64,000 nt of DNA, from assembly GCA_965368975.1 (NCBI GenBank), contig CBDUPA010000001.1, positions 704,001 to 768,000 on the forward strand, in the 5' to 3' direction. Numbering within the stretch: position 1 is the stretch's first letter; each line of letters begins with the position of its first letter. Below the pieces are notes generated by a model. That model ran no database searches and was not told the DNA's origin. It saw only the letters and a list, made by a program, of their open reading frames with translations. The DNA is from an uncultured bacterium. Lineage in GTDB: Bacteria; Acidobacteriota; Thermoanaerobaculia; Multivoradales; JAHZIX01. Of this stretch, positions 1 through 64,000 are shown in pieces. A program made the position numbers and the translations under genes.

Positions 1-326
1 TGGCCACCGTACACCGGCACGACGTGGAAGCCCTTGAGGTGGCGGGCGTAGGTCTGCATTGCCTCGGCCACCTGGATCGCCAGCTCGCGCGTCGGGGCCA
101 GCACGAGCACCTGCGGCTTGCGCAGCTCGAGGTCGAGGCGGCTGAGCAGCGGCAGGGCGAAGGCGGCGGTCTTGCCGGTGCCCGTCTGCGCCTGACCGAG
201 AAGGTCGCGGCCGGCGAGCAGGGGCGGGATCGCCTCGGCCTGGATCGAGGAGGGGGCTTCATAGCCGACTTCGTCGATGGCTTGGAGGACTGCAGGCGCG
301 AGGCCGAGTTCAGAGAATTCCGTCAT
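1..326 (-). CDS. deaD: DEAD-box RNA helicase (DeaD/CsdA-like), N-terminal part, runs off the window edge
   Basis: Not in the ORF track. Manual translation from ATG 326 gives [34 protein letters not shown] (Q motif), AQTGTGKT (motif I), [10 protein letters not shown] (Ia) and VPVYGG. Confidence 0.85.
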
Positions 327-592
327 GTTCAGGAGGGCTCCATGTCTTGAGAGCTCTGTGCGGGGGAGGTCCGATCGATGGGCTCGATATCGCTCAGAGT
401 GAGGTGGGTTGGTCCAGTTAAGACACGGCAGCCGATCCCGTGGCGACAGGGCAGGACGTCTCAGGTTCGAATGCGTGCTGCTGTGGGTGACGGGTGCTGT
501 TGGGTGGCCGACTGGCGGGAACGCTGTTCACACAGCGCCCGGAGATCTTAGCATGGAGCCATGGCAAGATACTTCTCGTGAGGAGACTCTGG

Positions 593-2374
593 ATGCAACT
601 ACGACGTGCGGCACTCGCCCTGATCGCTCTGCTGCTACCCGGCTGCAGCCGGGAACCGACGCTCGAACAGCTTCTCGACGACGACGCTGACCCGTCCGCG
701 GCACGGGTCGCCGCCGCCGAGCGCGACGCCCTGCGCGGCCTTTACGCTGGCGTTGCGCCGTCTGAGGTCAAGCTGGTGCTGGGAGACGAGTGGTTGACGG
801 CGCAGGGGGTGCGCGTCCAGGACGGCCACGTGGTGGCGCTGGCGCTCGTGGGGGCGTTCCCCAGGGAGCACCTGGCCGCTCTACCGCACCTGCAGTCGCT
901 GCACGTCGCACGCGCCGAGCTGGACGACTTCCGGCAGCTGGGACCGTTACCCGAACTGGCAACCCTGGCGGTCGACTTCTCGCGCCTGTCCAGTCTGGAC
1001 GGCCTCGCCGAGTGTTGCCCACGCTTGCGTGAACTCGACATCTCGCAGGGCACGGTGCGCGATCTGGCTCCGCTCGCCGGGCTCGACAGCTTGGAGCACC
1101 TGCGCCTGGCCTACCTCGACCTGCCCGACTTGACGAGTGCACCGCCATTGCCGTCGCTGCACCGGCTGGTGATTACTGGCGGGCCACTGGCGTCGCTCGA
1201 AGGTCTCGACGCTTTCGATGCCCTGCACGAGTTGCTGCTCTTCGGCTGTCAGCAGCTGACCCGCCTGGACTCGCTGCCGCCGCTGTCCGAGTTGCGCCAG
1301 CTCGAATTGCAGCAGACGAAGGTGGCCTACCTCGGTGCCCTGCCCGAGCTGCCTGCCCTCGAACGCATCGAGACGTCGGACAACGCGCTGCTGCGCCTCC
1401 AGCTGCCAGGCGCACCGGGTGCCTTGCCGGCGCTGCGTGAGCTGGAGTTGCACGAGGCAGAGTTGGTGTCTGTCGAGCTGGGGCCGCTACCCAGCCTCGA
1501 GAGTGTTGACCTGCGCGGCGAAGGCTCGCTGTTTGACAGCGGTCGTCTGCGGCGCCTGGTGATCGCCACGCAGCCGCGCCTGACGAGCCTCGATGCGCGT
1601 CGCAACCACCTCCAGGACCTTGCCGGACTGGCGCCGCAGCCAGTGCTGGCTCACGTGCGCCTCGACCACAACCCGCTCGCCGTGCTGGAAGTCTTCGAGG
1701 ACGGGTTCCCAGCCTTGCGTCATGTATCGGTGCGCCGCACGCGCGTTGCTGAGCTACCGGGGGCTCTCCAAGCCGCGGGCGTCGTGATGTCGCACGATGA
1801 AGCCGAGGTCGAGGCCAACGCCTGGGAGGCGGTGCTGCGCCAGGCGTTCGAGGCGCGGAAGGGTTCTTTCGTCGAGAGCCTGCCGGTTACCGCTGGATCC
1901 GCGCAGCGCCTCCAGGCCCGCTGCACCTACGCCGCCAGCACTTTCTCGACGCCGCGCCTCAATTGCAGCGGCAGCATCGAACAGCTCTCCGGCCTGGTCT
2001 ACCTAGAGCTGGTCAGCGTCGATCCGCTGAGCCCGGCCGCCGGCGGCCCCAACACCTGGCCCGTGCGCGCCAGCGTCCGCACCCGCAAGGGGCGGGTGCG
2101 CCTGTACGTCAAGTACGAAGCGGATTTCCGCGGCCGGGCCGAAGCATTGGCGGGCTACCGCGACCCTGAGCAGCCGTGGTTCCAACTCGGCGAGGCTGGC
2201 AATGCGGCAGAGGAGCCGGGTTCCGTCTCCGGCTATGCCTTTGCCGAGGCGACTCCCGGCCAGCCCGGCTCGACTTCCGGCGAGGCGCACCTGCTGGTCG
2301 ATCGGCTGGTGGTCTGGATCGAAGGCGAAGACGCAGAGGGTGTCGAGTACGTGCTGGAGTCACCAAACCCATAG
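593..2374 (+). CDS. Leucine-rich-repeat lipoprotein
   Basis: AGGAG then ATG at 593; signal peptide with lipobox LLPG-C; many LxxLxxLxL repeats; non-LRR C-terminal domain. Confidence 0.8.
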   Translation: MQLRRAALALIALLLPGCSREPTLEQLLDDDADPSAARVAAAERDALRGLYAGVAPSEVKLVLGDEWLTAQGVRVQDGHVVALALVGAFPREHLAALPHLQSLHVARAELDDFRQLGPLPELATLAVDFSRLSSLDGLAECCPRLRELDISQGTVRDLAPLAGLDSLEHLRLAYLDLPDLTSAPPLPSLHRLVITGGPLASLEGLDAFDALHELLLFGCQQLTRLDSLPPLSELRQLELQQTKVAYLGALPELPALERIETSDNALLRLQLPGAPGALPALRELELHEAELVSVELGPLPSLESVDLRGEGSLFDSGRLRRLVIATQPRLTSLDARRNHLQDLAGLAPQPVLAHVRLDHNPLAVLEVFEDGFPALRHVSVRRTRVAELPGALQAAGVVMSHDEAEVEANAWEAVLRQAFEARKGSFVESLPVTAGSAQRLQARCTYAASTFSTPRLNCSGSIEQLSGLVYLELVSVDPLSPAAGGPNTWPVRASVRTRKGRVRLYVKYEADFRGRAEALAGYRDPEQPWFQLGEAGNAAEEPGSVSGYAFAEATPGQPGSTSGEAHLLVDRLVVWIEGEDAEGVEYVLESPNP

Positions 2375-2412
2375 GCTCACGCCCCGTGGGCACGGCCGGC
2401 TGGTACACCCTT

Positions 2413-2466
2413 CCCTTTGACAATCTACAAGAGCAGCGCTAGGCTCTCTTGTAGAACGTCAAGGGG
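2413..2466 (+). promoter_or_regulatory. Sigma70-like promoter of padR inside a long inverted repeat (probable PadR operator pair)
   Basis: TTGACA (2417-2422), 17 nt spacer, TAGGCT (2440-2445). Arms CCTTTGACAATCTACAAGAG and CTCTTGTAGAACGTCAAGGG are near-perfect reverse complements. Confidence 0.7.
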
Positions 2467-2501
2467 ACGTACTGACGACTGAAGAAAAGCCGGAGACTCC
2501 G

Positions 2502-2834
2502 ATGCCACAAGACCGATCCGACCTGCTCCAAGGCACCCTCGATCTGCTCATTCTGCGCACCCTCCTGCCCGGTGCTCTGCACGGCTGGGCGATTTCGCAG
2601 CGCATTCAGCAGGTTTCGGACGAAGTGCTGCAGGTGCAGCAGGGGTCACTGTACCCATCGTTGCACCGCCTGGAGCGCAAGGGTTGGATCCAGTCCGAGT
2701 GGGGGGCGTCGGAGAACAACCGTCGCGCCAAGTTCTACAGTCTCACCGAGGAAGGCCGTGCCCGGCTGGAGGATGAGACGGAGAATTGGATGCGTTTGTC
2801 GGCGGCGGTGAGCCGGGTCTTGGAGTTGGCATGA
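2502..2834 (+). CDS. PadR family transcriptional regulator (acidobacterial type)
   Basis: [11 protein letters not shown]...HGWAI...[14 protein letters not shown]...[10 protein letters not shown] motifs; ATGA-coupled to the following permease. Confidence 0.92.
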
Positions 2835-5467
2835 GCTGGTGGAACGACCTCGCGTACCGTTGGCGCTCGCTGACCGAGCGTCGACAGCAGGACACTGAAC
2901 TGGACGAAGAGCTACGCTTTCACCTCGAGATGGAGGTGGAGCGGCGGGTGGCGGCCGGAGCGACAGAGGCACAAGCTCGGCGCGCGGCGCGGCTAGCCTT
3001 CGGTGCACCGGAGAGCGTCAAGGAGGCGTGCCGCGACGCCTGGGGGACGCGCTTGCTCGACAACCTCGGGCGTGACCTGCGGGTGGCGGCGCGGCAGCTG
3101 CACAAGGGGTGGCGCTTCAGCACGGTGGCGGTGGCCAGCTTGGCGATTGGCATTGGTGCGGCGGCGGTGATGTTCAGTGTCGTCGATGCGGTGCTGCTGC
3201 AGCCCTTGCCCTTCGGTGAGCCCGAGCGGGTGGTGTCGTTCTGGGAGCTGACGCCGGGCGGCGAGCGCTTCTCGTCGTCGGACGCCAACGTGCTCGATTT
3301 CGGCCAGCGTGCGACGACGCTGAGCGGCCTGGCCGGGATCCGTTTCCCGGCGATCCGGCCGTCTCTGCGCCACGGCAGTGACCGTGTGCCGCTCGACGCC
3401 TTCGCGGTGACTCCGTCGTTCTTCGACGTGCTCGGCGTGCCGGCCCGCCTCGGACGCACCTTTGGTGCCGAGGAAGCGGTGGTGCAAGACCGACCGCGCA
3501 CCGTCGTGGTGTCGGAGGCTGCCTGGCGCCGTCACTTCGCGGCGGACACGGACGTCATCGGCCGTGAGATCGATCTCGACGGCGAGCTGTGGACGGTGAT
3601 CGGCGTGCTTCCTCGCGGCTTCCGCTTCGGTGTCGCGACGCCCGACCTCTACCTGCCGTCGCCCGCGGATGCGTCCTTCGACCGGGGAGATCATCGGCTG
3701 AGTACGGTGGCGCGGCTGGCGCCGGGCGTGAGCCTGGCCCAGGCCAACGCCGAGGTGGCGACGATCGCGGCACAGCTCGCTCGCGAGTATCCGGACAGCA
3801 ACGATGGCTGGAGCGCCGAAGTCGAGCCGGTGAGCGAGACCTTCCTCGGCCCCACGACACGGCGCGCCAATGTCGTTCTCCTGGGCGCCGTGGGTCTGCT
3901 GCTGCTCCTGGCCTGCGCCAACGTCTCGAACCTGCTGCTCGCTCGCGGCGCCGACCGCGCCGACGAGATCCGTCTACGCCTGGCGCTGGGTGCCAGCCGC
4001 TGGCGCGTCGCGGCGCAGTTGTTCACGGAGTCCGTGCTGCTGGCCCTGCTCGGTGCCTTCGGTGGTGGTCTGCTGGCGCTCGGGGCCGTACCACTGGTAC
4101 GCCGTCTCGACGTGCCGTTACCGCGCCTGGACGAGATGTCCGTCGACCTGCGGCTGCTCGCCTTCGTCGCGCTGCTGGCGCTGCTGTCGGTCCTGCTCTT
4201 CGGCTTGCTGCCGTCCCTGCGGCTGACGTCCAAGTCGGCGCGGCTCGGAGTTCGCACGGCCCGCCACGGCTCGAGTCGCCGCGACAGCCGTCTGCGCTCC
4301 GGGCTGGTAGCTGTGGAAGTCGCTCTCGCGGTCGTGCTCGCCGTCGGCTCCGGCCTCTTGGTGCACAGCTTCGAGCAGCTGCGCAGTGTCGATGTCGGCT
4401 TCGAGGCGGCCGGTCCGGGCGACGGTGGCGTCTTGCTCGCCCAGTTCGACTTGCCACCCGAGCGCTATCCCGAGAGCGGCGAGGCGACGCGTCGCTTCTA
4501 CGATAACCTGCTGCCGCAGCTGCAGGCGCTGCCCGCTGTGACGGCGGTCGGGGGCTCGATCGTCAGCCCATTTCGCGGCCCAACGCCTTCGAACGTGGTC
4601 AGCAGCGAGGCTGAGGTCGACGTTGATGCGTTTACGCGCGTCCAGTGGCGCAGCGTCACGCCGGACTACTTCCGTGCTCTGGGCATCGCGCTGCTGCGAG
4701 GCAGCAGTTTCTCAGCGACCGGTGATCCCCAGATGCACGCCGTCGTCAGCTCGCGCCTGGCCTCGCGCCTGTGGCCAGGGGAAGACCCGATCGGCCAGCG
4801 TGTGCGCTGGATCTCCCCCGAAGGACCGCTGTTCGAAGTGATTGGTGTCGCCAGCGAGGTGCAGGATCTCTTTCTGGGTCAGGACCCACCGGCCATGATC
4901 TACCTGCCGCAGCGCCTGATCGGCTGGCCGAATCTGACGGTGGCTCTGCGCACGCAGCAGGAACCGTCGTCCCTGGCTCCGGCGGTGCGGTCCGTCGTGC
5001 GCGAGATCGATCCTCTACTCGCGCCGCCTCCGTTCTCGACCCTGGACGAACATCGCCGCGAGGCCTTGGCCGAGCCGCTGCTGAGCCTGCAGCTGATGTC
5101 TGTCTTCGCCGCCATCGCCTTGATCCTGGCCGCGGTCGGTGTCTACGGCGTCGTTGCCTACGCGGTTAGCCGCCGCCGCCGTGAGCTCGGCGTGCGGGTC
5201 GCCCTGGGTGCGCAGCCGCGCCAACTGGTGAACCTGGTCCTGCGCGACGGCGCTCGCATGGTCGGGCTCGGCTTGGTCGGTGGTCTGCTGGCGTCGCTGG
5301 CGCTGGTCGGCACCCTACGAGCTTTGCTTTACCAGACATCGCCGTTCAATCCAACGGTGTTGCTGGGCGTCGTGGTGCTGCTCTTCCTGGTCGGCCTGAC
5401 AGCAACTTGGCTGCCGGCCCGCAGGGGTGCACGACAGGATCCCCTGCGGGCGCTTCGAGAGGAGTGA
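2831..5467 (+). CDS. ABC permease, MacB/FtsX duplicated orphan (ADOP) type with permease prefix domain
   Basis: [10 protein letters not shown] prefix, [57 protein letters not shown]; ATG at 2831 overlaps the padR stop. Confidence 0.92.
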
Positions 5468-5622
5468 GGTGGTCGGGACGCAGTTTGATCGAACTGACCA
5501 GAATGCGACCCGAGGCAACCCTCCCCGTCGGCTGCCGTATCATCGGGTACAGGTTCCCATCTCCGTGGAGAGCAGCCTGTGGAGCTGCGCTTGCCGTTCA
5601 AACTCACACGAAGGAGCTCCCT

Positions 5623-7071
5623 ATGGAACGCATTCTCGGCTGTCTCAGTTTGGCCTTCTTTCTGCTCTTCCTCTCCGTGCCCCACGCAGCGCGGGCACAG
5701 CCGCTCGCTCCAGCATCCACCGACGCACCTGCTGCCTTACCCAGTGACGATCAGATCGCGAGGATCCTGCAGCAGCGTGTCGAGCGCGACCAGCGCGGAG
5801 TCGGCATTGTGGTCGGTGTACTCGATGCCAAGGGCCCACGCTTTGTGGCTCATGGCGAAATGCGCCGCGGCGGCGGGGAAGTGCCGGACAGCAAGACGCT
5901 GTTCGAGATCGGCTCGATCTCCAAAGCCTTCACCGGTACGTTGCTGGCTAGCCTGGTCGCTACGGGTGAGGTGCGCTTCGCCGAGCCGGTCGCGGCGCTG
6001 CTGCCGGAGTCCGTGCAGGTGCCGGAGCATGGCGGCACGATCACGCTGGAAGCCCTGGCGACGCACGCTTCGGGTCTACCCCGCCTGCCCGACAACATGA
6101 CTCCCGCCAATGTCCTGAATCCCTATGCCGACTACAGCGTCGAGCAGCTGTATGCCTTCCTGAGTGGTCATCAACTGCGCCGCGACGTCGGCGTCGAAGT
6201 CGAATACTCGAATCTGGGCTTCGGTCTGCTTGGACATGCGCTGGCCCGGCGGGCGGGTGGCAGCTGGGAAGAGCTGGTGCGGGCGCGAATCACAGGTCCG
6301 CTGGGTATGACGGACACCATCATCACGCTAGCGCCGGCGCAGCGGCAGCGCTTTGCCACCCCGCACCGGGGAGACCTCGAACCCACTCCCGCCTGGGACA
6401 TCCCGACCCTCGCCGGAGCCGGTGCTCTGCGCTCTACGGCCGCGGACATGCTGCTCTTGGCGGCCGCGCATCTGGGGCTCGGAGAAGCAGGGGAAACACA
6501 GGAGGCGGTGCGGGCAGCGCTACAGGAAGCGCGCAGGCCGCGCCGGAGCATGGGGGTACCTGGGATGGAGATCGGTCTCGGCTGGGTCACGCGCACGGGC
6601 GGGAGCAGCACTATCGTGTGGCACAACGGCGGTACCGGCGGTTCGCGCTCGTTCTTCGGCGTCGATGTCGAGGCGGGACGCGCGGTCGTGGTGCTGACCA
6701 ACAGCGAGCACAGTGCCGACGACATCGGCTTCCATCTGCTCGATCCAAGCTACGAGCTAGCGACCTTCGGGCCACCGCCGAAGGAGATCGACGTGGCAGT
6801 GCAGGACTTGGAGCGCTACGTCGGTCGCTACCAGCTGGCGCCGGGTTTCTTCGTCGAGATCACGCGCGAAGGCGCACAGCTGTTCGCCCAGGCGACCGGG
6901 CAGCCGCGGTTCCCGGTCTTCGCTTCGGCGCCGAAGGAGTTCTTCTTCAAGGTAGTCGAAGCGCGCCTCGTCTTCGAGGTCGAGGGCGGCGACTCGGCCA
7001 GCAACTTGACCCTCTACCAGGGCGGGCAGGTGATCCCGGGACCGCGAGTGACCGACAGCTCGATGCCCTGA
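5623..7071 (+). CDS. Secreted serine hydrolase (beta-lactamase class C-like) with C-terminal DUF3471-like domain
   Basis: AAGGAG then ATG at 5623; signal peptide; FEIGSISK (SxxK), YSN, WHNGGTGG; C-terminal LERYVGRYQL...AQATGQP domain. Confidence 0.88.
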   Translation: MERILGCLSLAFFLLFLSVPHAARAQPLAPASTDAPAALPSDDQIARILQQRVERDQRGVGIVVGVLDAKGPRFVAHGEMRRGGGEVPDSKTLFEIGSISKAFTGTLLASLVATGEVRFAEPVAALLPESVQVPEHGGTITLEALATHASGLPRLPDNMTPANVLNPYADYSVEQLYAFLSGHQLRRDVGVEVEYSNLGFGLLGHALARRAGGSWEELVRARITGPLGMTDTIITLAPAQRQRFATPHRGDLEPTPAWDIPTLAGAGALRSTAADMLLLAAAHLGLGEAGETQEAVRAALQEARRPRRSMGVPGMEIGLGWVTRTGGSSTIVWHNGGTGGSRSFFGVDVEAGRAVVVLTNSEHSADDIGFHLLDPSYELATFGPPPKEIDVAVQDLERYVGRYQLAPGFFVEITREGAQLFAQATGQPRFPVFASAPKEFFFKVVEARLVFEVEGGDSASNLTLYQGGQVIPGPRVTDSSMP

Positions 7072-7078
7072 AGTGCAG

Positions 7079-8803
7079 CTACGTGACGGCGCGGCCGCCG
7101 GCCAGGCGCAGGTGTGGCCGCGCCGGTTCCGTGGCTCTTGGAGCCGGAGACTCGCGGTCCGGCTCTCCGCGCTTCGGATCAGCGGTGGCCGTCTCGGTGC
7201 GAGTTTCGAGCATTGCCGAGATGCGCTCGAAGGTGATACCCATGCGCTCGGCCAGCACCGTGGCCAGCGAGGTATCCGCGACACCGGGCACGAACTGGTA
7301 GGTGGAGCGCTGGTCGACGATTTCGACCTGCAGGAAGTGTAGGTTCCGGATCGGTGGTGCGGCTTGCAGCCCGCGGGCGTAGTCGAGGAAGTGTGTGGTG
7401 ATGAAGGTCACGGACCGGACTTTCTCGAGCAAGCGTAGGACGAGCGAGAAGACCTCGCTGCCTTCCGACGGGTTGGTGCCAGAGCACAGCTCGTCGAGCA
7501 GCACCATCGATGTCCCCTGCATGGTCTCGAAGAGTGTCCGAATGCGTTCGAGCTCGCGTCCCAGGCGGCCTTCGGAATGCTCGATCGCCTCGTGCTCGAT
7601 CAGCGACACGAAGAGATTGCGCACCGGCAGCAGACGGGCCTTCGACGCGGCGACGTAGAAGCCGTTCTGTCCGAACAGTTGTGCCAGGCCGAGTGCCTGG
7701 AGTAAGCGCGTCTTGCCACCGGAGTTGGGACCGGTGATCAGGGTTGCCGAGCGCGCCTTCTCGGAGTGAATCTGGCAGGGGACCGGCGGTGACGGGCCGC
7801 TGAGCAGCAAAGGATTGAACAGGTTCTCCAGTTCCAGGCTGTCTGCCGCGACTCCGGCTCCAACCAGTAGCTCCGGCAGGCACACGTCGAGCCCGGCGGC
7901 GACGGCACGCTCGGCGAATTGATGCTGCGTCAGGTAGACCTCGAGCTGTCCCATCAGCTGGGCCAGGCCCAGCAGGGCCGGGGCCACGGTATCGAACACC
8001 GACTGCAAGAGCCGGTTGCTCATCTCGCCACTGGTCAGTTCGAAGCCGTGTAGGAGCAGCGCGGAAAGGCGCTGCAGCAGGTGCTTCCAGGGCCCCAGGA
8101 AGAACCGATTACGACGGTTGTAATGGATCTCGCGCAGGTCGAGATGCTTGATGCGGCCGTCAGCTCCGACGCGCAACTCGACGCTCAAGGTTGCGCGGTG
8201 CTGGTGGTAATCGAGCAGGCTGGCCAGGGTCTGGTAGGGCTCGGAGGCCTGGATCTCCTGGCCTACCGAGTGCAGCCGCGCCAGGCCGCTGTGTGCGTTC
8301 TCGAAGTCGGTGACCATCGAGTCGATGCACTGCTTGGCCAGGTTCAGCAGGTCGATGCGGAAGGTATTGATGTCCAGGCGCGCCATCCGCCCCGGCATCT
8401 TGAACATGTGGATCAGCTGGTGCAAGCGCTTGTACAGCGCGGTGGTCTTGGTCAGCAGGTCCGGGGATGTCGCCAGCTCGCGCAGAATTCCCTGGCGCAG
8501 TTGCGTCGTCTCCAGATCCTGGACCAGGGTCGTGTGGATGCGGAAGAGAAAAGCGTGGTTGGTGCCATAGCGTTGGCCGTCGATCTCCAGTCCCAGGCCC
8601 TGGCGTACCCAAGGATCGAGGAAGAGGTCGGGAGCGAACTGCTCCGGTGGGCACGGCGGGACTTGGTTCGAACTGGCCAGGGCCTCGTCGATCATCGGGG
8701 CTTCGCCCTTGCCGGTGAAGGCCAGGCCGAGCACCTCCTCGAGCTGCCGGTCGTCGACGTCGAGGCGGGCCTGGGCATGCAGCAGGTCCGGGACCGGAAT
8801 CAT
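7079..8803 (-). CDS. MutS-related ATPase (MutS domain V only)
   Basis: ITGPNSGGKT Walker A, LLDELCSGTNP.EG and FITTHF; AGGAGG before ATG 8803; no mismatch-binding domain recognised. Confidence 0.82.
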   Translation of the reverse strand: MIPVPDLLHAQARLDVDDRQLEEVLGLAFTGKGEAPMIDEALASSNQVPPCPPEQFAPDLFLDPWVRQGLGLEIDGQRYGTNHAFLFRIHTTLVQDLETTQLRQGILRELATSPDLLTKTTALYKRLHQLIHMFKMPGRMARLDINTFRIDLLNLAKQCIDSMVTDFENAHSGLARLHSVGQEIQASEPYQTLASLLDYHQHRATLSVELRVGADGRIKHLDLREIHYNRRNRFFLGPWKHLLQRLSALLLHGFELTSGEMSNRLLQSVFDTVAPALLGLAQLMGQLEVYLTQHQFAERAVAAGLDVCLPELLVGAGVAADSLELENLFNPLLLSGPSPPVPCQIHSEKARSATLITGPNSGGKTRLLQALGLAQLFGQNGFYVAASKARLLPVRNLFVSLIEHEAIEHSEGRLGRELERIRTLFETMQGTSMVLLDELCSGTNPSEGSEVFSLVLRLLEKVRSVTFITTHFLDYARGLQAAPPIRNLHFLQVEIVDQRSTYQFVPGVADTSLATVLAERMGITFERISAMLETRTETATADPKRGEPDRESPAPRATEPARPHLRLAGGRAVT

Positions 8804-8956
8804 CTTGCCTCCTCTCGCTGGGGTTGGAGCTCGTGTAGCGATCCGTTGCGGATCTGGGGGGGTAGAGCTGAAGCCCACAACGCCCCCAGGCTTTCGGGTA
8901 TTCCGCTCTACGCTGAAGTCTTCGACCAGCGGAGGAAGGCGGCGAACCCGGAGTCG

Positions 8957-9409
8957 TCAGGCGAGAGCCTTGCGCAGTGCCAGGATGTAGCCCAGGTGGA
9001 GGCCTTCGTGGAAGTTGTTGAAACTGATCGCCTCTTCCACTGTGCTCAGCTTGAAGCCCTGCGAAGTTTCGTACAGTGAGTAGCCGCTGAACTTGCCCGC
9101 GGCGAGATCCTCGGCAGTCCGCTTGGGAGCTTCGAGGCTGTACTCCATGATTGCCCGGAACGACTCCGCGTCCCCGTCGCTCGGCAGTGTGCCCTTGCGG
9201 TAGCGATCGATTAGTTCCTGGGGCACGAACGGTTCGACGCCGCTGAGGCCGTACGTCAACACTTGCTGCGTTGCCACCAGGTGCGCTCCGTTCCAGGCCA
9301 CGTGGTTGACGAAGCCGTCCGGGATGCGGAACAGGTCGTCCTCGGGGATCGAGTCGAGCAACTGGCCGAGAACCTGGCGAATGAACGAGAGCTGGTCGAT
9401 GGCGAGCAT
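8957..9409 (-). CDS. DinB family protein
   Basis: IPDGFVNHVAWN.AH...FNNFHEGLHLGYI pattern. Confidence 0.85.
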   Translation of the reverse strand: MLAIDQLSFIRQVLGQLLDSIPEDDLFRIPDGFVNHVAWNGAHLVATQQVLTYGLSGVEPFVPQELIDRYRKGTLPSDGDAESFRAIMEYSLEAPKRTAEDLAAGKFSGYSLYETSQGFKLSTVEEAISFNNFHEGLHLGYILALRKALA

Positions 9410-9497
9410 GTGAGATCTCCTGGGTCTTTGTGAACGGCTGTAGCTGCCGCGACCCTATACCGGTACAATGACTCCAACAAGTCAAAGGAGGTTCCAC

Positions 9498-9956
9498 ATG
9501 GGCAGAAGTATCGCTGGCGCTGTGGTCGGCTATATCGTCTTGGCGCTGATCATCATGGGGTGTTATACCGCCGCGTTCCTCGGCCTCGGCCCGAGTTTCG
9601 CCTTCCAGTCTGATGGCTCGACCAACGTGACGATGGGCTGGCTGATGCTCATGGTCGTCGTCAGCCTGCTTGCCGCAGTGGCTGGTGGCTATGTGGCGGC
9701 CATGGTTGGTGGCGGCAGCGGAGCGCGGGCGGTCCAATTCCTGCTCGTGCTGGTGCTGGTGCTCGGCGTGATTTCAGCCGTGGCGGAGATGGGCAAGGAA
9801 GTGCCGGCGGATCTCAACCCATCACAGTTGAGCAACATCGAGGCGGCCCAGTACGCCGTCCAGCCGACCTGGTTCGCCTTCACTGTGCCGGTGTTGGGCA
9901 TGGTCGGCGTCTGGTTCGGTGGGCTGCTGTACCGGCGCAGGTTGGGGCCGGCGTGA
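9498..9956 (+). CDS. Four-TM membrane protein of unknown function
   Basis: AGGAGG then ATG at 9498; four hydrophobic segments. Confidence 0.7.
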   Translation: MGRSIAGAVVGYIVLALIIMGCYTAAFLGLGPSFAFQSDGSTNVTMGWLMLMVVVSLLAAVAGGYVAAMVGGGSGARAVQFLLVLVLVLGVISAVAEMGKEVPADLNPSQLSNIEAAQYAVQPTWFAFTVPVLGMVGVWFGGLLYRRRLGPA

Positions 9957-10107
9957 CTGAGACCGCCCATGACCGAGACCCCAGGGAGTGACGCCCGGCG
10001 AGCACTCAGGCGGTATTTCTCGTTCTGCGGTGTCCCCCGTCTTCGAGATCTTGCGTGGACTCCACTAGAGAGGCGCAATTCGGCGCTCGATCTAGCCAGG
10101 AGGCTGC

Positions 10108-11187
10108 GTGATGAAGAACTTTCTCGGTGGGTGGTTACACGGAACAACCGGGCGATTGTCGTGGGTGCTGCTGGTGCTGCTCGTCTCGACCGTCGCCCTG
10201 GCCCCGGAGGTCAGAGCCGACTGCTACTCGCGCAACGGATGCGGTGGTAGCGGGCAGTCGGCGTGCACTGTCTTGCAGTGTTTCCCTTCCTGCACGGGCG
10301 ACCTGCAGGAGATCAGGGGTCGGTGCGTCGACTGTTATGGCAGGCACAACTGTGGCAGCGCTGGGCAGGCAGCGTGTCCGCCCACCAAGTGCATCCTGCC
10401 GTGCCGCAACGACGCCAACCTATATCTGGACTTCCGCACGGGTAAGTGCGCCTCTGTGCCACGGGGATCGTCGGCGCTCGGGGCCAGCCTCGGCTCTGTG
10501 GGCGCCCTTCTCGACGATGCGACGCAGAACTGCATTGCGACGGCGAATGTTCTGCTCCCTGCCCTCCCTGTTTCTCGAACGCTCGATCAGCTGGACTCGA
10601 TCAAGTCGACGGCACTGTTTGCGGGCCAGACCGCGGGCAGATGCTCTCAGCAGTTCGACTACGGCTACGTTTGTGGTGCCGGCAGCTATGCCGCGACCTA
10701 TTTCAAGATGATTGCTCGTGACTCCAACCTGGCGAACCAGGTGATTCAGCGTACGAAGGACGCTTGGAACAACGAGTGCTCGAACTTCATCGATCCGGTC
10801 CAGCGCGGCTACTGCGCGGCCATCGTGGCGGCCGGCGGCGAGGCGATCCAGGCGGGGCGGTGCGTCGCCGAAATCGTGGAGGAGCTCTTCGAGCGAGCTG
10901 GCATGAGCAGCCCGCCCTCGCACGACATGCGATTGTTGGACTCGGTGTGCCAGGGGCTCGGTACTTTCACCTATGGCTTCACGGTCGATCAGCTCCTTGG
11001 CATCCTGCTGGCGGAGTTCACCGAAGGTGGCAGTGAGGTGGCAGCGACGATCAAGGACTTCGAGGATCTGGTCAAGTGGCTCAACCGCGTGCGTCAACTG
11101 CACTCCAAGTTCCATGCGGCCGCGAACTTCCTGCAGAAGCAGGAGAACCTGCGGACGATCCCAGCCTGCCAAGGCATCTTCTTTTGA
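10108..11187 (+). CDS. Secreted cysteine-rich hypothetical protein
   Basis: Signal peptide; duplicated DCY..xxCG..GQ.AC...C..(S/P)C module; helical C-terminus. Confidence 0.7.
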   Translation: MMKNFLGGWLHGTTGRLSWVLLVLLVSTVALAPEVRADCYSRNGCGGSGQSACTVLQCFPSCTGDLQEIRGRCVDCYGRHNCGSAGQAACPPTKCILPCRNDANLYLDFRTGKCASVPRGSSALGASLGSVGALLDDATQNCIATANVLLPALPVSRTLDQLDSIKSTALFAGQTAGRCSQQFDYGYVCGAGSYAATYFKMIARDSNLANQVIQRTKDAWNNECSNFIDPVQRGYCAAIVAAGGEAIQAGRCVAEIVEELFERAGMSSPPSHDMRLLDSVCQGLGTFTYGFTVDQLLGILLAEFTEGGSEVAATIKDFEDLVKWLNRVRQLHSKFHAAANFLQKQENLRTIPACQGIFF

Positions 11188-11308
11188 GGCTCCCTCCTGT
11201 GTACATGCGAGCCTAGTTTTCGCGCAAGTCTGGCAATGTCAAAGAGCTAGAATGAAACGTTTGCCGAGAGATGCAGACAAGAACTTAAGACCATGGCGAC
11301 AGGCGAAG

Positions 11309-11341
11309 AGCCCGCCATCCCGAGGCTCGGGATGGCGGGCT
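11309..11341. terminator. Probable bidirectional hairpin terminator
   Basis: AGCCCGCCATCCCGAG / CTCGGGATGGCGGGCT perfect inverted repeat between convergent genes. Confidence 0.75.
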
Positions 11342-11366
11342 TTGGCGAAGAGAATTGGCTTCGAGT

Positions 11367-13430
11367 TCAGCTCTTGTCGCTGCTCGAACCAGGGTGACAC
11401 TGCAGGGTGTAGATCTGCTGACCGATCCCGAGAAGCACCTGGATGGCTTGGATCAGCTCGATGTGCTCCTTGGACGGTGGGTTGGGGGGCAGCGTGTTGA
11501 GGTTCTTGAGAATTTCCTCGAGCTCTCGCAGTGCGACGGCGGCAACCGGCCATGCAGCACAGAACCCCCGGTCGCTGTGTTCACCAGCGGTCAAGGCCGT
11601 GCTGGGAGGTACCGGTTTGACGGGGAAGGACGTGCCGCCCGGGTTCGTCACCGTGGGGGGATTGATGTTGTTCAGTTGGATGATGTACTCGCCCTTGGCT
11701 GGCAGGTCGGCCTCGTACTTGGTATTGATCGCGAAGCCCTCGCCCTTGAGAACGCCACCGAGGCCTCCCACGAATCCGTCTAGAACGGGTTTGAGTTTCG
11801 GTAGCTTCTGCCCGATCAGGGTGAAGATGGACTGCAGAGCCGGGAAGAGTTCGGCAATGACCTGCAGGATGAAGTGAGCCGTCGAGCCGCTCGGGGTTCC
11901 GGTCGAGCTTTGCGTGTCTGTTGGGTACATGGTGGAGTCTCCTGATTCAATGGGTGTGGGAAGAAAGCGGAGGGTTTCCGCGCTGGAACTCTGGGTCTGG
12001 AAATAGCCGTTGCCTGTACCAATGGCGCCGTCCACCATGGCGAGGACGTTGCTGTCCGTAGTGTTGGCCTGGATGGTCTGCAGGTAGCTGCGAACCTTGA
12101 GCCAGAAAGCCACCGCATCCGCGGAGGGAGCCGTGGTGACCGTGCCTGGATGCGGCGTGGCCCGGAAGTCGAGGTTCTTGCCCTTGTTGCTGGAGAGCAG
12201 AGCATTGCCGGCACCCAGGAGGCCGTCGATGGTGACGATGACGTCGTGCTGGTTGGAGTTCACCTTCAGCAGGTTGAGCAGGTTGTTGGCAATGGCCCAG
12301 AAGTGGTCGTAGCCAGTGGTGTAAGCGGCGATGTCGATGTCGCCGTTCTTCGGCGCTTTGCCCAGGGCCTTGGCCAGGGTCGCCAGTTGCTGGTTGAAGC
12401 TGGCATCGAGGTACTGATCGAGGGTCGAGATCACCGTGGCGTTCTGGCCGGTGAGGGTCTTGGCCTGCGTGAGCAGACTCTCCAGGGATTGGGTCAGGTT
12501 TTGCGTCTGTTGCTTGACGAAGGTCTCGGCGTCTTGGACGGCGGTCTGGATGCCCGAGATGTCGAGCAGCTTTTCGAACAGGTGCTTGATTTCATCGCGG
12601 AAGGACCGTGGGATCACGGCGTCGAGGATCGGCTTGACCACCTTCTTGAACACGCAGGCGATAGCCTTGAAGGCCCACTCGACCGGCTTCAAGGCATCAT
12701 GGATGGCGTGAAGAATGGGCTTTAGGAAAGAGATCTTCTTGAACGCGTCATCCACCTTGCCGGCGATGTCGACGACGTCACTGAAGTGCGAGGTGAAGTC
12801 GTGGAAGCCGGTCTGGGCGGACTGGATATCGCTCTTGACGGTGCCGATCGCCGAGGTCACCGGTGAGACCACTTTCTGTAGGTCGGTGGCCATGCCGGTG
12901 TAGACGCCGATGACTTTGTCGAGTTCCTGGCTGAAGTCGCCCTCGACCAGCAGAGCGACACCTTGGGCGAGTTGTACGGAATCGTCGATGATCATCAACT
13001 GCCGGACCCAGGTGCCCATCTGGGCCTCGAGTTCGGTGACCACCTTGTTGACGTCGTTGACCGGGGTTTGGAACTCCGAGGCCGTCTTGCGGATCGGTGA
13101 CAGTGCGTCGTCCAGGTCACCGAGGGCGTCCACCGCATCACCGATGCCGCTCTGCAGTGCTTTGATCGGTTCGACCATGATGTCCAGGAACTCCAGGAAC
13201 TCGATGTCGCTCAGCACCTCGACGAGATCCTTGATATCGCCGAGCAAGGAGTCCAGGTCCGACAGATCCGTCTTGGCCTTTACGGGGACGCCGAGCGCGG
13301 TCTCGAGGTTCTGCAGATCGGTGTTCAGGTCTTGTGTCAGTGGCGCGACGGCTTGGGCTCCCTTCTGTAGGGTGTTGAGGTCGCCGACCAAGTCGAGGAT
13401 CGGTTGTAGGGGATCTTGGTAGCTGGCCAT
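11367..13430 (-). CDS. All-alpha helical hypothetical protein B (687 aa), paralog of the upstream gene
   Basis: AAGGAG(CC)TGAC-ATG at 13430, 1 nt after the upstream stop; heptad-rich; C-terminal amphipathic hairpin repeats. Confidence 0.75.
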   Translation of the reverse strand: MASYQDPLQPILDLVGDLNTLQKGAQAVAPLTQDLNTDLQNLETALGVPVKAKTDLSDLDSLLGDIKDLVEVLSDIEFLEFLDIMVEPIKALQSGIGDAVDALGDLDDALSPIRKTASEFQTPVNDVNKVVTELEAQMGTWVRQLMIIDDSVQLAQGVALLVEGDFSQELDKVIGVYTGMATDLQKVVSPVTSAIGTVKSDIQSAQTGFHDFTSHFSDVVDIAGKVDDAFKKISFLKPILHAIHDALKPVEWAFKAIACVFKKVVKPILDAVIPRSFRDEIKHLFEKLLDISGIQTAVQDAETFVKQQTQNLTQSLESLLTQAKTLTGQNATVISTLDQYLDASFNQQLATLAKALGKAPKNGDIDIAAYTTGYDHFWAIANNLLNLLKVNSNQHDVIVTIDGLLGAGNALLSSNKGKNLDFRATPHPGTVTTAPSADAVAFWLKVRSYLQTIQANTTDSNVLAMVDGAIGTGNGYFQTQSSSAETLRFLPTPIESGDSTMYPTDTQSSTGTPSGSTAHFILQVIAELFPALQSIFTLIGQKLPKLKPVLDGFVGGLGGVLKGEGFAINTKYEADLPAKGEYIIQLNNINPPTVTNPGGTSFPVKPVPPSTALTAGEHSDRGFCAAWPVAAVALRELEEILKNLNTLPPNPPSKEHIELIQAIQVLLGIGQQIYTLQCHPGSSSDKS

Positions 13431-13431
13431 G

Positions 13432-15162
13432 TCAGGCTCCTTCGCTCGTGTAAGGGTCGGTGTAGGCGCCGCTGTCGCGGGCCGCCGTAACCGCCGCTGC
13501 CAGTTCGGCGAGCGAGTCGGCATCGGCCCAGGTACCCATGCCGGCGGCGGCCAGGCTGCCCGCGAAGGTCTGTGCACCGATCAGCGCCGACCAGCGGTCG
13601 CGGCCGGCTTCGAGCCAGGCGTTGCCGCCGCAGGCGAGCACTTCGACGGCGTGCCGCAGGGAACTGGCCGTCCAGTCCCGCACCGGTCCCGGTTCGCCGC
13701 GTAGCAGCCGTTCGATCGCTGGCCGTGCCTGGCTGCCGCCCACCGCATTGGCCAGTTTCTCCAGGGTCGACTGCGCGCTCTTGGACAGCTGGATGCTCTG
13801 GGTCACCGAGGTCGCGCCGGAGAGCAGGGCGGAGGTGGCGGCGGAGAAGTCCTTGATTCCGGCTTGCAGGTCATTGGTGTCCTGCTGCAGTGCGGTCAGC
13901 GTGCCATCGACGTTGTCGAGCAGCTTGCCGATCGGCAGCAGCGCCGCGATCGCCTGGTCGATGTCGGCCTTGGTGGAGGGATTGGCCGGGTTCAACTGCT
14001 GGTGACTCCCTACCAGCAAGTTCAACTCGCCGAGCAAGCCTTGCAGCGGCTTGACCAGCTGGCCGACCAGGTCGAAGCGGGACTTGGCGCCGTCGACCGC
14101 CTGCAGGAGGCTGTCGGCCTGGGTCAACAGATCGCGGGTCTGACCGAGCGAACTGTTCTTGGCGCCCAGAGAGTGCAGCACCTGCGTGACGGCTGGTAGC
14201 GCCTTCTCGGCGTTGCCGACCGCAGTCGTCATCGTGGCCAGGACCGGCTCGATGTCAGCCAGCAACTTGGTGTACACCAGAGCCGCCTGCTGGATCTGGG
14301 TCGTTAGCTTGCCGCCTTCTTGTTGATTGGCCTTCTCGGCCAGCTTGAAGTAGCCGGGCACGGCGCTGTAGGTGGGTTGCCAGGACTTTGTGTTCTGCTG
14401 CGCCACCGACTGCAGTTGCGTGGAGAGCTGCTGGGTCGGGTTGTTGAGCTGGCCCAACAAGGTATTGACCACGGTCACCTCGTGGTCGAGGTCGGAGGCC
14501 TGCGTCTGCAGCGATGTGATCTGTGCCTGGATGCTCTGCAGTTTGCTGGCGACGTCGACGAAGTCGAAGACCTCTTCCAGGATCTCGACCTTGGCCAGTA
14601 ACTGCACGACCTCGATCACGTCGCCCAAAATGTCCGAGAAGCCGGTGAGGTCTTGTTGCAGCGACGCTCCGGTCGCCGGAGCCAGCTGTTGGACCTTCGC
14701 CGCCTGGGTCTCGAGCTGTGCCGTCTTGGGCTGCAGGTCGTCGACCGCCGTCGCCAGCCCCTGAAGGGCCGTTTCCAGCTTGCCGAAGTCGGGCAAAGCA
14801 ATGGAGGCACTGATGTTGGCGTGCACCGCCCCGTCTCCGGGGCCGAAGGAGAAGCTAACGGTCGTCTTGGTCTTCTTGAATGTGAGGGTGTAATTGCGGG
14901 CAATGGCGAAGGCGAGCAAGGCAGCCAGGGGCAGCAGGTGGCGCAGGTCGAGCGCCTTCTCCAGCAAGGCCAGGGTCAGATCGCTACCATCGCCGTCCGC
15001 GGCGACGACTTCCTCGGCTCGAGAGTCGTCGAGCACCTGGTTCCAGGCGTCGATCTGATCCTGGGGTAGGACATCGAGTGCGAACGGCGAGTTGTCCTCG
15101 AGGTTGGAGAAGAGTTCTTGGGCCTGTTCGATTCCAGACCAAGAGATGATGAGGTTGGGCAT
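13432..15162 (-). CDS. All-alpha helical/coiled-coil hypothetical protein A (576 aa)
   Basis: AGGAGG before ATG 15162; long Q/L/A-rich heptad helices. Confidence 0.75.
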   Translation of the reverse strand: MPNLIISWSGIEQAQELFSNLEDNSPFALDVLPQDQIDAWNQVLDDSRAEEVVAADGDGSDLTLALLEKALDLRHLLPLAALLAFAIARNYTLTFKKTKTTVSFSFGPGDGAVHANISASIALPDFGKLETALQGLATAVDDLQPKTAQLETQAAKVQQLAPATGASLQQDLTGFSDILGDVIEVVQLLAKVEILEEVFDFVDVASKLQSIQAQITSLQTQASDLDHEVTVVNTLLGQLNNPTQQLSTQLQSVAQQNTKSWQPTYSAVPGYFKLAEKANQQEGGKLTTQIQQAALVYTKLLADIEPVLATMTTAVGNAEKALPAVTQVLHSLGAKNSSLGQTRDLLTQADSLLQAVDGAKSRFDLVGQLVKPLQGLLGELNLLVGSHQQLNPANPSTKADIDQAIAALLPIGKLLDNVDGTLTALQQDTNDLQAGIKDFSAATSALLSGATSVTQSIQLSKSAQSTLEKLANAVGGSQARPAIERLLRGEPGPVRDWTASSLRHAVEVLACGGNAWLEAGRDRWSALIGAQTFAGSLAAAGMGTWADADSLAELAAAVTAARDSGAYTDPYTSEGA

Positions 15163-15378
15163 GGTTTGCCTCCTGTTCTCGACTCCGCTGGCGGGGTTGC
15201 CGCGGAGCACGGTCGGCGTTACCTAAGTGAACAGAAAGCGTGGCCAGAAGGGGCCATGGATGCTCGCCTTGGTGGGAAGAAAGCTCGTCCTGGTGTTAGC
15301 CTGAGTTCCTCCGGCGCGCGAGAGCTTGCGAAGTTTCTGGCGCGCCATTCACTTCTCTCAGCACTAGGAGTTCTCTCG

Positions 15379-15684
15379 ATGCCGACCACCATGCGTGCCG
15401 CCCAAGTCGCCGAAGTCGGTGCCGACTTTGAACTCATCGACCGTCCGATCCCCGAACCCGCAGCGGGCCAGGTGCGGGTGAAGGTCGAAGCGCATGGCAT
15501 CTGCAACAGCGACGCCTTTGTACAGTTCGCCGCCTTCCCGGGCCTCGAACTGCCGCTGAAGTTCAGTGCTCTCCCTTGTACCAAGCCGGTGGCCGAGACC
15601 TATCCGTTGTCCAAGGTCAACGAGGCGTTCGAGCGCATGATCACCAATCAAGCGCGTTTCCGGGTCGTCTTGACGATGGACTGA
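15379..15684 (+). pseudogene. Internally deleted zinc-dependent alcohol dehydrogenase remnant
   Basis: ADH N-terminus (MRAAQV...PEP..GQVRVKV..GICNSD) fused in frame to the ADH C-terminus (ETYPL..VNEAFERM....ARFRVVL); only 101 aa. Confidence 0.75.
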
Positions 15685-15707
15685 GTCGCGCCAGCGGCGC
15701 GCCCTGT

Positions 15708-16262
15708 TCAGGAAGGGTTCGACAGCCGTGCATACAGCCAGCGCATCGCGACGCGGCGATCGCGCTGCACGCTGGCTTCGTTGCTGCCGAGGGCTTCGGC
15801 CGCTTCGCTCAGGGTGAGGCGGCCGAAGTAGAGAAGTTCCAGCAGCTTGGCCTGACGCGGCTGGATGTCTTGCAGGCTCTCGAGCGCGTGGTGAACGGCC
15901 AGAATCTTGGCGGCCAGTGGCACGCGGTCGAGCGTTCCCGGGCTGACGGCCGCCGGGATGGGCAGATGGCGATCGCGACGGGCGGCCTGCACCAGGGTGT
16001 GACGCAGCGACTGCGTGGCGACCTCGAAGAAGCGACCGCGGTCTTCGGTTTCGAGTGGCGCGCCGCGCAGCCCTGGGGAGCTACTGTGAGCCAGGAACAC
16101 AGCAGTGCTGGGGTGGCGCGGATCTCGGTTTCTGGTGAGCAGTTCGGAGGCGATGAACTGCAATTCTTCTTCGGCATCGCTCAGGGCCTTATCGAGCAGC
16201 CGGGAATCGACCCGGCGCCAGCGGCTGAGTAGGTCGGTCACCAGTTCGAAGGAGGCACTCAC
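15708..16262 (-). CDS. Divergent ECF sigma factor (TIGR02999-like)
   Basis: VTDLL.RW start, RGRFF...LRHTLV.AARR, and region 4 PRQAKLLELLYFG.LT..EAAEALG...V.RD...A.RWL; overlaps the kinase stop by 4 nt. Confidence 0.7.
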   Translation of the reverse strand: MSASFELVTDLLSRWRRVDSRLLDKALSDAEEELQFIASELLTRNRDPRHPSTAVFLAHSSSPGLRGAPLETEDRGRFFEVATQSLRHTLVQAARRDRHLPIPAAVSPGTLDRVPLAAKILAVHHALESLQDIQPRQAKLLELLYFGRLTLSEAAEALGSNEASVQRDRRVAMRWLYARLSNPS

Positions 16263-19200
16263 GAGTCTTGCTCTTCATGGTCCGGGCCAGCGAGGGGCTG
16301 GGCGAGCGGTTGCAGATGCAGTGCTTGGTGCAGCCGCGAGCGCTGGACGCTGGCCGTCGATGCTTCGAGGGTCGAGATCCAGGCAGCGACGTCCTCGGGA
16401 CTGGCGGGCGTCACTGCCAGGGCCGCGAGCAGGGCGTCACGCATCTCTTCGGCGTCGACGTAGCGGTCCTCGGGACTCGGCTGGAAAGCTCGCTCGAAGA
16501 CCGGTGCCAACCGCTGCTGCAGGTCGGGATGACGCGGCAGGTGGAGTTCTGGCGGGCCTGCGGCGAGGTGCGCCTCGGTGGCACCCCTGGGGAAGGCGCG
16601 GCGCAGGGTGAGGGTCTCGTAGAGGACGGCGGCCGCAGAGAAGAGGTCGCTCTGTTGCACGGCAGGTTGACGCGCTGCCTGTTCCGGCGCCATGTAGGCG
16701 GGAGTGCCGCGGATCTTGTCGCCCTGGGTCTGGTACAGGCGGAACTCCGCCTTGGCGATGCCGAAGTCCGCCAGCTTGAGGTCGCCCTGCCGGCTGGTGA
16801 GGATGTTCGCCGGCTTGACGTCGCGGTGGATCAGGCCCAGGGGGCGTCCCTGGCGGTCGGTGCCGCGATGAGCGTAGGCCAGGGCGCCGAGCAGCGCCGA
16901 GGCGATGGCGGCGACCACTGGAAGCGGCACGTCCCGAGGCATGCGCCCGGTGGGGGAGAGCACCGGCGAGCGGCGGCGGCGCGCGCCCGAACGGTGCAGC
17001 AGGCTGGCTAGTGTCGGTCCGTCCATGTACTCCATGGCCAGGAAGTAGTTGTCGTCGTGGTCCTCGATGTCGTAGATCTGCACGATGTTCGGGTGGCGCA
17101 GCTGGGCGGCGATGCGCGCTTCGTCGAGGAACATGTCGATGCAGTCGGCTTCCTGCGCCAGGTGTGGCAGCAGACGCTTGATCGCCACCTCGCGTTCGAA
17201 GCCGCCGGGCCCCAGCTTCTCGGCCAGCAGGACCTCCGCCATGCCGCCGGTGCCGAGGCGATGGCGCAGGCGGTACGGGCCCATGCGCTCGTGCTGCCAG
17301 GTGCGTTCGAAGGCGATGGCCAGCTGCGATGCGACGGCCTCCAGGAACACGCGGTTCTCCGCGGTGAGCGGCGCGCCACTCTGCTTGCGACCCACCCCGA
17401 CAAAGCCCTCCAGCCGGCTAGCGGTGCGGATCGGCACCGCCAGGACCAAGCCGAGATGCCAGAGTTCTTCCTGGGCTTCCACGTCGAAAACGACATCCGT
17501 GAAGCCTGCGATGCCGCCGCTGTCCTGCTCCAGGGCCATGGACAGGACGCCGTCGCCGTCGACCCTGTTCGCTTCTTCGCGCGCGGGCTCCGGCGACGAA
17601 CTGTCGACGGTTTCGGGAACATCGCTGAGCGCGCGCACGAAGGCCTTCTGATCTGCGCTGCGCGTCCAGACTTCGGCACGCTCCAGCTTCAGGCGCTGCA
17701 CGGTCTCGACGGCGTCGGCGAAGACTTGCTTCTGGTTCGCCTTGCGCACCGAGCTGGCCAGATTGCGCAGGAGTTGTACCTCGCGTGCCTGTTCCATTGG
17801 TTGGCGCTCGAACCAGCGGTCGATCAGGCTGCGCACGCGGCGGTAGAGTGGGTGAAAGACGAGGAAAAAGAGGCCTGTGACCATCGCCGCCGCCACCGGC
17901 GAGGCCAACCAGCCAGCGCTGCTCAGCCAGGCGGGTACGCCGACCACCAGCAAGACGAAGAGGGTGCCTAACAGCAAGGTTGTCATGCTGTAGCCGACGA
18001 CCGCGGCGGTGAAGCGGTCGACTTCGAAGGCGTTGTGGCGCACGATCGAGTAGGCGGTGATGACGGCGAAGACGATCACCGGGAACGAGCTGAGCGCCCA
18101 GTGGAACGTAGCGTCGACGATCTGGGTCGCGTTCAAGGCCGATGGGAGGACCAGGCCCAGGATCATCGCCACCAACAGGGCCCGGCTGCGCGCGATGGCA
18201 CTGGGTTTCGCGCGTTGGCGCGCGCGACGCAGCTGCAGCACGGCGAGGGCGAGTGAGCCGATCGCGGTCAGAGCGGCGTAGATGTTGCCGGCCTGGATCG
18301 TCGAGCCGAGAGCGCCGCGCAGGGCCGGCAGCAGGTAGCTGCCGACTTCGAGCATGATCGCGGTCAGCGAAGGCAAGTAGAAGGCCGTGATCCAAGGGCG
18401 CGCGAGTAGCCGCTGGGGATAGCAAGCGAAGAGGTGCAGGCCGGTGGCCGCGGCCAGGTAGATGCCGATACTCTCGACGATCAGCCCTTCGGTCGGTCGT
18501 GCCAGCAGGGCCAGGTAGCCGAGCAGGTGGAGTCCGAGACTGCTACAGAAGGCGAGAAAGTAGCCGGCGGCGCGGTGATCCGGGCGCAGCGCGAAGGAGG
18601 CGATGCCGATCAGCAGCAGCAAGGTGCCGGTGCCCACACGCGTCCACAGCACGATCCTTTGTGGGGTCGAGAAGGCTCGCACGGTGGCGGTCACGGCACG
18701 CTCTTCGTCGCCACGGCGGATGCGCAGGGTGAGGGGGCCGGGTTCGATGGCCAGTAGGGCCGAGCGGATGCGCGCGGGATCGCCGTCGACCTCAGTCCCC
18801 TGGACTTCACGGATCAGGTCGCCGACGTGAAGTTGCGGCCAGAGCTCGTAGGCCGCGACGATGCGGCCGCTCACCGAGCCGAAGGTGAACTGCGGATCGA
18901 CCCCGCGCAGCAGCGTCGCAGCACCGACAGCCGCCGCCGTTACCAGGGCCAGGGCGAGCAGGACGAGAAGGCCGAAGGCCCAGGCTCCCGGCTGTTGACG
19001 CAGCCGTCGTAGCGGCGAGGTCGTCGGGATCGGCGTTCCTGTGCGGGCAGTGCTGCCGCCAGTGCTGACGGAGGTGGCCAGCGGCGCCGTGGTGCGAACT
19101 GCCTGCGGATGCGATGCGAGAGGAGTGACCGGCAGGCTGCTGTCGCTCTCCCTTGGGATGCCGTTGCCGTTGGCGTAGGAGGGGGGCTCGTCGGCGAGTG

Positions 19201-19375
19201 CGTCGAAGAAACTGTCGAGTTCCGCGTCGCCGGGGCGCGCGGCAGCTTCGAGAGCCTGTCGCAGGGCCGTGTCGCTACCGCAGGTCTCGGTCAACCACGC
19301 GCTGCGCGCCTCTGCGGGCAGCGCGAGAACTTGCCCCATCAGCCTGTGGAAGCGCTTCTCGGATGCGAGATCCAT
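16259..19375 (-). CDS. Multi-TM Ser/Thr protein kinase (PDZ-like, multi-TM, GAF-like, C-terminal kinase)
   Basis: LGTGGMAEV, VAIK, HRDVKPANIL, DFGIAK, GTPAYMAPE; several TM helices; LHVGDLIREVQG PDZ-like segment; GAF-like LAVPI...LEGFVGVG.K.SG. Confidence 0.88.
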   Translation of the reverse strand: MDLASEKRFHRLMGQVLALPAEARSAWLTETCGSDTALRQALEAAARPGDAELDSFFDALADEPPSYANGNGIPRESDSSLPVTPLASHPQAVRTTAPLATSVSTGGSTARTGTPIPTTSPLRRLRQQPGAWAFGLLVLLALALVTAAAVGAATLLRGVDPQFTFGSVSGRIVAAYELWPQLHVGDLIREVQGTEVDGDPARIRSALLAIEPGPLTLRIRRGDEERAVTATVRAFSTPQRIVLWTRVGTGTLLLLIGIASFALRPDHRAAGYFLAFCSSLGLHLLGYLALLARPTEGLIVESIGIYLAAATGLHLFACYPQRLLARPWITAFYLPSLTAIMLEVGSYLLPALRGALGSTIQAGNIYAALTAIGSLALAVLQLRRARQRAKPSAIARSRALLVAMILGLVLPSALNATQIVDATFHWALSSFPVIVFAVITAYSIVRHNAFEVDRFTAAVVGYSMTTLLLGTLFVLLVVGVPAWLSSAGWLASPVAAAMVTGLFFLVFHPLYRRVRSLIDRWFERQPMEQAREVQLLRNLASSVRKANQKQVFADAVETVQRLKLERAEVWTRSADQKAFVRALSDVPETVDSSSPEPAREEANRVDGDGVLSMALEQDSGGIAGFTDVVFDVEAQEELWHLGLVLAVPIRTASRLEGFVGVGRKQSGAPLTAENRVFLEAVASQLAIAFERTWQHERMGPYRLRHRLGTGGMAEVLLAEKLGPGGFEREVAIKRLLPHLAQEADCIDMFLDEARIAAQLRHPNIVQIYDIEDHDDNYFLAMEYMDGPTLASLLHRSGARRRRSPVLSPTGRMPRDVPLPVVAAIASALLGALAYAHRGTDRQGRPLGLIHRDVKPANILTSRQGDLKLADFGIAKAEFRLYQTQGDKIRGTPAYMAPEQAARQPAVQQSDLFSAAAVLYETLTLRRAFPRGATEAHLAAGPPELHLPRHPDLQQRLAPVFERAFQPSPEDRYVDAEEMRDALLAALAVTPASPEDVAAWISTLEASTASVQRSRLHQALHLQPLAQPLAGPDHEEQDS

Positions 19376-19464
19376 GCGGCGTCACCCCTCTCTATCGCAG
19401 CCGCGTCTCGGAAGGCAGGGGCTCCGGCGGCTCCGCGGATGGGGTCGCCGGAGGTGCTGCGGGC

Positions 19465-19932
19465 TCAGTGCTCGTGGTCGAGATACGAAGCCTTGAATTC
19501 ACCGATCAGCTTGCGCAACATCTCGACATTCTCAAGATCGGTGGTCTGCTTGGACTTCATGGCGTAGACCATGATCTGGTGCAACAAGGTGAGGTGACGG
19601 ACGTACTTGGCTTCGGCCTTCTCGTCTCCGGCCGGCGCTGGCTTGATGCGCTGCGCCAGGAAGTAGTCGGTTACCGTGTCGGTCAGGTTGTCCGCATGGA
19701 CTTCCTTGTTGTTGACCCAACGAACCAGTTGGTTCCACGTTGGTTTTTCTTGTGCACCAATTCTCGTGACCTGCTTCATCGATTTTTCGATGGTGTCGAC
19801 GTCTTCCAGCATCTGGGTGAAGCGGGTCTCGTCGCCGTAGATTCCGCACGGAATCTGGCAGTGGCCGAAGGCTGGCAGGGCTGGAGTGAGGAGCAGAGCG
19901 AGTAGCAGCAGAGCCGAAAGCAAGTGTCGCAT
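19465..19932 (-). CDS. sodN: Nickel superoxide dismutase precursor
   Basis: Ni-hook HCQIPCGIY right after a hydrophobic signal peptide; NQLVRWVNNKE.HA motif. Confidence 0.9.
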   Translation of the reverse strand: MRHLLSALLLLALLLTPALPAFGHCQIPCGIYGDETRFTQMLEDVDTIEKSMKQVTRIGAQEKPTWNQLVRWVNNKEVHADNLTDTVTDYFLAQRIKPAPAGDEKAEAKYVRHLTLLHQIMVYAMKSKQTTDLENVEMLRKLIGEFKASYLDHEH

Positions 19933-20099
19933 GAGAGCGTCTCCTTGTCGTGGTAGAACGTGGTTACTGAGAGACTTCCTCGAAGTAGCACGATGATACC
20001 GGGTGCTTGCACTCAGTCAAGAGTTCCAGTCGAACCCTTAGAGGTTGACCCGTCGAGGTGATCAACACACACATCACGCCGCCAATCGGAGGTATCCCG

Positions 20100-20786
20100 A
20101 TGAAGTTCCGCCCCGAAACCGATTTTCTGAGGGCCATCCGCCTCGCCGTACTCGTCCTGACTGTCACCTGTCTCACGGCCAGTTGTGCCCAGGCCCAGCG
20201 CCAGAGCGTTGCTATCGTTCTCTATCCTGGCGTCGAGCTGCTCGACTTCGCCGGCCCGGGTGAGGTGTTCTCAGCCGCTGGCTTCCGGGTGTTCACCGTT
20301 GCCGTGTCCGACCAGCCGCTGGTCAGCCAGGGCTTCGTGCGCATCATGCCGCAGTTCGCTATGGCCGACAGTCCACAGCCCGACATCACCGTCATTCCCG
20401 GCGGGGATGTCGGTGCGCTGCTCGACAGTCCAGAGGCCATGGCCTGGCTCGACAAGGCGGCCAAGGACGGTCAGCACGTGCTGTCGGTATGCAACGGCGC
20501 CCTGGTGCTTGCCAAGCTGGGCTTGCTCGACGGCCTCGAAGCCACCACGCATCACGGCTCCTTCAGTTCGCTGCGCAGCATGGCGCCCAACACGACGGTA
20601 CACGAGGATCGACGCTTCGTTGACAACGGCAAGATCATCACCTCGGCCGGCGTCTCCGCGGGGATCGATGGTTCTCTGCACTTGGTGTCCCGCCTGCTGG
20701 GGGAGGGCGCGGCACGACGCACGGCACGCTACATGGAGTACGACTGGCGTCCGGAGGAGTTCGCTGTAGCGGGAGCTTCCGACTAG
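20100..20786 (+). CDS. DJ-1/PfpI family protein
   Basis: GVELLDFAGPGEVF, VIPGG, SVCNGA, GLLDGLEATTH, IITSAGVSAGID. Confidence 0.9.
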   Translation: MKFRPETDFLRAIRLAVLVLTVTCLTASCAQAQRQSVAIVLYPGVELLDFAGPGEVFSAAGFRVFTVAVSDQPLVSQGFVRIMPQFAMADSPQPDITVIPGGDVGALLDSPEAMAWLDKAAKDGQHVLSVCNGALVLAKLGLLDGLEATTHHGSFSSLRSMAPNTTVHEDRRFVDNGKIITSAGVSAGIDGSLHLVSRLLGEGAARRTARYMEYDWRPEEFAVAGASD

Positions 20787-21102
20787 GAGATGACGCGGTG
20801 CAAGCTGAGTTCCCGAATCTTCATCCCTGGTCTCGATATCGACCTCTACCCGAAGAACAGTGGCGGTTCTGGCCTTGCTGGCCAGTCCCTTGTAGTTTGG
20901 CTGCGCTGATCAGGCACCGCGCGGCCGCGCCTTGATCCCCGGTCTCGACGGTCTCGATCTGCAGATAATCGAGCTACTGATCCCCGAAGCTCGGTTATCC
21001 CACGTCGCCGAGTTGCTACAGGCGCGCGTGGCTGGCTTGACTAAGAGCCCGGGGTAGGTTCTCAGGGCACCAACACCGACGAGCTTGAACTCCTGGCTCT
21101 TA

Positions 21103-22827
21103 CTAGATCTCGGCCCGAGCGACCCTATGACGTACTTCCCTTACCAGAATCTCGTCTCGGCTGACTCGGAAGGCATCGTAGTCATCATCCAGCATTGCCT
21201 GTTGAGCAGCTTCGCCGATGAAGTGGCTTGACAGTATCTGCCGGCAGCGATCTTTTGGCATTAGGTCTACGACATACTGACTTGGCCGTTTCCTGCTGAT
21301 CGCTCTGTTTGTTCTGGCGGTGATCAAGGTTCTGTTGACGATCGTGTTGAGTTCTTTAGATGCTGAGATAGATTGATCTTCACGGAGATGTGCCTTGGGG
21401 AAGATGTGGTGATCTTCGAGTTCGTGAAACTCGACGGTGTCTCCGTTTGAGAAATCACGTGCGCCCCGGAGCGCAACGAGGTTCATTATTCCCTTGTAAG
21501 GACTGCTAGTGCGGTCTCGATAGAGGAAAGAGAAGGACTGATTCTGGAGAATTCTCTGTTGAATCTCCCTGAACGCAGTTGGTACGAAGGTCGGGTCAGT
21601 GAACCGCCGTAGCAAGTCTATGCTGTCTCTATATGTGACGGTCTCGACGGACCCTGTGTACCGCTCGCCGAAGACACTTCCCCAATACCAAGCTTGTAGG
21701 TCTTCATAGGCGCCAGCGTCTCCATCTTCTCTCTCCAGCCAGTCCAAGGCCACGGCTAGGACTGGCAAGAGGGTGGTGTAGGGCTGCCACTTCTGATCGA
21801 AGACTCCGAAGCCTCCTTCCTGCGTGCTTGTCAGTCTCTGCAGAGCCTTTTCGAGAGAGCGCACAGCCCTCCGCCAGTCATCCTCGAAATTCTCTGGTCG
21901 CAGGTTGATGAGAGTCTTAGTTCTGACTTCCAGTCTGCGCAGGAGACCGATGGTTCTCAGTACAAAAACCCCATACTGATCGGGTTTACCTCCAGAGAAA
22001 TCGGCCAAGCGCGCATGATCTTCCATTGCCTCCTGCCAGAGAGAGTGCATGTCGATGTTGAACCGATAAAGCCGGGCTGTTAGCAGGTCGTAGACACCGA
22101 GTCGTACTCCTGTGCTGTTGAGCTTCTCGAAAATGACACAGACTTCTGCAATCGAGTCTTCGCGATTCTCATCAATCTTCGGAAGTTCAATGAAAGGAAT
22201 GTTCGAACCCAGTAGGTTCTCTTCAACTGCGACTCTCCATAATGGGCGGAGCACCTTTCGATAGTGCTCCCGCTCCTCTGACTGTCGCGTGTCCTCCAGC
22301 CAATCGGTATATGCGTCTTTCCAGGCGTGCCACTGGCTAACTTGCGTAAGCGGGAGAATTCGCTGCTGGAACTGAGTATTCCTGTCGGAAAGTAAACCAA
22401 TCTGATCGGCTCGGACGCTCTCGATTAACCGCTCGTCTTCATCGTTGACCAGCGAGTCGAGGTTCAGGAAGAAGCGATATGGATAGGAAGTATTCTTGAC
22501 CGGTATAGCAGGGCCATGTAAAGCATAGAAGAGGCTCGTCAATCTTTGCTGTCCATCTAGAATCAACCATTCGGGCCTCAGCTGGTCGGGATGGAGTTCG
22601 ACTCCCTGCAGCGCCCGGAAGCAAAACGGTGCATGGTCTGGATGGACACGGAGTAGTAAGAAGCTACCGATGAAATAGCCTCTGAAGAGGCTACGCAGTA
22701 GATCTGCTATGTCCTCCCGGCCCCAAACAAAATTACGCTGGAACTGCGGCAGCGCGATCTGTCCTTTGGATGCGTCTTCGACCAGTGCGATAAGTGCTTT
22801 CTTATCTGTAATGAGTTCCATTTCCAT
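21103..22827 (-). CDS. GmrSD-like restriction endonuclease (DUF262 plus C-terminal HNH/DUF1524-like domain)
   Basis: PQFQRNFVW, LDGQQRLTSL, IFEKLN; C-terminal EDHHIFPK...N...TN; visibly lower GC than its flanks. Confidence 0.8.
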   Translation of the reverse strand: MEMELITDKKALIALVEDASKGQIALPQFQRNFVWGREDIADLLRSLFRGYFIGSFLLLRVHPDHAPFCFRALQGVELHPDQLRPEWLILDGQQRLTSLFYALHGPAIPVKNTSYPYRFFLNLDSLVNDEDERLIESVRADQIGLLSDRNTQFQQRILPLTQVSQWHAWKDAYTDWLEDTRQSEEREHYRKVLRPLWRVAVEENLLGSNIPFIELPKIDENREDSIAEVCVIFEKLNSTGVRLGVYDLLTARLYRFNIDMHSLWQEAMEDHARLADFSGGKPDQYGVFVLRTIGLLRRLEVRTKTLINLRPENFEDDWRRAVRSLEKALQRLTSTQEGGFGVFDQKWQPYTTLLPVLAVALDWLEREDGDAGAYEDLQAWYWGSVFGERYTGSVETVTYRDSIDLLRRFTDPTFVPTAFREIQQRILQNQSFSFLYRDRTSSPYKGIMNLVALRGARDFSNGDTVEFHELEDHHIFPKAHLREDQSISASKELNTIVNRTLITARTNRAISRKRPSQYVVDLMPKDRCRQILSSHFIGEAAQQAMLDDDYDAFRVSRDEILVREVRHRVARAEI

Positions 22828-22935
22828 GTAACATTTCTCCGCGCGAAAAATTCGGCAATCCAAGATTTCGTGGATGGGTTAATCCGGCGAGCTTTCGATT
22901 AGTAGATAGGCCCTTTGGATGCTCTGTCAACCGCT

Positions 22936-23187
22936 TTAGGCGGCAGAGCTTTGCCGGTGCTTCGAGAAGCCCCAGAGGCTGATCAGCACCCAGGCACTCT
23001 CGATGATGAACGCGGGCCAGTTGAAGTCGAAGTAGAGCGAAACGAGGATCAAGCCTGCACCGAGCGCGTTGCCGAGCGAAAAGACCGGGCTCCGGGTTGA
23101 TAGGCGGTCGGCGTGGGCCGCCCAGTAGAGGCCCAAGACGATAGCGACGCCGAGCATGCCGACGGCGTCTGGGAGGGTGAAGGTCAC
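22936..23187 (-). CDS. Small membrane protein (CBU_0592-like)
   Basis: 83 aa, three TM segments, N.LGA.LIL.SL...FN....IE..W..IS..G pattern. Confidence 0.7.
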   Translation of the reverse strand: MTFTLPDAVGMLGVAIVLGLYWAAHADRLSTRSPVFSLGNALGAGLILVSLYFDFNWPAFIIESAWVLISLWGFSKHRQSSAA

Positions 23188-23196
23188 GCTGTTACG

Positions 23197-23754
23197 TCAC
23201 ATCGACGCGTCGCGCACGATCTTCCAGCCGTCGGCGCGGCGCTCGAAGACCAGCAAGGTCAGACCGCTGGCGGTTTCCTTGTCGGCCTGCTCGGGATAGC
23301 TCAGCGTCCAGGTGGCCACGAGCGACGCCGCCGCCGGTGGGCTACAGCCACCGGCGCCGTGGATGTCGAGCTGGATCGGCTCCAGGGTCAGAATGCCTTG
23401 CGCCGCACGGTCCGGGTAGCGACGCTGGTACCGTTCCAGTACCTGCTGGCGTCCGCGTGTCAGTCCGGACGGCGAGACGAACATCGTGTTCTCGGTGTAG
23501 TCGGCGCAGAAGGTCTCGAGATCGCCTCGGTTCCACGCCGCCATCTGGCGCTCCAGCACAGCGAGAATCTCCTCCTGCGCCTGCTCGCGTTGCTGGCTCG
23601 CCAGCACGTCGCTGCGTGCTGCTAGCGCCCCCTCGGGCAGGGGGCTGTCGCCGCGTCCGGGCTCTCCCTGGTCGGTCTGGGTGTCGGTCAGGGCATGGCC
23701 CTGTGGCGCTGCCAGGGGCAGCAGGATCAGTAGCAAAAACAGCGCTTGTCGCAT
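23197..23754 (-). CDS. NTF2-like / DUF4440 (YybH-like) secreted protein
   Basis: GAGGA before ATG 23754; signal peptide; AAWNRGDLE.F..DY...RGRQQVL.RY...SG.T.LVF....GWKIV.D.S. Confidence 0.82.
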   Translation of the reverse strand: MRQALFLLLILLPLAAPQGHALTDTQTDQGEPGRGDSPLPEGALAARSDVLASQQREQAQEEILAVLERQMAAWNRGDLETFCADYTENTMFVSPSGLTRGRQQVLERYQRRYPDRAAQGILTLEPIQLDIHGAGGCSPPAAASLVATWTLSYPEQADKETASGLTLLVFERRADGWKIVRDASM

Positions 23755-23993
23755 GGCAGGTTCCTCCTCGGGCTGGGATGGCGAGCGTGATTGTGCCACA
23801 TCCCTGGGGGCTCGACGCACACGGTGGTCTCTCTGCTCGTCGCCGTGGAGTTCTGCTCCCAGCCTGCCGGGCGACTTGCAATTCAAGGCTCGGCCGCCGT
23901 AAAGTCAGCGTTCGGCTAGGCATACGGGCCCGGCTCCCGCCTCCGTTTTCCAGCTGACCCGAGATAACCCCTTGAACCTCCGGAGCAACGACG

Positions 23994-24557
23994 ATGAACG
24001 AGCGTTTCAATGCCAAGCTGATCAGTGGTGGACACAAAGGGACCGAAGCTGAGTTCGGCAAGAACGCCGAGCTGTGGCATATCCCCGAGGTCACCCTCTC
24101 CTATGAAGGCCACGTCATGGAACGTCCGGTCAATGTCGAGGTCCTGAGCGACGACGACCTGCGCGAGGGGCACGTCAGCATGGAGATCGTCTTCAAGCGC
24201 TTGGGGCGCCGCTTCGCGCACCGGCAGCAGATCCGGCGTGTCATCCAGTCGATGTTTCACGTTGTGACCCGCGGCCACCACCTGTTCGCGGTCGGCTGGA
24301 TCCAGCCCGATGGCACCGTCAAGGGGGGTACCGGCTGGGGCGTCGAGCTGGCCAAGTTCTTCAACCGTCCGCTCAGCGTCTTCGACCAGGGCAAGGAGCG
24401 TTGGTTCAATTGGAGTGGCAAGGACTGGCAGGAAGCCGACGCGATGCTTCCCGACAAGCCCTTCTCGGCCACCGGTACCCGCAACCTCACCGAAGCCGGC
24501 CGCACCGCCGTCCGCGAGCTCTTCGAGCGCAGCTACGGAGCACCGTCAGAGGGCTGA
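23994..24557 (+). CDS. Conserved hypothetical protein, SLOG/Rossmann-like
   Basis: SGGHKG.E..F N-terminal glycine motif and VKGGTGWGVE motif. Confidence 0.6.
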   Translation: MNERFNAKLISGGHKGTEAEFGKNAELWHIPEVTLSYEGHVMERPVNVEVLSDDDLREGHVSMEIVFKRLGRRFAHRQQIRRVIQSMFHVVTRGHHLFAVGWIQPDGTVKGGTGWGVELAKFFNRPLSVFDQGKERWFNWSGKDWQEADAMLPDKPFSATGTRNLTEAGRTAVRELFERSYGAPSEG

Positions 24558-24583
24558 GAGAAGACGCGTCAAGCAGGGACGCT

Positions 24584-24610
24584 TGAAACATCCTGCGGTG
24601 CTCTGACGTC
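24584..24610 (+). promoter_or_regulatory. ECF-type promoter candidate upstream of the second permease
   Basis: TGAAAC-N17-CGTC, matching the AAC/CGT ECF promoter pattern. Confidence 0.45.
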
Positions 24611-24680
24611 TTCTAGTTCAAGACACGCCCCCGAGGCTGAACCGAACTTCTAGACGCCAACTCCACCGCGAGGTGATCCC

Positions 24681-27137
24681 ATGTTTCCCGACTTCCGTCA
24701 GGCCTTCCGCAAGCTCCGCCGCTCGCCCTTCTTCACTAGCATTGCCGTCCTGACCCTGGCCCTCGGCATTGGCGCCAACGCGGCGGTATTCAGTGTCGTC
24801 TACGGCGTGCTCCTCAAGCCGCTGCCCTTCGACGAGCCCGAGCGCCTGGTTGGCATTTGGTACGAGGCGCCTGGCTTGGGCTTCGAGCAGGTGAACCAGT
24901 CGCCGGCAACGTACTTCACGCACCGGGACGATACCGAGATGCTGGAAGATCTCGGCTTGTGGGACAACAGCCAGGTTTCGGTCACTGGGCTCGAGAAGCC
25001 GATGGAGATCGAGGCGATGTTGGTGACGGACGGCACGCTGCCGATCTTGCGCGTGCGACCGGAGCTCGGGCGCTTGTTCAGTGCCGAAGACGATCTGCCG
25101 GACGCGCCCGAGACGGTGATGCTGAGCCACGGCTTTTGGAAACAGCAGTTCGGTGGTGACGCGTCGGTGGTGGGGCAGACGCTGCGGATCGACGGCCGTC
25201 CGCGCGAGATCATCGGGGTGTTGCCCGCGGGATTCCGGGTCATCGACTTCGACGCGGCGGTGTATCTACCGATGGGTTTCGAGAAAGCACAGGCGCGCAT
25301 GGGCAACTTCAGCTACCAGGGACTTGGGCGGCTGGTGCCAGGAGCGACGCTGGCACAGCTCGAAGCCGAGATGAACCGCTTGATCCCGGTGATGACGGAT
25401 CGCTATCCGGGCGGCATCACGCTGAGCATGCTGCAGGAGGCGCGCTTCGCGGCCTACCCGCGCTCGCTCAAGCAGGATGTGGTCGGCGATGTCGGGTCGG
25501 CGCTGTGGGTCCTGCTCGGCACGGTCGGATTGGTGTTGCTGATCGCCTGCGCCAACGTCGCCAACCTTTTCTTGGTGCGCGCTGATGGCCGACAGCTAGA
25601 AGTAGCGGTACGCACGGCGATGGGTGCCAGCCGAATGTCGGTGGTGCGCTCGTTCCTGGCCGAGAGCGTGCTGTTGGGCCTTCTCGGTGGTATTGCCGGT
25701 CTGGCGCTGGCCTTTGCCGGACTGCGCTTGCTGGTGGCTCTCGGACCGCGCAGCTTGCCGCGACTGCAGGAGATCTCGATCGACCCGACCGTGATCTTGT
25801 TCACGGCTGGTGTCTCGCTGCTGGCGGGTGTCCTCTTTGGCTTGGTCCCGGGGCTGCGTAGCAGTGCTCTGGGCGGGCTCGCAGTGACTCTCAAAGAGGG
25901 AGGATATCGCGGCTCGGAGGGTCGCCAGCGGCGCCGCGCCCGTCACGTGCTGGTGGTCAGCCAGGTGGCGTTGGCTCTGGTGTTGCTGGTCGGCTCCGGC
26001 CTCATGATCCGCAGCTTCCAAGCGCTGCAGCAGGTCGACCCCGGCTTCCGCGACCCGGCCGACGTGCTGACGCTGCGCGTGTCGCTGCCACGTGCCGAGG
26101 TCGAGACGGTGGAGCAGGTGATCCAGACCTTCCAACAGATGTACCAGAACCTGGCAGCGATTCCCGGCGTCAGCGCGCTGGGAATGAGTAGCTCGATCAC
26201 CATGGACGGTTGGGACAACAACGACGCGCTGTACGTGGAGGACGCGCCGACACCCGAGGGACAGTTACCGCCGATCCGGCGCGACAAGCGGGTAGCGGGC
26301 GACTACGTGGCGACCATGGGCAACCGCCTGTTGGCCGGGCGGGCGATCGACTGGAACGACTCGCTCCGGCGCAACAAGGTCGTGATGCTCACTGAGGATC
26401 TGGCCACCACCTACTGGGACTCTCCCGCCGAGGCGATCGGCAAGCGGGTGAGTAATGACTCCAGCGGTGACTGGTACGAGGTCGTCGGCGTGGTGGGTGA
26501 TATCCGCGACAACGGTGTGTCTCAGCCAACGGTGCCCACGGTCTACTGGCCGATGGTGGTGGTGGATCCGCGGGACGGCGAGGTCAACGCGCGACGCGCG
26601 ATGGCCTTCGCGCTGCGCCACCAGCGTCCCGACGAAGCGGGCCTGGTACGCGACGTCCAGGACGTCGTGTGGTCGATCAATCCCAATCTGCCGCTGGCCA
26701 ACCTACAGGGGCTCGACGAGATTCTGGGGCGCTCGATGGCACGCACCTCGTTCGTCCTTGTGATGCTGGCGATCGCCGCGGTGGTGGCATTGCTGCTCGG
26801 CAGCGTCGGCATCTATGGTGTCACTTCGTACTCGGTGACACAGCGTACCCGCGAGATCGGCGTCCGGTTGGCGTTGGGCGCGGGGCGCGGCGACGTCAGC
26901 GGCATGGTTCTGCGCCAAGCCGCGACATTGGCGGCGATCGGTGTCGGCGTGGGGCTGGCAGCTGCGTTCGGGCTGACGCGGCTGATGACGTCTCTGTTGC
27001 ACGGCGTCGAAGCGGTCGATCCGCCGACCTACGTGGCCGTCGCGCTGGCGTTGGTTCTGTTCGCGCTGCTGGCCAGCTGGCTACCGGCGCGGCGAGCGGC
27101 GCGCACGGATCCTATGGTCGCCCTTCGCTGGGAGTAG
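24681..27137 (+). CDS. ABC permease, ADOP type
   Basis: [68 protein letters not shown]. Confidence 0.93.
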
Positions 27138-29421
27138 GATCGCTGGGCCTCTGGGTGGTAGCTAGCAGTTCCTCGACTTCGAGAACGTCCTGGTCTTCGG
27201 GCGGCCGGTGCCGGACCAGGACGTTCCGACTCTCTTGTAAGAGGACGCGCGCGCCGTCGATGTCCCCTTGCTCCAGCAGCAGAGCGCCGAGATCCTTGCG
27301 CGCCAGCGCCGTGTCCAGGTGATCGTCGCCCAACTCCGCGCGGCGGATCTCTAGTGCATCAATGTAGTGACGCCCCGCGGCCTGGAGTTGACCCCGCAGG
27401 TGGTGCAGGCCTCCGAGGCTGCTGAGGACCGCTGCCGCCTTGCGGCTGCGTTCGCCATAGATGTCGCGACGGATCGCGAGGGCTTGCAGCAGCAGTGGCT
27501 CGGCGACGTCCAGCTTGCCCTGGTGGATGAGTACGGTGCCCAGGCTGCGCAGGCTGGTGGCGACGTTGGCGTCATGCTCGCCGAACTGTGCCAGACGCTG
27601 CGTCAGAACCTCGCGGTAGATCGTCTCGGCCTCGTCGAAAGCGCCGCGTTTGAGCAGGATAGCCGCCAGGTTGCTCCGTGGCTTGGCCAGATCCCGGGTC
27701 AGGCCCAGCCGCTGGCGCATGGAAATGGCCTCGCGGAAACGGAGCTCGGCCAGGTCGAGTCGGCCGGTCCAGTAGTCGAGGTAGGCCAGATTGTTGAGCG
27801 CCGAGGCCAGATCCGGCTGGTCGCGGTCGCTCAGGGCTCGGTACTGGGCCACGGAGCTTTCGAACAGCTCTCGGGCCTCGTCGTACGCGCCGAGTCGGGC
27901 GTAGACCTCGCCCAGGCGCAACTGCAGCTTGGCGCGGGCTTCCGGGTCTTCGAGCAACTGGCGTTCTAGCCGCAAGCGCCCCTTGTCGACCAGCTCGCGC
28001 ACCGTCGGTTCGCGCCCGTTCGGCTCCTCCGTGCCGGGGCGATCCGGGGAGGCGGCCTGGAACAAGCTGACCAGGAAGTCGGTGACGCCTTCGGCCCGCT
28101 GCCGCGCTCGTTCGGTGTTGTCCAGCTGACGATCGAGCGCCACGGTGAAGGCGCTGGCCAGCACCAGCGCCAACAGCAGGCCGGCAGCGGGAAGACGGTG
28201 GCGGCGCAGAAAGCGGCTGGCGACGTAGAGGGGGCCGCCGGCGCGCGCCTCGACCGGCCGTAGCCGCAGGTGGCGGCGAAGGTCCGCGGCCAGCTGCTCG
28301 ATCGTGGCGTAGCGTTGCGACGGGTTTTCCGCGAGCGCTTTCAGGACGATGGCGTCGACATCGCCTGCCAGGGCCCGGCGCAGACCACGCACGGAACCGC
28401 GGCGCGAATCCGCCACCACCTCCGGCCGCAGCTGGCGGGTGCTGGCGTCGGAGTAGGTGAAAGTGAGGTGCCGGCTGGTGGCTCGGCTGGGCGGCACGAT
28501 GGGTTGGATTCCTGGCTGCGCTGGAGGAGTGTCGACCGGTGTCGTCTCGCCATCGGCGAGGGCGGCATGGTGGGGCAGCCGGCCGGTGAGCAAAAGGTAG
28601 AGGATGACGCCCAAGGAGTAGATATCACTGGTTGTCCCGATGGGCTCGTGCCGCCGCTGCTCCGGACTGGCGTAGTGCAACGTCATGGCGCTTTGGTGCG
28701 GATCGCCAGTGGCATCCGTGGTGTCCGTGCGCAGCAACTTTGCGATGCCAAAGTCGAGCAGCTTGGGCGTTCCGTGCGCATCCACCAGGATGTTACTGGG
28801 CTTGAGGTCGCGATGCACGATCAGGTTCTGGTGCGCCAGTTGCAGCGCTGAGCACACGGGCAACAGCAGTTCCAGGCGCTGACGGACACTGAGCCGGTGC
28901 TGGTCGCAGTAGTGGTCCAGCCGCTCGCCTTCGACGTACTCCATGGCGAAGTAGGGCACACCGTCGGCGGTCGTTCCGCCGTCCAGCAGGCGCGCGATGT
29001 TGGGATGCTCGAGGCGGGCCAGGATCTGACGCTCGACGTGGAAGCGGCGCAGCAACGACTCGCTGGCGCCACCACGCTGGACGAGCTTGAGCGCTACTTG
29101 CTGTTCGAACTCTTCCTGGCGCTCGGCCAGGAAGACGATGCCCATGCCGCCGCGTCCCAGGTTCTTGACCAGCTGATACGGACCGACTCGCTGGCCGAGC
29201 TCGAAGTCTTCCAGTTCCGGAGTCGGACGCAAGCCCGCCAGGACCGGTTGCTCGATGAAGTCGTCGAGCTGATCCTCGTAGGCCAGGAAGGACTCGACCT
29301 CGCGCAGGAGATCCGGATCCCCACCACACAGGTCGGCCAGCCAGCTGCGGCGATCTGGGTACGCTGGATCCATGGTCTGCTCGAGGATCCTCTGAATGTG
29401 TTGCCAGCGCTCGGGGCTCAC
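27112..29421 (-). CDS. Membrane Ser/Thr kinase with C-terminal TPR domain
   Basis: AGGAG then GTG at 29421; [30 protein letters not shown]; one TM; ASALNNLA-type TPRs. Confidence 0.92.
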
Positions 29422-29503
29422 GGCTGCTCTCCTGATTCTCGTGGTTCTTCCAGAGAAGCGCAGAAGCGCCACCAACCAGACCACGTCGCCGCCCGCCCGA
29501 AGT

Positions 29504-30097
29504 TCACGGACCGTCCAGGGCGCGCAGCAACCACAGGCGGGCCGAGCGCCAGGCGCGCTTGACGGTCATCGCTGAGATGTCGAGTGTCGCCGCGGTTTCC
29601 TCGATGGTCAGGCCGCCGAAGTAGCGCAGCTCGACGATGCGAGCTTGCCGTGGATCGACCTTGGCCAGCCCTCGCAGTGCCGTGTCCAGGGCTACCAGGT
29701 CGATGTCGATTTGTCCCAAGGCCGACGTCCAGGCGCCGGACGTCGGCGAGTCGAGCTGTTCGTCGAAGGGTAGCGTCGGGACGCCGCCACCTTTCTTCAG
29801 TGCCTTGCGCCTACGTGCGTGATCCACCAACACCCTGCGCATGATCTCGGCCATGCCGGCGAAGAACTGGGCACGGCTTTCCCAGTGCACGGACTGGCGA
29901 CTGGCTACGCGTAGATAGACCTCGTTGACCAGCGCTGTCGGCTGCAGGGTGTGTCCCGGATTCTCTTTGGACAGATGGATACGCGCCAGCCGGCGCAGGT
30001 CATCGAAAACCAATGGGATCAGTCGCTCGAGGGCTTCCGGGTCGCCATCGCTCCAAGCGTCGAGAAGCGCCGTGACGTCCCACTGAGGTTCAGGCAT
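29504..30097 (-). CDS. ECF sigma factor, TIGR02999/kinase-associated type
   Basis: VTALLDAWSDGD, HTLQPTALVNEVYL, PRQARIVELRYFGGLTIEETA, VKRAWRSARLWL. Confidence 0.92.
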   Translation of the reverse strand: MPEPQWDVTALLDAWSDGDPEALERLIPLVFDDLRRLARIHLSKENPGHTLQPTALVNEVYLRVASRQSVHWESRAQFFAGMAEIMRRVLVDHARRRKALKKGGGVPTLPFDEQLDSPTSGAWTSALGQIDIDLVALDTALRGLAKVDPRQARIVELRYFGGLTIEETAATLDISAMTVKRAWRSARLWLLRALDGP

Positions 30098-30238
30098 GCA
30101 GGGATTCTAGCCGATGCCCAACCCTTCGGTGAGTGCCTAACCGTCGGGTTAGTGGATTCGGTGATCTGTGCGGGACCCAGGACAGTCGCGGAAGGGTAAG
30201 TATTTCTTGGGCCGGGTTTTATGGGTTCTCCGAAGAGT

Positions 30239-30254
30239 TGGCACACGGTCTGCA
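30239..30254 (+). promoter_or_regulatory. Sigma54 (-24/-12) promoter candidate
   Basis: TGGCACACGGTCTGCA: GG-N10-GC spacing with a TGGCAC -24 element and AT-rich DNA upstream; 130 nt before ATG 30384. Confidence 0.65.
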
Positions 30255-30383
30255 ATACCTCTCCAGTCAGACCACGAAGACCATCCACCGGTGGACCGGT
30301 CACCTTCATGTTCCCAGCAACGGCGAGTCCAGGACTCCCGTTCGCAGTGACAGCGAGCCCAAGGGCTCGCAAGGAGACCTGTC

Positions 30384-31442
30384 ATGTTTACATTCGCTCA
30401 GCAGTTCACTCTCTCATTACAACTTCCGAAGGGTGCTCGGTGGATCCGGTTGGTGTTGGCCGGCGCGCTACTCCTCGCGCCGGCGGTCAATGCTCAGCCT
30501 ACGTGCGACGCCTGGCCCGTGACGGTGGGTGAGACTGTGCGTCACGCCGGTGGCGGCGTCGGGGACAGCGCTTGCTTCCTTCTCGACGTGCCGCTGGAGA
30601 GCCTCTTGGCCGTCGATGCCTTGACGCCGGTCGACGGCGCCCGTGTGCGTCTGCACCTGCAGTCGGCTGCCGGGCACCGTCAGCTGCGGGCCAGCGGTGA
30701 CAGCCAGCTACAACTCGCGGCCGCGGGTCAGTACCGGCTGCGCGTCGAGGCCGAAGATCCCCGGAAGCCACTGCCCAGCTTCCGCTTGCTCGTCCGCGCT
30801 TTACCCTCGGTGTCTCCCGCTTCGCAGTTCATTCCGGCACCTTCCGGCGCTCACGGTGAGCTAGATACGGAACTCGAGATCGACCCGAATCTCTTGCTCT
30901 CGGGGTTGGACCTACCCAGCACGGGAACGGACGACGGGGAGCTGGACACCGAGCTGGAAATCGACCCCAACCTCGGGGAGTTGGACACCGAGCTGGAGAT
31001 CGACCCCAACCTGCTGCGCGTGGAGCTGACATCGACGCTGACATCCCTGCTGACGCGCCTGTGTGGCCAAGCCGAACTCGACGATCACGGTGACGACGTG
31101 CTGTGTGCCACGCCGCTGACGGACGGCGTCGAGGCGCACGGCGAGATCGCCAATGCGTACAGCGATGATCGCGATGTCTACCGCTTCCGAGTCGAGGAGC
31201 TGGCGACCGTAGCGTTGCAGGTGGCGGGGCAGGCGGAGTTCTGTGCTGACTTGGTCGACGCGGCCGGTCAGCACCTGGACGCGCGGTGGAGTCGGGACGC
31301 GGAGCGGCTGCGCGGCGTCGTCACGCTGGTTGCCGGTAGCTATGAGCTGCGTGTCGAGGGGTGCGGCGGGACGGGGGGGAACTATCGTGTTTCGCTAGAA
31401 GACCAAGAGACTCTTGGCGGCTCTGCCGTACCGGCTTTCTGA
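30384..31442 (+). CDS. Secreted protein with PPC-like beta domains flanking three GELDTELEIDPNL repeats
   Basis: AAGGAG then ATG; signal peptide ending AVNA; DDHGD..CATPL...GEI....DRDVYRF PPC-like domain. Confidence 0.78.
   Translation: MFTFAQQFTLSLQLPKGARWIRLVLAGALLLAPAVNAQPTCDAWPVTVGETVRHAGGGVGDSACFLLDVPLESLLAVDALTPVDGARVRLHLQSAAGHRQLRASGDSQLQLAAAGQYRLRVEAEDPRKPLPSFRLLVRALPSVSPASQFIPAPSGAHGELDTELEIDPNLLLSGLDLPSTGTDDGELDTELEIDPNLGELDTELEIDPNLLRVELTSTLTSLLTRLCGQAELDDHGDDVLCATPLTDGVEAHGEIANAYSDDRDVYRFRVEELATVALQVAGQAEFCADLVDAAGQHLDARWSRDAERLRGVVTLVAGSYELRVEGCGGTGGNYRVSLEDQETLGGSAVPAF
30855..31013 (+). repeat. Three 39-nt coding repeats (30855-30893, 30936-30974, 30975-31013) encoding an identical 13-mer
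   Basis: Direct reading: 9 synonymous and 0 non-synonymous differences between copies 1 and 2; 3 synonymous differences between copies 2 and 3. Confidence 0.95.
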
Positions 31443-31480
31443 ACCTCTCGAACGACCCTTTCCATACTCCGATCGAGTGT

Positions 31481-31506
31481 GAGCCCGTGCAGGGAAGTAC
31501 GGGCTC
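31481..31506. terminator. Hairpin between convergent genes
   Basis: GAGCCCGTGC-AGGGAA-GTACGGGCTC stem-loop. Confidence 0.5.
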
Positions 31507-31536
31507 GCTTGCGTTCGGGACGATTGTGCGAGGCAA

Positions 31537-33819
31537 TCAGAAGACGAGGATGGAGCGCAGTTTCGGATTTGCTGCCCGCAAGAAGGTGTAACCCACGCCC
31601 GCCGAGCCGAGCATCAAGCCGGGTACGGCGAAGCGCGGGGAGACCCCGGAGGGCCACTGGTTGTCTCCGGCGTACCGCTCGGCCAGGCAACGCAGTGCCC
31701 CCTCGGCCAGATGGCGGTAGCGAAGTTCACCGAGAACCTCCGCAGCCACCAATAGCGTTTCGACCAGGCCGCAGAGTCCATGGCACAGGGTCGTGTCCAG
31801 GTTGGGGCGTCTCAGCCGTGCGCGCAGCGTCTCGGCGGCCGTGGTAACTCCGGCACGGGCCGCAGGCAGATAGTACTCGGCCCCTTCGGGGTTGAGCTGC
31901 AAGGCGCGGAGCCGTGCCAGCGCGATTCCCGGTGCACCGTGGCACCAGGCAACCCTGTACCGAGGTGGAGTGGACTCCCTATTGGCTTCCGGGGAGGGTA
32001 CTCCTGGGCTGCGCAAGTCGGGCCAGTTGCCGACAGCGGCACTGAACTGTCGATCTTCGTAGGCGAAAGCTCCCCGCGCTCCTTCGAGGAAGCGTATCTC
32101 ACCGGTTTCGCGGTAGAGGTGCAGCAGGGCGAGCCCGACACCGGCATTGCCGTGGGAAAGCCCGAGCTGTGCTGGTCCGTCCTCGTCGTGAACGGCTGCA
32201 TAGCGGCCAGGCCAGATCCAGCACCCGTCTGCGGTCTCCGCACTCTCGCACAGCTGATCGCCCAGGGCGAGCGCAGCGCGCCGCAGGCGCTTGAAACCAG
32301 TGGCGTTATAGAGCTCCAGGAGCATTGGAATCGTGCCGCTGTCTCCGCTGATGAAGTCCACTGGTCGGTCTGCTTCTGGTGCGATGGCCTCTTCGAGGCT
32401 AAAAGCATCCAAGTGCTGATCGACCTGTGCAGTGAGGTTGTCGTCCCCGAGTCGGTTTGCACAGTGCCGAGTTGCCCAGAGATGTCCGGCGAGCCCGCCA
32501 AACGGACTCAGATCCTGAGCGCCTGGCTCGGCTCGTTCTGCCTGCCAGAGCGTCTGTTGGAGCAGGCCTAGCAAAGTATCTCGAAGCCGTTCCTCGCGGG
32601 TCGCCAGGAAGAGTTCCGCAAGGAAGAGCGCAACGCCGGAAGTGCCATCGTGCATTTCGGCCGGAAGTGTGCAGACCGCGGCATATCCTCCCCAACCATC
32701 GAGCTTCGAGGGAGAGCAACGGCTGAGCCAATTGCAGCGTCCTTGATACCAGTTGGCTTCTTGGCAAAGGTCGAGACCAATGCCGAGGGCACACTGAGAG
32801 AGGCTTGCTGGAGAGGGCTTTCTGTGGGGTTCGTGTCTACGAGATGCGCGGCGGATTCCTGGTAAGGGGTAGCAAGCCTGAGATCGTGGCGCCCGGTACG
32901 GCTTTGCCGGGTCCAGGCCGGCAGTGCGGAAAGCGGTATCAACGGTTTCTTCCTTGGGCTGGCCAGTTGTGAAGGCCTCTACGAGAGCTGAGGCGATCAA
33001 CTCGCATCGGTGTTCGCCGAAGCTCTCACCGCCGAGTGGCCCTTCGGCGACAGCCAGTCCGGGGGCCAGGGGCAAGGTGAAGCAGGGAGTTGCTTCATGA
33101 AGGCCATGTTCCACAGCCCGATAAAGTTCAGCGATAGCAAGAGCCACCGTGGCCCAACAGCCGGACTGCAGGTACAGAACGCCGGCATCGGCGCGTCCAT
33201 AAGCCGAGGGATCATCGGGTACCTTCGCCTTGAAGCTAATGCCGAGCGGGTCGAGTGTCTGGCAGAGCTGCTCTAGCCAGGTCGTGGCGCAGTCGGGATT
33301 CAGGTTCCAGTACAGGCGAAGTAGCCAGGGTGATTCTGAACTCGGTGAATCGGTGGTACCCAGAATGGAGTAGAAACCTGGGAGCCTGTTTGGGGCATCG
33401 CCTGGGATTCGAACCGAGATGGCGTCTCCTGGCTTCAGAGTTTCCTCGACATGACGGACATCGCTCAAAGGGCTGTGGAAGCGAATACCACCACGTTCAA
33501 CGATGCACCGCGCATCCGGGAGGATTTCTCTCAGTCTCCATCCGCTCTGCCAGCAGAACCTTCCTTCCTCGACCCGGAGAAGGTGCTGCCGAAAGAGTGC
33601 GGCCGAGTTGATCTCAGCAAGCGGGGCCATGACCGGAAGCTGCCGTGACCGCATGTAGACATGTTGGTAGAGGTGCCGAGTCAGAGATTCGACCAAGGAA
33701 CTGGACGGGGAACGGTGCAAGGTCTCGCCACACAGTCGGTAGCTGTTGCTGTCGATCAGGTCGATGGTTTCGACCGTGGTGCGAAGGTCGGTCGACCACT
33801 GTCGAGGGCCGAGAAACAT
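31537..33819 (-). CDS. HopA1-like lyase (LanY-like) fused to LanC-like lanthionine cyclase
   Basis: N-half: LRLYWNL, Y.RADAGVLY, PLAPGLAVAE.P..GESFGEHRC (HopA1-like). C-half: DG.SGVALFL, D.ISG..G, GLSHG..G, WPDLR, WCHGAPG, LCHG..G, GLMLG.AGVG (LanC with Zn ligands). Confidence 0.85.
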   Translation of the reverse strand: MFLGPRQWSTDLRTTVETIDLIDSNSYRLCGETLHRSPSSSLVESLTRHLYQHVYMRSRQLPVMAPLAEINSAALFRQHLLRVEEGRFCWQSGWRLREILPDARCIVERGGIRFHSPLSDVRHVEETLKPGDAISVRIPGDAPNRLPGFYSILGTTDSPSSESPWLLRLYWNLNPDCATTWLEQLCQTLDPLGISFKAKVPDDPSAYGRADAGVLYLQSGCWATVALAIAELYRAVEHGLHEATPCFTLPLAPGLAVAEGPLGGESFGEHRCELIASALVEAFTTGQPKEETVDTAFRTAGLDPAKPYRAPRSQACYPLPGIRRASRRHEPHRKPSPASLSQCALGIGLDLCQEANWYQGRCNWLSRCSPSKLDGWGGYAAVCTLPAEMHDGTSGVALFLAELFLATREERLRDTLLGLLQQTLWQAERAEPGAQDLSPFGGLAGHLWATRHCANRLGDDNLTAQVDQHLDAFSLEEAIAPEADRPVDFISGDSGTIPMLLELYNATGFKRLRRAALALGDQLCESAETADGCWIWPGRYAAVHDEDGPAQLGLSHGNAGVGLALLHLYRETGEIRFLEGARGAFAYEDRQFSAAVGNWPDLRSPGVPSPEANRESTPPRYRVAWCHGAPGIALARLRALQLNPEGAEYYLPAARAGVTTAAETLRARLRRPNLDTTLCHGLCGLVETLLVAAEVLGELRYRHLAEGALRCLAERYAGDNQWPSGVSPRFAVPGLMLGSAGVGYTFLRAANPKLRSILVF

Positions 33820-33823
33820 GAAG

Positions 33824-34954
33824 TCAGGCAGGGGGCGAGTCCTCCGCTGAGACAGGGGATTCCAGATCGTAGAGGTGGTGCGCCGCGTCGTCGGGATCCT
33901 TTAAGATATTCACTCCTAGCTGCGAGAGGAGAACCATGAGCGTGGTGTAGCCGGAGGCCCTGCGGCCGACCTCCTGTGCTGTTCCGAGTAACTGCACGCC
34001 AGAAAAGGCGACGGACCGCTGCAGGAGGTTTGCCGTTGCCTCCGTGGGTAACAGGGCGGCTTCCAGGTAGGCGTGCCAGAAGCCTTGGATCCATGGACGC
34101 ACCATTCTGAGTGGCATGCGAGCCGCCTGAGAGCGCTCAGCCGACTCGATGTCGGCTTCCATGGGCATGCTGGTGACCCAGAACCGCAAGAACTCGCGAA
34201 GGACGGCTCCGAGATCCCAAGCTGGATCCCCGAAGCGGGCCATCTCCCAATCCACGAGTCGCAGGGGCTGTTCGGTGTCGGCTATCCACAAGACGTTGTC
34301 GGATCGAATATCGCCGTGGATCAGCGTTTCATCCTGCCATCTGGATCGCCAGATCTCGAGAGGCTCCAGTAGCTCCACTTCTCCTTGAATGATGCGCAAC
34401 AAGTCCAACTGAGCTGGTCTCAGCTCGTTGCGGCGGGCCAGGTTTACTTTGGGAAACCAGAAGAGTCCGGGCGCACCCATGGGCAGCTTGGGTACGAAGC
34501 CGCCGAGGTCGAGCCTGCGGCGCCTCAGACCCCGGTGGACTCGGCCCAGGCTGCGGCCCAGGGCCTTGGCGATGGAGAGGCCTTGGGCAGACTCTTCGGT
34601 GCACGCCTGCAACCACGGTCGTGCGTTCCTGATCAGCTCTGCTGCCAGAACAGGATCAGGCGAGTCAGTCTTCTTTATCGCTGGTAACAGGGGCAGGAGG
34701 TCTCGGTGACCTGGAACTGCACCAAGGCATTGGTGCAGCCTTGCCTCGTACGCCAAAGGCGGGCCTTGCTCCGGTCTGCCAGAAGGTTTCTTGATCAGGT
34801 AGCCAGGTTGATTGGGAAACTCGACTCTCAAGCTTTGATTGAGCCGGAGAATCCAGGTGACACCCAGGCCATCGATCAGGTCTTTTTCGCGCAAGAAAGG
34901 ACACAACTCGAGGAGTTCTTTGCCCAGTTCTGACGGAGCTTCGAGGGGCTTCAC
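33824..34954 (-). CDS. Aminoglycoside-phosphotransferase-fold kinase (LanK-like)
   Basis: LIHGDIRSDNVL and LVDWEMARFGDPAWDLG; 4 nt from the HopA1-LanC gene. Confidence 0.85.
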   Translation of the reverse strand: MKPLEAPSELGKELLELCPFLREKDLIDGLGVTWILRLNQSLRVEFPNQPGYLIKKPSGRPEQGPPLAYEARLHQCLGAVPGHRDLLPLLPAIKKTDSPDPVLAAELIRNARPWLQACTEESAQGLSIAKALGRSLGRVHRGLRRRRLDLGGFVPKLPMGAPGLFWFPKVNLARRNELRPAQLDLLRIIQGEVELLEPLEIWRSRWQDETLIHGDIRSDNVLWIADTEQPLRLVDWEMARFGDPAWDLGAVLREFLRFWVTSMPMEADIESAERSQAARMPLRMVRPWIQGFWHAYLEAALLPTEATANLLQRSVAFSGVQLLGTAQEVGRRASGYTTLMVLLSQLGVNILKDPDDAAHHLYDLESPVSAEDSPPA

Positions 34955-34975
34955 GCTTGCGGCCCGTTCCAGGTT

Positions 34976-35179
34976 TCAGGTGGCCGGCGAAGACGGCGAG
35001 CACCACTGAGGGTGACTATTTTGAAGCGTGCGTAAGGGGGGAAACCACACACAGTCTGGTGACGGCGAAGATCTGTCGTCTTCGGACTCGACTTCGGCTT
35101 GGGCCAAATAGGTGTCCGTAAGGTGACCCTTCAAGAAGTGGCTCGCGCGAGGGGACTGGCGGTGCTGTTTTTTGCGCAT
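34976..35179 (-). CDS. Putative RiPP (lanthipeptide) precursor peptide, 67 aa
   Basis: AGGAGA-acgt-ATG; fills the gap between the receptor kinase (9 nt) and the LanK-like gene (21 nt); C-terminal 31 aa contain 7 Ser, 2 Thr and 2 Cys. Confidence 0.65.
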   Translation of the reverse strand: MRKKQHRQSPRASHFLKGHLTDTYLAQAEVESEDDRSSPSPDCVWFPPLRTLQNSHPQWCSPSSPAT

Positions 35180-35188
35180 ACGTTCTCC

Positions 35189-38100
35189 TCATAGGTTTCT
35201 GCATCCAACTGCTGGTGATCCCGCCGAGCGTACATATGTGGCGAGCTCATGATCGTCTACCAGAGTTTGGAACTGTTCGTCGGACCATTCGGCGTCGAGA
35301 AGCCGATGCACAATGGGTAACGCTTCTTCAATTCGCCCCAGCTCCAGCAGGGACTGAGCTCGAGTATCGAGAATCCGGCACTTCTCGGCTGGCAGTGCTT
35401 CCGCTAACTCGAGTGCTTTCTGCCAGCTGTTGCGAGCCAGATCCTCTTCGTCGCGTTGCTTCTGAATGCGACCAAGTTCGAGGTAGGTTCGAGCTGTCGC
35501 TTCCGTGTTTTGTGGATTCTCAGGCATATCCTGGAGAAGACGCAGGACCGTTCTTCCTTCTAGGAGAGCCAAATCCCATTTGCTCGCACTCTTATAGTGA
35601 TCCTGGAGAGCCGCATGCGACACAACTAGCCATAGTTGCAGGTGGGTGTAGGTCGGATGTTCATCTGCCACTTGTTTGAAGGTTTCACTGGCGCGGTGCA
35701 GGTAGGCCAGAGCTATCTCGGGCTGGTCCTCAAGTGCCGTGGCAAGGCCAACCCAGGTCTGTGCCAACGCTACAGGCCAAGTGTCCCGCAATGGGTCGAG
35801 TACGATCAGTTGTTGATAGAGGCGCTCGGCCTCTCGTAGTCTGTGGAGCGCGCTCGGCTTGTCAGCTGTAGCCAGATAGAGGTTTCCGAGATCGAGTTCG
35901 GTTATGGCCTGTGCTCTGAGCCAGGTGAGCTGTGTTGGATTGCCTTCCATCAGATTTCCGAGCCTTGTTCGTAACCTTTCAAGAGCACGTATTCCTTGTT
36001 GGAAATCGGACCGAGCCTGGTGGAGTGTTCCGAATAGTTGCAAGGTATCAACAAGCAGAGTTTCGGTTCGCCAGTTCGAAGTTGGCTCGAGTACAAGGTC
36101 TTCTGCAATCTGGAGCGCCTCCTCAGCATACTCCAAGCCCTGCTCGAAGTCTCCGATTCGGCAGTACAAGTGAGCGGTCTCCTGAAGATTCTGGCCTAGC
36201 AACAGGCGCCACTCGGTCGGCGCATCCTCCCTTCCTGCCAGTTGCCGCGCCAGCAGGCGAGAAGAGGCGAGACTGTCGAGTCCTTCCTGGGTTTTTTCCT
36301 GTCGAATCAGAACGGACGCAAGTCTAAGTCTTGCCCGGCTCAGGGCTCCTTGGACTCGGGCTTGGCTCGGATCTTTCTCATGTAGGGCCGCTAGGATGCG
36401 GACGGCTTTCTCATGTGCAGCTTGAGCCTGGTTGACATCCAGCCGCTCTTCTAAGACCCATCCGATGTTGAGATACGTGAGGGCGCGGCGAAGACTGTCC
36501 GCGGAGCTGAAGTCCGCCTGGGTTTGCGAGAAATGCTCCAAAGCTCTTTGAGCCACTTGATCCAGCAGGTCCAGGCGCCCCAGAGGTTCCAGATTTTCCT
36601 GCAGGTCGAAGAGCATGAAGTCGATCAACCCTTCCGCCTGCCGCCGCTGCTCTCCTTCGCGCTCCTTTGCCTGCATGGCCTGGAGCGCGAGGACAACGAC
36701 CACCACCAGGAAGATCGACGCCGTGACGGCAACTGCCTTGAGTCGTCGTCGGCGCCGGACCGCTTGCTGCGCAGCCCGCCTCGCTGCCCTTTCCGTTGCC
36801 CGTTCCGCCCGCCGTTGTTCCAGAGTGTACAGCTTCTCGGCAGCAATCAAGCCACTCGCCGGCCGCCGCTCCGGCCGGCCATCGACGAGCGTGCCAATGT
36901 CCTCGACCAGCAACTCCTCCTCGACATCCCGCTCCCAGCCGGAGGCCAAGGGCCGCTCGAAATCAGCCGCGACCAGTTGATAGAGCAGCACACCGAACGA
37001 GTAGAGATCCGCCTGGATCGTGGCCGGTCGGCCGGCAAGTAGCTCCGGTGCCATGTAGCCGAAGGTTCCCGCTCCGGAGTCCGTGGTCGGGGTTGCCGTC
37101 GCCGTGAAGCCGAGGGCAGTGAAATCTTGCCCTGCCAGCTGTTCTCGATCCGTCAGCAGTCCGATGCCAAAGTCGGTCAGGCGCGCGCGCGGGCGGCCAT
37201 CGCGGTCGCTGGTGATCAAGACGTTCTCGGGCTTGATGTCCTTGTGCAGCACGCCGACCGAGTGCGCCGCCGCCAGCGCCTCGGCGACTTCGGCGGCCAG
37301 TTCCAGGCGCACCTCGAGCGGTACTTGACTCAGGCCTCCTTGCTGCTCGGCCCAGCGCACCAGGCTGCCGCCCTCGGTGTACTCGGCCTCGACGAAGAAG
37401 GGAGCGCTGTCGAAATTCCAGTCCAGGATGCGCGCGATGTCGTCGCGCTGGCCCAGGGCTTCCTTGAGCAGGCGGAAGAGCGTCACCTCGCGCTTGAGCG
37501 CGCGCAGGCGCTCGGCCTCGAAGCAGAACTTGAAGACGCGCGCCTCGCCGGCTTTGTGGCGGGCCAGCCAGACCTCGCCGAAGCCACCTTCGCCGACGCG
37601 CTCTTCCAGCTTCCAGTGCGGTCGACCGGGAATGGGTTGACCACCGGCGGGGCGCCAGCCGAGCATGCGTTCTTCGCTGACGGACAGGGCCCGCCGGGCA
37701 TCGGTGCGTTCGGAGGGAGGTCGTAGGGCCGACAGCCCGTCGAGACCGACCTCGAACACGTCCAGAGGGGTTTCTCGGCCCCTGAGCAGGTAGCTGCCGT
37801 GCGCCAGCCAGCGAAGACTGCTCTTGCCGCCGTCTTCCGTGCCGTCGCGGGAGTCCGGATGGGCACGGCGCGCGAGGTCGAAGGCGGTACGGCTGAGCAG
37901 GATCTGGTTGCCAGCGGCGAGGTGTAAGAGCTGGCAGGCGGTTCCCTTCTCGCTACCTTCGACTTCCACCTCCGGTGCACCTTGCTGCCTCTCGGCAGAG
38001 GAGGGACGGTGCACCAGAACTTCCGCCGTGTGGATGGCGGCGCGGATCGGCAACTCGACCGCGAAGGTGGAGGCCACTTCGAGGATGGCCCGCTGGGTGG

Positions 38101-39361
38101 ACAAGGCGCAGGCGACAGCATCGGCGGGGCGTTCGAAGACGGCGAGCAGGCTGTCGGCTTTCTCGGCCACCGAGCCGCCGTACAGGGACACCAGGTCGCG
38201 CAGGCGCCGGTCGTACCGGCTCAGGAGGCTGGCCGCGGTGCCGTCGCCGTGGCGCTGGGGCAGGGCGGCGCGGTGGAGCAGTTCGACGTGGAGCAAGGTG
38301 CGAACGGCTGGAGTGCCGGTAGGAGGGGAGGGGAACCATTCGCCGGTCGCCTGCTCGCTCGTGGCGGGGTTGCCGTCGAGTTCGCCGTGGCTGGCGGAAG
38401 CCCGCCGCGTACCTGACGGCCGTGGCAGGGCAGAGGTGTCGGGCTGGAGGAGCACGCCAGGGCCAGTGCCGGCATCCGTGCCAGGGCCAGGGCCGCTTCG
38501 CAGTCGTTCCAGCGAAGCGGCCACCAGGCTGGCGTTGGCGGGGCGCTGGTGCGGGTCCTTGGCCAGCAGGGCCTCGACTAGCTGCAGCAGGTCGGCTGGC
38601 AGCCGCGGCTGCAATTGAGCTAGGGAAGTCGGAGGTTCTGCAGTGATGCGGCACAGGGTGTCGAGCAAGTTCGTCCCCTGGAAGGGGGGGCGACCGCTGA
38701 GCATCTGGTAGAGCAGGCTGCCGAGGGCGAAGAGGTCCGATCGGTGGTCGAGCGGACGGCCGCTGGCCTGCTCGGGAGACATTGCATGGACGGTGCCGAC
38801 CAGGGCTCCCGCTTCGGTCAGGGTCTGGGAGCCGATAGGGTCCTGGAGGAGCGGGTCTTGGGACGACGTGTCCCTGCGCCAGAGGCAGTGCACCAGGCCG
38901 AAGTCGAGGATCTTGGCATGTCCGGCGGCGGTCAGGCGGACGTTCTCGGGCTTCAGGTCTCGGTGGACGAAGCCGCGAGCGTGCGCCTCGGCCAGACCTT
39001 GGGCGATCTCCGTACCGAGACGTAACGTCTGGTCGAGGTCGAGGGGGCCGTCTGTCAGCAGATCGGCCAGGCTCGGCCCCTCGACGTACTCCATGACCAG
39101 GCAATCGCCGTCGTCGGTGGAAACGATGTCGAAGATCTGGACGATCGCCGGATGGTTGAGGCCCGCCACGGCCCGGGCTTCGCGCCGGAAGCGCTCACGT
39201 CGCCGCGGATCGACTTCCAGGTCTTCGCGGATGCGCTTGATGGCGACTTTCCGGTGCAGGCGCTCATCGCGCGCCAGGAAGACCTCTCCCATCCCTCCGA
39301 CGCCGAGCCTGGACTCGACGCGGTAGGAACCAAAGCTGAGTTCGACTGATGCTGTGGGCAT
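35189..39361 (-). CDS. Receptor kinase: Ser/Thr kinase, degenerate class III cyclase-like domain, second kinase, TM, TPR-like domain
   Basis: Kinase 1: GVGGMGEV/HRDLKPEN/DFG. Cyclase-like: GD..A.LL..YDR..RDL...GG...D..L.VFERP.DAV..AL...IR.AIH..EV. Kinase 2: GEGGFGEV/HKDIKPEN/DFG/GYMAPE. TM: VAVTASIFLVVVVVLAL. Confidence 0.88.
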   Translation of the reverse strand: MPTASVELSFGSYRVESRLGVGGMGEVFLARDERLHRKVAIKRIREDLEVDPRRRERFRREARAVAGLNHPAIVQIFDIVSTDDGDCLVMEYVEGPSLADLLTDGPLDLDQTLRLGTEIAQGLAEAHARGFVHRDLKPENVRLTAAGHAKILDFGLVHCLWRRDTSSQDPLLQDPIGSQTLTEAGALVGTVHAMSPEQASGRPLDHRSDLFALGSLLYQMLSGRPPFQGTNLLDTLCRITAEPPTSLAQLQPRLPADLLQLVEALLAKDPHQRPANASLVAASLERLRSGPGPGTDAGTGPGVLLQPDTSALPRPSGTRRASASHGELDGNPATSEQATGEWFPSPPTGTPAVRTLLHVELLHRAALPQRHGDGTAASLLSRYDRRLRDLVSLYGGSVAEKADSLLAVFERPADAVACALSTQRAILEVASTFAVELPIRAAIHTAEVLVHRPSSAERQQGAPEVEVEGSEKGTACQLLHLAAGNQILLSRTAFDLARRAHPDSRDGTEDGGKSSLRWLAHGSYLLRGRETPLDVFEVGLDGLSALRPPSERTDARRALSVSEERMLGWRPAGGQPIPGRPHWKLEERVGEGGFGEVWLARHKAGEARVFKFCFEAERLRALKREVTLFRLLKEALGQRDDIARILDWNFDSAPFFVEAEYTEGGSLVRWAEQQGGLSQVPLEVRLELAAEVAEALAAAHSVGVLHKDIKPENVLITSDRDGRPRARLTDFGIGLLTDREQLAGQDFTALGFTATATPTTDSGAGTFGYMAPELLAGRPATIQADLYSFGVLLYQLVAADFERPLASGWERDVEEELLVEDIGTLVDGRPERRPASGLIAAEKLYTLEQRRAERATERAARRAAQQAVRRRRRLKAVAVTASIFLVVVVVLALQAMQAKEREGEQRRQAEGLIDFMLFDLQENLEPLGRLDLLDQVAQRALEHFSQTQADFSSADSLRRALTYLNIGWVLEERLDVNQAQAAHEKAVRILAALHEKDPSQARVQGALSRARLRLASVLIRQEKTQEGLDSLASSRLLARQLAGREDAPTEWRLLLGQNLQETAHLYCRIGDFEQGLEYAEEALQIAEDLVLEPTSNWRTETLLVDTLQLFGTLHQARSDFQQGIRALERLRTRLGNLMEGNPTQLTWLRAQAITELDLGNLYLATADKPSALHRLREAERLYQQLIVLDPLRDTWPVALAQTWVGLATALEDQPEIALAYLHRASETFKQVADEHPTYTHLQLWLVVSHAALQDHYKSASKWDLALLEGRTVLRLLQDMPENPQNTEATARTYLELGRIQKQRDEEDLARNSWQKALELAEALPAEKCRILDTRAQSLLELGRIEEALPIVHRLLDAEWSDEQFQTLVDDHELATYVRSAGSPAVGCRNL

Positions 39362-39391
39362 AGGTCTCCAGGTAAGGGGACTGAGAGAAGG

Positions 39392-40048
39392 TCAACTCGT
39401 GACTTGCTTGTTTCTTTCCGGCTTGCCTTTCTCCAGAGTGTGCAGCAGCCAGAGACGCGCGCTGCGCCACTCTCGCTTGACAGTGCGCGGTGAGATCTCG
39501 AGGGTATGTGCGGTCTCTTCGACGGTGAGACCAGCAAAGTAGCGCAGTTCGACGATACGGCTCTGCCGAGGAGCCAGTTGTGTCAGCTCGTGCAGGGCTC
39601 GGTCGAGATCGAGCAAGTCGACGGTGCGGTGCCGATGGCCCCCTGCGCTCCAAGCCTCATCGATCGGAATGATGGTGCAGTCGCCGCCATGCCGCATCGC
39701 TTGGTTGCGGCGGGCGTGGTTGATCAGGAGCCGCCGCATGGTGGTGCCCATGTAGGCGAAGAATTGCGCTCGGCACTGCCAGCTCAGCTCGCGCCCCCCC
39801 GTCAAGCGCAGATACGCCTCGTTCACCAGGGCGGTCGGCTGTAGCGTGTGGCCCCGACGCTGACGCTGTAGGTGGAAGGCGGCGAGTTGACGCAGGTCGT
39901 TGAGCACCAGTGGAAATACGTGCGCCAAGGCAGAAGCGTCCCCCCGAGCCCAGGCGTCGAGAAGCTGGGTGACCTCTCCGGACGGTGGCTCGGTGAAGGC
40001 GCGGCCTTCTTCGTTCGGCGGAGACTCCTGAGGAATGCTACCTACCAT
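39392..40048 (-). CDS. ECF sigma factor, TIGR02999/kinase-associated type
   Basis: VTQLLDAWARGD, HTLQPTALVNEAYL, PRQSRIVELRYFAGLTVEETA, VKREWRSARLWL. Confidence 0.92.
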   Translation of the reverse strand: MVGSIPQESPPNEEGRAFTEPPSGEVTQLLDAWARGDASALAHVFPLVLNDLRQLAAFHLQRQRRGHTLQPTALVNEAYLRLTGGRELSWQCRAQFFAYMGTTMRRLLINHARRNQAMRHGGDCTIIPIDEAWSAGGHRHRTVDLLDLDRALHELTQLAPRQSRIVELRYFAGLTVEETAHTLEISPRTVKREWRSARLWLLHTLEKGKPERNKQVTS

Positions 40049-40154
40049 TGTCCTCTCCTATCGTCCCTTGAGTAGATGTCGCTGCCGGGTGAAGCGCAGT
40101 AGGGCAGAGGACTGGACCATTGTCTTCCCTAGCGGCAAGGAAACTGAGGCGTAG

Positions 40155-42062
40155 CTACTCGTCGAGCTGATCCTTGATACCGAGCCTGCGGATCATGCGG
40201 TGCAGCGAATTGACGTGGATGCCCAGCCGGTCGGCGGTGACGCCGTAGTCGCCGCCGGCTGCGCGGTAGGCGTCGAGGATCAGCTTGCGCTTGAACTCGA
40301 CCAGGGCGGCCTGGAACTCGGACGGCACCTCGGCCGTGCTCTCGCGCACTTCTTCCGGCAGATCCTCGGGTTCGACGACGTCGGTTTCGCCGAGCACCAA
40401 GGCGCGCTCGATGACGTTGCCCAGCTCGCGCACGTTGCCGGGCCAGTCGTAGGCTTGCAGGCAGCGCTCTGCGGCCTGCGAGACGGTGACACCGAGGCGG
40501 CCGAGGCGACGGCCCTGGACGGCCAGGAAGTGACTGCACAGGAGCGGGATGTCGTCGCGACGCTGGCGCAGGGGTGGTGGTTCCAGGGTGATCACCTTGA
40601 GGCGGTAGTAGAGGTCCTCGCGGAACTCGCCGGCACGGATGGCTGCTTCCAGGTCGCGGTTGGTGGCGGCGACGATGCGCACGTCGACGTCGATCGGCCG
40701 CGTCCCACCGACGCGCTCGAATTGCCGCTCCTGCACCACGCGCAGCAGCTTGGCCTGGATCGGCGGTGGAATCTCACCCACCTCGTCGAGAAAGAGAGTG
40801 CCGCCGCCGGCGGTCTCGAACTTGCCGGGCTTGCGCGCCACGGCGCCGGTGAAGGCACCTTTCTCGTGCCCGAAGAGTTCGCTTTCGAGCAGCGTCTCAG
40901 ACAGGGTGGCGCAGTTCACCGCCACGAAAGGACCGGCGGAGCGCGCGCTCGAACGGTGAATGGCCTGGGCGGTGAGTTCCTTGCCGGTCCCGCTCTCGCC
41001 GCGAAGCAACACGGTGGTGTCGGAGCGCGCGACCTTGCCGATGAGGTCGAGCAGCCGCCGCATGGCGGCGCTTGCGCCGATCAAGTCGTGCTGCAGCTGC
41101 TGCGCTTGCAGGCGCCGGTTCTCGGCTTCCAGCCGCTGTAGCTGCAGGCTGTTGGCGAGCGCCAGGGAGGCCACGGCTGACAAACCCTCGAGCAGGTCGA
41201 GGTGGTGAGCGTCGAAGGCACCGGCGACGTGAGTCTCGCCGGTCAGCACGGCCAGCACGGACTCGCCCGCGGGATCGAGGAGGGGAGCCGCGACCCGTGT
41301 GCCGAGGGTGGAGTCGGTGAGTTGCGTGCAGCGCTCGTGCACGGCTTTTTCGACGATTGTCTCCACGAGGGTCCGATTTGCCGCGATTCCATCGGCGGCG
41401 ATTCCATCCCGGCTGGCTGGGCCGGGCTCCACCTGCCGCGAACGCTGCGCCAGCACTTGCGGCTGCTCGTCACCAGGCTGCCACCAGAGCACCTGGGTGC
41501 GCTGTGCGGGTAGGGCCTCGAGCAGTGCGGCGACCACGCGCTCGCCGCACTGCTCCGGCAGCAGTGGCCCCTGCAGTTCGGTGCTCCAGCGCAGCAGGGT
41601 CTGCAGGTCGCGGGCGATCCGCGCCTGGACGGGGAGTTCGGCGTCCAGGTGAGCCGGATCGAGCAGCAAGATCTCGGTGGCTCTGCGCGCGAAGGTACTG
41701 CGGCCGGTGGTCCTTCTGCTGCCGGCAAGTCTTGCGCTCTCGCGTGGCTCGATGCCGCGCGTGTCGGTATCGTTGAGCAGGAAGAGCAAGACACTGCCGC
41801 CGAGAGTCAGCAGGTCGCTGTGTACCAGCTGGTGTTGTCGCACCGGCCGGCCATTGACGAAGACCCCGTGCCGGCTTCCGAGGTCCTGGAGGGTATAGCC
41901 GCCATCGCTGCCCGGCAGCAACTCGCAGTGTCGGCGCGAGATCTCCAGGCTCTCCAGGCGCAAATCACAGTCAGCACTGCGACCGATCGTGAACGGCTTC
42001 GTGAGCAGCGGAAAGGTCTGACCCGCGGCGGGGCCACTGATAGCTACCAGGCGTGGTTTCAA
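40155..42062 (-). CDS. FHA-GAF sigma54-dependent enhancer-binding protein
   Basis: FHA: IGR...SRRH...DLGSRHG.FVNG. AAA+: [39 protein letters not shown]-terminal HTH. Confidence 0.92.
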
Positions 42063-42150
42063 CGTGGGCGGATTCTACCATGCGGTGCGCTCCTGGCTGG
42101 GACTGCTGAGTTCCCCGCAGCGGTAGCGGATGGCCTGGTTCTCGTTGGGC

Positions 42151-44388
42151 TTACTCCTGTTCGGCCTCTTCCAACTGGACCCGTGCCCGACCGACCCGCA
42201 CCAGCTCGCGGCCGGTGCGGATCAGGAAGGTGCCGGGAAGGGCTGCCACGCCGTAGACGGTGTCGTCGGTTGGCAGCAGATTCTCAGCCACGACGGTGAC
42301 CTCGTCGCCATCGTGCCGCAGCACGGTGGTGGCGCCCTTGCGGGTGAAGAAGTACACGCGGTCGCCAGCGGCAACAGGGGAGGCCCAGCAGGCCTCGGCC
42401 AGCCGGTGGCGCCAGCGCAACGCGCCGGTGTCTCGATCGGCGCAGCTGACGACGCCGGCCTTGTTGACGAAGAGAACGCAGTCGCCGTGCACCAGCGGTG
42501 AGCCGAAGCCCGAAGTGATGCCGTCGCCGCGCCACTGGATGCGTGAGTCATCGTTCGCTGCCTCTGGTAGCGTGCCGCGCCGCAGCGCGAAGTTGTGGGC
42601 CGCGCTGCTGCTGGCGACGATCACGAGCTTGCCGTCGATGGTCGCGGACGCCGCCGTGTTGCCTTCCAGACCGTCGAGGCGCCAGCGCACGTCGCCCGTT
42701 GTCGCATCGACGGCTTCGACATGGCCGTTGGCGGAGGAAAGCAGTTCCGCCCCGGTTGGCCCCGGGGCGACGGCCGGCGTCGTCCAGGCGACGCGCGCTG
42801 GCCGCTCGACCTTCCAGTGCGTCGCGCCGGTCTGCCGATCGAGCGCGATCAAGTAGGACGGACCTTCGTGGGTTGCCTGGACGATCACGGACGTTCCTGC
42901 CAGGACAGGCGAGCTGGCGATGCCGTGGTTGCCCTGGAACGGTCCGTAGTCGTCGGTCAGCGAGCGCCGCCACAGGCTCTCGCCCTGGTGGTCGACGGCG
43001 ATGAGGTCGCCGCTCTCCCAGAAAGCATAGACGCGCCGCGCGTCGACCACCGGCGTCGGCGCCGCGCGCGACACCATGTCGCTGGACTGGATCTTCTGGC
43101 TCGCCGCGTAGCGGTACTGCCAGTTCACGTCGCCGGTGCTCAGGTCCAGGCAGGTCAGGACCAGCGTTTCCTTGAACTCGCCCTCGACGCTGGTCACAAA
43201 CACCTGGTCCCCCCACACGACCGGGCTCGACTGGCCGTACCCGGGCAACTCGACTTGCCAGGCCAGCTCGCTCGGCGACCAGCTGACGGGCATGTCGGCG
43301 GAGTGGGCGTGGCTGTTGCCGAAGCCGCGAAAGCCGGGCCAAGCGGCGACGGCGTCTTTACCCAGGGTGCTCAGCGGCACGACCTCGATGTCGGCCCGGT
43401 GCCCCCCGCGGTGGGCACCCCCGACGAAGAGTACCTGGTTGCCGTCGACCAGCAGGCGGTGGAAGAAACGCGGATGTTCCAGGGTGTGGACGCCGGCATG
43501 CCAGGTACCCGTCGGGTCGAGCACGTGGACATTGCCGTCGGCGGTCGAGGTGTAGAGGTGACTGCCGGCGCCGAAGGCGGAAGCACCGAAACCCTTGAGC
43601 CCTTCCGTGGCCGGCAAGTCCGGGCCCTGCGACCAGCTTCCGGCGTCAGGGTCGAAGACATCGACCCGGCGGCTGGTGCCGTCGTCGTGCAGGCCTCCGA
43701 TAGCGTACAGACGCCCGGCCGCCGAGGCGGCTGCCAGAGCGCGGCGCTGGAACGGCTGCTCGAGACGTTCCCAGGCCGGTTCGGCAGCGCTCGGGTCGAG
43801 GCGCCACAGCTCGTCGTGCCACGCGGGATCGAGCTCGGCTCCGCGCAGCTGCCAGCCGCCGACGACGTAGATGTGACCGTCGAGCACCACGGCGTCGTGT
43901 GACGAGCGCGGCGCGGGCAGCGGCGGCAGGGCATGCCAGGTGCCGGCTGCGTCGCCGTTGGCAGTCTCGCCTGCTGGCCGGAAGCACTGGACATCGTCGA
44001 CCGAGAACAGGTCTTCGTCTTCCTCTTGACCGTTGCGTGCGGTCATGCCGCCGAGCCGGCACACTGCGTCGCTGACCGCGACCAGCGCCAGCCCTTGCAG
44101 GCCGGGTACCGGGCCGAGATCCTGCCAGCCGCCGTCGGGGCGTCGCAGGTCGAGGCGCCGGAAGTGGTGGGACAGGTTGTTGGTCGAGTGCTGGTGGGAG
44201 CGGCCGACGTGGCCTCCATAGACGTAGAGGTGATCCCCGAGGACGGCGGCGCCGAAACTGGCGACCGCTTCGGGCATCTCGGGCAGTGGCATCTCGGGCA
44301 GGGGCGTATCCGCCCTCGCTGGCACAGCTCCGAAGGCGAGCAGGCAGCAGGCGAGCAGCAGAGAGACGGTGGTATTGCGTAGGTTCAT
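42151..44388 (-). CDS. Secreted Kelch-repeat plus PQQ-like beta-propeller protein
   Basis: Signal peptide; Kelch YVYGG/YVVGG/YAIGG repeats; WPGFRG...GQSSPVVWG...ASPV PQQ/BamB-like propeller. Confidence 0.85.
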   Translation of the reverse strand: MNLRNTTVSLLLACCLLAFGAVPARADTPLPEMPLPEMPEAVASFGAAVLGDHLYVYGGHVGRSHQHSTNNLSHHFRRLDLRRPDGGWQDLGPVPGLQGLALVAVSDAVCRLGGMTARNGQEEDEDLFSVDDVQCFRPAGETANGDAAGTWHALPPLPAPRSSHDAVVLDGHIYVVGGWQLRGAELDPAWHDELWRLDPSAAEPAWERLEQPFQRRALAAASAAGRLYAIGGLHDDGTSRRVDVFDPDAGSWSQGPDLPATEGLKGFGASAFGAGSHLYTSTADGNVHVLDPTGTWHAGVHTLEHPRFFHRLLVDGNQVLFVGGAHRGGHRADIEVVPLSTLGKDAVAAWPGFRGFGNSHAHSADMPVSWSPSELAWQVELPGYGQSSPVVWGDQVFVTSVEGEFKETLVLTCLDLSTGDVNWQYRYAASQKIQSSDMVSRAAPTPVVDARRVYAFWESGDLIAVDHQGESLWRRSLTDDYGPFQGNHGIASSPVLAGTSVIVQATHEGPSYLIALDRQTGATHWKVERPARVAWTTPAVAPGPTGAELLSSANGHVEAVDATTGDVRWRLDGLEGNTAASATIDGKLVIVASSSAAHNFALRRGTLPEAANDDSRIQWRGDGITSGFGSPLVHGDCVLFVNKAGVVSCADRDTGALRWRHRLAEACWASPVAAGDRVYFFTRKGATTVLRHDGDEVTVVAENLLPTDDTVYGVAALPGTFLIRTGRELVRVGRARVQLEEAEQE

Positions 44389-44398
44389 CTGCATCTCC

Positions 44399-46687
44399 TC
44401 AGAAGTGCACGCGCAGCTGCGCGCCGAAGTTGCGGCCGGGGCTGGTGTAGCGGTCGAGCGTCGCGGAGGTCTGCGCCTGGCCGCGCACGTACGGCCACTG
44501 CCAGTAGGCCTCGTCCGTCAGGTTCCAGCCGCTGAGCTGGAGTGACAGGCGGTCGTGAAGCGCGATCCACAGTGCCAGGTCGACGACTTCGTAGCCTGGG
44601 GCGCGGAATTGCGTCGAGTCGGTGGGCAGGTCGCTGGCAGCCTTGGCCGCGACCTGCGTCGCCGTCAGCTCGGCGCCCCAGCGCTCGCGGGCGGCGTAGC
44701 GCAGGCCGAGCACCAGGCGCGGCGGCGCGATCGATGTGAGGGGTTGGTCCGCCAGCTCGTCGTCACCTTCGATCCAGGTGTAAGCCGCGCGCAGATTCCA
44801 GCCGCTGCCCAGGTCTGTCTCGGCGGCGAGTTCGAGGCCGCGGATGCGCACGTCCTGCAGGTTCTGCGGCTGGAACTCGACCAGGAAGAGCCGTGGGTTG
44901 AAGCCCAGGAAGACGGTCTCGATGAAGTCCTGATAGCGGTTGTCGAAGCTGGTCAGGCTGAAGCTGCCGCGCTGGCCACCTGCTTTGCCGTCCTTGTTGC
45001 TGATGGTGAACGTTGCGCGCACGCCTAGCTCGTAGTTGTCGCTGGTTTCGGGCCGCAGGTCCGGGTTGGGCAGGGTGTGGTAGCCACCGGCCTGGTTGGT
45101 GAAGCCGTTGTTGATCGAGCTCATTGGCGGTGCTCGGAATCCGCGCGCGACCTGGCCGAAGACGGAAACTTCGTCACTCAGCGCCAGCACCGCGCCGAGA
45201 CGCGGAGACACCGCTTCCTCGATGTAGTCCACCGGTGCGAGTGTGCCCGGGTTGCCGGAAAGATAGATCGAGTCCTGCTGGTCGGCGTCTAGATTGTAGC
45301 GGTCGAGACGCAGGCCGGGGACCAGCTTCAGGCGGCCGTTCCACAGGTCGAACTCACCCTGGACGAAGACGCCCAGCTCCTCGACCTCCGAGCGCGGGAA
45401 GTACTTGCTCGGCAGCGCCAGCGACTGCGCGATCGCCTCTCCGCTGGCGAGCAGGAACTCGCTGCGGTCGCGCAACTGGTCGAAGCTGTCGCGCTGCAGG
45501 CTGAGGCCGTAGGTCAGCACTTGCCGGCCGTCGCCGCACAGGTCTTTGCGCAGGTCGATCTCGAGCCCCAGAGTTTCCTGCTCGAAGGTCAGCAAGCCTT
45601 CGCGGTGTAGGCCGGCCGTGACGCCAGCGATGTCACGCTCACGCAGCTCGTCGGTGACCTGCCCGGTGTTGCTCTGCTGGGTGTAGGCGCGCCAGAGCAG
45701 CGAATCGGCCAGCGTCGTCTGCAGCACCAAGCTGTGCTCTACGCTGCCGCGCCAGCGCTCCTGCCGGTCCTCGGCGGCGAGAGCGAGGATGGTGTCCGGC
45801 TGGGCGGGCCCCTGCGCCGGCGCCAGGCTGCTGAGCACGTCCGTGTCGGTGCTGCCCTCGAACCATTCGAGAGCGAATTCGAGCTGGTTGCTGGGGCTCA
45901 GGCTGTGGCCCAGCTTGGCCAGGAGGTTGTCTTGCTGGCGGTCGATCGGATTGGGACGTGTGCGGGTGAAGTCCGAGTTGCCGATGTCGCCCTGGTTGTC
46001 CTGCTCGTGGCCGTCACGGTGACTGTAGAACAGCAGACCTTGCCAGGTGTCATGCCCAAACGCGATGGTGGCGGCTTCGGAGATCTCGTCGGCGCGGCCG
46101 TCGTAGCCACCGCGCAGGCCCAGGTACAAGGGGCCGCCGTCGAGATAGGAGCGCGGTGAGCGGGTCGTCAGGCTGACGACGCCGCCGAGCGCGTCGCTGC
46201 CGTAGAGCGCCGAGCCGGCACTGCGCACGATCTCGACTCGCGACAGTGTGTCGAGGTCGAGGGTGTACTGCGGGACACCGAACGGGCCGAAGTCGAATTG
46301 CTCGGCCGTCGGGATGCCGTCGATGCGTGTCTGCACTCGATTGCCGCCAATGCCGCGGATGTTGAAGCCGTTGCTACCGAGGCGGGTGAGATCACCGTCG
46401 ACATAGATGCCCGGCAGATAGCGCACCAGGTCGCTGAGCTGCCTGTGGCCCAGTTCTTCGATCTCAGCGGCTCCCACCACGTCGACCTGTCCCGGTGTGT
46501 CCTTGACCGCGCGTTCCGAGCGCGTCGCTGTTACAGTGATGGTCTCAAGTAGCGTGATATCGTCCCAATTCTGGGAAGGCGGTTGCGGGGTTGCCGCGGT
46601 CGAAGGGACGGTCAAGCCGAGACCCAAGGCCACGGCCAATGTCCACCGCGTGAGTCCGCCCGGACTCACATTCATGGCACAGTTCAT
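44399..46687 (-). CDS. TonB-dependent receptor, heme/hemoglobin-like
   Basis: TonB box ETITVTATR; plug NIRGIGGNRV..IDG and GSALYGSDALGGV; FRAP and NPDL motifs; terminal Phe; GGAGG before ATG 46687. Confidence 0.88.
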   Translation of the reverse strand: MNCAMNVSPGGLTRWTLAVALGLGLTVPSTAATPQPPSQNWDDITLLETITVTATRSERAVKDTPGQVDVVGAAEIEELGHRQLSDLVRYLPGIYVDGDLTRLGSNGFNIRGIGGNRVQTRIDGIPTAEQFDFGPFGVPQYTLDLDTLSRVEIVRSAGSALYGSDALGGVVSLTTRSPRSYLDGGPLYLGLRGGYDGRADEISEAATIAFGHDTWQGLLFYSHRDGHEQDNQGDIGNSDFTRTRPNPIDRQQDNLLAKLGHSLSPSNQLEFALEWFEGSTDTDVLSSLAPAQGPAQPDTILALAAEDRQERWRGSVEHSLVLQTTLADSLLWRAYTQQSNTGQVTDELRERDIAGVTAGLHREGLLTFEQETLGLEIDLRKDLCGDGRQVLTYGLSLQRDSFDQLRDRSEFLLASGEAIAQSLALPSKYFPRSEVEELGVFVQGEFDLWNGRLKLVPGLRLDRYNLDADQQDSIYLSGNPGTLAPVDYIEEAVSPRLGAVLALSDEVSVFGQVARGFRAPPMSSINNGFTNQAGGYHTLPNPDLRPETSDNYELGVRATFTISNKDGKAGGQRGSFSLTSFDNRYQDFIETVFLGFNPRLFLVEFQPQNLQDVRIRGLELAAETDLGSGWNLRAAYTWIEGDDELADQPLTSIAPPRLVLGLRYAARERWGAELTATQVAAKAASDLPTDSTQFRAPGYEVVDLALWIALHDRLSLQLSGWNLTDEAYWQWPYVRGQAQTSATLDRYTSPGRNFGAQLRVHF

Positions 46688-46856
46688 GGATGCTTCCTCC
46701 ATGGATCGCCGCGCCGGTTGCCGCCGGCACGGTGGTTGTTTCCTAGGGGCGATGGTCCGCCAGCTTTCGCGAGTCGACGGGCCATCGCCTGTTTCCGTTT
46801 GAGTCGGCCCTAGCTTGTCTCTCCGGAACTCCCAGCAGAGAGGTGACGAGAGGTTG

Positions 46857-46875
46857 TTGAGACAATGTCTCATTA
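46857..46875. promoter_or_regulatory. Fur-box-like palindrome
   Basis: TTGAGACAATGTCTCATTA (TGAGAC-AAT-GTCTCA), upstream of the TonB receptor. Confidence 0.7.
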
Positions 46876-47011
46876 TGGCCTGGGCAAATACTGGACCATA
46901 ATGGTCCCCTTGTCAAATGCCCGCTCCAAGGGGTAGTCGGTTTACAATCGACGCGATCCTCTGCTCGCTATCTTGATCTGTACCGCTCCGCTTCATCGAC
47001 CAGGAGTTCCT

Positions 47012-48451
47012 GTGCCTAGGAAGACCGCGCCCCTGACTCCCGAGCTGCGGGCCAACCACCGCTCGCTGTCCTCGACTTCCGAACACTTCGTCGACTTCAT
47101 CGTCGAACAGCCGGCGTGGCATCGCATCATCACGGACATCTTCGATGTCGTGCCGGAACTCGAGCCGCACGAGGTGCAGACTTGGCCGACGTTCGTGGAT
47201 CGCGAGGTCTACGACGGGATGGGGCGCGTGGCAGTGCGCATCTTCGACCTGGTCAAGAGCCTGCCCGAGCGCCTGTGTGGCAGCGATCCGACGAAGGTCG
47301 CCGAGTTGTGGCGGCTACCGAGCGTCGAGGCGGCCGAGAAGATCCTGCAGGAGCCGGTGGGCTGGAGCGCGGCGACGGCACGGGTTGACTTCATGCTAGG
47401 TCCAGACGGCTGGCAAGCCCTGGAGCTGAACGTCTCGCCGTCGCTCGGTGGCGTCCAGCTGTACGCCATTTGGGACCTGTGCCTGGAGCAGCCGACGATC
47501 CAGGAATTCGTGGCCCAAGAGGTAGCGCGCGGCGGCGGCGAGCTCGAGGCGGTGCAGACGTTGGTCGAATTCCAGCAGTACCTGGTGCGCGACACGCTCG
47601 ACTTCCTGCAGGACGTGGGCGGTTCTGGCTCGCCGAGGGACGTCAACATGGGCTGGTGCGTGCCGGAGTCGGTGGACATCGAGGCGGCGGAAGAAAACCT
47701 GAATCACTTCTACGCCGAGCTGCTGGAGACCGTCGACCCAGCGCTGTCGGGCAAGTACGTCCTGTTCACGGACTACGCGCAGCTGGAGGAGAAGGACGAC
47801 GGTCTTTACTGCCGGGGCCAGCGCCTGCACATGATGCAGTGCTTCCCGAGCTACGATCTACCGGACGTGCTCTACCGGGCCTTCAAGGCGCGCAAGCTGA
47901 GCCTCTATGGCGCACCGATGCAGAACCTGCTCAGCGATCGTCGTTGCCTGTGCTTGTTGTCCGAGCACGCGTCGAATCGCGAACTGTTCAGCGCCGAAGA
48001 GCGGGCGTTCATCCAGCGTCACGTGCCGTGGACGCGGCTGGTGCGACCGGGGCGGACACGCTGGCATGGACGCTTCGCGCGCACCGAGAAGCTGCTTCTC
48101 GAGCAGCGCGACAAACTGCTGGTCAAGCCCTGCCTGGCGCACGGCGGCGACGGCGTCACCGCGGGCTTCGCACGCACGGACCGTCAGTGGCAGCGGTTGA
48201 TCGAGCACGCGCTGGCAGCACCGGACGACGCCACGCAGGAGATGATCGTGCAGGAGTTCGTGCCCTCGAAGCTCTACCTGTACCAGGTCGGCGAGCAAGG
48301 CTTTGCGCCGCACCGCATGGTGTGGGGCTGCTTCGTCTTCGGCGAGCAACCGGCGGGGCCCTACGTGCGCGTGATTCCGGAGTCCTTGCACCAGGGTGTG
48401 GTCAACGTGCAGAAGGGGGCCTTGCAGTCGCCGGTGGTGCTGGTCGGCTGA
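47012..48451 (+). CDS. Circularly permuted ATP-grasp amide ligase 1 (glutathionylspermidine synthase/CP-ATPgrasp-like)
   Basis: AGGAG then GTG at 47012; RVDF...LELNVS..LGG, SDRR.L.LLSE, HVPWTR, LLVKP...GG.GV..G, IVQEFV, VVNV..G. Confidence 0.72.
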   Translation: MPRKTAPLTPELRANHRSLSSTSEHFVDFIVEQPAWHRIITDIFDVVPELEPHEVQTWPTFVDREVYDGMGRVAVRIFDLVKSLPERLCGSDPTKVAELWRLPSVEAAEKILQEPVGWSAATARVDFMLGPDGWQALELNVSPSLGGVQLYAIWDLCLEQPTIQEFVAQEVARGGGELEAVQTLVEFQQYLVRDTLDFLQDVGGSGSPRDVNMGWCVPESVDIEAAEENLNHFYAELLETVDPALSGKYVLFTDYAQLEEKDDGLYCRGQRLHMMQCFPSYDLPDVLYRAFKARKLSLYGAPMQNLLSDRRCLCLLSEHASNRELFSAEERAFIQRHVPWTRLVRPGRTRWHGRFARTEKLLLEQRDKLLVKPCLAHGGDGVTAGFARTDRQWQRLIEHALAAPDDATQEMIVQEFVPSKLYLYQVGEQGFAPHRMVWGCFVFGEQPAGPYVRVIPESLHQGVVNVQKGALQSPVVLVG

Positions 48452-48498
48452 ACTCAGCGTTCGATTTTGATTTGATCCAAGGAGGAGGAACTGTACCC

Positions 48499-49959
48499 AT
48501 GTCCGACGTCTCTCTGCTCGATCTGCCTGACGACATCCGCGCCAGTCATCGGGACCTGTCGCCCGTCGCTGAACGCTATCTCGGCTTCCTGGCGCAGCAT
48601 CCCGAGTGGCACAAGCCGGTCGACGAGCTGATCGATCTGCCACACGAGCAGAAGATCTATCCGCTGGAGACCTGGCCGACGTTCATCAGCCGCGAGCGCT
48701 ACGGCGAGATGGGGCAAGCGAGCGCGCGCTTCCTGGACCTGCTGCGTAGCCTGCCGGAGCGCTTCGCCGGCAACGGAGAGGATCGCGTCGAGCGGTTGGT
48801 CGAACAGTGGGATCTGCCCGACGAGCAGACGGCACGGCAGATCCTCGATCCACCCGATGGCTATGCCGACTGCACCGCGCGCATGGATCTGATCCGCGCC
48901 GCCGACGACAGCTGGAAGTTCCTGGAGGCCAACGTCTCGGCGTCGCTGGGTGGTAGCGAGATGGAGCAGCTCGGCAAGCTCTACCAGGAGCAGCCGCTGG
49001 TGCGGGAGTTCGTGCAGCAAGAAGGCCTGGAGCTAGGCCTGATCGACACCCTGTCGCGCTTCGACGATCACCTGCTGTCCCACGCTCACCGCTACCTGGA
49101 CCGCTCGGGTGACGAGGACCCGAACGAGTTCAATCTGGCGATGACCGGCTTGCTGGCGCGCAGCGTGCCGAATATCGAGGAAGTGCTGCCCCAGCTGCAG
49201 GAAGACCTGAAGCGCCAGCTCGAGCGATTCGGGCCGGATCTTCATGGCAGCCACTTCTTCTGCCTGCAGGAAGAGCAAGTCGAAGAGCGCGACGGGCGCC
49301 TCTACGCGGAAGGCAAGCGCCTGCACATGGTGATCCGCTTTCCGACGTACGATATGCCGCAGAGCTTCGACCGGGCCTACCGCGCCCGGCGGCTCTACCT
49401 GGTGGGTGGGCCGTCGAACAACTTGCTCAGTGATCGGCGCAACTTCGCGCTCCTATCCGAGGCTGCCGACGTGTCCGATGGAGCTGAAGACGGGGGCCGC
49501 TTCAGCGACGACGAGCGCGCCTTCATTTCCCGCCACGTGCCCTGGAGCCGCAAGGTGTGCCGCGGTAGGACGACCTGGCGCGGCGAGACGGTCGACCTGC
49601 CGGAGCTGTTCGAGCGTGAGCGCGAGAAGCTCTTGATCAAGCCCTTTATCGGCTTCGGTGGCGAGGAAGTGCACGCCGGTTGGAGCACCGAGCCAGTGCG
49701 CTGGCGAGAGTTGCTCGAGGCGGCGCTGGAGAGCGGAAACGTGCTGGTGCAGGAGTTCGTGCCGTCGCGGCGCTATGTTTTCCAGCATGGTGACGCTGAA
49801 CAGGGGACGGGAGCCGGCACCTACCGCATGGTCTGGGGATCGTTCGTCTTCGGCAACCAGCCCGGCGGCATGGTGCTGCGCATGGTGCCGGAGGTGATCG
49901 ATGACGGGGTGGTGAACGTCACCAAAGGGGCCTTGCGGGGTCTGGCATTCCTGGTCTGA
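48499..49959 (+). CDS. Circularly permuted ATP-grasp amide ligase 2 (paralog of ligase 1)
   Basis: GGAGGAGG then ATG at 48499; same motifs (RMDL..FLEANVSASLGG, SDRR, HVPWSR, LIKP..G.GG..V, LVQEFV). Confidence 0.72.
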   Translation: MSDVSLLDLPDDIRASHRDLSPVAERYLGFLAQHPEWHKPVDELIDLPHEQKIYPLETWPTFISRERYGEMGQASARFLDLLRSLPERFAGNGEDRVERLVEQWDLPDEQTARQILDPPDGYADCTARMDLIRAADDSWKFLEANVSASLGGSEMEQLGKLYQEQPLVREFVQQEGLELGLIDTLSRFDDHLLSHAHRYLDRSGDEDPNEFNLAMTGLLARSVPNIEEVLPQLQEDLKRQLERFGPDLHGSHFFCLQEEQVEERDGRLYAEGKRLHMVIRFPTYDMPQSFDRAYRARRLYLVGGPSNNLLSDRRNFALLSEAADVSDGAEDGGRFSDDERAFISRHVPWSRKVCRGRTTWRGETVDLPELFEREREKLLIKPFIGFGGEEVHAGWSTEPVRWRELLEAALESGNVLVQEFVPSRRYVFQHGDAEQGTGAGTYRMVWGSFVFGNQPGGMVLRMVPEVIDDGVVNVTKGALRGLAFLV

Positions 49960-50136
49960 GGTCTTTCGCCCCGGCGGGCTGCGCAGTCGCGTTGCTGGCG
50001 CCTCCGAGGCTGTGCTAGGGTTCCGTCGTTTCCTTGAAGTGATGTCGCCCCCCTCACTGCAAATCCGCCGGAGCTACCCGCTGGCTGGTCTCGCGAATCG
50101 CTGGGTTCGTGCCCGCCGGCATAGGAGAGTCCACGC

Positions 50137-51771
50137 ATGCGCCCAATCCGTGAAGTCGCCCGTGACCTCGGCATCGCCGACGAGCATTTCATCCCTTATG
50201 GCCACGACAAGGCCAAGATTCATCAGGACGCCCTGGCGGCAGCGGGGGATCGCCGCGGTAAGCTGATCCTGGTGTCGGCCCTGACGCCGACCTCGGCCGG
50301 CGAAGGCAAGACGACGACCTCGATCGCCCTGGCGCAGGGACTGGCGCACGTCGGTCAAGGCGTGTGCCTGGCGCTGCGCGAGCCGTCGCTGGGACCGACC
50401 TTCGGCATGAAGGGCGGCGCGACGGGTGCGGGCAAGGCTTCGGTGACACCGTCGCACGACATCAACCTGCACTTCACCGGCGACTTTCACGCCATTTCGT
50501 CGGCGCACAACCTGCTGGCGGCGGCGATCGACAACCACCTGCACCAGGGCAACAAGCTGGGCATCGATCCGCGCCGCGTCGAGTGGCCGCGCGTGGTCGA
50601 CATGAACGACCGCGCGCTGCGCTCGATCATCCTCGGCCTGGGTGGTCCGATCCAGGGTGTGCCGCGCGAAGGCAGTTTCGACATCACCACGGCCTCTGAA
50701 GTGATGGCGGTGCTGTGCCTGGCCGACTCGCTGGACGACCTGCGGGCGCGCTTGTCGCGCCTGATCGTGGCGCAGACCTACGGCAAGGAGACGGTGACGG
50801 CGGCGGACCTGAACGCTGTCGGTGCCATGATGGTGCTGCTCAAGGATGCGGTGCACCCGAACCTGGTGCAGACGCTCGAAGGCGTGCCGGCACTGATCCA
50901 CGGCGGTCCGTTCGCCAACATCGCCCACGGCTGCAACTCGATCGTGGCGACGCGCACGGCAATGGCGCACGCCGACTGGACGGTGACCGAGGCCGGCTTC
51001 GGCTTCGACCTGGGTGGCGAGAAGTTCCTCGATATCAAGTGCCAGGCGGCCGGTCTCGATCCGGCGGCGGTGGTGCTGGTGGCGACGATCAAGGCGCTCA
51101 AGCGTCACGGCGGCGTGGCGGACAAGAACCTCGGGCAGCCGGACGCGGCGGCGGTGGAGCGCGGCCTGCCGAACCTGCAGAAGCATCTCGAGAACGCGCG
51201 CCTGTTCGGCAAGCAGGCAGTGGTGGCCCTCAATCACTTCACCGGTAGCGATACCGACGAGGAGGTCGACGTGGTGCGGCGCGCCTGCGCCGAGTGGGGG
51301 GCCTCGTTCGCGGTGTGCAAGGGCGTAGCCGAAGGAGGCCCTGGTGCCGTCGAACTGGCCGAAGCCGTAATGGCCGCTGCCGAGGCCGGCGCGTCGAGTC
51401 CGCTACAGCCGCTCTACGACTGGAGCGAGCCGCTGCAGGACAAGATGGAGAAGATCGCCACGCACATCTACGGTGCCGAAGGCGTCGAGTACACCAGCGA
51501 AGGCCGGCGCGACTTCAAGAAGATCGAGCGTATGGGCTTTGCCGGGCTTCCCCTGTGCGTGGTCAAGACGCCGATGTCGTTCTCCGACAACGCCAAGCTG
51601 GCTGGCCGCCCCGAGGGCTTCAAGGTGACCGTACGTGGTGCTGTGTTGGCCGCCGGCGCCGGCTTCGTGGTGCCGTTGCTCGGCTCTGTCTTGCGCATGC
51701 CGGGGTTGCCGAAGGTACCGCAGTTGGAGCACATGGACTTGGTCGATGGCCGTGTCGAGGGGATGAAGTAA
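50137..51771 (+). CDS. fhs: Formate--tetrahydrofolate ligase
   Basis: PT.AGEGKTTT, REPSLGPTFGMKGGATG.G, INLHFTGDFHAI, HGGPFANIAHGCNS, TEAGFG.DLG.EKF. Confidence 0.97.
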   Translation: MRPIREVARDLGIADEHFIPYGHDKAKIHQDALAAAGDRRGKLILVSALTPTSAGEGKTTTSIALAQGLAHVGQGVCLALREPSLGPTFGMKGGATGAGKASVTPSHDINLHFTGDFHAISSAHNLLAAAIDNHLHQGNKLGIDPRRVEWPRVVDMNDRALRSIILGLGGPIQGVPREGSFDITTASEVMAVLCLADSLDDLRARLSRLIVAQTYGKETVTAADLNAVGAMMVLLKDAVHPNLVQTLEGVPALIHGGPFANIAHGCNSIVATRTAMAHADWTVTEAGFGFDLGGEKFLDIKCQAAGLDPAAVVLVATIKALKRHGGVADKNLGQPDAAAVERGLPNLQKHLENARLFGKQAVVALNHFTGSDTDEEVDVVRRACAEWGASFAVCKGVAEGGPGAVELAEAVMAAAEAGASSPLQPLYDWSEPLQDKMEKIATHIYGAEGVEYTSEGRRDFKKIERMGFAGLPLCVVKTPMSFSDNAKLAGRPEGFKVTVRGAVLAAGAGFVVPLLGSVLRMPGLPKVPQLEHMDLVDGRVEGMK

Positions 51772-51799
51772 GTGCGGCCTCTTTCCTCCGTCGGAGACT

Positions 51800-51817
51800 T
51801 TGTGACAAAATGCACAA
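51800..51817. promoter_or_regulatory. Rex/CRP-like operator upstream of the nqr operon
   Basis: TTGTGA-CAAAAT-GCACAA near-palindrome in an AT-rich patch. Confidence 0.5.
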
Positions 51818-52068
51818 GCGGCTGCGGGGGGAGATACTGAGCCGCGCGACCACGACACAGCGAGCGCTTCGCACCTTTCCATAATTCATCACAGCCACAG
51901 CTTCGACACGGAGTTCCATCGAGTCCTTGCCGTCCGCACTTTCCGCGCGCCCACGATAGCTGCGCGCGCTTTCCCCTGGCGGCCCCACCTATGCAAGGAC
52001 ACCTCGGAAGCTGGCACGGGATGGAGAAGGATGAGGACGCATCTTCTGACCTGAAATAGGAACGGAAC

Positions 52069-53490
52069 GTGGGTACGTACAAGATCAACAAAGGATTGGA
52101 CCTGCCGATCCTCGGCGAGCCGAGGCAGGCAATCGAAGACGGTCCGCAGTTGCGCCATGTCGCCCTTCTGGGCGGTGATTACATGGGCATGAAGCCGACG
52201 ATGCACGTCGCCGAAGGCGATGTCGTCAGACGCGGGCAACTGGTCTTCGAAGACAAGAAAACCCCTGGCGTGCGCTTCACGGCGCCGGCTTCCGGCAAGG
52301 TAGTCGCGGTACACCGCGGTGCCCGTCGAGCCTTCCAGTCGCTGGTCATCGAACTCGATGAAGCCGAGCGCGCTGCCTTTGCTCCAGGAGCCCTCAAGGA
52401 CGACGCTGAACAGGTCGAGTTCGAGAGCTTCGCGGCGGTCAAGGACACGGCGCCGGAGCAACTGAAGCGCGAGCAGGTACGCGAGCTCTTGCTCGAATCG
52501 GGCCTGTGGACCGCGCTGCGAGCGCGCCCCTTCGGTCGCGTTGCCGACCCGCAGGCCAACGATGGCAACGGGCCACACTCGATCTTCGTCACCGCCATGG
52601 ACACGGAACCGCTGGCACCCAGCGTTGACGTCGTCCTGGCTGGCAAGGCCGAAGACTTCCACCGTGGCGTCGAGGTGCTGAGTCACCTCACCGACGGCCA
52701 CGTTCACGTCTGCCGGGCCGCCGACAGCTCGGTGCCGGTGTCTCCGGCTCCGGGCATTCTGGCCGAGGTCTTCGATGGACCACATCCGGCGGGTACGCCG
52801 GGCGTACACATCCACTTCGTGGACCCGGTGCACCGCGGCAAGACGGTGTGGCACGTCGGCTATCAGGACGCGGTAGCGATCGGTCGCTTGTTCGCCACCG
52901 GCCGCCTGGACGTCGAGCGGGTGATCGCGCTCGCCGGTCCGCCGCTGTCGAATCCGCGCTTGGTGCGCACGCGCATCGGCGCCTCGACGACCGAACTGTT
53001 GGCCGGCGAGGACGTGACCCATGGTGACGAACACCGAGTGATCTCGGGTTCGGTGCTCTCTGGTACCCAGGCGCAGGGTGAGGATCTCGGCTATCTCGGC
53101 CGCTACCACAACCAGGTCTCGGTGCTGCAAGAGGATCGCAGTCGTACCCTCTTTGGCTGGATGGGCCCGGGTGGCGACAAGTTCTCGCTCGTACGCGCCT
53201 TTCTCTCGGCTGTGACGCCGCAGCGCAAGTACGCGTTCACCACCACGACGCACGGTGATCCGCGTGCCATCGTGCCGATCGGTCTGTACGAGAAGGTGAT
53301 GCCGATGGACATCCTGCCCACCTTCTTGCTGCGGGCCCTGGTCATGGGTGACCTAGAGCAAGCCGAGGCTCTCGGCTGCCTGGAACTGACGGAAGAAGAC
53401 CTCGCCCTGTGCACCTTTGTGTGCCCGGGCAAGAACGAATTCGGCCCCTACCTGCGCGAGGTGCTGACCACCATCGAGAAGGAAGGGTGA
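52069..53490 (+). CDS. nqrA: Na+-translocating NADH:quinone reductase subunit A
   Basis: [48 protein letters not shown]. Confidence 0.96.
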
Positions 53491-53500
53491 GGAGGAACGG

Positions 53501-54724
53501 ATGAAAGCTCTGCGATCCTTCCTGGACAAGCAAGGCAAGATGTTCGAGCCCGGGGGCAAGCTGGAGAAGCTCCATCCCCTGTGGGAAGCCCAGGACTCAT
53601 TTCTCTACACCCCGGGGAAAGTGACCAAGGGTGCCTCGCATGTACGCGACGCTCTCGATCTCAAACGCATGATGGGCATGGTGGTGGTGGCGCTGATCCC
53701 GGCGGTACTGATGGCCATGTACAACACGGGCTACCAGGCCCACCTGGCGATCGCTGGCGGCGCCGCGGCACTCGACAACTGGCAGACGGCCGCCATGGGC
53801 TGGCTGGGTATGGCCTTCGACCCGAAGGACGTCCTCGCCTGCTTCATTCACGGTGCGCTCTACTACCTACCGGTGGTAATCGTGACGCTGGCGGTGGGTG
53901 GTAATTGCGAGGCTCTCTTCTCCATCGTGCGCAAGCACGACATCAACGAGGGTTTCCTGGTCACCTGGATGCTCTTCCCGCTGATCCTGCCGCCGACCAT
54001 TCCGCTGTGGCAGGTGGCGATCGGCATCGCTTTCGGTGTCATCGTCGGCAAAGAGATCTTCGGCGGCACTGGCATGAATATCCTCAACCCGGCTCTCACC
54101 GCGCGCGCCTTCCTGTTCTTCGCCTACCCGGCGGAGATCAGTGGCGACAATGTGTGGGTCGCCGCCCAGACCTCGCCCGACGGCTACTCGGGGGCCACCT
54201 GGCTGGCACGCTCGGCCGAGAGCGGCAAGGCAGTGCTGGAGCAGAGTGCCAGTTGGATGGATGCCTTCATCGGCCTGGTGCCGGGTTCGATGGGCGAGAC
54301 CTCGGCGCTTGGCTGCCTGATCGGCGCCGCGGTGCTGATTGCCTGTGGCGTCGGCTCCTGGCGCATCATGGCGGGCGTCGTGATCGGCAGTGCCGTCACG
54401 GCCGTGTTGCTCAACCTGCTGCCGTCGAACACCAACGCCTTCCTCGACGTGCCCTTCTACTGGCACTTCGTGCTCGGCGGCTGGGCCTTTGGCACGGTGT
54501 TCATGGCCACCGAACCGGTCACCGCATCGCACTCGATCCGCGGTATGTGGATCTACGGGCTGCTGATCGGTGTCTTCGCGATCCTCATCCGAGTGGTCAA
54601 TCCGGCCTACCCGGAGGGGATGATGCTGGCCATCCTGTTCATGAACCTGTTCGCCGCGCTGATCGACTACTACGTCGTGAAGGCGAACATCGATCGCCGG
54701 AGGGCGCGATATGCAGCAGCGTAA
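53501..54724 (+). CDS. nqrB: Na+-NQR subunit B
   Basis: [35 protein letters not shown] site, [14 protein letters not shown]. Confidence 0.96.
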
Positions 54725-55493
54725 CACCGTCTACACCATCGCCTTCGCCGCTGGCGTCTGCCTGGTGTGCTCGATCTTGGTGGCTTCCGCGGCAGTCTCG
54801 CTGCGGCCGGCCCAGGAAACCAACAAGGCGCTCGACAAGCAGCGCAATGTGTTGGTGGCCGCCGGTCTGGCCAGCGATGACGAGAAGCTGACTCCGGAAG
54901 AAATCGAGTCGCGCTTCGCCACCTTCAAGCCGCTGGTGGTCAACCTGGAAACCGACAGCGCCGAACCCGACGTCGATCCGTTCTCGATCGATCCGCGCAA
55001 GATGGTCTCGGACCCGCGCAACAGCCACGACGTGCCGTCGAACCTGGCGCAGCTCAAGCGCGTCGCGGACAAAGAAGTCATCTACCAGCTACTGGGTGAG
55101 GATGGAGAGGTCGAGATGCTCGTGTTGCCGATCCATGGCAAGGGCCTGTGGTCGACGCTCTACGGCTTCATCGCGCTCAGTGGAGACCTGGAGCGCGTGG
55201 AAGGCCTGACCTTCTACGAGCACAAGGAGACCCCCGGTCTCGGCGGCGAAGTCGACAACCCGCGCTGGAAATCTCTGTGGCCGGGCCGTCAGGTCTTCGG
55301 CCCGGATGGCGGCATCGAGATCGAAGTGATCAAGGGCAGCGCCGGACCGCCAGAAGAGAACCCGTATCAGGTCGACGGCCTCTCGGGCGCCACCATCACC
55401 TCGCGCGGCGTCACCGCCATGCTCGAGTTCTGGCTGGGTGACGAAGGTTTCGGCCCCTACCTGGAGACGTACCGACAGAGGAGCTCGAGCTGA
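54711..55493 (+). CDS. nqrC: Na+-NQR subunit C
   Basis: [35 protein letters not shown]. Confidence 0.96.
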
Positions 55494-56119
55494 TGGCCCA
55501 GAGCAAGACCGACGTCCTATTGGACCCCCTGTTCAACAACAACCCGATCGCGCTGCAGGTGCTCGGCATCTGTTCCGCGCTGGCGGTGACCACGAAAATG
55601 GAAACTTCTGTGGTCATGTGCGCCGCGCTGGTCTTCGTGCTGACGGGCTCCAACCTGGCGGTGAGCCTGCTGCGTAACGGCATTCCGAACAACATCCGCA
55701 TCATCGTGCAGTTGACCATCATCGCCTCGCTGGTGATCGTCGTCGATCAAGTACTGACCGCCTACGTCTACGACATCAGCAAGCAGCTGAGCGTCTTTGT
55801 CGGTCTGATCATCACGAACTGCATCGTCATGGGGCGCGCCGAGGCGTTCGCCATGCAGAACGGCCCTGGCATGAGCTTGCTGGATGGCCTGGGCAATGGC
55901 TTCGGCTACAGCATGATCCTGCTCGGCACCGCGGTGCTGCGCGAGCTGTTTGGCTCCGGCAAGCTGTTCGGTTACAACATCTTGACGCCGGTCACCGAGG
56001 GCGGTTGGTATCCCACCAATGGCCTGATGGTGCTGTCACCGGCTGCCTTCTTCATCATCGGCTTCTTCATCTGGGCGCTGCGCGCCTGGAAGCCCGAGCA
56101 GGTCGAACCGGAGGGTTGA
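55493..56119 (+). CDS. nqrD: Na+-NQR subunit D
   Basis: [35 protein letters not shown]. Confidence 0.96.
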
Positions 56120-56123
56120 GGTC

Positions 56124-56738
56124 ATGGAAGAGTATCTGAATCTCGCGATCAAGGCGATTTTCGTCGAGAACATGGCCCTGGCGTTCTTCCTGGGCATGTG
56201 TTCTTTTCTCGCCTGCTCCAAGAAGGTCGAGACCGCGGTAGGCCTCGGCTGGGCTGTGGTCTTCGTGCTGTCGGTGACCGTGCCGGCCAACAACCTGATC
56301 TACAACTACCTGCTCAAGGAAGGCGCCATGAGCTGGATCCATCCCAGCTTGGCCAGCGTCGACCTCTCCTTCCTGGGCTTCCTGTGCTACATCGGCACGA
56401 TTGCCGCCATGGTGCAGCTGGTCGAGATGTTTCTCGATCGCTTCGTACCCGGCCTGTACAACGCGCTCGGCGTCTTCTTGCCGCTGATCGCCGTCAACTG
56501 CGCCATCCTGGGTGCTTCGCTGTTCATGGTCGAGCGCGACTACACCTTCACGCAGAGTGTCGCCTTCGGTATCGGCAACGGTATCGGCTGGCTGCTGGCC
56601 ATCGTCGCGCTGGCGGCGATCCGCGAACGCATGCGCTACAGCAACGTGCCGATAGGTCTACGGGGCCTGGGCATGGCGTTTGTCCTCACCGGCCTGATGG
56701 CCATCGGTTTCATGGCCTTCGCGGGCATCCAGCTCTAA
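56124..56738 (+). CDS. nqrE: Na+-NQR subunit E
   Basis: [35 protein letters not shown]. Confidence 0.96.
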
Positions 56739-56765
56739 CCGGGCGCCGAGAAAGGAACGACTACC

Positions 56766-57989
56766 ATGACGACCATCGCAATGGGCGTGCTCATGTTCAC
56801 TGTGGTCATCCTGTCGCTGGTGAGCATCTTGATGTTCGCCAAGAAGCGCTTGGTGGCCAGTGGTGACGTGACCATCGTCATCAACGACGACGAAGACAAG
56901 GCGATCCAGGTGGCCTCTGGGGCCAACCTGCTCAACACCCTGTCGGAGAACAAGATCTTCATTCCCTCCGCCTGCGGCGGCAAGGGCAGTTGCGGCGTCT
57001 GCAAGGTCAACGTGACCGAGGGCGGCGGTGCCATGCTGCCGACGGAAAAGGGCCACATCAGCCGTGGTGAAGAGCGCGAAGGCTGCCGCCTGTCGTGCCA
57101 GGTGAAGGTCAAGGGCGACATGCGGATCGAAGTACCGCCCGAGGTCTTCTCGGTGAAGAAGTGGAAGTGCAAGGTGCGCTCGAACGACAACGTGGCGACC
57201 TTCATCAAGGAGCTGGTGCTGGAGTTGCCGGCGGGCGAGGACGTGCCGTTCCGTGCCGGTGGCTACATCCAGATCGAGTGTCCGCCGCACCACATTCTGT
57301 ACAAGGACTTCGACGTTGCCGAGGAGTACCGGGAGGACTGGGACAAGTTCAACCTGTGGCGCTTCGAGTCCAAGGTCGACGAGGTGGTCAACCGCGCCTA
57401 CTCGATGGCCAACTATCCGGAAGAGCGCGGCATGATCATGCTCAACGTGCGTGTGGCCAGTCCGCCGCCGCGCATGCCGGACGTGCCGCCGGGCATCATG
57501 TCCTCGTATATCTTCAGTCTCAAGCCGGGCGACGAGGTCACCATTTCGGGGCCGTTCGGCGAGTTCTTCGCCAAGGACACCGACAACGAGATGGTGTTCA
57601 TCGGTGGCGGCGCTGGCATGGCGCCAATGCGCTCCCACATCTTCGACCAGTTCCGGCGCCTGCACAGCCAGCGCAAGGTGAGCTTCTGGTACGGAGCGCG
57701 CTCGCTGCGTGAGGCCTTCTACCAGGAAGACTTTGACTCGATTGCGGCTGAGAATGACAACTTCGAGTGGCACTTGGCGCTGTCCGAACCGCTGGAAGAA
57801 GACAACTGGAGCGGCTACGTCGGCTTTATTCACCAGGTGCTGTACGACAACTACCTCAAGGACCATCCGGCCCCCGAGGACGTCGAGTACTACCTGTGTG
57901 GTCCGCCGCTGATGCTGGACGCGTGCATGAAGATGCTCGACAGCTTGGGCGTCGAGCCCGAGAACATCGCCTTCGACGACTTCGGTTGA
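56766..57989 (+). CDS. nqrF: Na+-NQR subunit F
   Basis: SACGG.GSCG.C 2Fe-2S motif, [33 protein letters not shown]. Confidence 0.97.
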
Positions 57990-58000
57990 CACGAGGTTCG

Positions 58001-59122
58001 ATGCGTACATCGAAGTTCCGTCCGCGTTCTGGTAGTCAGGTGAATCCTGCTTCCAGGGCACCAGCAAGGGTGGCCGCAATCGCGGTCACCCTCTTGCCTT
58101 TGTGTCTAGCCTGTACTCTGCTGGTCACGTTGGCCTGTGATCGAGCACCGGTCCTGGCTTCGTACTCCTTCGAGGGACCCACGATGGGGACCCGCTACGT
58201 CGTCAAGGTCGTGACGGTGGAGCGCGAGGCAGGATGGCAAGAGCGGTTGGCCGAGAGCATCACGGCTCGCCTGGCCGAGGTCAATCAGAAGATGTCGACC
58301 TGGTTGACGGATTCTGAGATCTCTCGCTTCAACGACAAGGCGAGCGTCGAGCCGTTCCTGTTCTCGGCCGAGACTTTCGATGTGCTGCAAGCCGCGCAGG
58401 AGGTCAGCACCGCGAGCGATGGTGCCTTCGACATCACGGTTGGTCCACTGGTCGATGCCTGGGGCTTCGGTGCCGCTGGCGAGATGCCAACGCCGCCGTC
58501 CATCGAGGTGCTGGCCGAACTCGAGACCCACGTTGGCTTCGACAAGCTGCAGCTGGACGTGGTGAGCAAGAGCGCGGCCAAGCAAGATCCGGACCTGCGC
58601 CTCGACCTGTCCGCGATCGCCAAGGGCTATGCCGTCGACCAAGTGGCCGAGGCTCTGGCCGCGCAGGGCTTCGAAGACTACATGGTAGAGGTCGGCGGCG
58701 AAGTGCGCACGGCCGGCCAGAACCCGGACGGCGATTCTTGGCGCATCGGCATCGAGCAGCCGGAAGCCAATCCCGTGCGCCAGGTCGCGACCGTCGTGCC
58801 ATTGAGTGGCGTCGCGCTCGCGACCTCCGGCAACTACCGCAACTTCTGGGTCGCGGCAGATGGCCGCCGTATTTCCCACACCCTCGATCCCCGCACGGGG
58901 GCTCCCGTCGCGCACGCGGCCGCTTCGGTCAGTGTCGCGCACCCGAGTTGTATGATGGCGGATGCCTGGGCTACCGCGCTGATGGTGCTCGGCCCCGACC
59001 AGGGATACGATGTTGCTGTTACCCAGGACCTGGCGGTGCTCTTCCTGATCCACGGTGAAGACGGTGGCGAGCTAGAGCAACGTCTCACCCCTGCTTTCGA
59101 GGCCCTGCTTCAGGCGCTCTAG
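58001..59122 (+). CDS. apbE: FAD:protein FMN transferase
   Basis: TMGT, FDITVGPLV..WGF, DLSAIAKGYAVD, EVGGE, ATSGNYRN, SH..DPRTG, ADAWATALMVLG. Confidence 0.93.
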   Translation: MRTSKFRPRSGSQVNPASRAPARVAAIAVTLLPLCLACTLLVTLACDRAPVLASYSFEGPTMGTRYVVKVVTVEREAGWQERLAESITARLAEVNQKMSTWLTDSEISRFNDKASVEPFLFSAETFDVLQAAQEVSTASDGAFDITVGPLVDAWGFGAAGEMPTPPSIEVLAELETHVGFDKLQLDVVSKSAAKQDPDLRLDLSAIAKGYAVDQVAEALAAQGFEDYMVEVGGEVRTAGQNPDGDSWRIGIEQPEANPVRQVATVVPLSGVALATSGNYRNFWVAADGRRISHTLDPRTGAPVAHAAASVSVAHPSCMMADAWATALMVLGPDQGYDVAVTQDLAVLFLIHGEDGGELEQRLTPAFEALLQAL

Positions 59123-59202
59123 GTCCTGTCGCCCCGTTTGCCGAAAACCCATGTCTCGATAGACCGCCCCGCGATCAGCTCTGCCAACGAAAGGAGCTTC
59201 CC

Positions 59203-59454
59203 ATGTTGGCCATGATTCTCGTCTCCGCTGGTGTTCTGGCCCTAGTGATGGTCGGAATGGCGATCGGCGTCATCCTGCAGAACAAAGAATTGCGCGGTTC
59301 CTGTGGCGGCGTTGCCTTCCTGGGGCCGGACGGCGATCCCCTGACCTGCAGCAACTGCAACTGCAAGCTACCCGAAGAGGTGGACGACGGTGAGCTCGGG
59401 GCTCCTGTCAAGGCGGTCCTCGAAGGCGACGGCGGCGAACGTTCCGCCGCCTGA
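59203..59454 (+). CDS. nqrM: Na+-NQR maturation factor NqrM
   Basis: One TM, MAIGV.....LRGSCGG and further Cys residues; located after apbE. Confidence 0.8.
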   Translation: MLAMILVSAGVLALVMVGMAIGVILQNKELRGSCGGVAFLGPDGDPLTCSNCNCKLPEEVDDGELGAPVKAVLEGDGGERSAA

Positions 59455-59491
59455 AGCCCCTCTCACCTGAAGCCCTCTCACCTGAAGCCCC
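59450..59491 (+). repeat. Short tandem repeat, about 2.7 x CCTGAAGCCC(C)TCTCA
   Basis: Direct reading between nqrM and trpS. Confidence 0.85.
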
Positions 59492-59512
59492 ATCGCAAGG
59501 AGTCAGAGCACG

Positions 59513-60523
59513 ATGCCGACGCAAGAGACGCAAACACGGGTCCTGTCTGGGATCCAGCCTTCCGGCGGCCTGCACCTGGGCAACTACCTGGGCGCCATCC
59601 AGCAGTGGGTGAAGGGACAGCACGAGAAGGAAAGCTTTTTCTGCATCGTCGACCTGCACGCCATCACGGTGCCGCAGGATCCGCAGGTTTTGCGCGCCAA
59701 CACGCGGGAACTGGCTGCCCAACTCCTGGCCTGCGGCTTGGACCCGAATGTGTGCACCCTCTTCCTGCAGAGCCACGTGCGCGCGCACGCCGAGTGCTCC
59801 TGGCTACTCCAGTGCGTCACGCCACTGGGCTGGCTCGAACGCATGACCCAGTTCAAGGCCAAGAGCAGCGAGCAGCAGAGCGTGCTCACCGGCCTGCTCA
59901 CCTATCCGGTGCTGCAAGCCGCCGACATTCTCTTGTACGACGCCGACGAAGTGCCTGTGGGGGAGGACCAGAAGCAGCATGTCGAGCTGACGCGCGACAT
60001 CGCCCAGCGCTTCAATCACCTGTTCGGGGATACCTTCAAGGTACCCAAGGCGATGATTCGTGAGGCGGGTGCCCGCATCATGGGACTCGACGATCCTTCG
60101 AACAAGATGAGCAAGAGTCACAGCGGCACGCGTGGCCACTGTATCCGCCTGCTCGACACGGACGACGAGATCCGCTATGCCTTCAAGCGTGCCGTGACCG
60201 ACTCGGGCCGCGAGATCGCTTTCAGCGACGATCCGGAGCGCGGCGGCGTCAACAATCTTCTGACCATCTACCAGCTGCTGACGCACAAGACGCAGGAAGA
60301 CGTGCTGGCAGACTTCGCTGACGCACGTGGCTACGGGGACCTGAAGAAGGCCGTGGCCGAAGTCGCGGTGAGCGCGATCACACCGATCCGCGCCGAATCG
60401 CAGCGCCTGCTCGAAGATCCCGCTGAACTCGACCGCCTGCTGGCGATCGGTGCCGAGCGTGCGCGCGCGATCGCCGAGCCGATCGTGGCCAGGGCCAAGG
60501 AACGCATCGGCTTCATCGTCTAG
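59513..60523 (+). CDS. trpS: Tryptophan--tRNA ligase
   Basis: SGIQPSG.LHLGNYLGA, YPVLQAADIL, VPVGEDQKQH.EL.RD, KMSKS. Confidence 0.97.
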   Translation: MPTQETQTRVLSGIQPSGGLHLGNYLGAIQQWVKGQHEKESFFCIVDLHAITVPQDPQVLRANTRELAAQLLACGLDPNVCTLFLQSHVRAHAECSWLLQCVTPLGWLERMTQFKAKSSEQQSVLTGLLTYPVLQAADILLYDADEVPVGEDQKQHVELTRDIAQRFNHLFGDTFKVPKAMIREAGARIMGLDDPSNKMSKSHSGTRGHCIRLLDTDDEIRYAFKRAVTDSGREIAFSDDPERGGVNNLLTIYQLLTHKTQEDVLADFADARGYGDLKKAVAEVAVSAITPIRAESQRLLEDPAELDRLLAIGAERARAIAEPIVARAKERIGFIV

Positions 60524-60531
60524 CCGCTGCA

Positions 60532-60598
60532 TTGCTGTTCGCGGCCCTCCGGCCGCGATGGGGTTACCTGTTGCTCTTCGCGACCCTCCGGCCGCGAT
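60532..60598. repeat. Two REP-like 28-bp palindromic direct repeats
   Basis: TTGCTGTTCGCGGCCCTCCGGCCGCGAT (60532-60559) and TTGCTCTTCGCGACCCTCCGGCCGCGAT (60571-60598), each forming a hairpin, between convergent genes. Confidence 0.75.
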
Positions 60599-60602
60599 TC
60601 GA

Positions 60603-61136
60603 TCACCTGGCGCGGCCCGTGAGGCGCCCTTCGTTGGTGAGCAGGCCGTGCTCGATCAGCCACGCTCGTCCATCCTCGGCATCCTGCTCGAACCAGGCGC
60701 GTGTCGACCCCAGGCGGAAGCTGTAGCCCCAGGCATCCATGTCGTGGCAGAGCCGGGCGCGACCGACGCCTGGCAACTCGTCGGCGAGAAGCACCTGCAG
60801 GTAGCAGACGCCGCATTCTTCTAGGTCGTCGCCGCCGGCGTCGGTGTGCAAGGAAGAACGTCGCTCGGCGTCGGCACACAGCAGGTGTCCTCCTTCGTGC
60901 AGTGCCGACTGCACCGGCGTGTCGGCGCGCACGAAGAGCGTGCCGCGAACGATGCCCGCTTCCGGGGCGCCCCAGTGGCTGCCCGGAATCTCGGCACCGT
61001 CCGCGACCTGCACGACCGCCACTCCGTAGCCAGCGAATAGCCGTTCGAGCGCGCCGGCCTCGAGGTCGCCGCAGAGGAACTGCCCTTGTAGCGAGGGTTC
61101 GCTGGACGGGCTGCTGACTGCGGCGGCTTCAGTCAT
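60603..61136 (-). CDS. Conserved hypothetical protein with HExxH motif
   Basis: IPGS.WG..EAG...DTPV.S.LHEGGH..C...HTDAG....EE..VCYLQ...MD.WGYSFRLGS; ATGA overlap with the upstream gene. Confidence 0.75.
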   Translation of the reverse strand: MTEAAAVSSPSSEPSLQGQFLCGDLEAGALERLFAGYGVAVVQVADGAEIPGSHWGAPEAGIVRGTLFVRADTPVQSALHEGGHLLCADAERRSSLHTDAGGDDLEECGVCYLQVLLADELPGVGRARLCHDMDAWGYSFRLGSTRAWFEQDAEDGRAWLIEHGLLTNEGRLTGRAR

Positions 61137-61645
61137 CGGAAGAGCGAGGTGCAGCTCTCGGACTGCAACAAGCTGCTGTCGACCACCGTCAGGCGAGTTG
61201 GGTTGGCCGCCGTTGGCTGGCACTGCCCGTTCTTGTCGCAGGTAGCCAACTGGTACCAGATGCCGCTCTCGCAGGACTTCTCGTCGTCGGTCTGGTGACA
61301 GCTGTTTTCTGTGTCCTGGCAGCAGCCCAGAGCAGTCTCATCGTCCTTGGGGCGATCAATCGCGATGGCTGCTACGGTCGGCTGTACCGGTTGGGCGGGT
61401 TGTTCCCACGGCTTGACCTGGGTCGGGTTCTCGCTGCTCGCCTGGCACTTGCCGTCGGCGCAGAAGCCAGTCTCGGCGAAGTAGTAGCGGTCATCGCCCG
61501 CTTCTTTCTTGCATTCGTCCTCGGTATCGACGCGCGTACAGCTGCCGCCGGTCTCGCAGCAGCCGGCTTGCGCGTGCGCGACGGCGGGGATCAGGAGTAC
61601 AGCGGCGGTCGCCAGCAAGAGCACGAATAGAATGTGAGTCTTCAT
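61133..61645 (-). CDS. Small secreted protein with duplicated six-cysteine module
   Basis: GAGGAG before ATG; signal peptide ending AHA; two GCC....SC...D.E..C...Y....C...G.CQ repeats. Confidence 0.75.
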   Translation of the reverse strand: MKTHILFVLLLATAAVLLIPAVAHAQAGCCETGGSCTRVDTEDECKKEAGDDRYYFAETGFCADGKCQASSENPTQVKPWEQPAQPVQPTVAAIAIDRPKDDETALGCCQDTENSCHQTDDEKSCESGIWYQLATCDKNGQCQPTAANPTRLTVVDSSLLQSESCTSLFR

Positions 61646-61767
61646 CAGGTTCTCCTCTCGAATCGATCAGCAGACGCCCGCTGACGTCAGCAGGCACGAA
61701 ACGCTAGATATTTGCCGTTGCAGTCTAGCACTTGCCTGCCGATCGAGCTCGGCCCTGCCCAGGAGCT

Positions 61768-64000
61768 TCAGTTGGTACTGTCGCTGGCAATACCGGGGAG
61801 TTTGGCGCTGTCGTCCGGCCGAGGAAGCACCGCGAGCTGTCTCTGCAATTGCCTGACACGGGCTGCATCGCCTAGCTGCGCGTGTTGATCTATCAAGAGT
61901 TCCAGGGTGAGGCGGACCTCTGGGTGATTGGCTGCAACATGCGCCTGGAAGAGTTGCAGGGCTTTCTGATTCAGCTCAGTCGCTTCCCGTAACTCACCCT
62001 GGGCGGCTGCGGTCTGCGCGAGTAGACGCAGTGTGGAAACCAGGTGGAAGTTGTCGGCACCGAGTGCGTGGCGCTTGATCGCGAGGGCTTCTTCCAGCGG
62101 CTCGCGAGCGTCAGCCCAGCGTTCCATACTGGTGTAGAGAGCTCCCAGATTATTCAGGCAGAGGCCAAGGATGGGGTGGTGTGACCCGTATCTCGTCCGC
62201 AAGATCTCGATGGCGCGCAGATACGCGGCTTCCGACTCATCGTGGCGTTCTTGCTGCTGGCGCAAGTGGCCGAGCTGTGCAAGTGTGGCGGCGACATCGT
62301 GATCGTCCGTATTGTCCAGCTGTTCGAAGAGCTGTAGGACCTCGAGCAACTCTTGGGCTGCTGTGTCGAACTGACCTTGTGCCCGGTATACGTTGGCCAG
62401 ATTTCGGCGGATCCGGAGGAGATGCCTTTCATCCCGTGGTTCCAGCAGCAGGAAGGTAGCCTTGGTTTGCTCCAGCATGTCTTTGCCCAGATCGAGTTCT
62501 TGGATCTGTACATAGAAGGATCCCAGCTGAAACTGCGACTCGCCGAGGTCCGGATCCCCTGGCGGGAGATGTTCTTGGTGCAGGGCCGCAGCGTGTTCGA
62601 GGTGGGAGCGGGCGGCCACGAACCTCCCCTGACGGTGCAGGGCACTGCCGAGCATACCCAAGCTGTTGCCGAGGTTTCTGAAATCTATAGGCTCACTGGC
62701 TGCGTACAGGTCGGCTGACTCACGCAGCAGGTTGGCAGCCGTGTCGCTGGCCCCGCTGTTCAAGTAGGCCCGCCCCATGGTCTTGAGCAACGTGGCGCGC
62801 AGTGCCGGTGTCTGCTGGAATCGACTCCGCAGACTGACGGTACCCCGGTCGAGCACCTGGCGCAGGAGGACGGGACCTTCGAGTCCGTGTTCGGACTGCA
62901 CGTCGCCCAGGGTGTCGAGCAGAAGGTCGCGAACCTCACGTGCTTCGGCCAGAGCCTGGCGGGCGTCGAGTGCTGCTCGACGGGCCCGATCTGCCTCGAT
63001 GGTGCGCGCGACGATGCCGCCGACGAGTGCTGTCAGAAGTAGCAGCGCCGCCGCGGCGGCTGCGCGATGGCGGCGCAGGAACTTGGCCAGGCGGTAGGAG
63101 GTCTTGGCAGGAACTGCTTGAACGGGATGGCCGCTCAGGTATCGTTGAAGATCCGCGGCCAGGTCGGCAGCGGAGCTGTAGCGGTGCTGGCGTTCCAAGA
63201 CGGTAGCCTTGAGAAAGACTGTGTCCAGGTCACCACGCAGACGGCGGTAGTGTTGCTGGGGTGTCGTTTTCAGAGTCCGTGCCAGTTCAGTCTGATCATG
63301 ACGAGGCAGGGCCTTCCAACGATGACTGGGGCAGGGAAGCGGTTGCGTCTTGAGTCGTTCCACCAACCCGAGTAGATCGAGCTTGTGGGAAGCCAGAGGC
63401 AGTGAACCAACCAGCAACAGGAACAAGAGAATCCCCAGGGCGTAAACGTCCGAGCGGATGTCTTGCTCCAGGGTACCGTCGTCGGCGAAGGACAAGCTTT
63501 CAGGGCTCAGGAATGCAGGGGTACCCACGACTCCGTTGCGGGTCAGGCGAGTCTCTTCTCCCCTGAGATCATGAGCGATACCGAAGTCGATGATCTTGAC
63601 GGACGGCTGGCCGTCCTGCTCCGTGACAAGGATGTTCGAGGGCTTGAGATCACGGTGCAGGATGCCCTTTTGATGCGCGTGATGGACGCCGGCGCAGACT
63701 TGCTGAAATAGCTCGAGTCGATCTCGAAGTCCCAGGTGGCGATCGCTGCAAAAGCTGTCCAACGGCTTGCCCTCGATCCGCTCCATGACGAAGTAGGGCC
63801 GGCCATCTGGCAGATCTCCGGCTTCGAAGACCTTGGCAATGTTGGGATGATCCAGTCGAGCCAGCGCGCGCCGCTCGAACTCGAAACGGTGTCGCAAGAC
63901 GCTGGCCCGGGCACGGGGCAAGATGATCTTGATCGCGACTTGGCGGCGGATGGGGGCCTCTTGCTCGGCGAGCATCACCATTCCCATGCCGCCTCGGCCC
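61768..64000 (-). CDS. Membrane Ser/Thr kinase with TPR domain (5' end outside the window)
   Basis: [36 protein letters not shown]; TM; CLNNLG-type TPRs. Confidence 0.92.
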   Translation of the reverse strand, partial: GRGGMGMVMLAEQEAPIRRQVAIKIILPRARASVLRHRFEFERRALARLDHPNIAKVFEAGDLPDGRPYFVMERIEGKPLDSFCSDRHLGLRDRLELFQQVCAGVHHAHQKGILHRDLKPSNILVTEQDGQPSVKIIDFGIAHDLRGEETRLTRNGVVGTPAFLSPESLSFADDGTLEQDIRSDVYALGILLFLLLVGSLPLASHKLDLLGLVERLKTQPLPCPSHRWKALPRHDQTELARTLKTTPQQHYRRLRGDLDTVFLKATVLERQHRYSSAADLAADLQRYLSGHPVQAVPAKTSYRLAKFLRRHRAAAAAALLLLTALVGGIVARTIEADRARRAALDARQALAEAREVRDLLLDTLGDVQSEHGLEGPVLLRQVLDRGTVSLRSRFQQTPALRATLLKTMGRAYLNSGASDTAANLLRESADLYAASEPIDFRNLGNSLGMLGSALHRQGRFVAARSHLEHAAALHQEHLPPGDPDLGESQFQLGSFYVQIQELDLGKDMLEQTKATFLLLEPRDERHLLRIRRNLANVYRAQGQFDTAAQELLEVLQLFEQLDNTDDHDVAATLAQLGHLRQQQERHDESEAAYLRAIEILRTRYGSHHPILGLCLNNLGALYTSMERWADAREPLEEALAIKRHALGADNFHLVSTLRLLAQTAAAQGELREATELNQKALQLFQAHVAANHPEVRLTLELLIDQHAQLGDAARVRQLQRQLAVLPRPDDSAKLPGIASDSTN

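Follow-up and report, generated by a model that had tools for sequence, protein, structure and literature searches.

A conserved Acidobacteriota module appears to connect a kinase-associated ECF43-type sigma factor, a secreted repeat protein and an FHA-sigma54 activator

Analysis of a 64-kb stretch of DNA (the window) from the Acidobacteriota genome G000 points to a conserved regulatory module, the core of which comprises a Hanks receptor kinase (STK1) and an ECF43-type sigma factor (ECF1) encoded divergently from a secreted repeat protein (REP), with an FHA-sigma54 activator encoded nearby. In total, this arrangement was found at 10 loci in nine Acidobacteriota genomes of two families (the window, L022, L055–L059, L062, L072 and L073; L-numbers denote related loci, and G-numbers genomes), and within its own family it was seen in G000 only. 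The kinase and sigma factor set appears to be dedicated to switching on this one secreted protein. The signalling parts themselves are known; what is new here is the fixed association of an ECF43/kinase pair with an FHA activator and with a repeat protein preceded by a sigma54-type promoter. We favour, with moderate confidence, a conserved module that has REP as its main target, to which G000 alone has added a pair of lanthipeptide enzymes, and which operates through the phospho-relay proposed below. A sequence-only reading of the window had described an integrated peptide-signalling island, and it is partly supported as a whole: Pfam searches confirmed every gene that it listed, each in its place, and the linkage of the regulators to REP in relatives, on which it had staked itself beforehand, is kept at the 10 loci.

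STK1 (27112..29484, minus strand) is a PknS-like Hanks receptor kinase with Pfam matches to Pkinase and TPR_12/TPR_10, and, judged against the starts of its orthologues, its true start is probably near 29421. The protein consists of an N-terminal extension, the kinase domain, a transmembrane helix (the hydrophobic segment at residues 430–451) and a C-terminal TPR_12/TPR_10 domain, which is predicted to be periplasmic and thus to share the compartment of REP, in agreement with the extracytoplasmic TPRs proposed earlier. ECF1 (29504..30097, minus strand) is an ECF43-type, kinase-associated sigma factor (PF07638, Sigma70_ECF; E-value, 1e-54; 185.4 bits, cut-off 21.1), and the second ECF43-type factor of the locus, ECF2 (39392..40048, minus strand), matches the same Sigma70_ECF family with 176.5 bits; the score against TIGR02999 is 193.9 bits for both (cut-off 126). 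Neither gene is accompanied by an anti-sigma factor; instead, a Hanks kinase gene adjoins each of them on the 3' side, with a gap of 20–31 bp, and STK1 and ECF1 are proposed to form an operon. A -10-like box, TAGAAT (30104..30109, minus strand), is located 6 nt 5' of the ECF1 start codon, and TAnnnT-type boxes (TACAAT, TAAGAT, TAAACT) were found by eye 6–8 nt 5' of the ECF1 start at nine loci, including L072. The position of the box suggests that a leaderless ECF1-STK1 transcript is possible; no ECF1-dependent promoter was identified for the module.

Both sigma factors have GHTLQPTALVNE (TLQPT) in region 2.2, where the acidic DAED motif is missing; the Thr motif was located by eye, without formal alignment to EcfK/EcfP. 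The sequence-only reading had correctly noted TLQPT in both proteins, but the significance attached to it did not hold, as [TS]xQP[TS] occurs in 12 of the 21 ECF paralogues of G000 and most of the remaining ones carry close variants. Judged from these sequences and from the literature (PMC13147305), TLQPT is a generic signature of the whole ECF43-type family, and it therefore has no special meaning for ECF1 and ECF2.

The closest known systems are EcfK/PknS of Xanthomonas citri and EcfP/PknT of Vibrio parahaemolyticus, in both of which a Hanks kinase is reported to activate the ECF43 sigma factor (PMC13147305, PMC8999054). The former source reports for region 2.2 of ECF43 factors a conserved Thr (consensus QTTA, 88% conservation) that replaces acidic residues (PMC13147305); the corresponding Thr lies in LQPTA here. 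As in those pairs, ECF1 lacks an anti-sigma factor and has a transmembrane kinase next to it, and PknS, as described, resembles STK1 in having an N-terminal extension, a kinase domain, a transmembrane helix and periplasmic TPRs (PMC13147305, PMC8999054). The known pairs control a T6SS or polymyxin resistance, and their TPR domains have no known ligand. Unlike them, STK1-ECF1 keeps a fixed gene neighbourhood in which an FHA activator and a secreted repeat protein preceded by a sigma54-type promoter recur.

The host is described as a soil-type bacterium. Its genome contains 21 ECF genes of this type, 10 of which are located on contig C1, about 83 kinase-domain loci and around two dozen sigma54-activator loci. 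Close ECF pairs (<10 kb) were observed five times in G000 against 0.59 expected, and, besides the genes listed here, the window harbours two further kinases and a third ECF. Since 19 of the 21 ECF genes have a kinase within 2 kb, the nearness of two ECF/kinase pairs is not special by itself in this genome.

The spacer between ECF1 and REP contains two conserved putative control elements. The palindrome CTAACCgtcgGGTTAG (CTAACC-N4-GGTTAG; 30137..30152) is a candidate upstream activator site of the FHA-sigma54 activator and lies about 100 bp 5' of the sigma54 promoter in the window (69–184 bp across the module loci). It is present at 10 of 10 module loci versus none of nine REP-like loci without the activator, and in all six genomes searched (G000 and five others) it is single-copy and always inside the ECF1-REP spacer. 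Because its distance is variable to the sigma54 promoter and to the ECF1 start alike, the palindrome could also serve a different regulator or act as operator of the ECF1 promoter. The sigma54-type promoter TGGCACacggtCTGCA (TGGCAC-N5-CTGCA, GG-N10-GC; 30239..30254, plus strand), which had been predicted before, ends 130 nt before the REP start codon and is the sole match to the promoter pattern within the window. Its weight comes from conservation and not from the match itself, since a loose sigma54 pattern has 72 matches genome-wide: GG-N10-GC before REP is kept at all 10 module loci, and TGGCAC-N5-nTGC was found at eight of eight activator-linked loci versus two of nine others, the promoters of L072 and L073 reading TGGCA[CT]-N5-CCGCA. 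A gene for sigma54 itself (rpoN, PF04552 match) is present on contig C3 of G000. Locus L066 has a sigma54-type promoter and the leader but neither the palindrome nor an activator within 10 kb.

Within the REP leader, a conserved inverted repeat, GACC..TCCACCGGTGGA..GGTC (30279..30301, plus strand), is centred 42–53 nt past the promoter start (nine loci measured). It could act as an RNA hairpin or as a DNA operator; it matched no Rfam family, and RNAalifold gave no consensus on the MAFFT alignment. Further downstream, the hairpin GCGAGCCC-AA-GGGCTCGC (30353..30376, plus strand) is followed immediately by the Shine-Dalgarno sequence AAGGAG, and the leaders of orthologous REP genes show an equivalent hairpin and Shine-Dalgarno sequence.

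The activator (40155..42062, minus strand) contains Pfam FHA, Sigma54_activat (PF00158; E-value, 1.7e-72) and AAA lid domains, as well as a HEKGAFTGA loop and Walker A. Of the FHA-GAF architecture assigned to it earlier, the FHA and sigma54 domains stand, whereas the GAF match stays under the Pfam cut-off. The recognition helix of its C-terminal HTH, HVNSLHRM, is common to all module orthologues (H[VIL]NSLHRM) and differs in paralogues. FHA-domain sigma54 enhancer-binding proteins of Myxococcus xanthus were reportedly described by Jelsbak, Givskov and Kaiser in 2005; in these, FHA is said to stand in place of the NtrC-type receiver domain, implying Ser/Thr kinase control, and their kinase partners and targets are reportedly mostly unassigned. 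The activator studied here shares with them the replacement of the receiver domain by FHA, but at six of 10 loci a (double) kinase is its neighbour, its candidate operator is single-copy, and one target gene stands out clearly. That neighbour, STK2 (35189..39361, minus strand; two Pfam Pkinase stretches and TPR), is composed of kinase 1, a middle region without Pfam assignment, kinase 2, a transmembrane helix (residues 872–899) and a C-terminal TPR-like domain. Its orthologue adjoins the activator at the six loci mentioned and is missing from the other four, and ECF2 is found at four loci and missing from six. Both are optional parts, so the wiring of the module differs between genomes.

Among the 16 loci of relatives fetched by REP similarity, an STK1-like kinase was present at 15 and an ECF at 13. 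A search of five other genomes of the family of G000 for full-length REP gave weak matches or none. On the sequence evidence, the conserved Acidobacteriota module is thus the STK1-ECF1/REP/FHA activator core, and this is the portion of the previously proposed island that holds; ECF2, STK2 and the lanthipeptide genes fall outside it.

According to the AF2 model, Foldseek and profile searches, REP (30384..31442, plus strand) is a secreted tandem collagen-binding-domain protein. Besides a signal peptide, it has beta-sandwich domain 1 (residues 43–141) and a CBD/PPC-like domain 2 (residues 240–340), joined by a disordered linker. The best Foldseek match of the model is PDB 5iku (E-value, 5e-12), the tandem collagen-binding domains s3a-s3b of ColG; single CBDs align with TM scores of 0.71–0.85 (0.75–0.85 with rmsd of about 2–3 Å), and the REP profile matched PDB with an E-value of 5.5e-6. 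The REP of the window itself gave no match to PF04151 (PPC), while the L058 orthologue scores 27.2, above the cut-off of 25.9, and that of L056 falls just under it. Like ColG, REP has a pair of beta-sandwich domains with this fold and an acidic segment before the domain; unlike ColG, it lacks a peptidase domain, and a long disordered linker that contains the exact acidic repeats keeps its two domains apart. The invariant Asp/Asn columns D233, D234, N257, D261, D262 and D264 presumably fit the Ca site of collagen-binding-type domains. Large surface proteins very often carry the C-terminal domain type: matches (E-value ≤ 0.001) were found in 16,102 library proteins, and in many of these it occurs up to 25 times.

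The linker of REP contains three exact GELDTELEIDPNL units (nt 30855–30893, 30936–30974 and 30975–31013), which are identical in protein sequence although copy 1 is set apart from copies 2 and 3 by synonymous changes in nine of 13 codons. Members of the family have one to eight exact acidic repeats of the pattern E-x-E-x-[DE]-P-[DN] per protein, all in the disordered linker; the motif is exact within each protein and different between species, and a basic residue often precedes each unit. The repeat may resemble the Ca-binding E-x-E-P-N-D linker of ColG; when the repeat region was searched against PDB sequences, no match came up.

REP and the sensor part of STK1 diverge together. In a test based on p-distances over 13 related loci, REP distances followed those of the STK1 TPR part (partial Mantel r 0.68 given the kinase domain, p about 4e-4) and did not follow those of the kinase domain (r −0.02). 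A fast rate shared by two periplasmic proteins without contact could be an alternative cause. TPR domains can bind short acidic linear motifs, as Hop does with EEVD and the kinesin light chain TPR with W-acidic motifs. The STK1 sensor has TPRs of the TPR_12/TPR_10 type, which kinesin light chain also has, and the disordered linker of REP presents short acidic motifs several times over. The likeness is one of analogy only; unlike in those cases, the setting would be the bacterial periplasm.

Downstream of REP, on the opposite strand, lie the lanthipeptide (RiPP) genes. LanXC (31537..33819, minus strand; 760 aa) is a fusion of a HopA1-type phospho-Ser/Thr lyase (PF17914; 132.2 bits, cut-off 22.7; residues 143–309) and a LanC cyclase (PF05147, LANC_like; 177.2 bits; residues 386–755) with the zinc-ligand motifs WCHG and LCHG, supported by Pfam and NCBIfam; G025 has the same fusion, and in other relatives the lyase and cyclase are split. 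The adjacent APH-family kinase (33824..34954, minus strand; PF01636, 50.9 bits, above the cut-off) is distantly similar to LxmK, the class V lanthipeptide kinase (equivalog NF038156; E-value, 1e-25; 90.6 bits, under the 315-bit cut-off). Class V synthetases are reported to dehydrate with an APH-type kinase, LanK, and a HopA1-type lyase, LanY, the SmoC variant using a LanC cyclase (PMC9486802, PMC12328550). The genes of the window likewise provide an APH-family kinase, a HopA1-family lyase and a LanC-fold cyclase with zinc-ligand motifs, but here lyase and cyclase are fused, the kinase scores far under the LxmK cut-off, the host belongs to Acidobacteriota and not to actinomycetes, and no canonical precursor lies beside the enzymes. 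The sequence-only reading had pointed to no clear RiPP precursor, and the sole candidate at the locus is a 67-aa ORF (34976..35179, minus strand), proposed from its Shine-Dalgarno sequence (GAGGAG, 5 nt before ATG), its GC3 (0.66, like the enzymes) and its composition, the C-terminal half being rich in Ser, Pro and Cys with two Cys. No similar ORF was found beside the enzymes of relatives, the conserved precursor leader of relatives had no match in G000 at E-value ≤ 10 (hmmsearch of six-frame ORFs), and the giant precursors found in relatives were not found beside the enzymes of G000.

The RiPP genes continue the activator-ECF2-STK2 gene string at its 3' end, on the same strand and with gaps of 4–30 bp. 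GC falls to 0.54–0.61 at 32.5–36.5 kb, a dip that extends over the 3' part of STK2, and G076 has a glycosyl-/sulfotransferase in the slot held here by the RiPP genes. Neither LanXC nor the APH kinase was found at any of the nine other module loci, and they are probably co-transcribed cargo appended in G000 only rather than a conserved output; the idea of two peptide outputs in one unit is thereby not supported. REP was also considered as a multi-core RiPP precursor of the neighbouring enzymes, a candidate rejected as none of nine other REP loci has LanXC or the APH kinase. Its repeats are no lanthipeptide cores, since they lack Cys and often also Ser and Thr.

Sequence and synteny support the set of genes in the module, its promoter and candidate operator, its topology and the conservation of the repeats, and the following relay is proposed. 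A Hanks kinase, STK2 where present and otherwise STK1, would autophosphorylate on Thr, and the phospho-Thr would be read by the FHA domain of the activator, as the known role of FHA domains implies. The activator, bound at the single-copy palindrome, would then open the sigma54 promoter, and REP would be made and exported. In the periplasm, REP would meet the TPR domain of STK1, probably via its exact acidic repeats. This contact is the weakest link of the scheme; it is drawn from the co-divergence, and we hold it to be doubtful. STK1 would finally phosphorylate the conserved Thr of ECF1 (LQPTA) and switch the sigma factor on, by analogy with EcfP/PknT and EcfK/PknS.

Three other explanations were weighed. 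REP may be a structural or adhesive component of the envelope or matrix, with repeats serving as Ca- or mineral-binding linkers and kinases sensing unrelated cues, so that REP would be a mere stress or biofilm output without feedback. The resemblance in fold and profile to the collagen-binding domains of ColG/ColH, the invariant Asp/Asn columns with their presumed fit to a Ca site and the wide occurrence of the C-terminal domain type in large surface proteins agree with such a role, and envelope and exopolymer genes are commonly under sigma54 activators. We nevertheless regard it as unlikely, as an operator and activator of its own for one small protein exceed the usual control of a structural gene, repeats kept exact despite synonymous divergence are more tightly constrained than would be necessary for a spacer or for a generic acidic linker, and REP-like loci are kinase-linked and REP co-diverges with the sensor domain.

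In the model put forward in the sequence-only reading, REP repeats and/or the lanthipeptide would be released signals sensed by the TPRs, and a relay through ECF and sigma54 would drive both outputs in autoinduction or kin recognition. Repeats that are exact within a protein, vary by species and lie in a disordered linker agree with this model, the basic residue that often precedes each unit is compatible with proteolytic release, and the co-divergence and the tight same-strand arrangement of the RiPP genes after the regulators also fit. Given that the RiPP genes are missing from all nine other module loci, that synteny of the module loci reveals no conserved protease or exporter, and that the repeats are unsuited as lanthipeptide cores, the full model seems quite improbable. 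A chance neighbourhood of abundant ECF/kinase paralogues, one of many activators and a laterally acquired RiPP cluster, with no functional integration, would accord with the numbers of such genes in G000, with the general clustering of its ECFs and with the 72 loose promoter matches; for the core it is contradicted by the recurrence of gene set, promoter, operator and leader across the 10 loci, and it deserves hardly any credence.

Beyond the favoured module with REP as its main target, it is conceivable, though we would not expect it, that the REP family represents the long-sought ligand type for the periplasmic TPRs of ECF43-associated Hanks kinases, displaying or releasing a species-specific acidic "word" in a loop of self-recognition or autoinduction. 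If this were true, the phospho-Thr/FHA/sigma54 branch would set the level of the ligand and the ECF43 branch would read it. Several exact copies of E-x-E-x-[DE]-P-[DN] would be displayed on each protein, or set free by a cut at the basic residue in front of every unit, to be read by the cognate TPR domain. Paralogous ECF-kinase-REP triads would then constitute insulated parallel channels.

ORF listing and Pfam scans confirmed each of the genes named in the sequence-only reading, which had proposed a peptide-signalling island at 27112–42062 of the window. A MacB-type permease gene (24681–27137, + strand) is followed by those for STK1, a Hanks kinase with one TM helix and TPR_12/TPR_10 repeats (27112–29484, −), and its ECF43-type sigma factor ECF1 (29504–30097, −; Sigma70_ECF, E-value, 1e-54). 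Divergent from this pair lies the gene of REP (30384–31442, +), a secreted protein with acidic repeats. Next on the minus strand are LanXC, a HopA1–LanC fusion (31537–33819), an APH-family kinase (33824–34954), STK2, with two kinase domains, one TM helix and a TPR-like tail (35189–39361), the sigma factor ECF2 (39392–40048), the FHA-sigma54 activator (40155–42062), a Kelch/PQQ propeller protein (42151–44394) and a TonB-dependent receptor (44399–46873). The activator matches the FHA (E-value, 6e-19) and Sigma54_activat (E-value, 2e-72) domains, with GAF only below the cut-off. In STK1 and STK2, Arg-rich segments lie N-terminal and the TPR part C-terminal of the single TM helix, so that by the positive-inside rule both TPR domains are predicted to be extracytoplasmic. 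A cyclase-homology domain considered for the middle region of STK2 was dropped, as Pfam gave no match there. The region is generally rich in ECF/kinase pairs: a third, divergent ECF (PF07638; E-value, 1e-14) directly follows a 1038-aa kinase that contains a GAF-like segment and whose N-terminus is a polytopic membrane region (pair at 15708–19375, −), and a fourth kinase-TPR gene (61768–63987, −) is cut by the window end.

REP was used as a query against 61, then 300 genomes of the same order, and its full-length relatives were found mostly in one other family (f6). When the window proteins were mapped by tblastn onto 16 loci around such relatives, an STK1-like kinase was present in 15 of them, an ECF adjoined the REP-like gene in 13, and an orthologue of the FHA activator occurred in seven (L022, L055, L056, L057, L058, L059 and L062; 52–59% identity, and 72% over a partial match at the edge of L055). 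With the N-terminal half of the activator as the query, 72 of the 300 genomes matched at E-values up to 1e-20, and two further module loci, L072 and L073, were obtained. STK1–ECF1 divergent from REP, together with the FHA activator, is thereby found at 10 loci in nine genomes, the window included. The predicted linkage of the regulators with the repeat protein in related genomes was thus borne out, and at the level of gene order the synteny shows a conserved module. The STK2 double kinase stands beside the activator in six of the ten module loci, and a second ECF in four. In the window's own family, searches of the five other genomes with REP yielded only weak or partial matches; in one (82% complete), an activator orthologue is truncated by a contig end. 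A Kelch/PQQ beta-propeller gene, of which the window's genome (G000) has many paralogues, is located near the activator in four of the ten module loci (window, 42151–44394, −; L059:6325–7578; L072:3688–4842; L073:3390–4604).

The module also has its own cis-elements. A sigma54-type promoter, TGGCACacggtCTGCA, is located at 30239–30254, with its last base 130 nt ahead of the REP start, and rpoN is present in G000. The suggestion of a sigma54-like promoter upstream of the repeat-protein gene held throughout, GG-N10-GC being found in 10/10 module loci. When the 450 nt preceding each REP-like gene were examined, TGGC-N2-N5-nTGC was detected at 8/8 activator-linked loci then analysed versus 2/9 others; in L072 and L073 the promoter reads TGGCA[CT]cgatcCCGCA, with GG-N10-GC kept. 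At a distance of 69–184 bp upstream of the promoter, all ten module loci carry the palindrome (C)TAACC-N4-GGTTA(G), with two to three copies each in L062, L072 and L073, and it is absent from the upstream regions of all nine other REP-like loci. The palindrome is single-copy across the whole G000 genome (0.23 expected) and likewise unique in five other genomes (7.7–10.6 Mb), always in the ECF1–REP spacer; since the backwards pattern used as a control also gave 0–2 occurrences per genome, it is non-random by position and not by count. The module activators have a common recognition helix, H[VIL]NSLHRM, which differs in more distant paralogues, and the palindrome is therefore read as a putative binding site of the activator.

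Downstream of the promoter, all module loci and L066 share a leader inverted repeat, GACC(TG)..GCCGGC..(CA)GGTC (TCCACCGGTGGA in the window), whose centre lay 42–53 nt past the start of the promoter at each of nine loci measured, and a second leader hairpin abuts the Shine-Dalgarno sequence of the REP-like genes. Single-sequence folds do yield the leader hairpin. RNAalifold on a MAFFT alignment of 11 leader segments, in which the arms were misaligned by indels, gave three pairs only and no covariation, and an Rfam search of the ECF1–REP spacer and leader returned no family, only a chance-level snoRNA match. The inverted repeat could be either an RNA hairpin or a DNA operator. In addition, TAGAAT/TACAAT-type −10 boxes were observed upstream of ECF1 (30104–30109) and the activator gene (about 42072–42077), with equivalents in the other nine module loci; because these boxes lie only 6–10 nt before the start codons, leaderless housekeeping-type transcripts are suggested for both genes. 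No ECF-type promoter was found in the start regions of ECF1 and the activator gene, only −10-like TAnnnT boxes being seen upstream of the latter.

Two variants were noted among the REP-like loci. The REP-like gene of L066 (G069:C74; 9946–10824, −) has a sigma54-type promoter, TGGCAT-N5-GTGCT, and the conserved leader repeat, with the palindrome absent and no activator within 10 kb; a full module exists elsewhere in the same genome (L058), and the activator might act on this copy in trans, or the copy might be differently regulated. Four ECF-kinase loci with a REP-like gene and without the FHA activator (L060, L061, L064 and L067) have another palindrome, ACCGATCGGT, upstream of that gene, where three of the four also show a TGGCCA(A/G)C box; these elements may represent an ECF-dependent promoter type of the paralogous triads.

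The individual parts are common in G000 (7.13 Mb, 59 contigs). It has 31 PF07638 matches, 20 of them strong; tblastn located 21 ECF loci of this type, 19 with a kinase-domain match within 2 kb, as well as about 83 kinase-domain loci and about two dozen sigma54 activator loci. Five ECF pairs lie at most 10 kb apart versus 0.59 expected, and contig C1 alone carries 10 of the 21 ECF loci. The clustering of ECF/kinase pairs at the locus is not meaningful on its own. The TLQPT motif, pointed out earlier in both ECF1 and ECF2, corresponds to the ECF43 region-2.2 consensus, the Thr of which is described in passages of PMC13147305 and PMC8999054 as the phospho-acceptor, conserved in 88% of ECF43 members. 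The background on kinase-activated ECFs was thus correct, but possession of the motif is not distinctive of ECF1 and ECF2, since [TS]xQP[TS] is found in 12 of the 21 paralogues of G000, with near variants in most others.

REP has a signal-peptide-like N-terminus and three exact GELDTELEIDPNL units. An AlphaFold2 model built on a 16-row family alignment contains two confident beta-sandwich domains (residues 43–141 and 240–340) joined by a disordered linker (147–216; mean pLDDT 71) that holds the repeats. The best Foldseek match is to the tandem collagen-binding domains of ColG (5iku; E-value, 5e-12), single collagen-binding domains match at TM 0.71–0.85, and the REP family profile matches the same ColG-type chains by sequence (E-value, 5.5e-6). 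The orthologues touch Pfam PPC, and one of them (P0061) grouped with PPC-domain clusters only. In an exhaustive profile search, the C-terminal domain type was detected in 16,102 proteins; the best 150 matches include dozens of 290–480-aa proteins that align with REP end to end. In the 43 of these that were read, an acidic unit with E-x-E-x-[DE]-P-[DN] as its core is present 1–8 times between the two domains; its copies are usually identical within one protein and different between proteins, often with Lys or Arg a few residues N-terminal of the core. The window units have the same protein sequence, yet unit 1 departs from units 2 and 3 by synonymous changes in 9/13 codons, and similar differences were observed in L055, L056, L057 and L064; as units were located by exact peptide match, zero non-synonymous change is by construction outside the window, while the window's three are all the copies there. 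Judged by these codon differences, each repeat copy is under purifying selection for its exact sequence. A PDB sequence search with the repeat region alone gave no match. The repeats may resemble the calcium linker of ColG.

Comparison of pairwise p-distances at 13 loci revealed that the folded domains of REP vary with the TPR part of the neighbouring kinase (r 0.74) more closely than with its kinase domain (r 0.38). In partial Mantel tests, the correlation with the TPR part persisted given the kinase domain (0.68; p about 4e-4), and that with the kinase domain given the TPR part was lost (−0.02; p 0.53). Because the loci are few and related, p-distances are subject to saturation, and a similar evolutionary rate could be all that the two periplasmic proteins have in common, this co-divergence of REP with the TPR sensor is taken as suggestive and not as evidence of contact. 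Complex prediction for the STK1 TPR part (455–790, 13 rows) and the REP linker (142–228, 16 rows) scored 0.31 against a mark of 0.32 and was counted neither way.

The RiPP genes, counted here as a 67-aa ORF, the APH kinase and LanXC, had been read as part of the integrated circuit, which was not borne out: neither LanXC nor the APH kinase had a tblastn match in any of the nine other module loci. The GC content is 0.54–0.61 at 32.5–36.5 kb of the window, a dip that includes the 3′ part of STK2, versus about 0.65–0.69 around. In G076, a 667-aa glycosyltransferase–sulfotransferase fusion (L055:5759–7762, +) is encoded between STK2 and ECF2, and the neighbouring slot of G000, between REP and STK2, holds the RiPP genes; the stretch around STK2 seems to accept variable cargo. 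Since the RiPP genes continue the activator–ECF2–STK2 series in the same orientation, with 106, 30, 9, 21 and 4 bp between successive genes, co-transcription with the regulators, specific to G000, is plausible. The enzymes look intact, with the APH kinase motifs HGD..N and DWE and the cyclase motifs GLSHG, WCHG and LCHG. Their chemistry would match class V dehydration by LanK and LanY, as described in part of PMC9486802, plus a LanC cyclase of the kind reported as SmoC in a section of PMC12328550. The APH kinase falls far below the NCBI LxmK cut-off. The only candidate substrate at the locus is the 67-aa ORF (34976–35179); GAGGAG precedes its ATG by 5 nt, its GC3 resembles that of the enzymes, and its Ser/Pro-rich tail contains two Cys. 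REP was rejected as a multi-core lanthipeptide substrate, since LanXC and the APH kinase are missing from the nine other REP module loci and the acidic repeats contain no Cys and in many cases no Ser/Thr. Partial tblastn and Pfam matches also point to another APH/HopA1/LanC-like locus in G000 (C11:154130–156028), which is more divergent and seems to be fragmentary.

Related APH-HopA1-LanC sets occur elsewhere in the order, with lyase and cyclase split in G057, G053, G005, G003 and G020 and fused in G025. In four of these sets, giant ORFs of 313–559 aa that resemble precursors stand ahead of the trio (L024:13363–16203, −; L025:12992–14023, −; L026:6597–7877, +; L030:2732–3670, −). They have a conserved N-terminal domain of ~110 aa, which gave no Pfam or NCBIfam match. 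Their tail is repetitive and rich in Cys, Thr and Pro (up to 43 Cys), with runs of CPxTQxCP or five copies of IPTLPVTKCxTIPIVCC. These ORFs may encode lanthipeptide substrates of a multi-ring or multi-core type not described before. A profile of their leader found nothing among six-frame ORFs of G000 at E-values up to 10.

Taken as a package, we consider it fairly probable that an FHA/sigma54 branch drives REP, that STK1–ECF1 forms a second branch coupled to REP, and that the RiPP genes are cargo. The activator, for which Myxococcus FHA activators offer an analogy, would be controlled by phospho-Thr on a neighbouring Hanks kinase and would drive the REP promoter from its dedicated operator, while the PknS-like kinase and the ECF43 sigma would make up the other branch. 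Its most likely coupling would be an action of REP or its repeats on the periplasmic TPR domain, a tentative proposal with which the co-divergence is consistent; acidic-motif-binding TPR domains offer an analogy here.

That REP is a calcium-binding or adhesive envelope protein, and an output only, agrees with its ColG-like fold; set beside its co-divergence with the sensor domain, this explanation appears rather unlikely. The full autoinduction model, with both peptides as signals, is compatible with the tight spacing of the RiPP genes behind the regulators, and is less likely again, these genes being confined to one of the ten module loci. A chance neighbourhood might be imagined from the abundance of ECF/kinase pairs in G000; next to the recurrence of the same arrangement, promoter and palindrome in nine genomes, it is very improbable.

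All parts of the module are members of known families. The open-access full texts searched contained no account of a module of this kind; as far as they show, neither the parts' conserved combination, nor the candidate operator for a single target, nor a repeat protein linked with a kinase sensor has been described. The RiPP genes are not to be read into the circuit's conserved logic. ECF43/Hanks-kinase pairs are widespread, and the signals for their periplasmic domains are left as an open question in the relevant passages of PMC13147305. In this module, a candidate partner is genetically linked to such a pair: REP, which is small and secreted, has exact acidic repeats and co-diverges with the sensor domain. 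A single sigma54 promoter, a single-copy candidate operator and a single FHA activator provide a clean regulatory handle; therefore, a simple reporter could be used to ask which signals the TPR receptor kinases perceive, which kinases act on FHA-type sigma54 activators, and how ECF and sigma54 branches combine. The interest of the module lies in REP as a candidate ligand, open to testing, for receptor kinases of this class.

Follow-up and report, generated by a model that had tools for sequence, protein, structure and literature searches.

The repeat gene of the window (the 64,000-nucleotide stretch of DNA analysed here) encodes P0001, an exported acidic-repeat protein of 352 residues (30384..31442, forward strand; open frame and translation), and the P0001 family is a good candidate for the partner of the receptor kinase beside which it is encoded. 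ECF43 sigma factors are switched on via phosphorylation by a neighbouring receptor kinase, and P0001 has the traits of a ligand for the TPR domain of such a kinase, being exported and having a disordered region with a multi-copy motif that is under strong purifying selection and differs between paralogous modules. We consider it possible rather than probable that P0001 is a periplasmic protein presenting multivalent acidic linear motifs to the TPR sensor of the kinase. What an ECF43 kinase senses would then become a direct binding question with a 13-residue peptide and, if the reading is true, the family would give a bacterial receptor Ser/Thr kinase associated with ECF43 its first genetically encoded protein ligand; if instead the repeats form a Ca2+-binding linker, the finding would amount to a modest variation on the structure of tandem PPC domains.

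Selection on the repeat peptide

P0001 carries three copies of the 13-residue unit GELDTELEIDPNL, read directly from the sequence at residues 158–170 (30855..30893), 185–197 (30936..30974) and 198–210 (30975..31013), all on the forward strand. The initial annotation had described the three copies as identical, with nine synonymous differences between the first two, and a recount confirmed this: copies 1 and 2 differ at nine nucleotides, all of them synonymous and in third positions, copies 1 and 3 at ten and copies 2 and 3 at three, again all synonymous. Only 24% of the single-base changes in the repeat stretch are synonymous, and therefore the probability that nine random changes keep the peptide is about 2.6e-6; in 200,000 simulations of nine random changes the peptide was never kept intact. 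Likewise, five further orthologues (L011, L012, L019, L032 and L048) show 5–6 synonymous changes between copies with 0–2 amino-acid changes outside the core (6 synonymous and no amino-acid differences in L019, 5–6 and 1 in L011, 6 and 2 in L048). The synonymous-only differences here and the like pattern in these orthologues support the earlier claim that selection acts on the peptide of the repeats and not on the DNA. Neither the 13-mer nor its 7-residue core has a further copy in a six-frame translation of the 7.1-Mb genome. Each GELDTELEIDPNL unit contains one Thr and no Cys.

A large family with a conserved acidic motif

P0001 belongs to a large, unnamed family, with 594 HMMER matches in Acidobacteriota (Thermoanaerobaculia) genomes and metagenomes, for which Pfam and NCBIfam hold no model; a word-index homologue search with P0001 returned the self-match alone. 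Related loci were sought with an alignment of the 17 closest family members. The members carry between one and six copies of an acidic unit with the core E-[LI]-E-[ILV]-[DE]-P, and the 103 distinct units give the consensus K-[GS]-E-x-D-x-E-[LI]-E-[ILV]-[ED]-P-[DEN]-P, a pattern that interleaves acidic residues with L/I and ends in Pro. The proteins are only 26–40% identical and the motif is nonetheless conserved. A strict motif pattern was found in 50 of the 123 small family members and in none of 27 large multi-PPC relatives; a looser pattern recovered 83 of the 123, and most of the others show variant acidic-Pro repeats by eye. In a phylum-wide sample, with the best five candidates per genome scored, 17 of 401 genomes match at E <= 1e-10, the full-length match being confined to the genome of P0001 itself and the others consisting of the C-terminal domain alone. 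Among listed sequencing runs, none was of RNA, and two DNA runs from sediment metagenomes had small shares (0.18 and 0.07). A family lacking a Pfam or NCBIfam model is now defined, with a simple and recognisable signature.

Architecture of P0001

P0001 was modelled with AlphaFold2 (mean pLDDT 79.7). The claim that the protein is exported through Sec agrees with a predicted Sec signal peptide at residues 1–37 (30384..30494, forward strand, as are all the domains below), which was read by eye from the sequence, with K16, R19 and R22 followed by a hydrophobic run, no lipobox and a putative cleavage site between VNA and QP; the model places a helix at residues 16–31 with low to moderate confidence. 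An N-terminal β-sandwich domain follows at residues 41–141 (30504..30806; AlphaFold2 and a match to the ColG s3a–s3b tandem), then a disordered acidic linker at residues 142–207 (30807..31004; pLDDT 44–58), a predicted helix at residues 208–227 that separates the repeats from the C-terminal domain (31005..31064; pLDDT 72–89) and a C-terminal PPC/collagen-binding-like domain at residues 228–341 (31065..31406; structure and profile match). Both β-sandwiches (approximately residues 43–141 and 240–340) have pLDDT above 90, and the repeats are not predicted to dock on either of the protein's own domains.

The C-terminal domain starts with a nearly invariant DDHGD and carries GDDxDVxRF, with D233, D234, H235, D237, D261, D262 and D264 as nearly invariant columns in the family. 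Its structural matches are the collagen-binding (PPC) domains ColH s3 and ColG s3b (3jqw, Z 16.0, rmsd 1.8 A over 106 residues; 1nqd, Z 15.8, rmsd 1.8 A over 103 residues), and the DxDxF motif is common to P0001 and ColG. Foldseek E-values for P0001 were 3e-7 to 4e-7, the top match being the tandem s3a–s3b structure solved with calcium. Furthermore, the family profile matches the collagen-binding domains of ColH (E 6e-6) and ColG (E 6e-5), and the ESM Atlas neighbours of P0001 are clusters labelled PF04151. The Pfam PPC model PF04151 itself gave no match to P0001 at E <= 0.01, because the family is too divergent for that model. By fold and sequence the C-terminal domain is a member of the PPC/collagen-binding superfamily, with putative Ca2+ binding: in the alignment its DDHGD falls where holo ColG s3b (900–1008) begins, and the Ca2+ ligand residues of ColG are presumably those of the N-terminal acidic strand and the DxD motif. 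The two domains of P0001 jointly align to the ColG s3a–s3b tandem over 199 residues, and the PPC-like label of the N-terminal domain comes solely from this joint alignment. Hence, of the two PPC-like β domains proposed at the outset to flank the linker, the C-terminal one stands on structure and profile, and the N-terminal one through the tandem ColG match.

These similarities make a Ca2+-binding element the main and serious rival to a kinase partner. The repeats could be a structural Ca2+- or metal-binding linker that, chelating Ca2+ by itself or jointly with the PPC-like domains, stiffens or reorients the two domains of a secreted polymer-binding module having no contact with the kinase. Like P0001, ColG has two PPC-type β-sandwiches with an acidic linker between them, and that linker is described in the accessible part of PMC4356367 as an acidic Ca2+ switch, a precedent that offers a ready non-signalling explanation. 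The calcium-bound top match and the close likeness of the C-terminal domain to Ca2+-binding ColH and ColG domains point the same way, as do the near-invariance of DDHGD and GDDxD and the five acidic residues of each unit, which lie at alternate positions as in a strand with one acidic face. However, the C-terminal domain has its own N-terminal acidic strand in DDHGD, and the repeats lie at least 25 residues upstream of it, past a helix. Moreover, up to 5–6 units would serve just two domains, the hydrophobic positions and the Pro are as strictly conserved as the acidic positions, and the motif is absent from the 27 large multi-PPC relatives. In contrast to ColG, P0001 has no peptidase or PKD domains, the family linker is disordered and runs to 60–150 residues with 1–6 units instead of one short Ca2+-binding segment, and the genomic context is one of signalling, not degradation. 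We judge a purely structural role unlikely, while giving it real weight.

The disordered linker also bears on whether the units are released. P0001 might be a pro-protein whose linker is cut by periplasmic or extracellular proteases, so that the acidic units diffuse away as signals in several copies and are sensed by the TPR kinase in an autocrine or quorum-like manner; the units are identical and multi-copy in a protease-accessible region, the promoter described below offers a possible feedback loop, and 45 of the 103 distinct units contain an Asp-Pro bond, which is acid-labile. The remaining 58 units have Glu-Pro instead, so that Asp-Pro self-cleavage is ruled out as a general mechanism. Furthermore, 24 of the 123 small members carry a single copy by the looser pattern, the unit flanks lack a conserved cleavage site, the two folded domains are conserved along with the linker, and no protease gene was noted among the matched neighbours, the neighbour queries having been aimed at other functions. 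Such release appears highly improbable.

Linkage to an ECF43-like sigma factor and a TPR kinase

The sigma factor gene (29504..30097, reverse strand) matches TIGR02999 and PF07638 and is ECF43-like, with QPTA replacing DAED. The adjoining gene (27112..29484, reverse strand; start codon uncertain) encodes a Hanks Ser/Thr kinase with an extracytoplasmic TPR domain, as read from its domains and topology: an N-terminal extension of about 100 residues, a kinase domain (Pkinase, E 5.5e-43), one transmembrane helix at residues 431–450 and, at approximately residues 452–790, an ectodomain built of TPR_12/TPR_10-type repeats. RRHR lies on the kinase side of the helix and the TPR on the other. As initially described, the repeat gene is transcribed divergently from the genes of the sigma factor and the kinase–TM–TPR protein and converges on a HopA1–LanC gene and an LxmK-like kinase gene.

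In ECF43 sigma factors the DAED patch is replaced by Thr-bearing QTTA or STTA (available portions of PMC13147305 and PMC8999054), and the kinase PknS is laid out as N-terminal extension, kinase, transmembrane helix and TPR (available portion of PMC13147305). The pair in the window combines a Thr-bearing QPTA in place of DAED with an adjoining Hanks kinase, and is thus of the ECF43 type. Its sigma factor resembles those of EcfK–PknS (Xanthomonas citri) and EcfP–PknT (Vibrio parahaemolyticus), as far as the available text describes them, in lacking DAED, with QPTA here and QTTA/STTA there; its kinase resembles PknS, within the same limits, in adjoining the sigma factor and in having the N-terminal extension, single transmembrane helix and periplasmic TPRs. 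The present locus differs from both pairs in a third conserved gene, that of the acidic-repeat protein, and, in the P0001 clade, in three additions, namely another kinase, another sigma factor and a sigma-54 activator with an FHA domain. The available portions of PMC13147305 and PMC8999054 state that the periplasmic ligand of the ECF43 kinases PknS and PknT is unknown, and they do not mention a secreted partner of ECF43 pairs; supplements on ECF groups may list such neighbours. A search for literature joining the pre-peptidase C-terminal domain, ECF and threonine kinase found none.

The additional genes all lie on the reverse strand. The second receptor kinase (35189..39361) has two kinase domains, a cyclase-like region, a transmembrane segment near residues 875–895 and a C-terminal TPR; the second sigma factor (39392..40048) is ECF43-like by sequence, with QPTA; and the activator (40155..42062) has FHA, GAF, AAA+ and HTH domains by domain matches and is a candidate regulator of the sigma-54 promoter described below. 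The second TPR kinase and the activator are syntenic in close orthologues of the P0001 clade.

Taking a Hanks kinase within 1.5 kb or a sigma factor within 0.6 kb as linkage, the repeat gene adjoins an ECF43-like sigma factor and Hanks kinase in 21 of the 24 loci with repeats, which come from 17 genomes, and the adjoining kinase has a TPR ectodomain in all 21. Chance adjacency in the kinase-rich genome of P0001 is approximately 6.6%. The linkage to TPR kinases for which homologues were to be checked is kept. In the same genome a kinase lies within 1 kb of 16 of 19 such sigma ORFs, and one of 16 sigma–kinase pairs has a repeat-protein partner. QPTA is present in 19 of the 38 sigma ORFs of the family loci, and a further eight have xPTA or xATA. 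The linked genes vary in arrangement: 14 loci have the repeat gene divergent from the sigma factor or the kinase, in six (L025, L028, L029, L030, L034 and L058) it converges with the kinase, and in L031 it shares the strand of both and lies upstream of them. The three loci outside close linkage are L015, with neither gene in its 10-kb contig, L023, with a kinase 2.9 kb away, and L046, whose 3-kb contig is too short to judge linkage.

One metagenome-assembled genome contains six repeat-bearing paralogues (L021, L023, L024, L029, L030 and L033), each with its own version of the motif. For five, a kinase of their own lies no more than 1.5 kb away; in L023 a TPR protein lies between the repeat gene and the more distant kinase. 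A Ca2+-binding linker leaves the linkage to TPR kinases unexplained, and it does not account for paralogues in one genome that keep different motif versions, each beside its own kinase.

Covariation of motif and TPR ectodomain

It had been proposed that the core sequence should covary with the TPR domain of the adjacent kinase. Motif divergence correlates with TPR divergence at r 0.68, compared with 0.38 for the kinase domain and 0.21 for the P0001 C-terminal domain, the motif strings having been put in register by hand. The partial correlation between motif and TPR is 0.49, with a permutation p of about 0.001, a significance that Mantel tests overstate among relatives. Within clades the correlation is weak (r 0.20 over nine loci and 0.41 over seven), and therefore the overall signal rests on a few lineage splits.

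From the topology reading of the kinase and the predicted signal peptide of P0001, the TPR domain and the exported protein would share one side of the membrane. The net charge of the TPR ectodomains is negative, from -4 to -22, although many Arg are conserved, and such a charge is not what simple electrostatic attraction of an acidic peptide would call for. Prediction of a complex between TPR residues 452–790 and linker residues 150–215, run without controls, gave ipSAE values of 0.13 and 0.05, to be read against a mark of 0.32, and has no bearing either way on binding.

A sigma-54-type promoter and the output alternative

A sigma-54-type promoter element, TGGCAC-N5-CTGCA (30239..30254, forward strand), faces the repeat gene and is conserved in orthologues. 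It was found in all 12 loci of the P0001 clade, which is 12 of the 27 loci examined and 12 of the 14 divergent ones, and the background of this pattern is 208 matches genome-wide (0.015 per kb per strand). The genome contains rpoN, scoring above its cut-off. The palindrome CTAACCGTCGGGTTAG (30137..30152), a candidate enhancer (UAS), is placed 102 bp ahead of the sigma-54 element; genome-wide its pattern occurs at two sites where about 1.2 would be expected, and a similar palindrome occurs in 10 of the 12 orthologous loci with the promoter. An orthologue of the FHA-domain activator is present in nine of these 12. Judged from sequence, the repeat gene of the P0001 clade is probably sigma-54-dependent, with -24 GG and -12 GC elements, rpoN, an activator and the palindrome, and the FHA-domain activator may act at the palindrome and sigma-54 promoter.

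The repeat gene could alternatively be an output of the system and no input to it, namely its main regulon target, driven by the ECF sigma factor, by the FHA activator at the sigma-54 promoter, or by both. P0001 would then act outside signalling, for example on a component of the envelope or matrix that it binds or protects, and the repeats would serve as spacers or to bind a ligand. The dedicated promoter, with a palindrome almost unique in the genome, and the syntenic activator are consistent with this. Likewise, ECF sigma genes commonly adjoin their targets, and adjacency to a sigma factor can merely mean that the repeat gene belongs to the regulon. Against this, the six convergent loci lack the sigma-54 promoter and have the repeat gene and kinase 0–64 bp apart, and therefore the conserved link is the kinase, not one promoter arrangement. 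Moreover, spacers are not expected to keep a strict 10-residue unit over hundreds of clusters. A role as output alone appears improbable.

The neighbouring lanthipeptide-type enzymes

The initial annotation had raised the possibility of a multi-core RiPP propeptide, in which the units of P0001 would be cores or recognition sequences for the HopA1–LanC and LxmK-like enzymes. Models for LxmK (E 1e-25, below the cut-off), HopA1 and LanC-like proteins match the neighbours at 33824-34954 and 31537-33819, which resemble in these matches the class V-type split lanthionine synthetases (LxmK, HopA1-like lyase and cyclase); the repeat gene converges on this split pair, and each unit offers a Thr. A RiPP precursor would nevertheless be expected to keep company with its modifying enzymes, and here none of 57 other unique loci has HopA1, LanC or LxmK-like genes beside the repeat-protein family. 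Relatives have their Lan enzyme homologues either on a different contig from the repeat gene or distant from it on the same one (for example at 2.54 Mb versus 1.45 Mb in G053). Furthermore, the units lack Cys, and P0001 itself, with a Sec signal and two folded domains, is not a short leader–core peptide.

A separate 67-residue ORF (34976-35179, reverse strand; GAGGAG 5 nt before ATG), directly upstream of the LxmK-like gene and with a Ser/Thr/Cys-rich C-terminus, is a candidate Lan precursor; homologues of it were found neither in the flanks (about 1.5 kb) of nine Lan loci in relatives nor elsewhere in the genome. The RiPP reading fails because the Lan enzymes, among the family loci, are confined to this window and have a candidate precursor ORF of their own, and we regard it as extremely improbable. 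The Lan enzymes belong to a separate insertion in the second kinase operon of this genome.

Proposed mechanism and comparison with other TPR systems

Returning to P0001 as a partner of the kinase, the protein would be an exported accessory component of an ECF43-type sigma factor and Hanks receptor kinase module. After Sec export it would reside in the periplasm, where the disordered linker would display three acidic amphipathic units. These short linear motifs may dock into the periplasmic TPR sensor of the adjoining kinase (27112-29484), and perhaps also into the TPR of the second kinase (35189-39361). The motif is multivalent, and therefore kinase molecules could be bridged or held, which would set kinase activity towards the sigma factor. 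We infer binding of the motif to the TPR; its effect could be activating or inhibiting. In the P0001 clade the repeat gene would be transcribed from the sigma-54 promoter with its locus-specific palindromic enhancer, and with the FHA-domain activator in the same module, phospho-signalling by the kinases could therefore feed back on the amount of P0001.

A broader form of this proposal is speculative and, taken as a whole, somewhat doubtful: a secreted scaffold would carry a private acidic motif in several copies, read by the TPR of its own kinase, paralogous pairs would be insulated by their motif versions, and in the P0001 clade an autoregulatory loop would be closed from the kinase through the FHA activator and the enhancer and sigma-54 promoter to the ligand gene; the real signal could then be that an outside agent cleaves or masks the linker. 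The locus points to a circuit in which ECF sigma factors meet two further types of signalling, Hanks kinases and a sigma-54 activator with an FHA domain.

TPR domains are known to bind short acidic motifs, as in the recognition of W-acidic cargo motifs by kinesin light chain and of the EEVD tail by Hop/CHIP. The proposed pairing would likewise join a TPR to an acidic-hydrophobic disordered motif, often in several copies. The known cases differ in being eukaryotic and cytosolic, and the P0001 unit has neither a W nor a C-terminal carboxylate. RRNPP receptors are cytoplasmic, and their peptides are small, processed and re-imported. The likeness lies in a TPR proposed to read a short peptide encoded beside it; here, in contrast, the TPR is outside the membrane, past the single transmembrane helix of a Hanks kinase, and the motif sits inside a two-domain protein of 352 residues. 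The arrangement is therefore not that of an RRNPP-type pheromone system.

Leader of the repeat gene

Alignments of the leader revealed a conserved palindromic or hairpin element, GACC..CCGG..GGTC followed by CTTCA (30279..30301, forward strand), which may act in RNA, as a hairpin, or in DNA, as an operator. Run on the leader alignment, RNAalifold gave only a spurious five-pair helix involving the promoter, and Rfam had no match at E <= 1 in 29900-31700. Further downstream, a GC hairpin read from the sequence precedes the ribosome-binding site AAGGAG (30354..30376, forward strand), and comparable hairpins with a ribosome-binding site are present in orthologues.

An exported two-domain protein family with an acidic linker repeat

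The open frame at 30384–31442 (+) encodes P0001, an exported acidic-repeat protein of 352 aa. A word-index homologue search returned P0001 itself only, and an exhaustive HMMER search retrieved 594 proteins at E ≤ 1e-3 (218 at E ≤ 1e-10). Among the best 150 of these 594 matches, 123 fall below 520 aa, mostly with a two-domain layout like that of P0001, and the remaining 27 are large and multi-PPC. Overall identity of family members to P0001 is only 26–40%.

Judged by eye, the N-terminus of P0001 resembles a Sec signal peptide, with basic residues, a hydrophobic run and VNA|QP, and has no lipobox. The AlphaFold2 model (mean pLDDT 79.7), for which 116 family sequences were aligned, contains two beta-sandwiches at aa 43–141 and aa 240–340, both with pLDDT >90, a disordered linker at aa 150–207 (pLDDT 44–58) holding all three repeats, and a helix at aa 208–227. 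Superposition of the C-terminal domain on the ColH and ColG collagen-binding (PPC) domains gave Z 16 and an rmsd of 1.8 Å over 103–106 residues, and the near-invariant DDHGD that opens this domain pairs in alignment with the beginning of Ca2+-bound ColG s3b; the family profile matches the same domains by sequence too (E 6e-6), and the ESM Atlas neighbours of P0001 are PPC-labelled clusters. No Pfam or NCBIfam model reached threshold on P0001.

The acidic unit is conserved as a peptide

The 13-aa unit GELDTELEIDPNL occurs three times in P0001, at aa 158–170, 185–197 and 198–210, and a six-frame translation of the 7.1-Mb genome gave no further site. Copies 1 and 2 differ by 9 bases, 1 and 3 by 10, and 2 and 3 by 3, and every difference is synonymous. 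Since only 24% of single-base changes across the repeat stretch are silent, nine random changes sparing the peptide are improbable (P ~2.6e-6; none of 200,000 simulations managed it), and the proposal in the initial annotation that the peptide rather than the DNA is conserved proved correct. Across the family, copies within a protein are near-identical and, where DNA is available, often separated by silent changes: 6 silent and no amino-acid differences in locus L019, 5–6 and 1 in L011, 6 and 2 in L048, and 2–4 and 0–1 in L032. The copies of L009 and L010, with 0–1 differences, are young DNA duplicates. Release of the units as peptide signals is a lesser rival reading, which we consider very unlikely.

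The strict motif pattern, [DE]x[DE][LIVMF][DE]P[DNE], matches 50 of the 123 small family proteins (36 with two or more copies) and none of the 27 large multi-PPC ones. Applied to the linker alone, a looser pattern matches 83 of the 123, with one copy in 24 proteins, two in 24, three in 20, four in 13 and five in 2. Sequences of the 40 zero-copy proteins, read by eye, include many anchor-rule failures or variant units (EIEIEVDP, ELEDEPDP, EIEVDGF, DEYQPEPDP); a few family members are without any linker. The consensus of 103 distinct units is K-[GS]-E-x-D-x-E-[LI]-E-[ILV]-[ED]-P-[DEN]-P, in which acidic positions alternate, hydrophobic residues stand between the last three and a proline closes the unit.

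The main rival to the reading that we favour bears on this pattern, namely that the repeats form a Ca2+-responsive acidic linker joining tandem PPC domains. There is a precedent in ColG, where Ca2+ is described as turning the s3a-s3b linker from a helix into a strand when it binds (PMC4356367). However, the C-terminal domain has an acidic N-terminal strand of its own, up to 5–6 units are possible, the hydrophobic positions and the proline are conserved equally, the motif version varies among paralogues and no such motif is present in the large multi-PPC relatives, and we regard a Ca2+ linker as doubtful, if still a serious candidate.

Most repeat-protein genes adjoin ECF43-like sigma factors and TPR kinases

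Beside the repeat gene lie an ECF43-like sigma factor, 29504–30097 (-), and a Hanks kinase, 27112–29484 (-). TIGR02999 / PF07638 matches both of the window's sigma factors, in which QPTA replaces the canonical ECF DAED. Two reports (PMC13147305, PMC8999054) describe the ECF43 group as lacking the acidic patch and bearing a conserved Thr, the target of phosphorylation by the neighbouring Hanks kinase; for PknS they describe an N-terminal extension of 83 aa, a TM segment and periplasmic TPRs, and they give the signal as unknown. Like PknS, the kinase at 27112–29484 has an N-terminal extension, a TM segment and TPRs; its one TM helix, aa 431–450, makes the TPR region extracytoplasmic.

To assess synteny, phmmer was used to score the stop-to-stop ORFs of the window and of 61 distinct loci (57 without four duplicates), the queries being the sigma factors, kinase domains, TPR ectodomain, Lan proteins and ADOP of the window. 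Linker repeats are present in 24 loci from 17 genomes. The linkage of homologues to TPR kinases, a check suggested by the initial annotation, was borne out in 21 of these 24, which have a Hanks kinase within 1.5 kb or a sigma factor within 0.6 kb, the adjacent kinase bearing a TPR ectodomain. In L023 the kinase is 2.9 kb off with a TPR protein between, the 10-kb contig of L015 has neither kinase nor sigma factor, and that of L046, at only 3 kb, is too short to judge. Of the linked loci, 14 have the gene divergent from the sigma factor or kinase, 6 have it convergent with the kinase (gaps 0–64 bp) and 1 has it on the same strand. The chance of a P0001-sized gene adjoining any kinase in its own genome is ~6.6%, there being 82 ORFs with Hanks kinase domains; 16 of the 19 TIGR02999-type sigma factors have a kinase within 1 kb, and of these 16 pairs only the one next to P0001 has a repeat protein. 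Eukaryote-like signalling is very abundant in this genome, which also holds 25 sigma-54 activator-like and 36 ADOP-like permease ORFs.

Six repeat-bearing paralogues occur in one MAG as a small ligand-receptor-like expansion, no two sharing a motif version; five have their own kinase within 1.5 kb, and the kinase of L023 is 2.9 kb away. Loci L021, L023, L024, L026, L029, L030 and L033 share this MAG, giving at least six repeat-bearing and one linkerless paralogue. A second subfamily has no linker repeats, a VDEWDGD-type N-terminal domain and looser kinase linkage. In this linkerless sister group (L018, L027, L036, L037, L039, L040, L044 and others) VDEWDGD(I/V)(L/I)K is conserved in the N-terminal domain; in linkerless L027, L036, L039, L044, L050 and L054 a sigma-kinase pair lies ~2.3–2.5 kb upstream, with space for one gene between.

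Motif divergence across 18 cognate pairs, with motif strings put in register by hand, correlated with that of the TPR ectodomain at r 0.68, of the N-terminal domain of the repeat protein at 0.57, of the kinase domain at 0.38 and of its own C-terminal domain at 0.21; the partial r for motif and TPR given the other three was 0.49 (permutation p ~0.001). Within clades r dropped to 0.20 for 9 loci and 0.41 for 7, and inclusion of the divergent lineage L012 lifted it to 0.83, so the signal depends on a handful of lineage events. The anticipated co-variation of core sequence with the TPR domain held overall but was weak within clades, and is suggestive only. The TPR ectodomains have net charges of -4 to -22, with many Arg conserved.

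The best-supported reading, held tentatively and at somewhat under even confidence, is that an ECF43-type sigma-kinase module has P0001 as its third, exported component, whose repeated acidic linear motifs would engage the periplasmic TPR sensor of the kinase. No description of such a partner protein was found in the passages covered on ECF43/Hanks kinases and PPC domains.

All 46 loci from species-representative genomes come from MAGs, labelled Acidobacteriota, Thermoanaerobaculia, Holophagales, 'Candidatus Multivoradales' or plain 'uncultured bacterium'; an ADOP permease, typical of Acidobacteriota, is also in the window. P0001 had a match in 20 of 60 relatives (21 of 61 with its own genome) and in 17 of 401 genomes of an even phylum sample, only five candidates being scored per genome; the phylum-sample matches outside its own genome span the C-terminal domain only.

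A sigma-54 promoter and conserved leader precede the repeat gene

The intergenic regions of divergent orthologues have in common a palindrome (CTAACC-N4-6-GGTTAG), a sigma-54 promoter (TGGCAC-N5-YTGC) directed at the repeat gene and a conserved leader, all absent from the initial annotation. The promoter pattern is found in 12 of 27 loci examined, and the palindrome in 10 of these 12. The 12 promoter loci form a single clade, to which the window belongs, and account for 12 of the 14 loci with the divergent arrangement. In its own genome the promoter pattern has 208 matches (0.015 per kb per strand) and the palindrome two sites, one of them 102 bp upstream of the repeat-gene promoter; rpoN is present. 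An FHA-GAF-AAA+-HTH activator at 40155–42062 (-) has an orthologue in 9 of the 12 promoter loci, twice adjoining the repeat gene. As FHA domains bind phospho-threonine and the activator is syntenic, a path from kinase through FHA activator to repeat gene is plausible. P0001 could stand at the end of such a path purely as an output of the regulon, which we think unlikely.

In the leader, a palindromic element (GACC..GCCGGC or CCGGTGG..GGTC, then CTTCA; 30279–30301) follows the sigma-54 promoter and a GC hairpin (30354–30376) lies just 5' of the ribosome-binding site, both in the aligned orthologues. They could be RNA hairpins or DNA operators; Rfam gave no match for them, and RNAalifold on the leader alignment was uninformative.

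Neighbouring lanthionine synthetase-like genes

A split lanthionine-synthetase-like set (31537–34954, -) comprises a 760-aa fusion of a HopA1 lyase domain to a LanC-like cyclase (31537–33819, -) and, preceding it, an LxmK-like APH-family kinase (33824–34954, -; E 1e-25, below cut-off). The set is co-directional with, and directly downstream of, a large kinase (35189–39361, -), and looks like an insertion into the operon of that kinase, because its position is empty in close orthologous loci. The RiPP enzymes named in the initial annotation are thus real neighbours, but its reading of the repeats as a RiPP precursor fell: none of the 57 other family loci has HopA1, LanC or LxmK-like genes alongside, Lan homologues of relatives lie elsewhere in the genome and the repeats have no Cys, leaving a precursor role scarcely credible. 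A more natural candidate lanthipeptide precursor for the adjacent enzymes is a 67-aa ORF (34976–35179, -) between the large kinase and the LxmK-like gene. GAGGAG precedes the ATG of this ORF by 5 nt, and its C-terminal half contains two Cys and abundant Ser, Thr and Pro; a search of the rest of its own genome and of the short flanks of 9 related Lan loci gave no homologue.

In the large kinase (1390 aa) two Hanks kinase domains are accompanied by a TM helix near aa 875–895 and C-terminal TPRs. Its aa 350–559 match 'peptide modification system cyclase' and TOMM kinase/cyclase models, and its synteny with the repeat gene extends to L011, L020, L024, L032 and L048. Upstream of the FHA activator, 42151–46873 (-) encodes a Kelch/PQQ beta-propeller protein and a TonB-dependent receptor. 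Elsewhere in the window, 21103–22863 (-) encodes a protein with a GmrSD-type restriction endonuclease N-terminal domain.

Follow-up and report, generated by a model that had tools for sequence, protein, structure and literature searches.

The locus considered here raises the question of whether three neighbouring genes of an uncultured acidobacterium form a working lanthipeptide cassette and, in particular, whether a gene for a peptide of only 67 residues encodes its substrate. The genes lie in a window of 64,000 nucleotides, a term used here for the whole stretch of DNA that was analysed. A first-pass annotation, made from the letters alone, had proposed a minimal class V-like lanthipeptide cluster, consisting of a precursor, a LanK-like kinase and a LanY-LanC fusion, with an uncharacterised Pro-rich peptide as its product.

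Locus layout and reading frames

From ORF translation of the window, three minus-strand genes can be defined, with products of 67, 376 and 760 aa (Table 1). They are co-directional and tightly spaced, as the annotation had described: 21 nt separate the 67-aa ORF from the kinase gene, and 4 nt separate the latter from the fusion gene. The ribosome-binding site AGGAG is found 5 nt before the ATG of the peptide, where it overlaps the stop codon (TGA) of the kinase-TPR gene upstream. A promoter scan returned 0 sigma-70-like sites, a result that says little for an ECF-driven row of genes, and the same scan found no minus-strand terminator between the cassette genes. Among the domain matches of the neighbouring genes there is no decarboxylase, methyltransferase, protease or exporter, in agreement with the annotation, and no LanD decarboxylase or LanX gene lies within about 8 kb on either side of the cassette.

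Table 1. Coordinates of the cassette and of the genes upstream of it, in positions of the window
Feature	Coordinates	Strand	Start codon	Basis
Putative precursor peptide gene, short-leader form, 67 aa	34976..35179	-	ATG	ORF; leader-profile match; position before kinase
LanK-type kinase, APH fold, 376 aa	33824..34954	-	GTG	Pfam APH; NCBIfam LxmK below cut-off
LanY-LanC fusion protein, 760 aa	31537..33819	-	ATG	ORF and Pfam
HopA1-like phospho-Ser/Thr lyase domain, residues 143-309	32893..33393	-		PF17914
LanC-like zinc cyclase domain, residues 386-755	31555..32664	-		PF05147
FLKGHL = FLxGxI leader box, peptide residues 15-20	35120..35137	-		Aligned to family box
Predicted core region, peptide residues 26-67: acidic linker, then Pro/Ser-rich stretch with Cys43 and Cys60	34979..35104	-		Composition; putative leader/core border
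AGGAG ribosome-binding site	35185..35189	-		Read from sequence
1390-aa protein: two Ser/Thr kinase domains, cyclase-homology region, TPR repeats	35189..39361	-		Domain matches
ECF sigma factor, head of same-strand gene row	39392..40048	-		PF07638, 6.6e-52

The 67-aa ORF shares its reading frame with both neighbouring genes. This common frame prompted the idea that read-through of the TGA might join the peptide to both of its neighbours, which was rejected because the kinase is already full length in comparison with its relatives, because at a related locus (L014) the peptide and its upstream gene differ in frame, and because a shared frame is expected by chance in 1 of 9 cases. At L014, a TPR protein resembling residues 931-1354 of the 1390-aa protein holds the same place, and the gene order (TPR-peptide-kinase-fusion) is that of the window. 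The C-terminal third of the 1390-aa gene has a GC3 of 0.57, as low as that of the cassette, and the first 900 codons have a GC3 of 0.81. The lower GC3 of the cassette and the TPR third relative to the flanking genes suggests a junction created by transfer.

The kinase and the lyase-cyclase fusion

The domains assigned in the annotation were all recovered by profile searches. The kinase matches the APH family (PF01636) with an E-value of 2.3e-13 and 50.9 bits, against a cut-off of 23.2. It also matches the NCBIfam LxmK model (NF038156) at 1e-25, with 90.6 bits against a cut-off of 315, and judging by these scores it is a distant relative of LxmK and not an equivalog. Its best solved relative is chain A of 9dk1, which is LxmK (PMC12141560). 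The catalytic H213, D215 and N220, together with K55, E70 and D235, are invariant across 32 kinases.

Lyase and cyclase are indeed fused, since they are encoded by a single 760-aa ORF with no internal stops. The HopA1 family (PF17914) is matched at 2.2e-38 and 132.2 bits (cut-off 22.7), over profile positions 4-170 of 170, and LANC_like (PF05147) at 4.6e-52 and 177 bits, over residues 386-755. In an alignment of 22 fusions, R168, Y170, K199, R209, D211 and R271 of the lyase are invariant, and H556, C626, H627, C679 and H680 of the cyclase are conserved. The Cys-Cys-His zinc site of the LanC domain (C626, C679 and H680) is present, together with H556, and the SHG, WCHG and CHG motifs that had been picked out in the translation coincide with columns of the same alignment that are invariant or almost so. 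Solved relatives are chain B of 9dk1, the lyase, for the HopA1 part, and LicM2 and NisC for the LanC part. Among the matches listed, the closest relative of the fusion is P0001, with 52% identity; both PF17914 and PF05147 are carried by 53 of the best 57 relatives listed (P0001-P0057), and four of these nearest 57 (P0052 and P0054-P0056) carry PF05147 alone.

The precursor family and the 67-aa peptide

An ORF with a conserved N-terminal domain of about 110 aa precedes the kinase gene in 74 of 160 related loci, made up of 46 of the 80 genome loci and 28 of the 80 from metagenomes. This domain terminates at an FLxGxI box, after which comes a hypervariable tail rich in Cys, Ser and Thr. The leader domain was matched by no Pfam or NCBIfam model, while at E<=0.001 its profile matches 3,451 representative proteins, and 2,221 when the threshold is tightened to E<=1e-10. 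Its structural model has a pLDDT of 86.3. A Foldseek search with this model gave no PDB match at E<=0.001, and in a VIA-align comparison with 48,161 chains the highest Z was 3.8, with a weak resemblance to Sm/SH3-like small barrels; the domain is assigned to no fold. Short-leader precursors with the same box are encoded at no fewer than six other loci (L057, L071, L087, L112, L117 and L124), and those of L112, L117 and L124 share a conserved core with that of L071. The short-leader candidate of L014, which brings these loci to at least seven, is weaker, with 0.4 bits against the leader profile.

The window peptide displays in its translation the features that the annotation had listed: a basic N-terminus, an FLKGHLT segment, an acidic EVESEDDR linker and a tail of 31 aa that includes 7 Ser, 2 Thr, 2 Cys and 7 Pro. 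It ends in Ala-Thr and, as had been pointed out, has no C-terminal Cys. The 42-residue stretch after the box contains 2 Cys, 8 Ser, 2 Thr (10 Ser/Thr) and 7 Pro, and other members of the family also have tails rich in Cys, Ser, Thr and Pro, with Cys-Thr-Pro repeat tails that reach about 775 residues. As in the family, the kinase gene of the window is directly preceded by an ORF with an FLxGxI box and, after it, a tail that contains Cys. Against the 122-position leader profile, the 67-aa ORF matches positions 87-117 with 12.9 bits (E 3.8e-6 for one sequence) and ranks at the top of 148,748 six-frame segments of the 7.1-Mb genome, the next segment reaching 9.7 bits. From this profile evidence, the small ORF is judged to be more than a product of chance. 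Of the long leader, it keeps the box alone (HFLKGHL) and lacks the beta domain of about 90 residues; no full leader domain was found anywhere in the 7.1-Mb genome at E<=10. Since the peptide is without this beta domain, which most family members have, its recognition might be impaired.

The proposal that the small ORF is a precursor gains from this end-of-leader box, which in the family precedes the kinase, and from the predicted docking of the box on the kinase. The small ORF had been the weakest point of the earlier reading, which was made without knowledge of the domain of about 110 aa borne by most members. Beside homologs of the enzymes, leader-family ORFs and short-leader forms were found; tblastn with the 67-aa peptide itself gave hits in 0 of 80 genome loci and 0 of 80 metagenome loci (0 of 160).

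Predicted kinase-peptide complex

Predictions of the complex between the kinase and the peptide scored 0.71, 0.69 and 0.70, against 0.34 for the best of three controls. Of 80 solved complexes, 58 reach the mark used for such scores, against 2 of 110 mismatched pairs; this calibration holds only roughly because the solved LxmKY structures may contribute and the kinase alignment was self-made. At least 49% of the contacts agree between runs, and the pLDDT of the partner is at least 46. The predicted interface comprises residues 9-21 and 23-31 of the peptide and residues 185-193, 260-282 and 329-361 of the kinase, including the invariant Q345 and N349, and the FLxGxI box is predicted to sit on the C-lobe of the kinase. 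In a published AlphaFold 3 model, too, the leader of LxmA is placed on the LxmK C-lobe (PMC12141560).

Family distribution and gene neighbourhoods

The kinase gene lies directly upstream of the fusion gene in 72 of 80 genome loci, and 53 of the 80 metagenome loci, many of them truncated at a contig end, contain a kinase match. This pair recurs in many phyla, and the fused lyase-cyclase type occurs in one archaeal MAG as well. Acidobacteriota MAGs provide the two named loci with the greatest synteny or similarity. No further gene family is common to more than 9 of 66 clustered loci, and a cassette with no adjacent decarboxylase, methyltransferase, protease or exporter matches the family as a whole. 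A single-protein search with the fusion found no close relatives in genome contigs, the genomes of 60 relatives contain no ortholog above about 41% identity, and the metagenome scan detected nothing closer than about 40% identity.

Proposed function and alternative explanations

The class V-like reading of the cluster draws support from the domains, the catalytic residues, the leader box and the predicted docking. On balance, the three genes probably form a working lanthipeptide cassette that combines kinase, lyase and zinc cyclase (class V, 'Vb'-like), with lyase and cyclase fused. The substrate would be the 67-aa peptide, whose short leader would dock through FLKGHL (the FLxGxI box) on the C-terminal lobe of the APH-type kinase. 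The kinase would then phosphorylate Ser and Thr residues of the Pro/Ser-rich C-terminal part, and the HopA1-like domain would eliminate the phosphate to leave dehydroalanine or dehydrobutyrine. Finally, the LanC domain may add Cys43 and Cys60 to two dehydro residues, giving at most two thioether rings. The action of the enzymes on the 67-aa peptide, the modified residues, the ring pattern, the end of the leader, and any export, cleavage or activity are all points that we infer.

One challenge to this view concerns the missing beta domain. The 67-aa ORF may be the decayed remnant of a long-leader precursor that lost its N-terminal domain on joining the kinase-TPR gene, in which case it would be a poor substrate and the enzymes would be orphaned or heading for loss. 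Such decay would explain why a full leader domain, found in 74 of 160 related loci, is absent from both the peptide and the genome, and the transfer-made junction suggested by the GC3 values is in line with it. A second, clearly degenerate copy of the kinase and HopA1-LanC genes on contig C11 indicates that such cassettes do degenerate in this genome. Nevertheless, the remnant explanation appears unlikely: all family-invariant residues are kept in both enzymes, and the stub still has a start codon (ATG) preceded by a good ribosome-binding site, as well as the box, two Cys and many Ser. In addition, short leaders with the box and Cys-rich cores occur at the six or more other loci described above, three of them sharing their core with L071, and binding of the peptide via the box is predicted by the complex models.

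Decay is not the only way in which the ORF could fail as a substrate. Dozens of spurious ORFs of similar size overlap the region, the ORF lies in the same frame as both neighbours, and tblastn revealed no homologue, all of which would fit a chance open frame in GC-rich DNA, with enzymes whose substrate comes from another locus or is a protein, for instance the kinase encoded nearby. This is highly improbable in view of the first rank of the ORF among 148,748 segments at the exact place of the family's precursor, its ribosome-binding site, the lack of any other genome segment above 9.7 bits, and the distance to the genome's remaining LanC genes, which are 170 kb away or on different contigs. 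Doubt may also be directed at the cyclase, as class Va pathways need no LanC and triantimycins close their rings spontaneously after dehydration by LanK/LanY (PMC11186320). By analogy, the cassette could produce a dehydrated peptide that is uncyclised, or that cyclises spontaneously, with another role for the LanC domain; conservation of the zinc ligands and of the SHG histidine across 22 fusions, and maintenance of the lyase-cyclase fusion over many phyla, make this very unlikely too.

A broader and rather doubtful proposal can also be formulated. The FLxGxI box alone might be the recognition element of a family of more than 3,000 members, with the 67-aa peptide as a natural minimal substrate and the beta domain of about 90 residues as a folded module that stays attached and is no leader to be discarded. 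The family would accordingly make thioether-stapled proteins and not small secreted peptides, and in the sub-type of the window production would be wired to the signalling pair of ECF sigma factor and Ser/Thr kinase-TPR protein, the TPR part having travelled with the cassette.

Significance

The expected phosphorylation, elimination and thiol addition are textbook lanthipeptide chemistry, and therefore no new mechanism is revealed by this locus. Its value is a practical one and lies in the fused lyase-cyclase type, which is widespread over many bacterial phyla, and in the precursor family, which numbers thousands of representatives and is covered by no Pfam or NCBIfam model. With three genes, a substrate of 67 residues and a leader reduced to the conserved box, the locus is the smallest test case seen, and it would allow a direct test of enzyme recognition and of the purpose of the large beta domain in other members.

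Comparison with known systems

Genome mining had already drawn attention to HopA1-LanC fusions beside phosphotransferases, which were described as an uncharacterised and possibly new kind of lanthionine synthetase (Eyles et al. 2021, Chem Sci, PMC8153245). The clusters of that work have the same architecture as the window, with a phosphotransferase adjoining a HopA1-LanC fusion and small peptide genes nearby; the article gives no biochemical data, and its peptide families 11/20 and 22 may or may not equal the leader-domain family (PMC8153245). The literature searched contained no biochemical study of the fused lyase-cyclase type or of its precursor family. The architecture is not without precedent, having been in print since 2021 (PMC8153245), and class Vb is characterised.

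Class V features of the window are the LanK (PF01636) and LanY (PF17914) genes, 4 nt apart. Within this class, the Vb enzymes SmoK, SmoY and SmoC with their precursor SmoA, from Streptomyces, have been characterised (Pei et al. 2022, J Am Chem Soc 144:17549, via PMC11186320, PMC12291118 and PMC12328550). According to these accounts, and as expected for the window, an APH-type kinase and a HopA1-type lyase carry out dehydration and a LanC-type zinc cyclase closes the rings, with neither decarboxylase nor aminovinyl-cysteine. The Smo enzymes are described as three separate proteins, whereas in the window lyase and cyclase form one 760-aa protein. The class Va pairs LxmK/LxmY (PDB 9DK1) and CaoK/CaoY are the best solved relatives of the window kinase and HopA1 part, and available descriptions of them report a kinase-lyase partnership with the leader predicted on the kinase C-lobe (PMC12141560, PMC9486802). 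Class Va pathways use LanD and LanX, form aminovinyl-cysteine and have no LanC, in contrast to the window, which has LanC and is without LanD and LanX. Finally, class IV LanL enzymes combine the same three activities and also have a C-terminal zinc-binding LanC domain, and the NCBIfam LanL model matches the LanC part of the fusion at 4.7e-33; its score of 114.5 bits falls well short of the cut-off, 650. In LanL, an OspF-type lyase and a Hanks-type kinase belong to one polypeptide, whereas the window encodes a separate APH-type kinase and a HopA1-type lyase.

Cassette genes and enzyme integrity

The three ORFs described in the first-pass annotation, encoding a precursor peptide, a LanK-type kinase and a LanY-LanC fusion, were found on the minus strand, separated by 21 nt (peptide to kinase) and 4 nt (kinase to fusion), and the peptide sequence and composition given there match the translation. 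The peptide ATG is preceded, at 5 nt, by an AGGAG that overlaps the TGA with which the upstream 1390-aa kinase-TPR gene ends. That gene shares one frame with the 67-aa ORF and the LanK gene (33824-39361, minus), the three being separated only by TGA stops and a further 3 and 7 codons; read-through across them was considered and rejected, the shared frame being judged a coincidence (chance 1 in 9).

The APH, HopA1 and LANC_like domains were all recovered with Pfam, as anticipated from the sequence alone. In the 760-aa protein, HopA1 covers residues 143-309 (2.2e-38) and LANC_like residues 386-755 (4.6e-52); the 376-aa protein matches APH (2.3e-13) and the 67-aa peptide has no Pfam match. The nearest NCBIfam model for the kinase is the class V subunit LxmK (1e-25), at 90.6 bits against a cut-off of 315. 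The best or second-best solved relative of both the kinase and the HopA1 part is 9dk1 (chains A 'Kinase' and B 'Lyase'), which corresponds to the lexapeptide dehydratase LxmKY according to a review (PMC12141560).

Alignment of 22 fusion proteins reveals that the window fusion keeps every invariant column. These include R168, Y170, K199, R209, D211 and R271 in the lyase part, and H556, C626-H627 and C679-H680 in the cyclase part, which place the previously proposed SHG, WCHG and CHG motifs, respectively, on conserved columns. The roles of these residues are presumed to be those of their counterparts in OspF/HopA1-type lyases and NisC. Among 32 kinases, K55, E70, H213/D215/N220 and D235 are invariant; by transfer from APH kinases, we take K55 and E70 to be ATP-binding, H213/D215/N220 catalytic and D235 metal-binding.

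Features of the cassette and its surroundings, in window coordinates
Feature	Coordinates	Strand	Remarks
352-aa protein	30384-31442	plus	convergent with fusion gene
LanY-LanC fusion ORF, 760 aa	31537-33819	minus	ATG start, ORF listing
LanK-type kinase ORF, 376 aa	33824-34954	minus	GTG start, ORF listing
Precursor peptide ORF, 67 aa	34976-35179	minus	ATG start, ORF listing
1390-aa protein: two Ser/Thr kinase domains, cyclase-homology region, TPR repeats	35189-39361	minus	domain search
ECF sigma factor	39392-40048	minus	same strand as cassette, ahead of it

Distribution of the kinase-fusion pair

The nearest relatives of the fusion, 57 proteins that head the list of a word-seeded protein search (P0001-P0057), include 53 with both Pfam domains, from many phyla, and 4 with LANC_like alone; the closest relative among the matches listed shares 52% identity. 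When one genome per species was searched by pattern scan, 467 relatives were detected, from which 80 loci were kept. These belong to Acidobacteriota, Planctomycetota, Myxococcota, Chloroflexota, Bacteroidota, Pseudomonadota, Actinomycetota, Bacillota, Cyanobacteria and Verrucomicrobiota, together with one Nitrososphaeraceae MAG. By tblastn, 72 of them have a kinase homologue immediately upstream of the fusion; the remaining 8 are mostly non-fusions or cut by contig ends. A kinase match is found in 53 of 80 metagenome loci, many of them on short contigs. When all ORFs of at least 90 aa were clustered at the 66 genome loci with a delimitable kinase ORF, the only family widely common apart from those of the fusion and the kinase was that of the ORF before the kinase. 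Hanks-type Ser/Thr kinases come next, at 9 of the 66 loci, and every other family occurs at 8 or fewer, so the 'minimal' look of the window cluster is a property of the whole family.

The long-leader precursor family

The ORF before the kinase forms one family in 30 loci by BLAST clustering. A profile built from it detects the family (E<1e-8) at 46 genome loci and 28 metagenome loci, out of 80 of each kind. Members have in common an N-terminal region of ~110 residues (consensus LVPDP, GFLGKS, RLY, PLGG, VWV) that ends in the FLxGxI box, followed by a hypervariable tail of 24 to ~775 residues, rich in Cys, Thr, Ser and Pro and repetitive in many members. The leader region of six members matches no family in Pfam or NCBIfam at E<=1. 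Among 1.84 billion representative proteins, 3,451 match the profile at E<=0.001, of which 2,221 reach E<=1e-10; most of the 150 matches listed carry the leader domain at their N-terminus or close to it.

AlphaFold2, with 36 aligned sequences, models the leader with confidence as a beta domain of six strands (mean pLDDT 86.3; residues 11-95 mostly >90), for which neither Foldseek nor VIA-align returned a convincing fold match. The pLDDT of ~51 over the stretch with the FLxGxI box suggests that this is a flexible segment after the folded module. Tails of 385-775 residues with repeated Cys-Pro-Thr-rich units follow the leader at L020, L042, L046, L047, L049, L060, L072, L079 and other loci; such precursors would be protein-sized substrates for a lanthipeptide-type machine. 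Two tandem leader-domain precursor genes precede a single kinase gene at L028:4844-5867, L029:4358-5530 and L072:2822-5733.

The window peptide as a probable short-leader form

Residues 3-35 of the 67-aa ORF match positions 87-117 of the 122-position profile and place HFLKGHLTDTYL on its box, at 12.3-12.9 bits (single-sequence E 4-6e-6). No beta domain was detected in the ORF, nor in the whole-genome six-frame translation at E<=10, and the main rival explanation holds that the peptide is a truncated remnant. Among 148,748 six-frame segments of at least 20 aa from the 7.1-Mb genome, the one containing the ORF ranks first (12.9 bits, genome-wide E 0.56; runner-up 9.7 bits). It is mainly because the genome's best profile match occupies the precursor slot that the ORF is accepted as a family relative and not as a chance ORF.

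Short leaders also occur elsewhere. Within the 26 genome loci that have a kinase ORF and no leader-domain match, the ORF before the kinase at L057, L071 and L087 consists of 11-17 residues, the box and a Cys-containing tail, while in metagenome loci L112, L117 and L124 ~27-35 residues precede a YLRGPI box and the core is common with L071; profile scores of these short forms are 6.2-11.4 bits. In L014, from a Thermoanaerobaculia MAG, gene order equals that of the window (TPR protein, small ORF, kinase, fusion). Its TPR protein shares 24% identity (E 3.8e-6) with residues 931-1354 of the upstream protein in the window, and its small ORF of ~73 aa has a ribosome-binding site and HFVDGLILGEHL twelve residues from the start; the box scores only 0.4 bits against the profile, so this case rests on position and synteny. 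The window peptide is best regarded as belonging, with its short leader, to a precursor family that is large and unannotated.

Complex prediction with the window kinase (alignment of 32 kinases, built in this analysis) and the 67-aa peptide gave scores of 0.71, 0.69 and 0.70, the best of three controls reaching 0.34; in the tool's calibration, 58 of 80 solved complexes reached the pass mark, as did 2 of 110 mismatched pairs. Contact agreement between runs is 49% or more, and partner pLDDT 46 or more. The confident predicted contacts involve peptide residues 9-21 and 23-31, that is, the box and its flanks, and kinase residues 185-193, 260-282 and 329-361, among which Q345 and N349 are invariant in the 32 kinases. 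The model supports possible binding of the short peptide to the kinase. It agrees with a review's account of LxmKY, in which the leader is modelled along the kinase C-terminal lobe, held by hydrophobic contacts (PMC12141560), and given this likeness the docking pass may partly mirror similarity to solved relatives.

Genomic context

The composition of the 1390-aa kinase-TPR gene looks chimeric, with a GC3 of 0.81 in the first 900 codons (36662-39361) vs 0.57 in the TPR third (35189-36661), the latter near the values of the peptide, kinase and fusion genes (0.66-0.70); the ECF gene and the window's second kinase-TPR gene show 0.74-0.81. This pattern and the L014 synteny suggest that the TPR part arrived together with the cassette. 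Two pairs of ECF sigma factor and Ser/Thr kinase-TPR genes lie within 13 kb (27112-30097 and 35189-40048, minus), and the larger kinase has sub-threshold NCBIfam matches to 'TOMM system kinase/cyclase fusion' and 'peptide modification system cyclase'. The 352-aa protein has a signal-peptide-like N-terminus, three GELDTELEIDPNL copies and no above-threshold Pfam family. The neighbourhood also encodes a sigma-54 activator carrying an FHA domain, a Kelch/PQQ propeller protein, a TonB-dependent receptor, a MacB/FtsX permease and a GmrSD-like nuclease. No RiPP tailoring enzyme, peptidase or dedicated exporter is among these products, in line with the first-pass statement that no decarboxylase, methyltransferase, protease or exporter is adjacent.

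Elsewhere in the genome, contig C11 (L183:1604-3949, minus) holds a degenerate second cassette copy, encoding an APH-like kinase of 336 aa and a protein of 438 aa whose HopA1 domain is partial. In the latter, Pfam matches only the first ~50 LanC positions and the region of the zinc ligands is absent; the copy has no precursor-like ORF in front. Eight further LanC-like matches were observed, several in open frames of 800-1190 aa (e.g. C18:2723-3760, on another contig), and the regions of related genomes that match these loci match the LanC part of the fusion. This indicates several other lanthipeptide-type loci in the genome.

Comparison with known systems

The lanthipeptide interpretation of the first-pass annotation is supported by domains, conserved residues, precursor-family kinship and predicted docking; the locus is best classed among kinase/lyase/LanC (class Vb-like) systems, as a variant with fused enzymes, and the window's copy of the cassette is likely to be functional. 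The primary paper on the class Vb peptide mSmoA is reportedly Pei et al. 2022. Class V lanthipeptides employ a stand-alone APH-type LanK and a HopA1-type LanY (PMC9486802, PMC10604976); class Va uses LanD and LanX, forms aminovinyl-cysteine and is devoid of LanC, and class Vb uses a LanC cyclase, with mSmoA as its sole characterised member (PMC11186320, PMC12291118). The freely accessible article texts searched contained no biochemical work on the fused lyase-cyclase type. Eyles et al. 2021 mined 1,340 HopA1 proteins, 96% of them adjoining a phosphotransferase, and present, as a prediction, HopA1-LanC clusters with the same architecture as the window (PMC8153245). The chemistry is already known and the architecture had been noted in print; the new points, comparative and not mechanistic, are the FLxGxI box, the beta-domain leader family and the short-leader sub-type.
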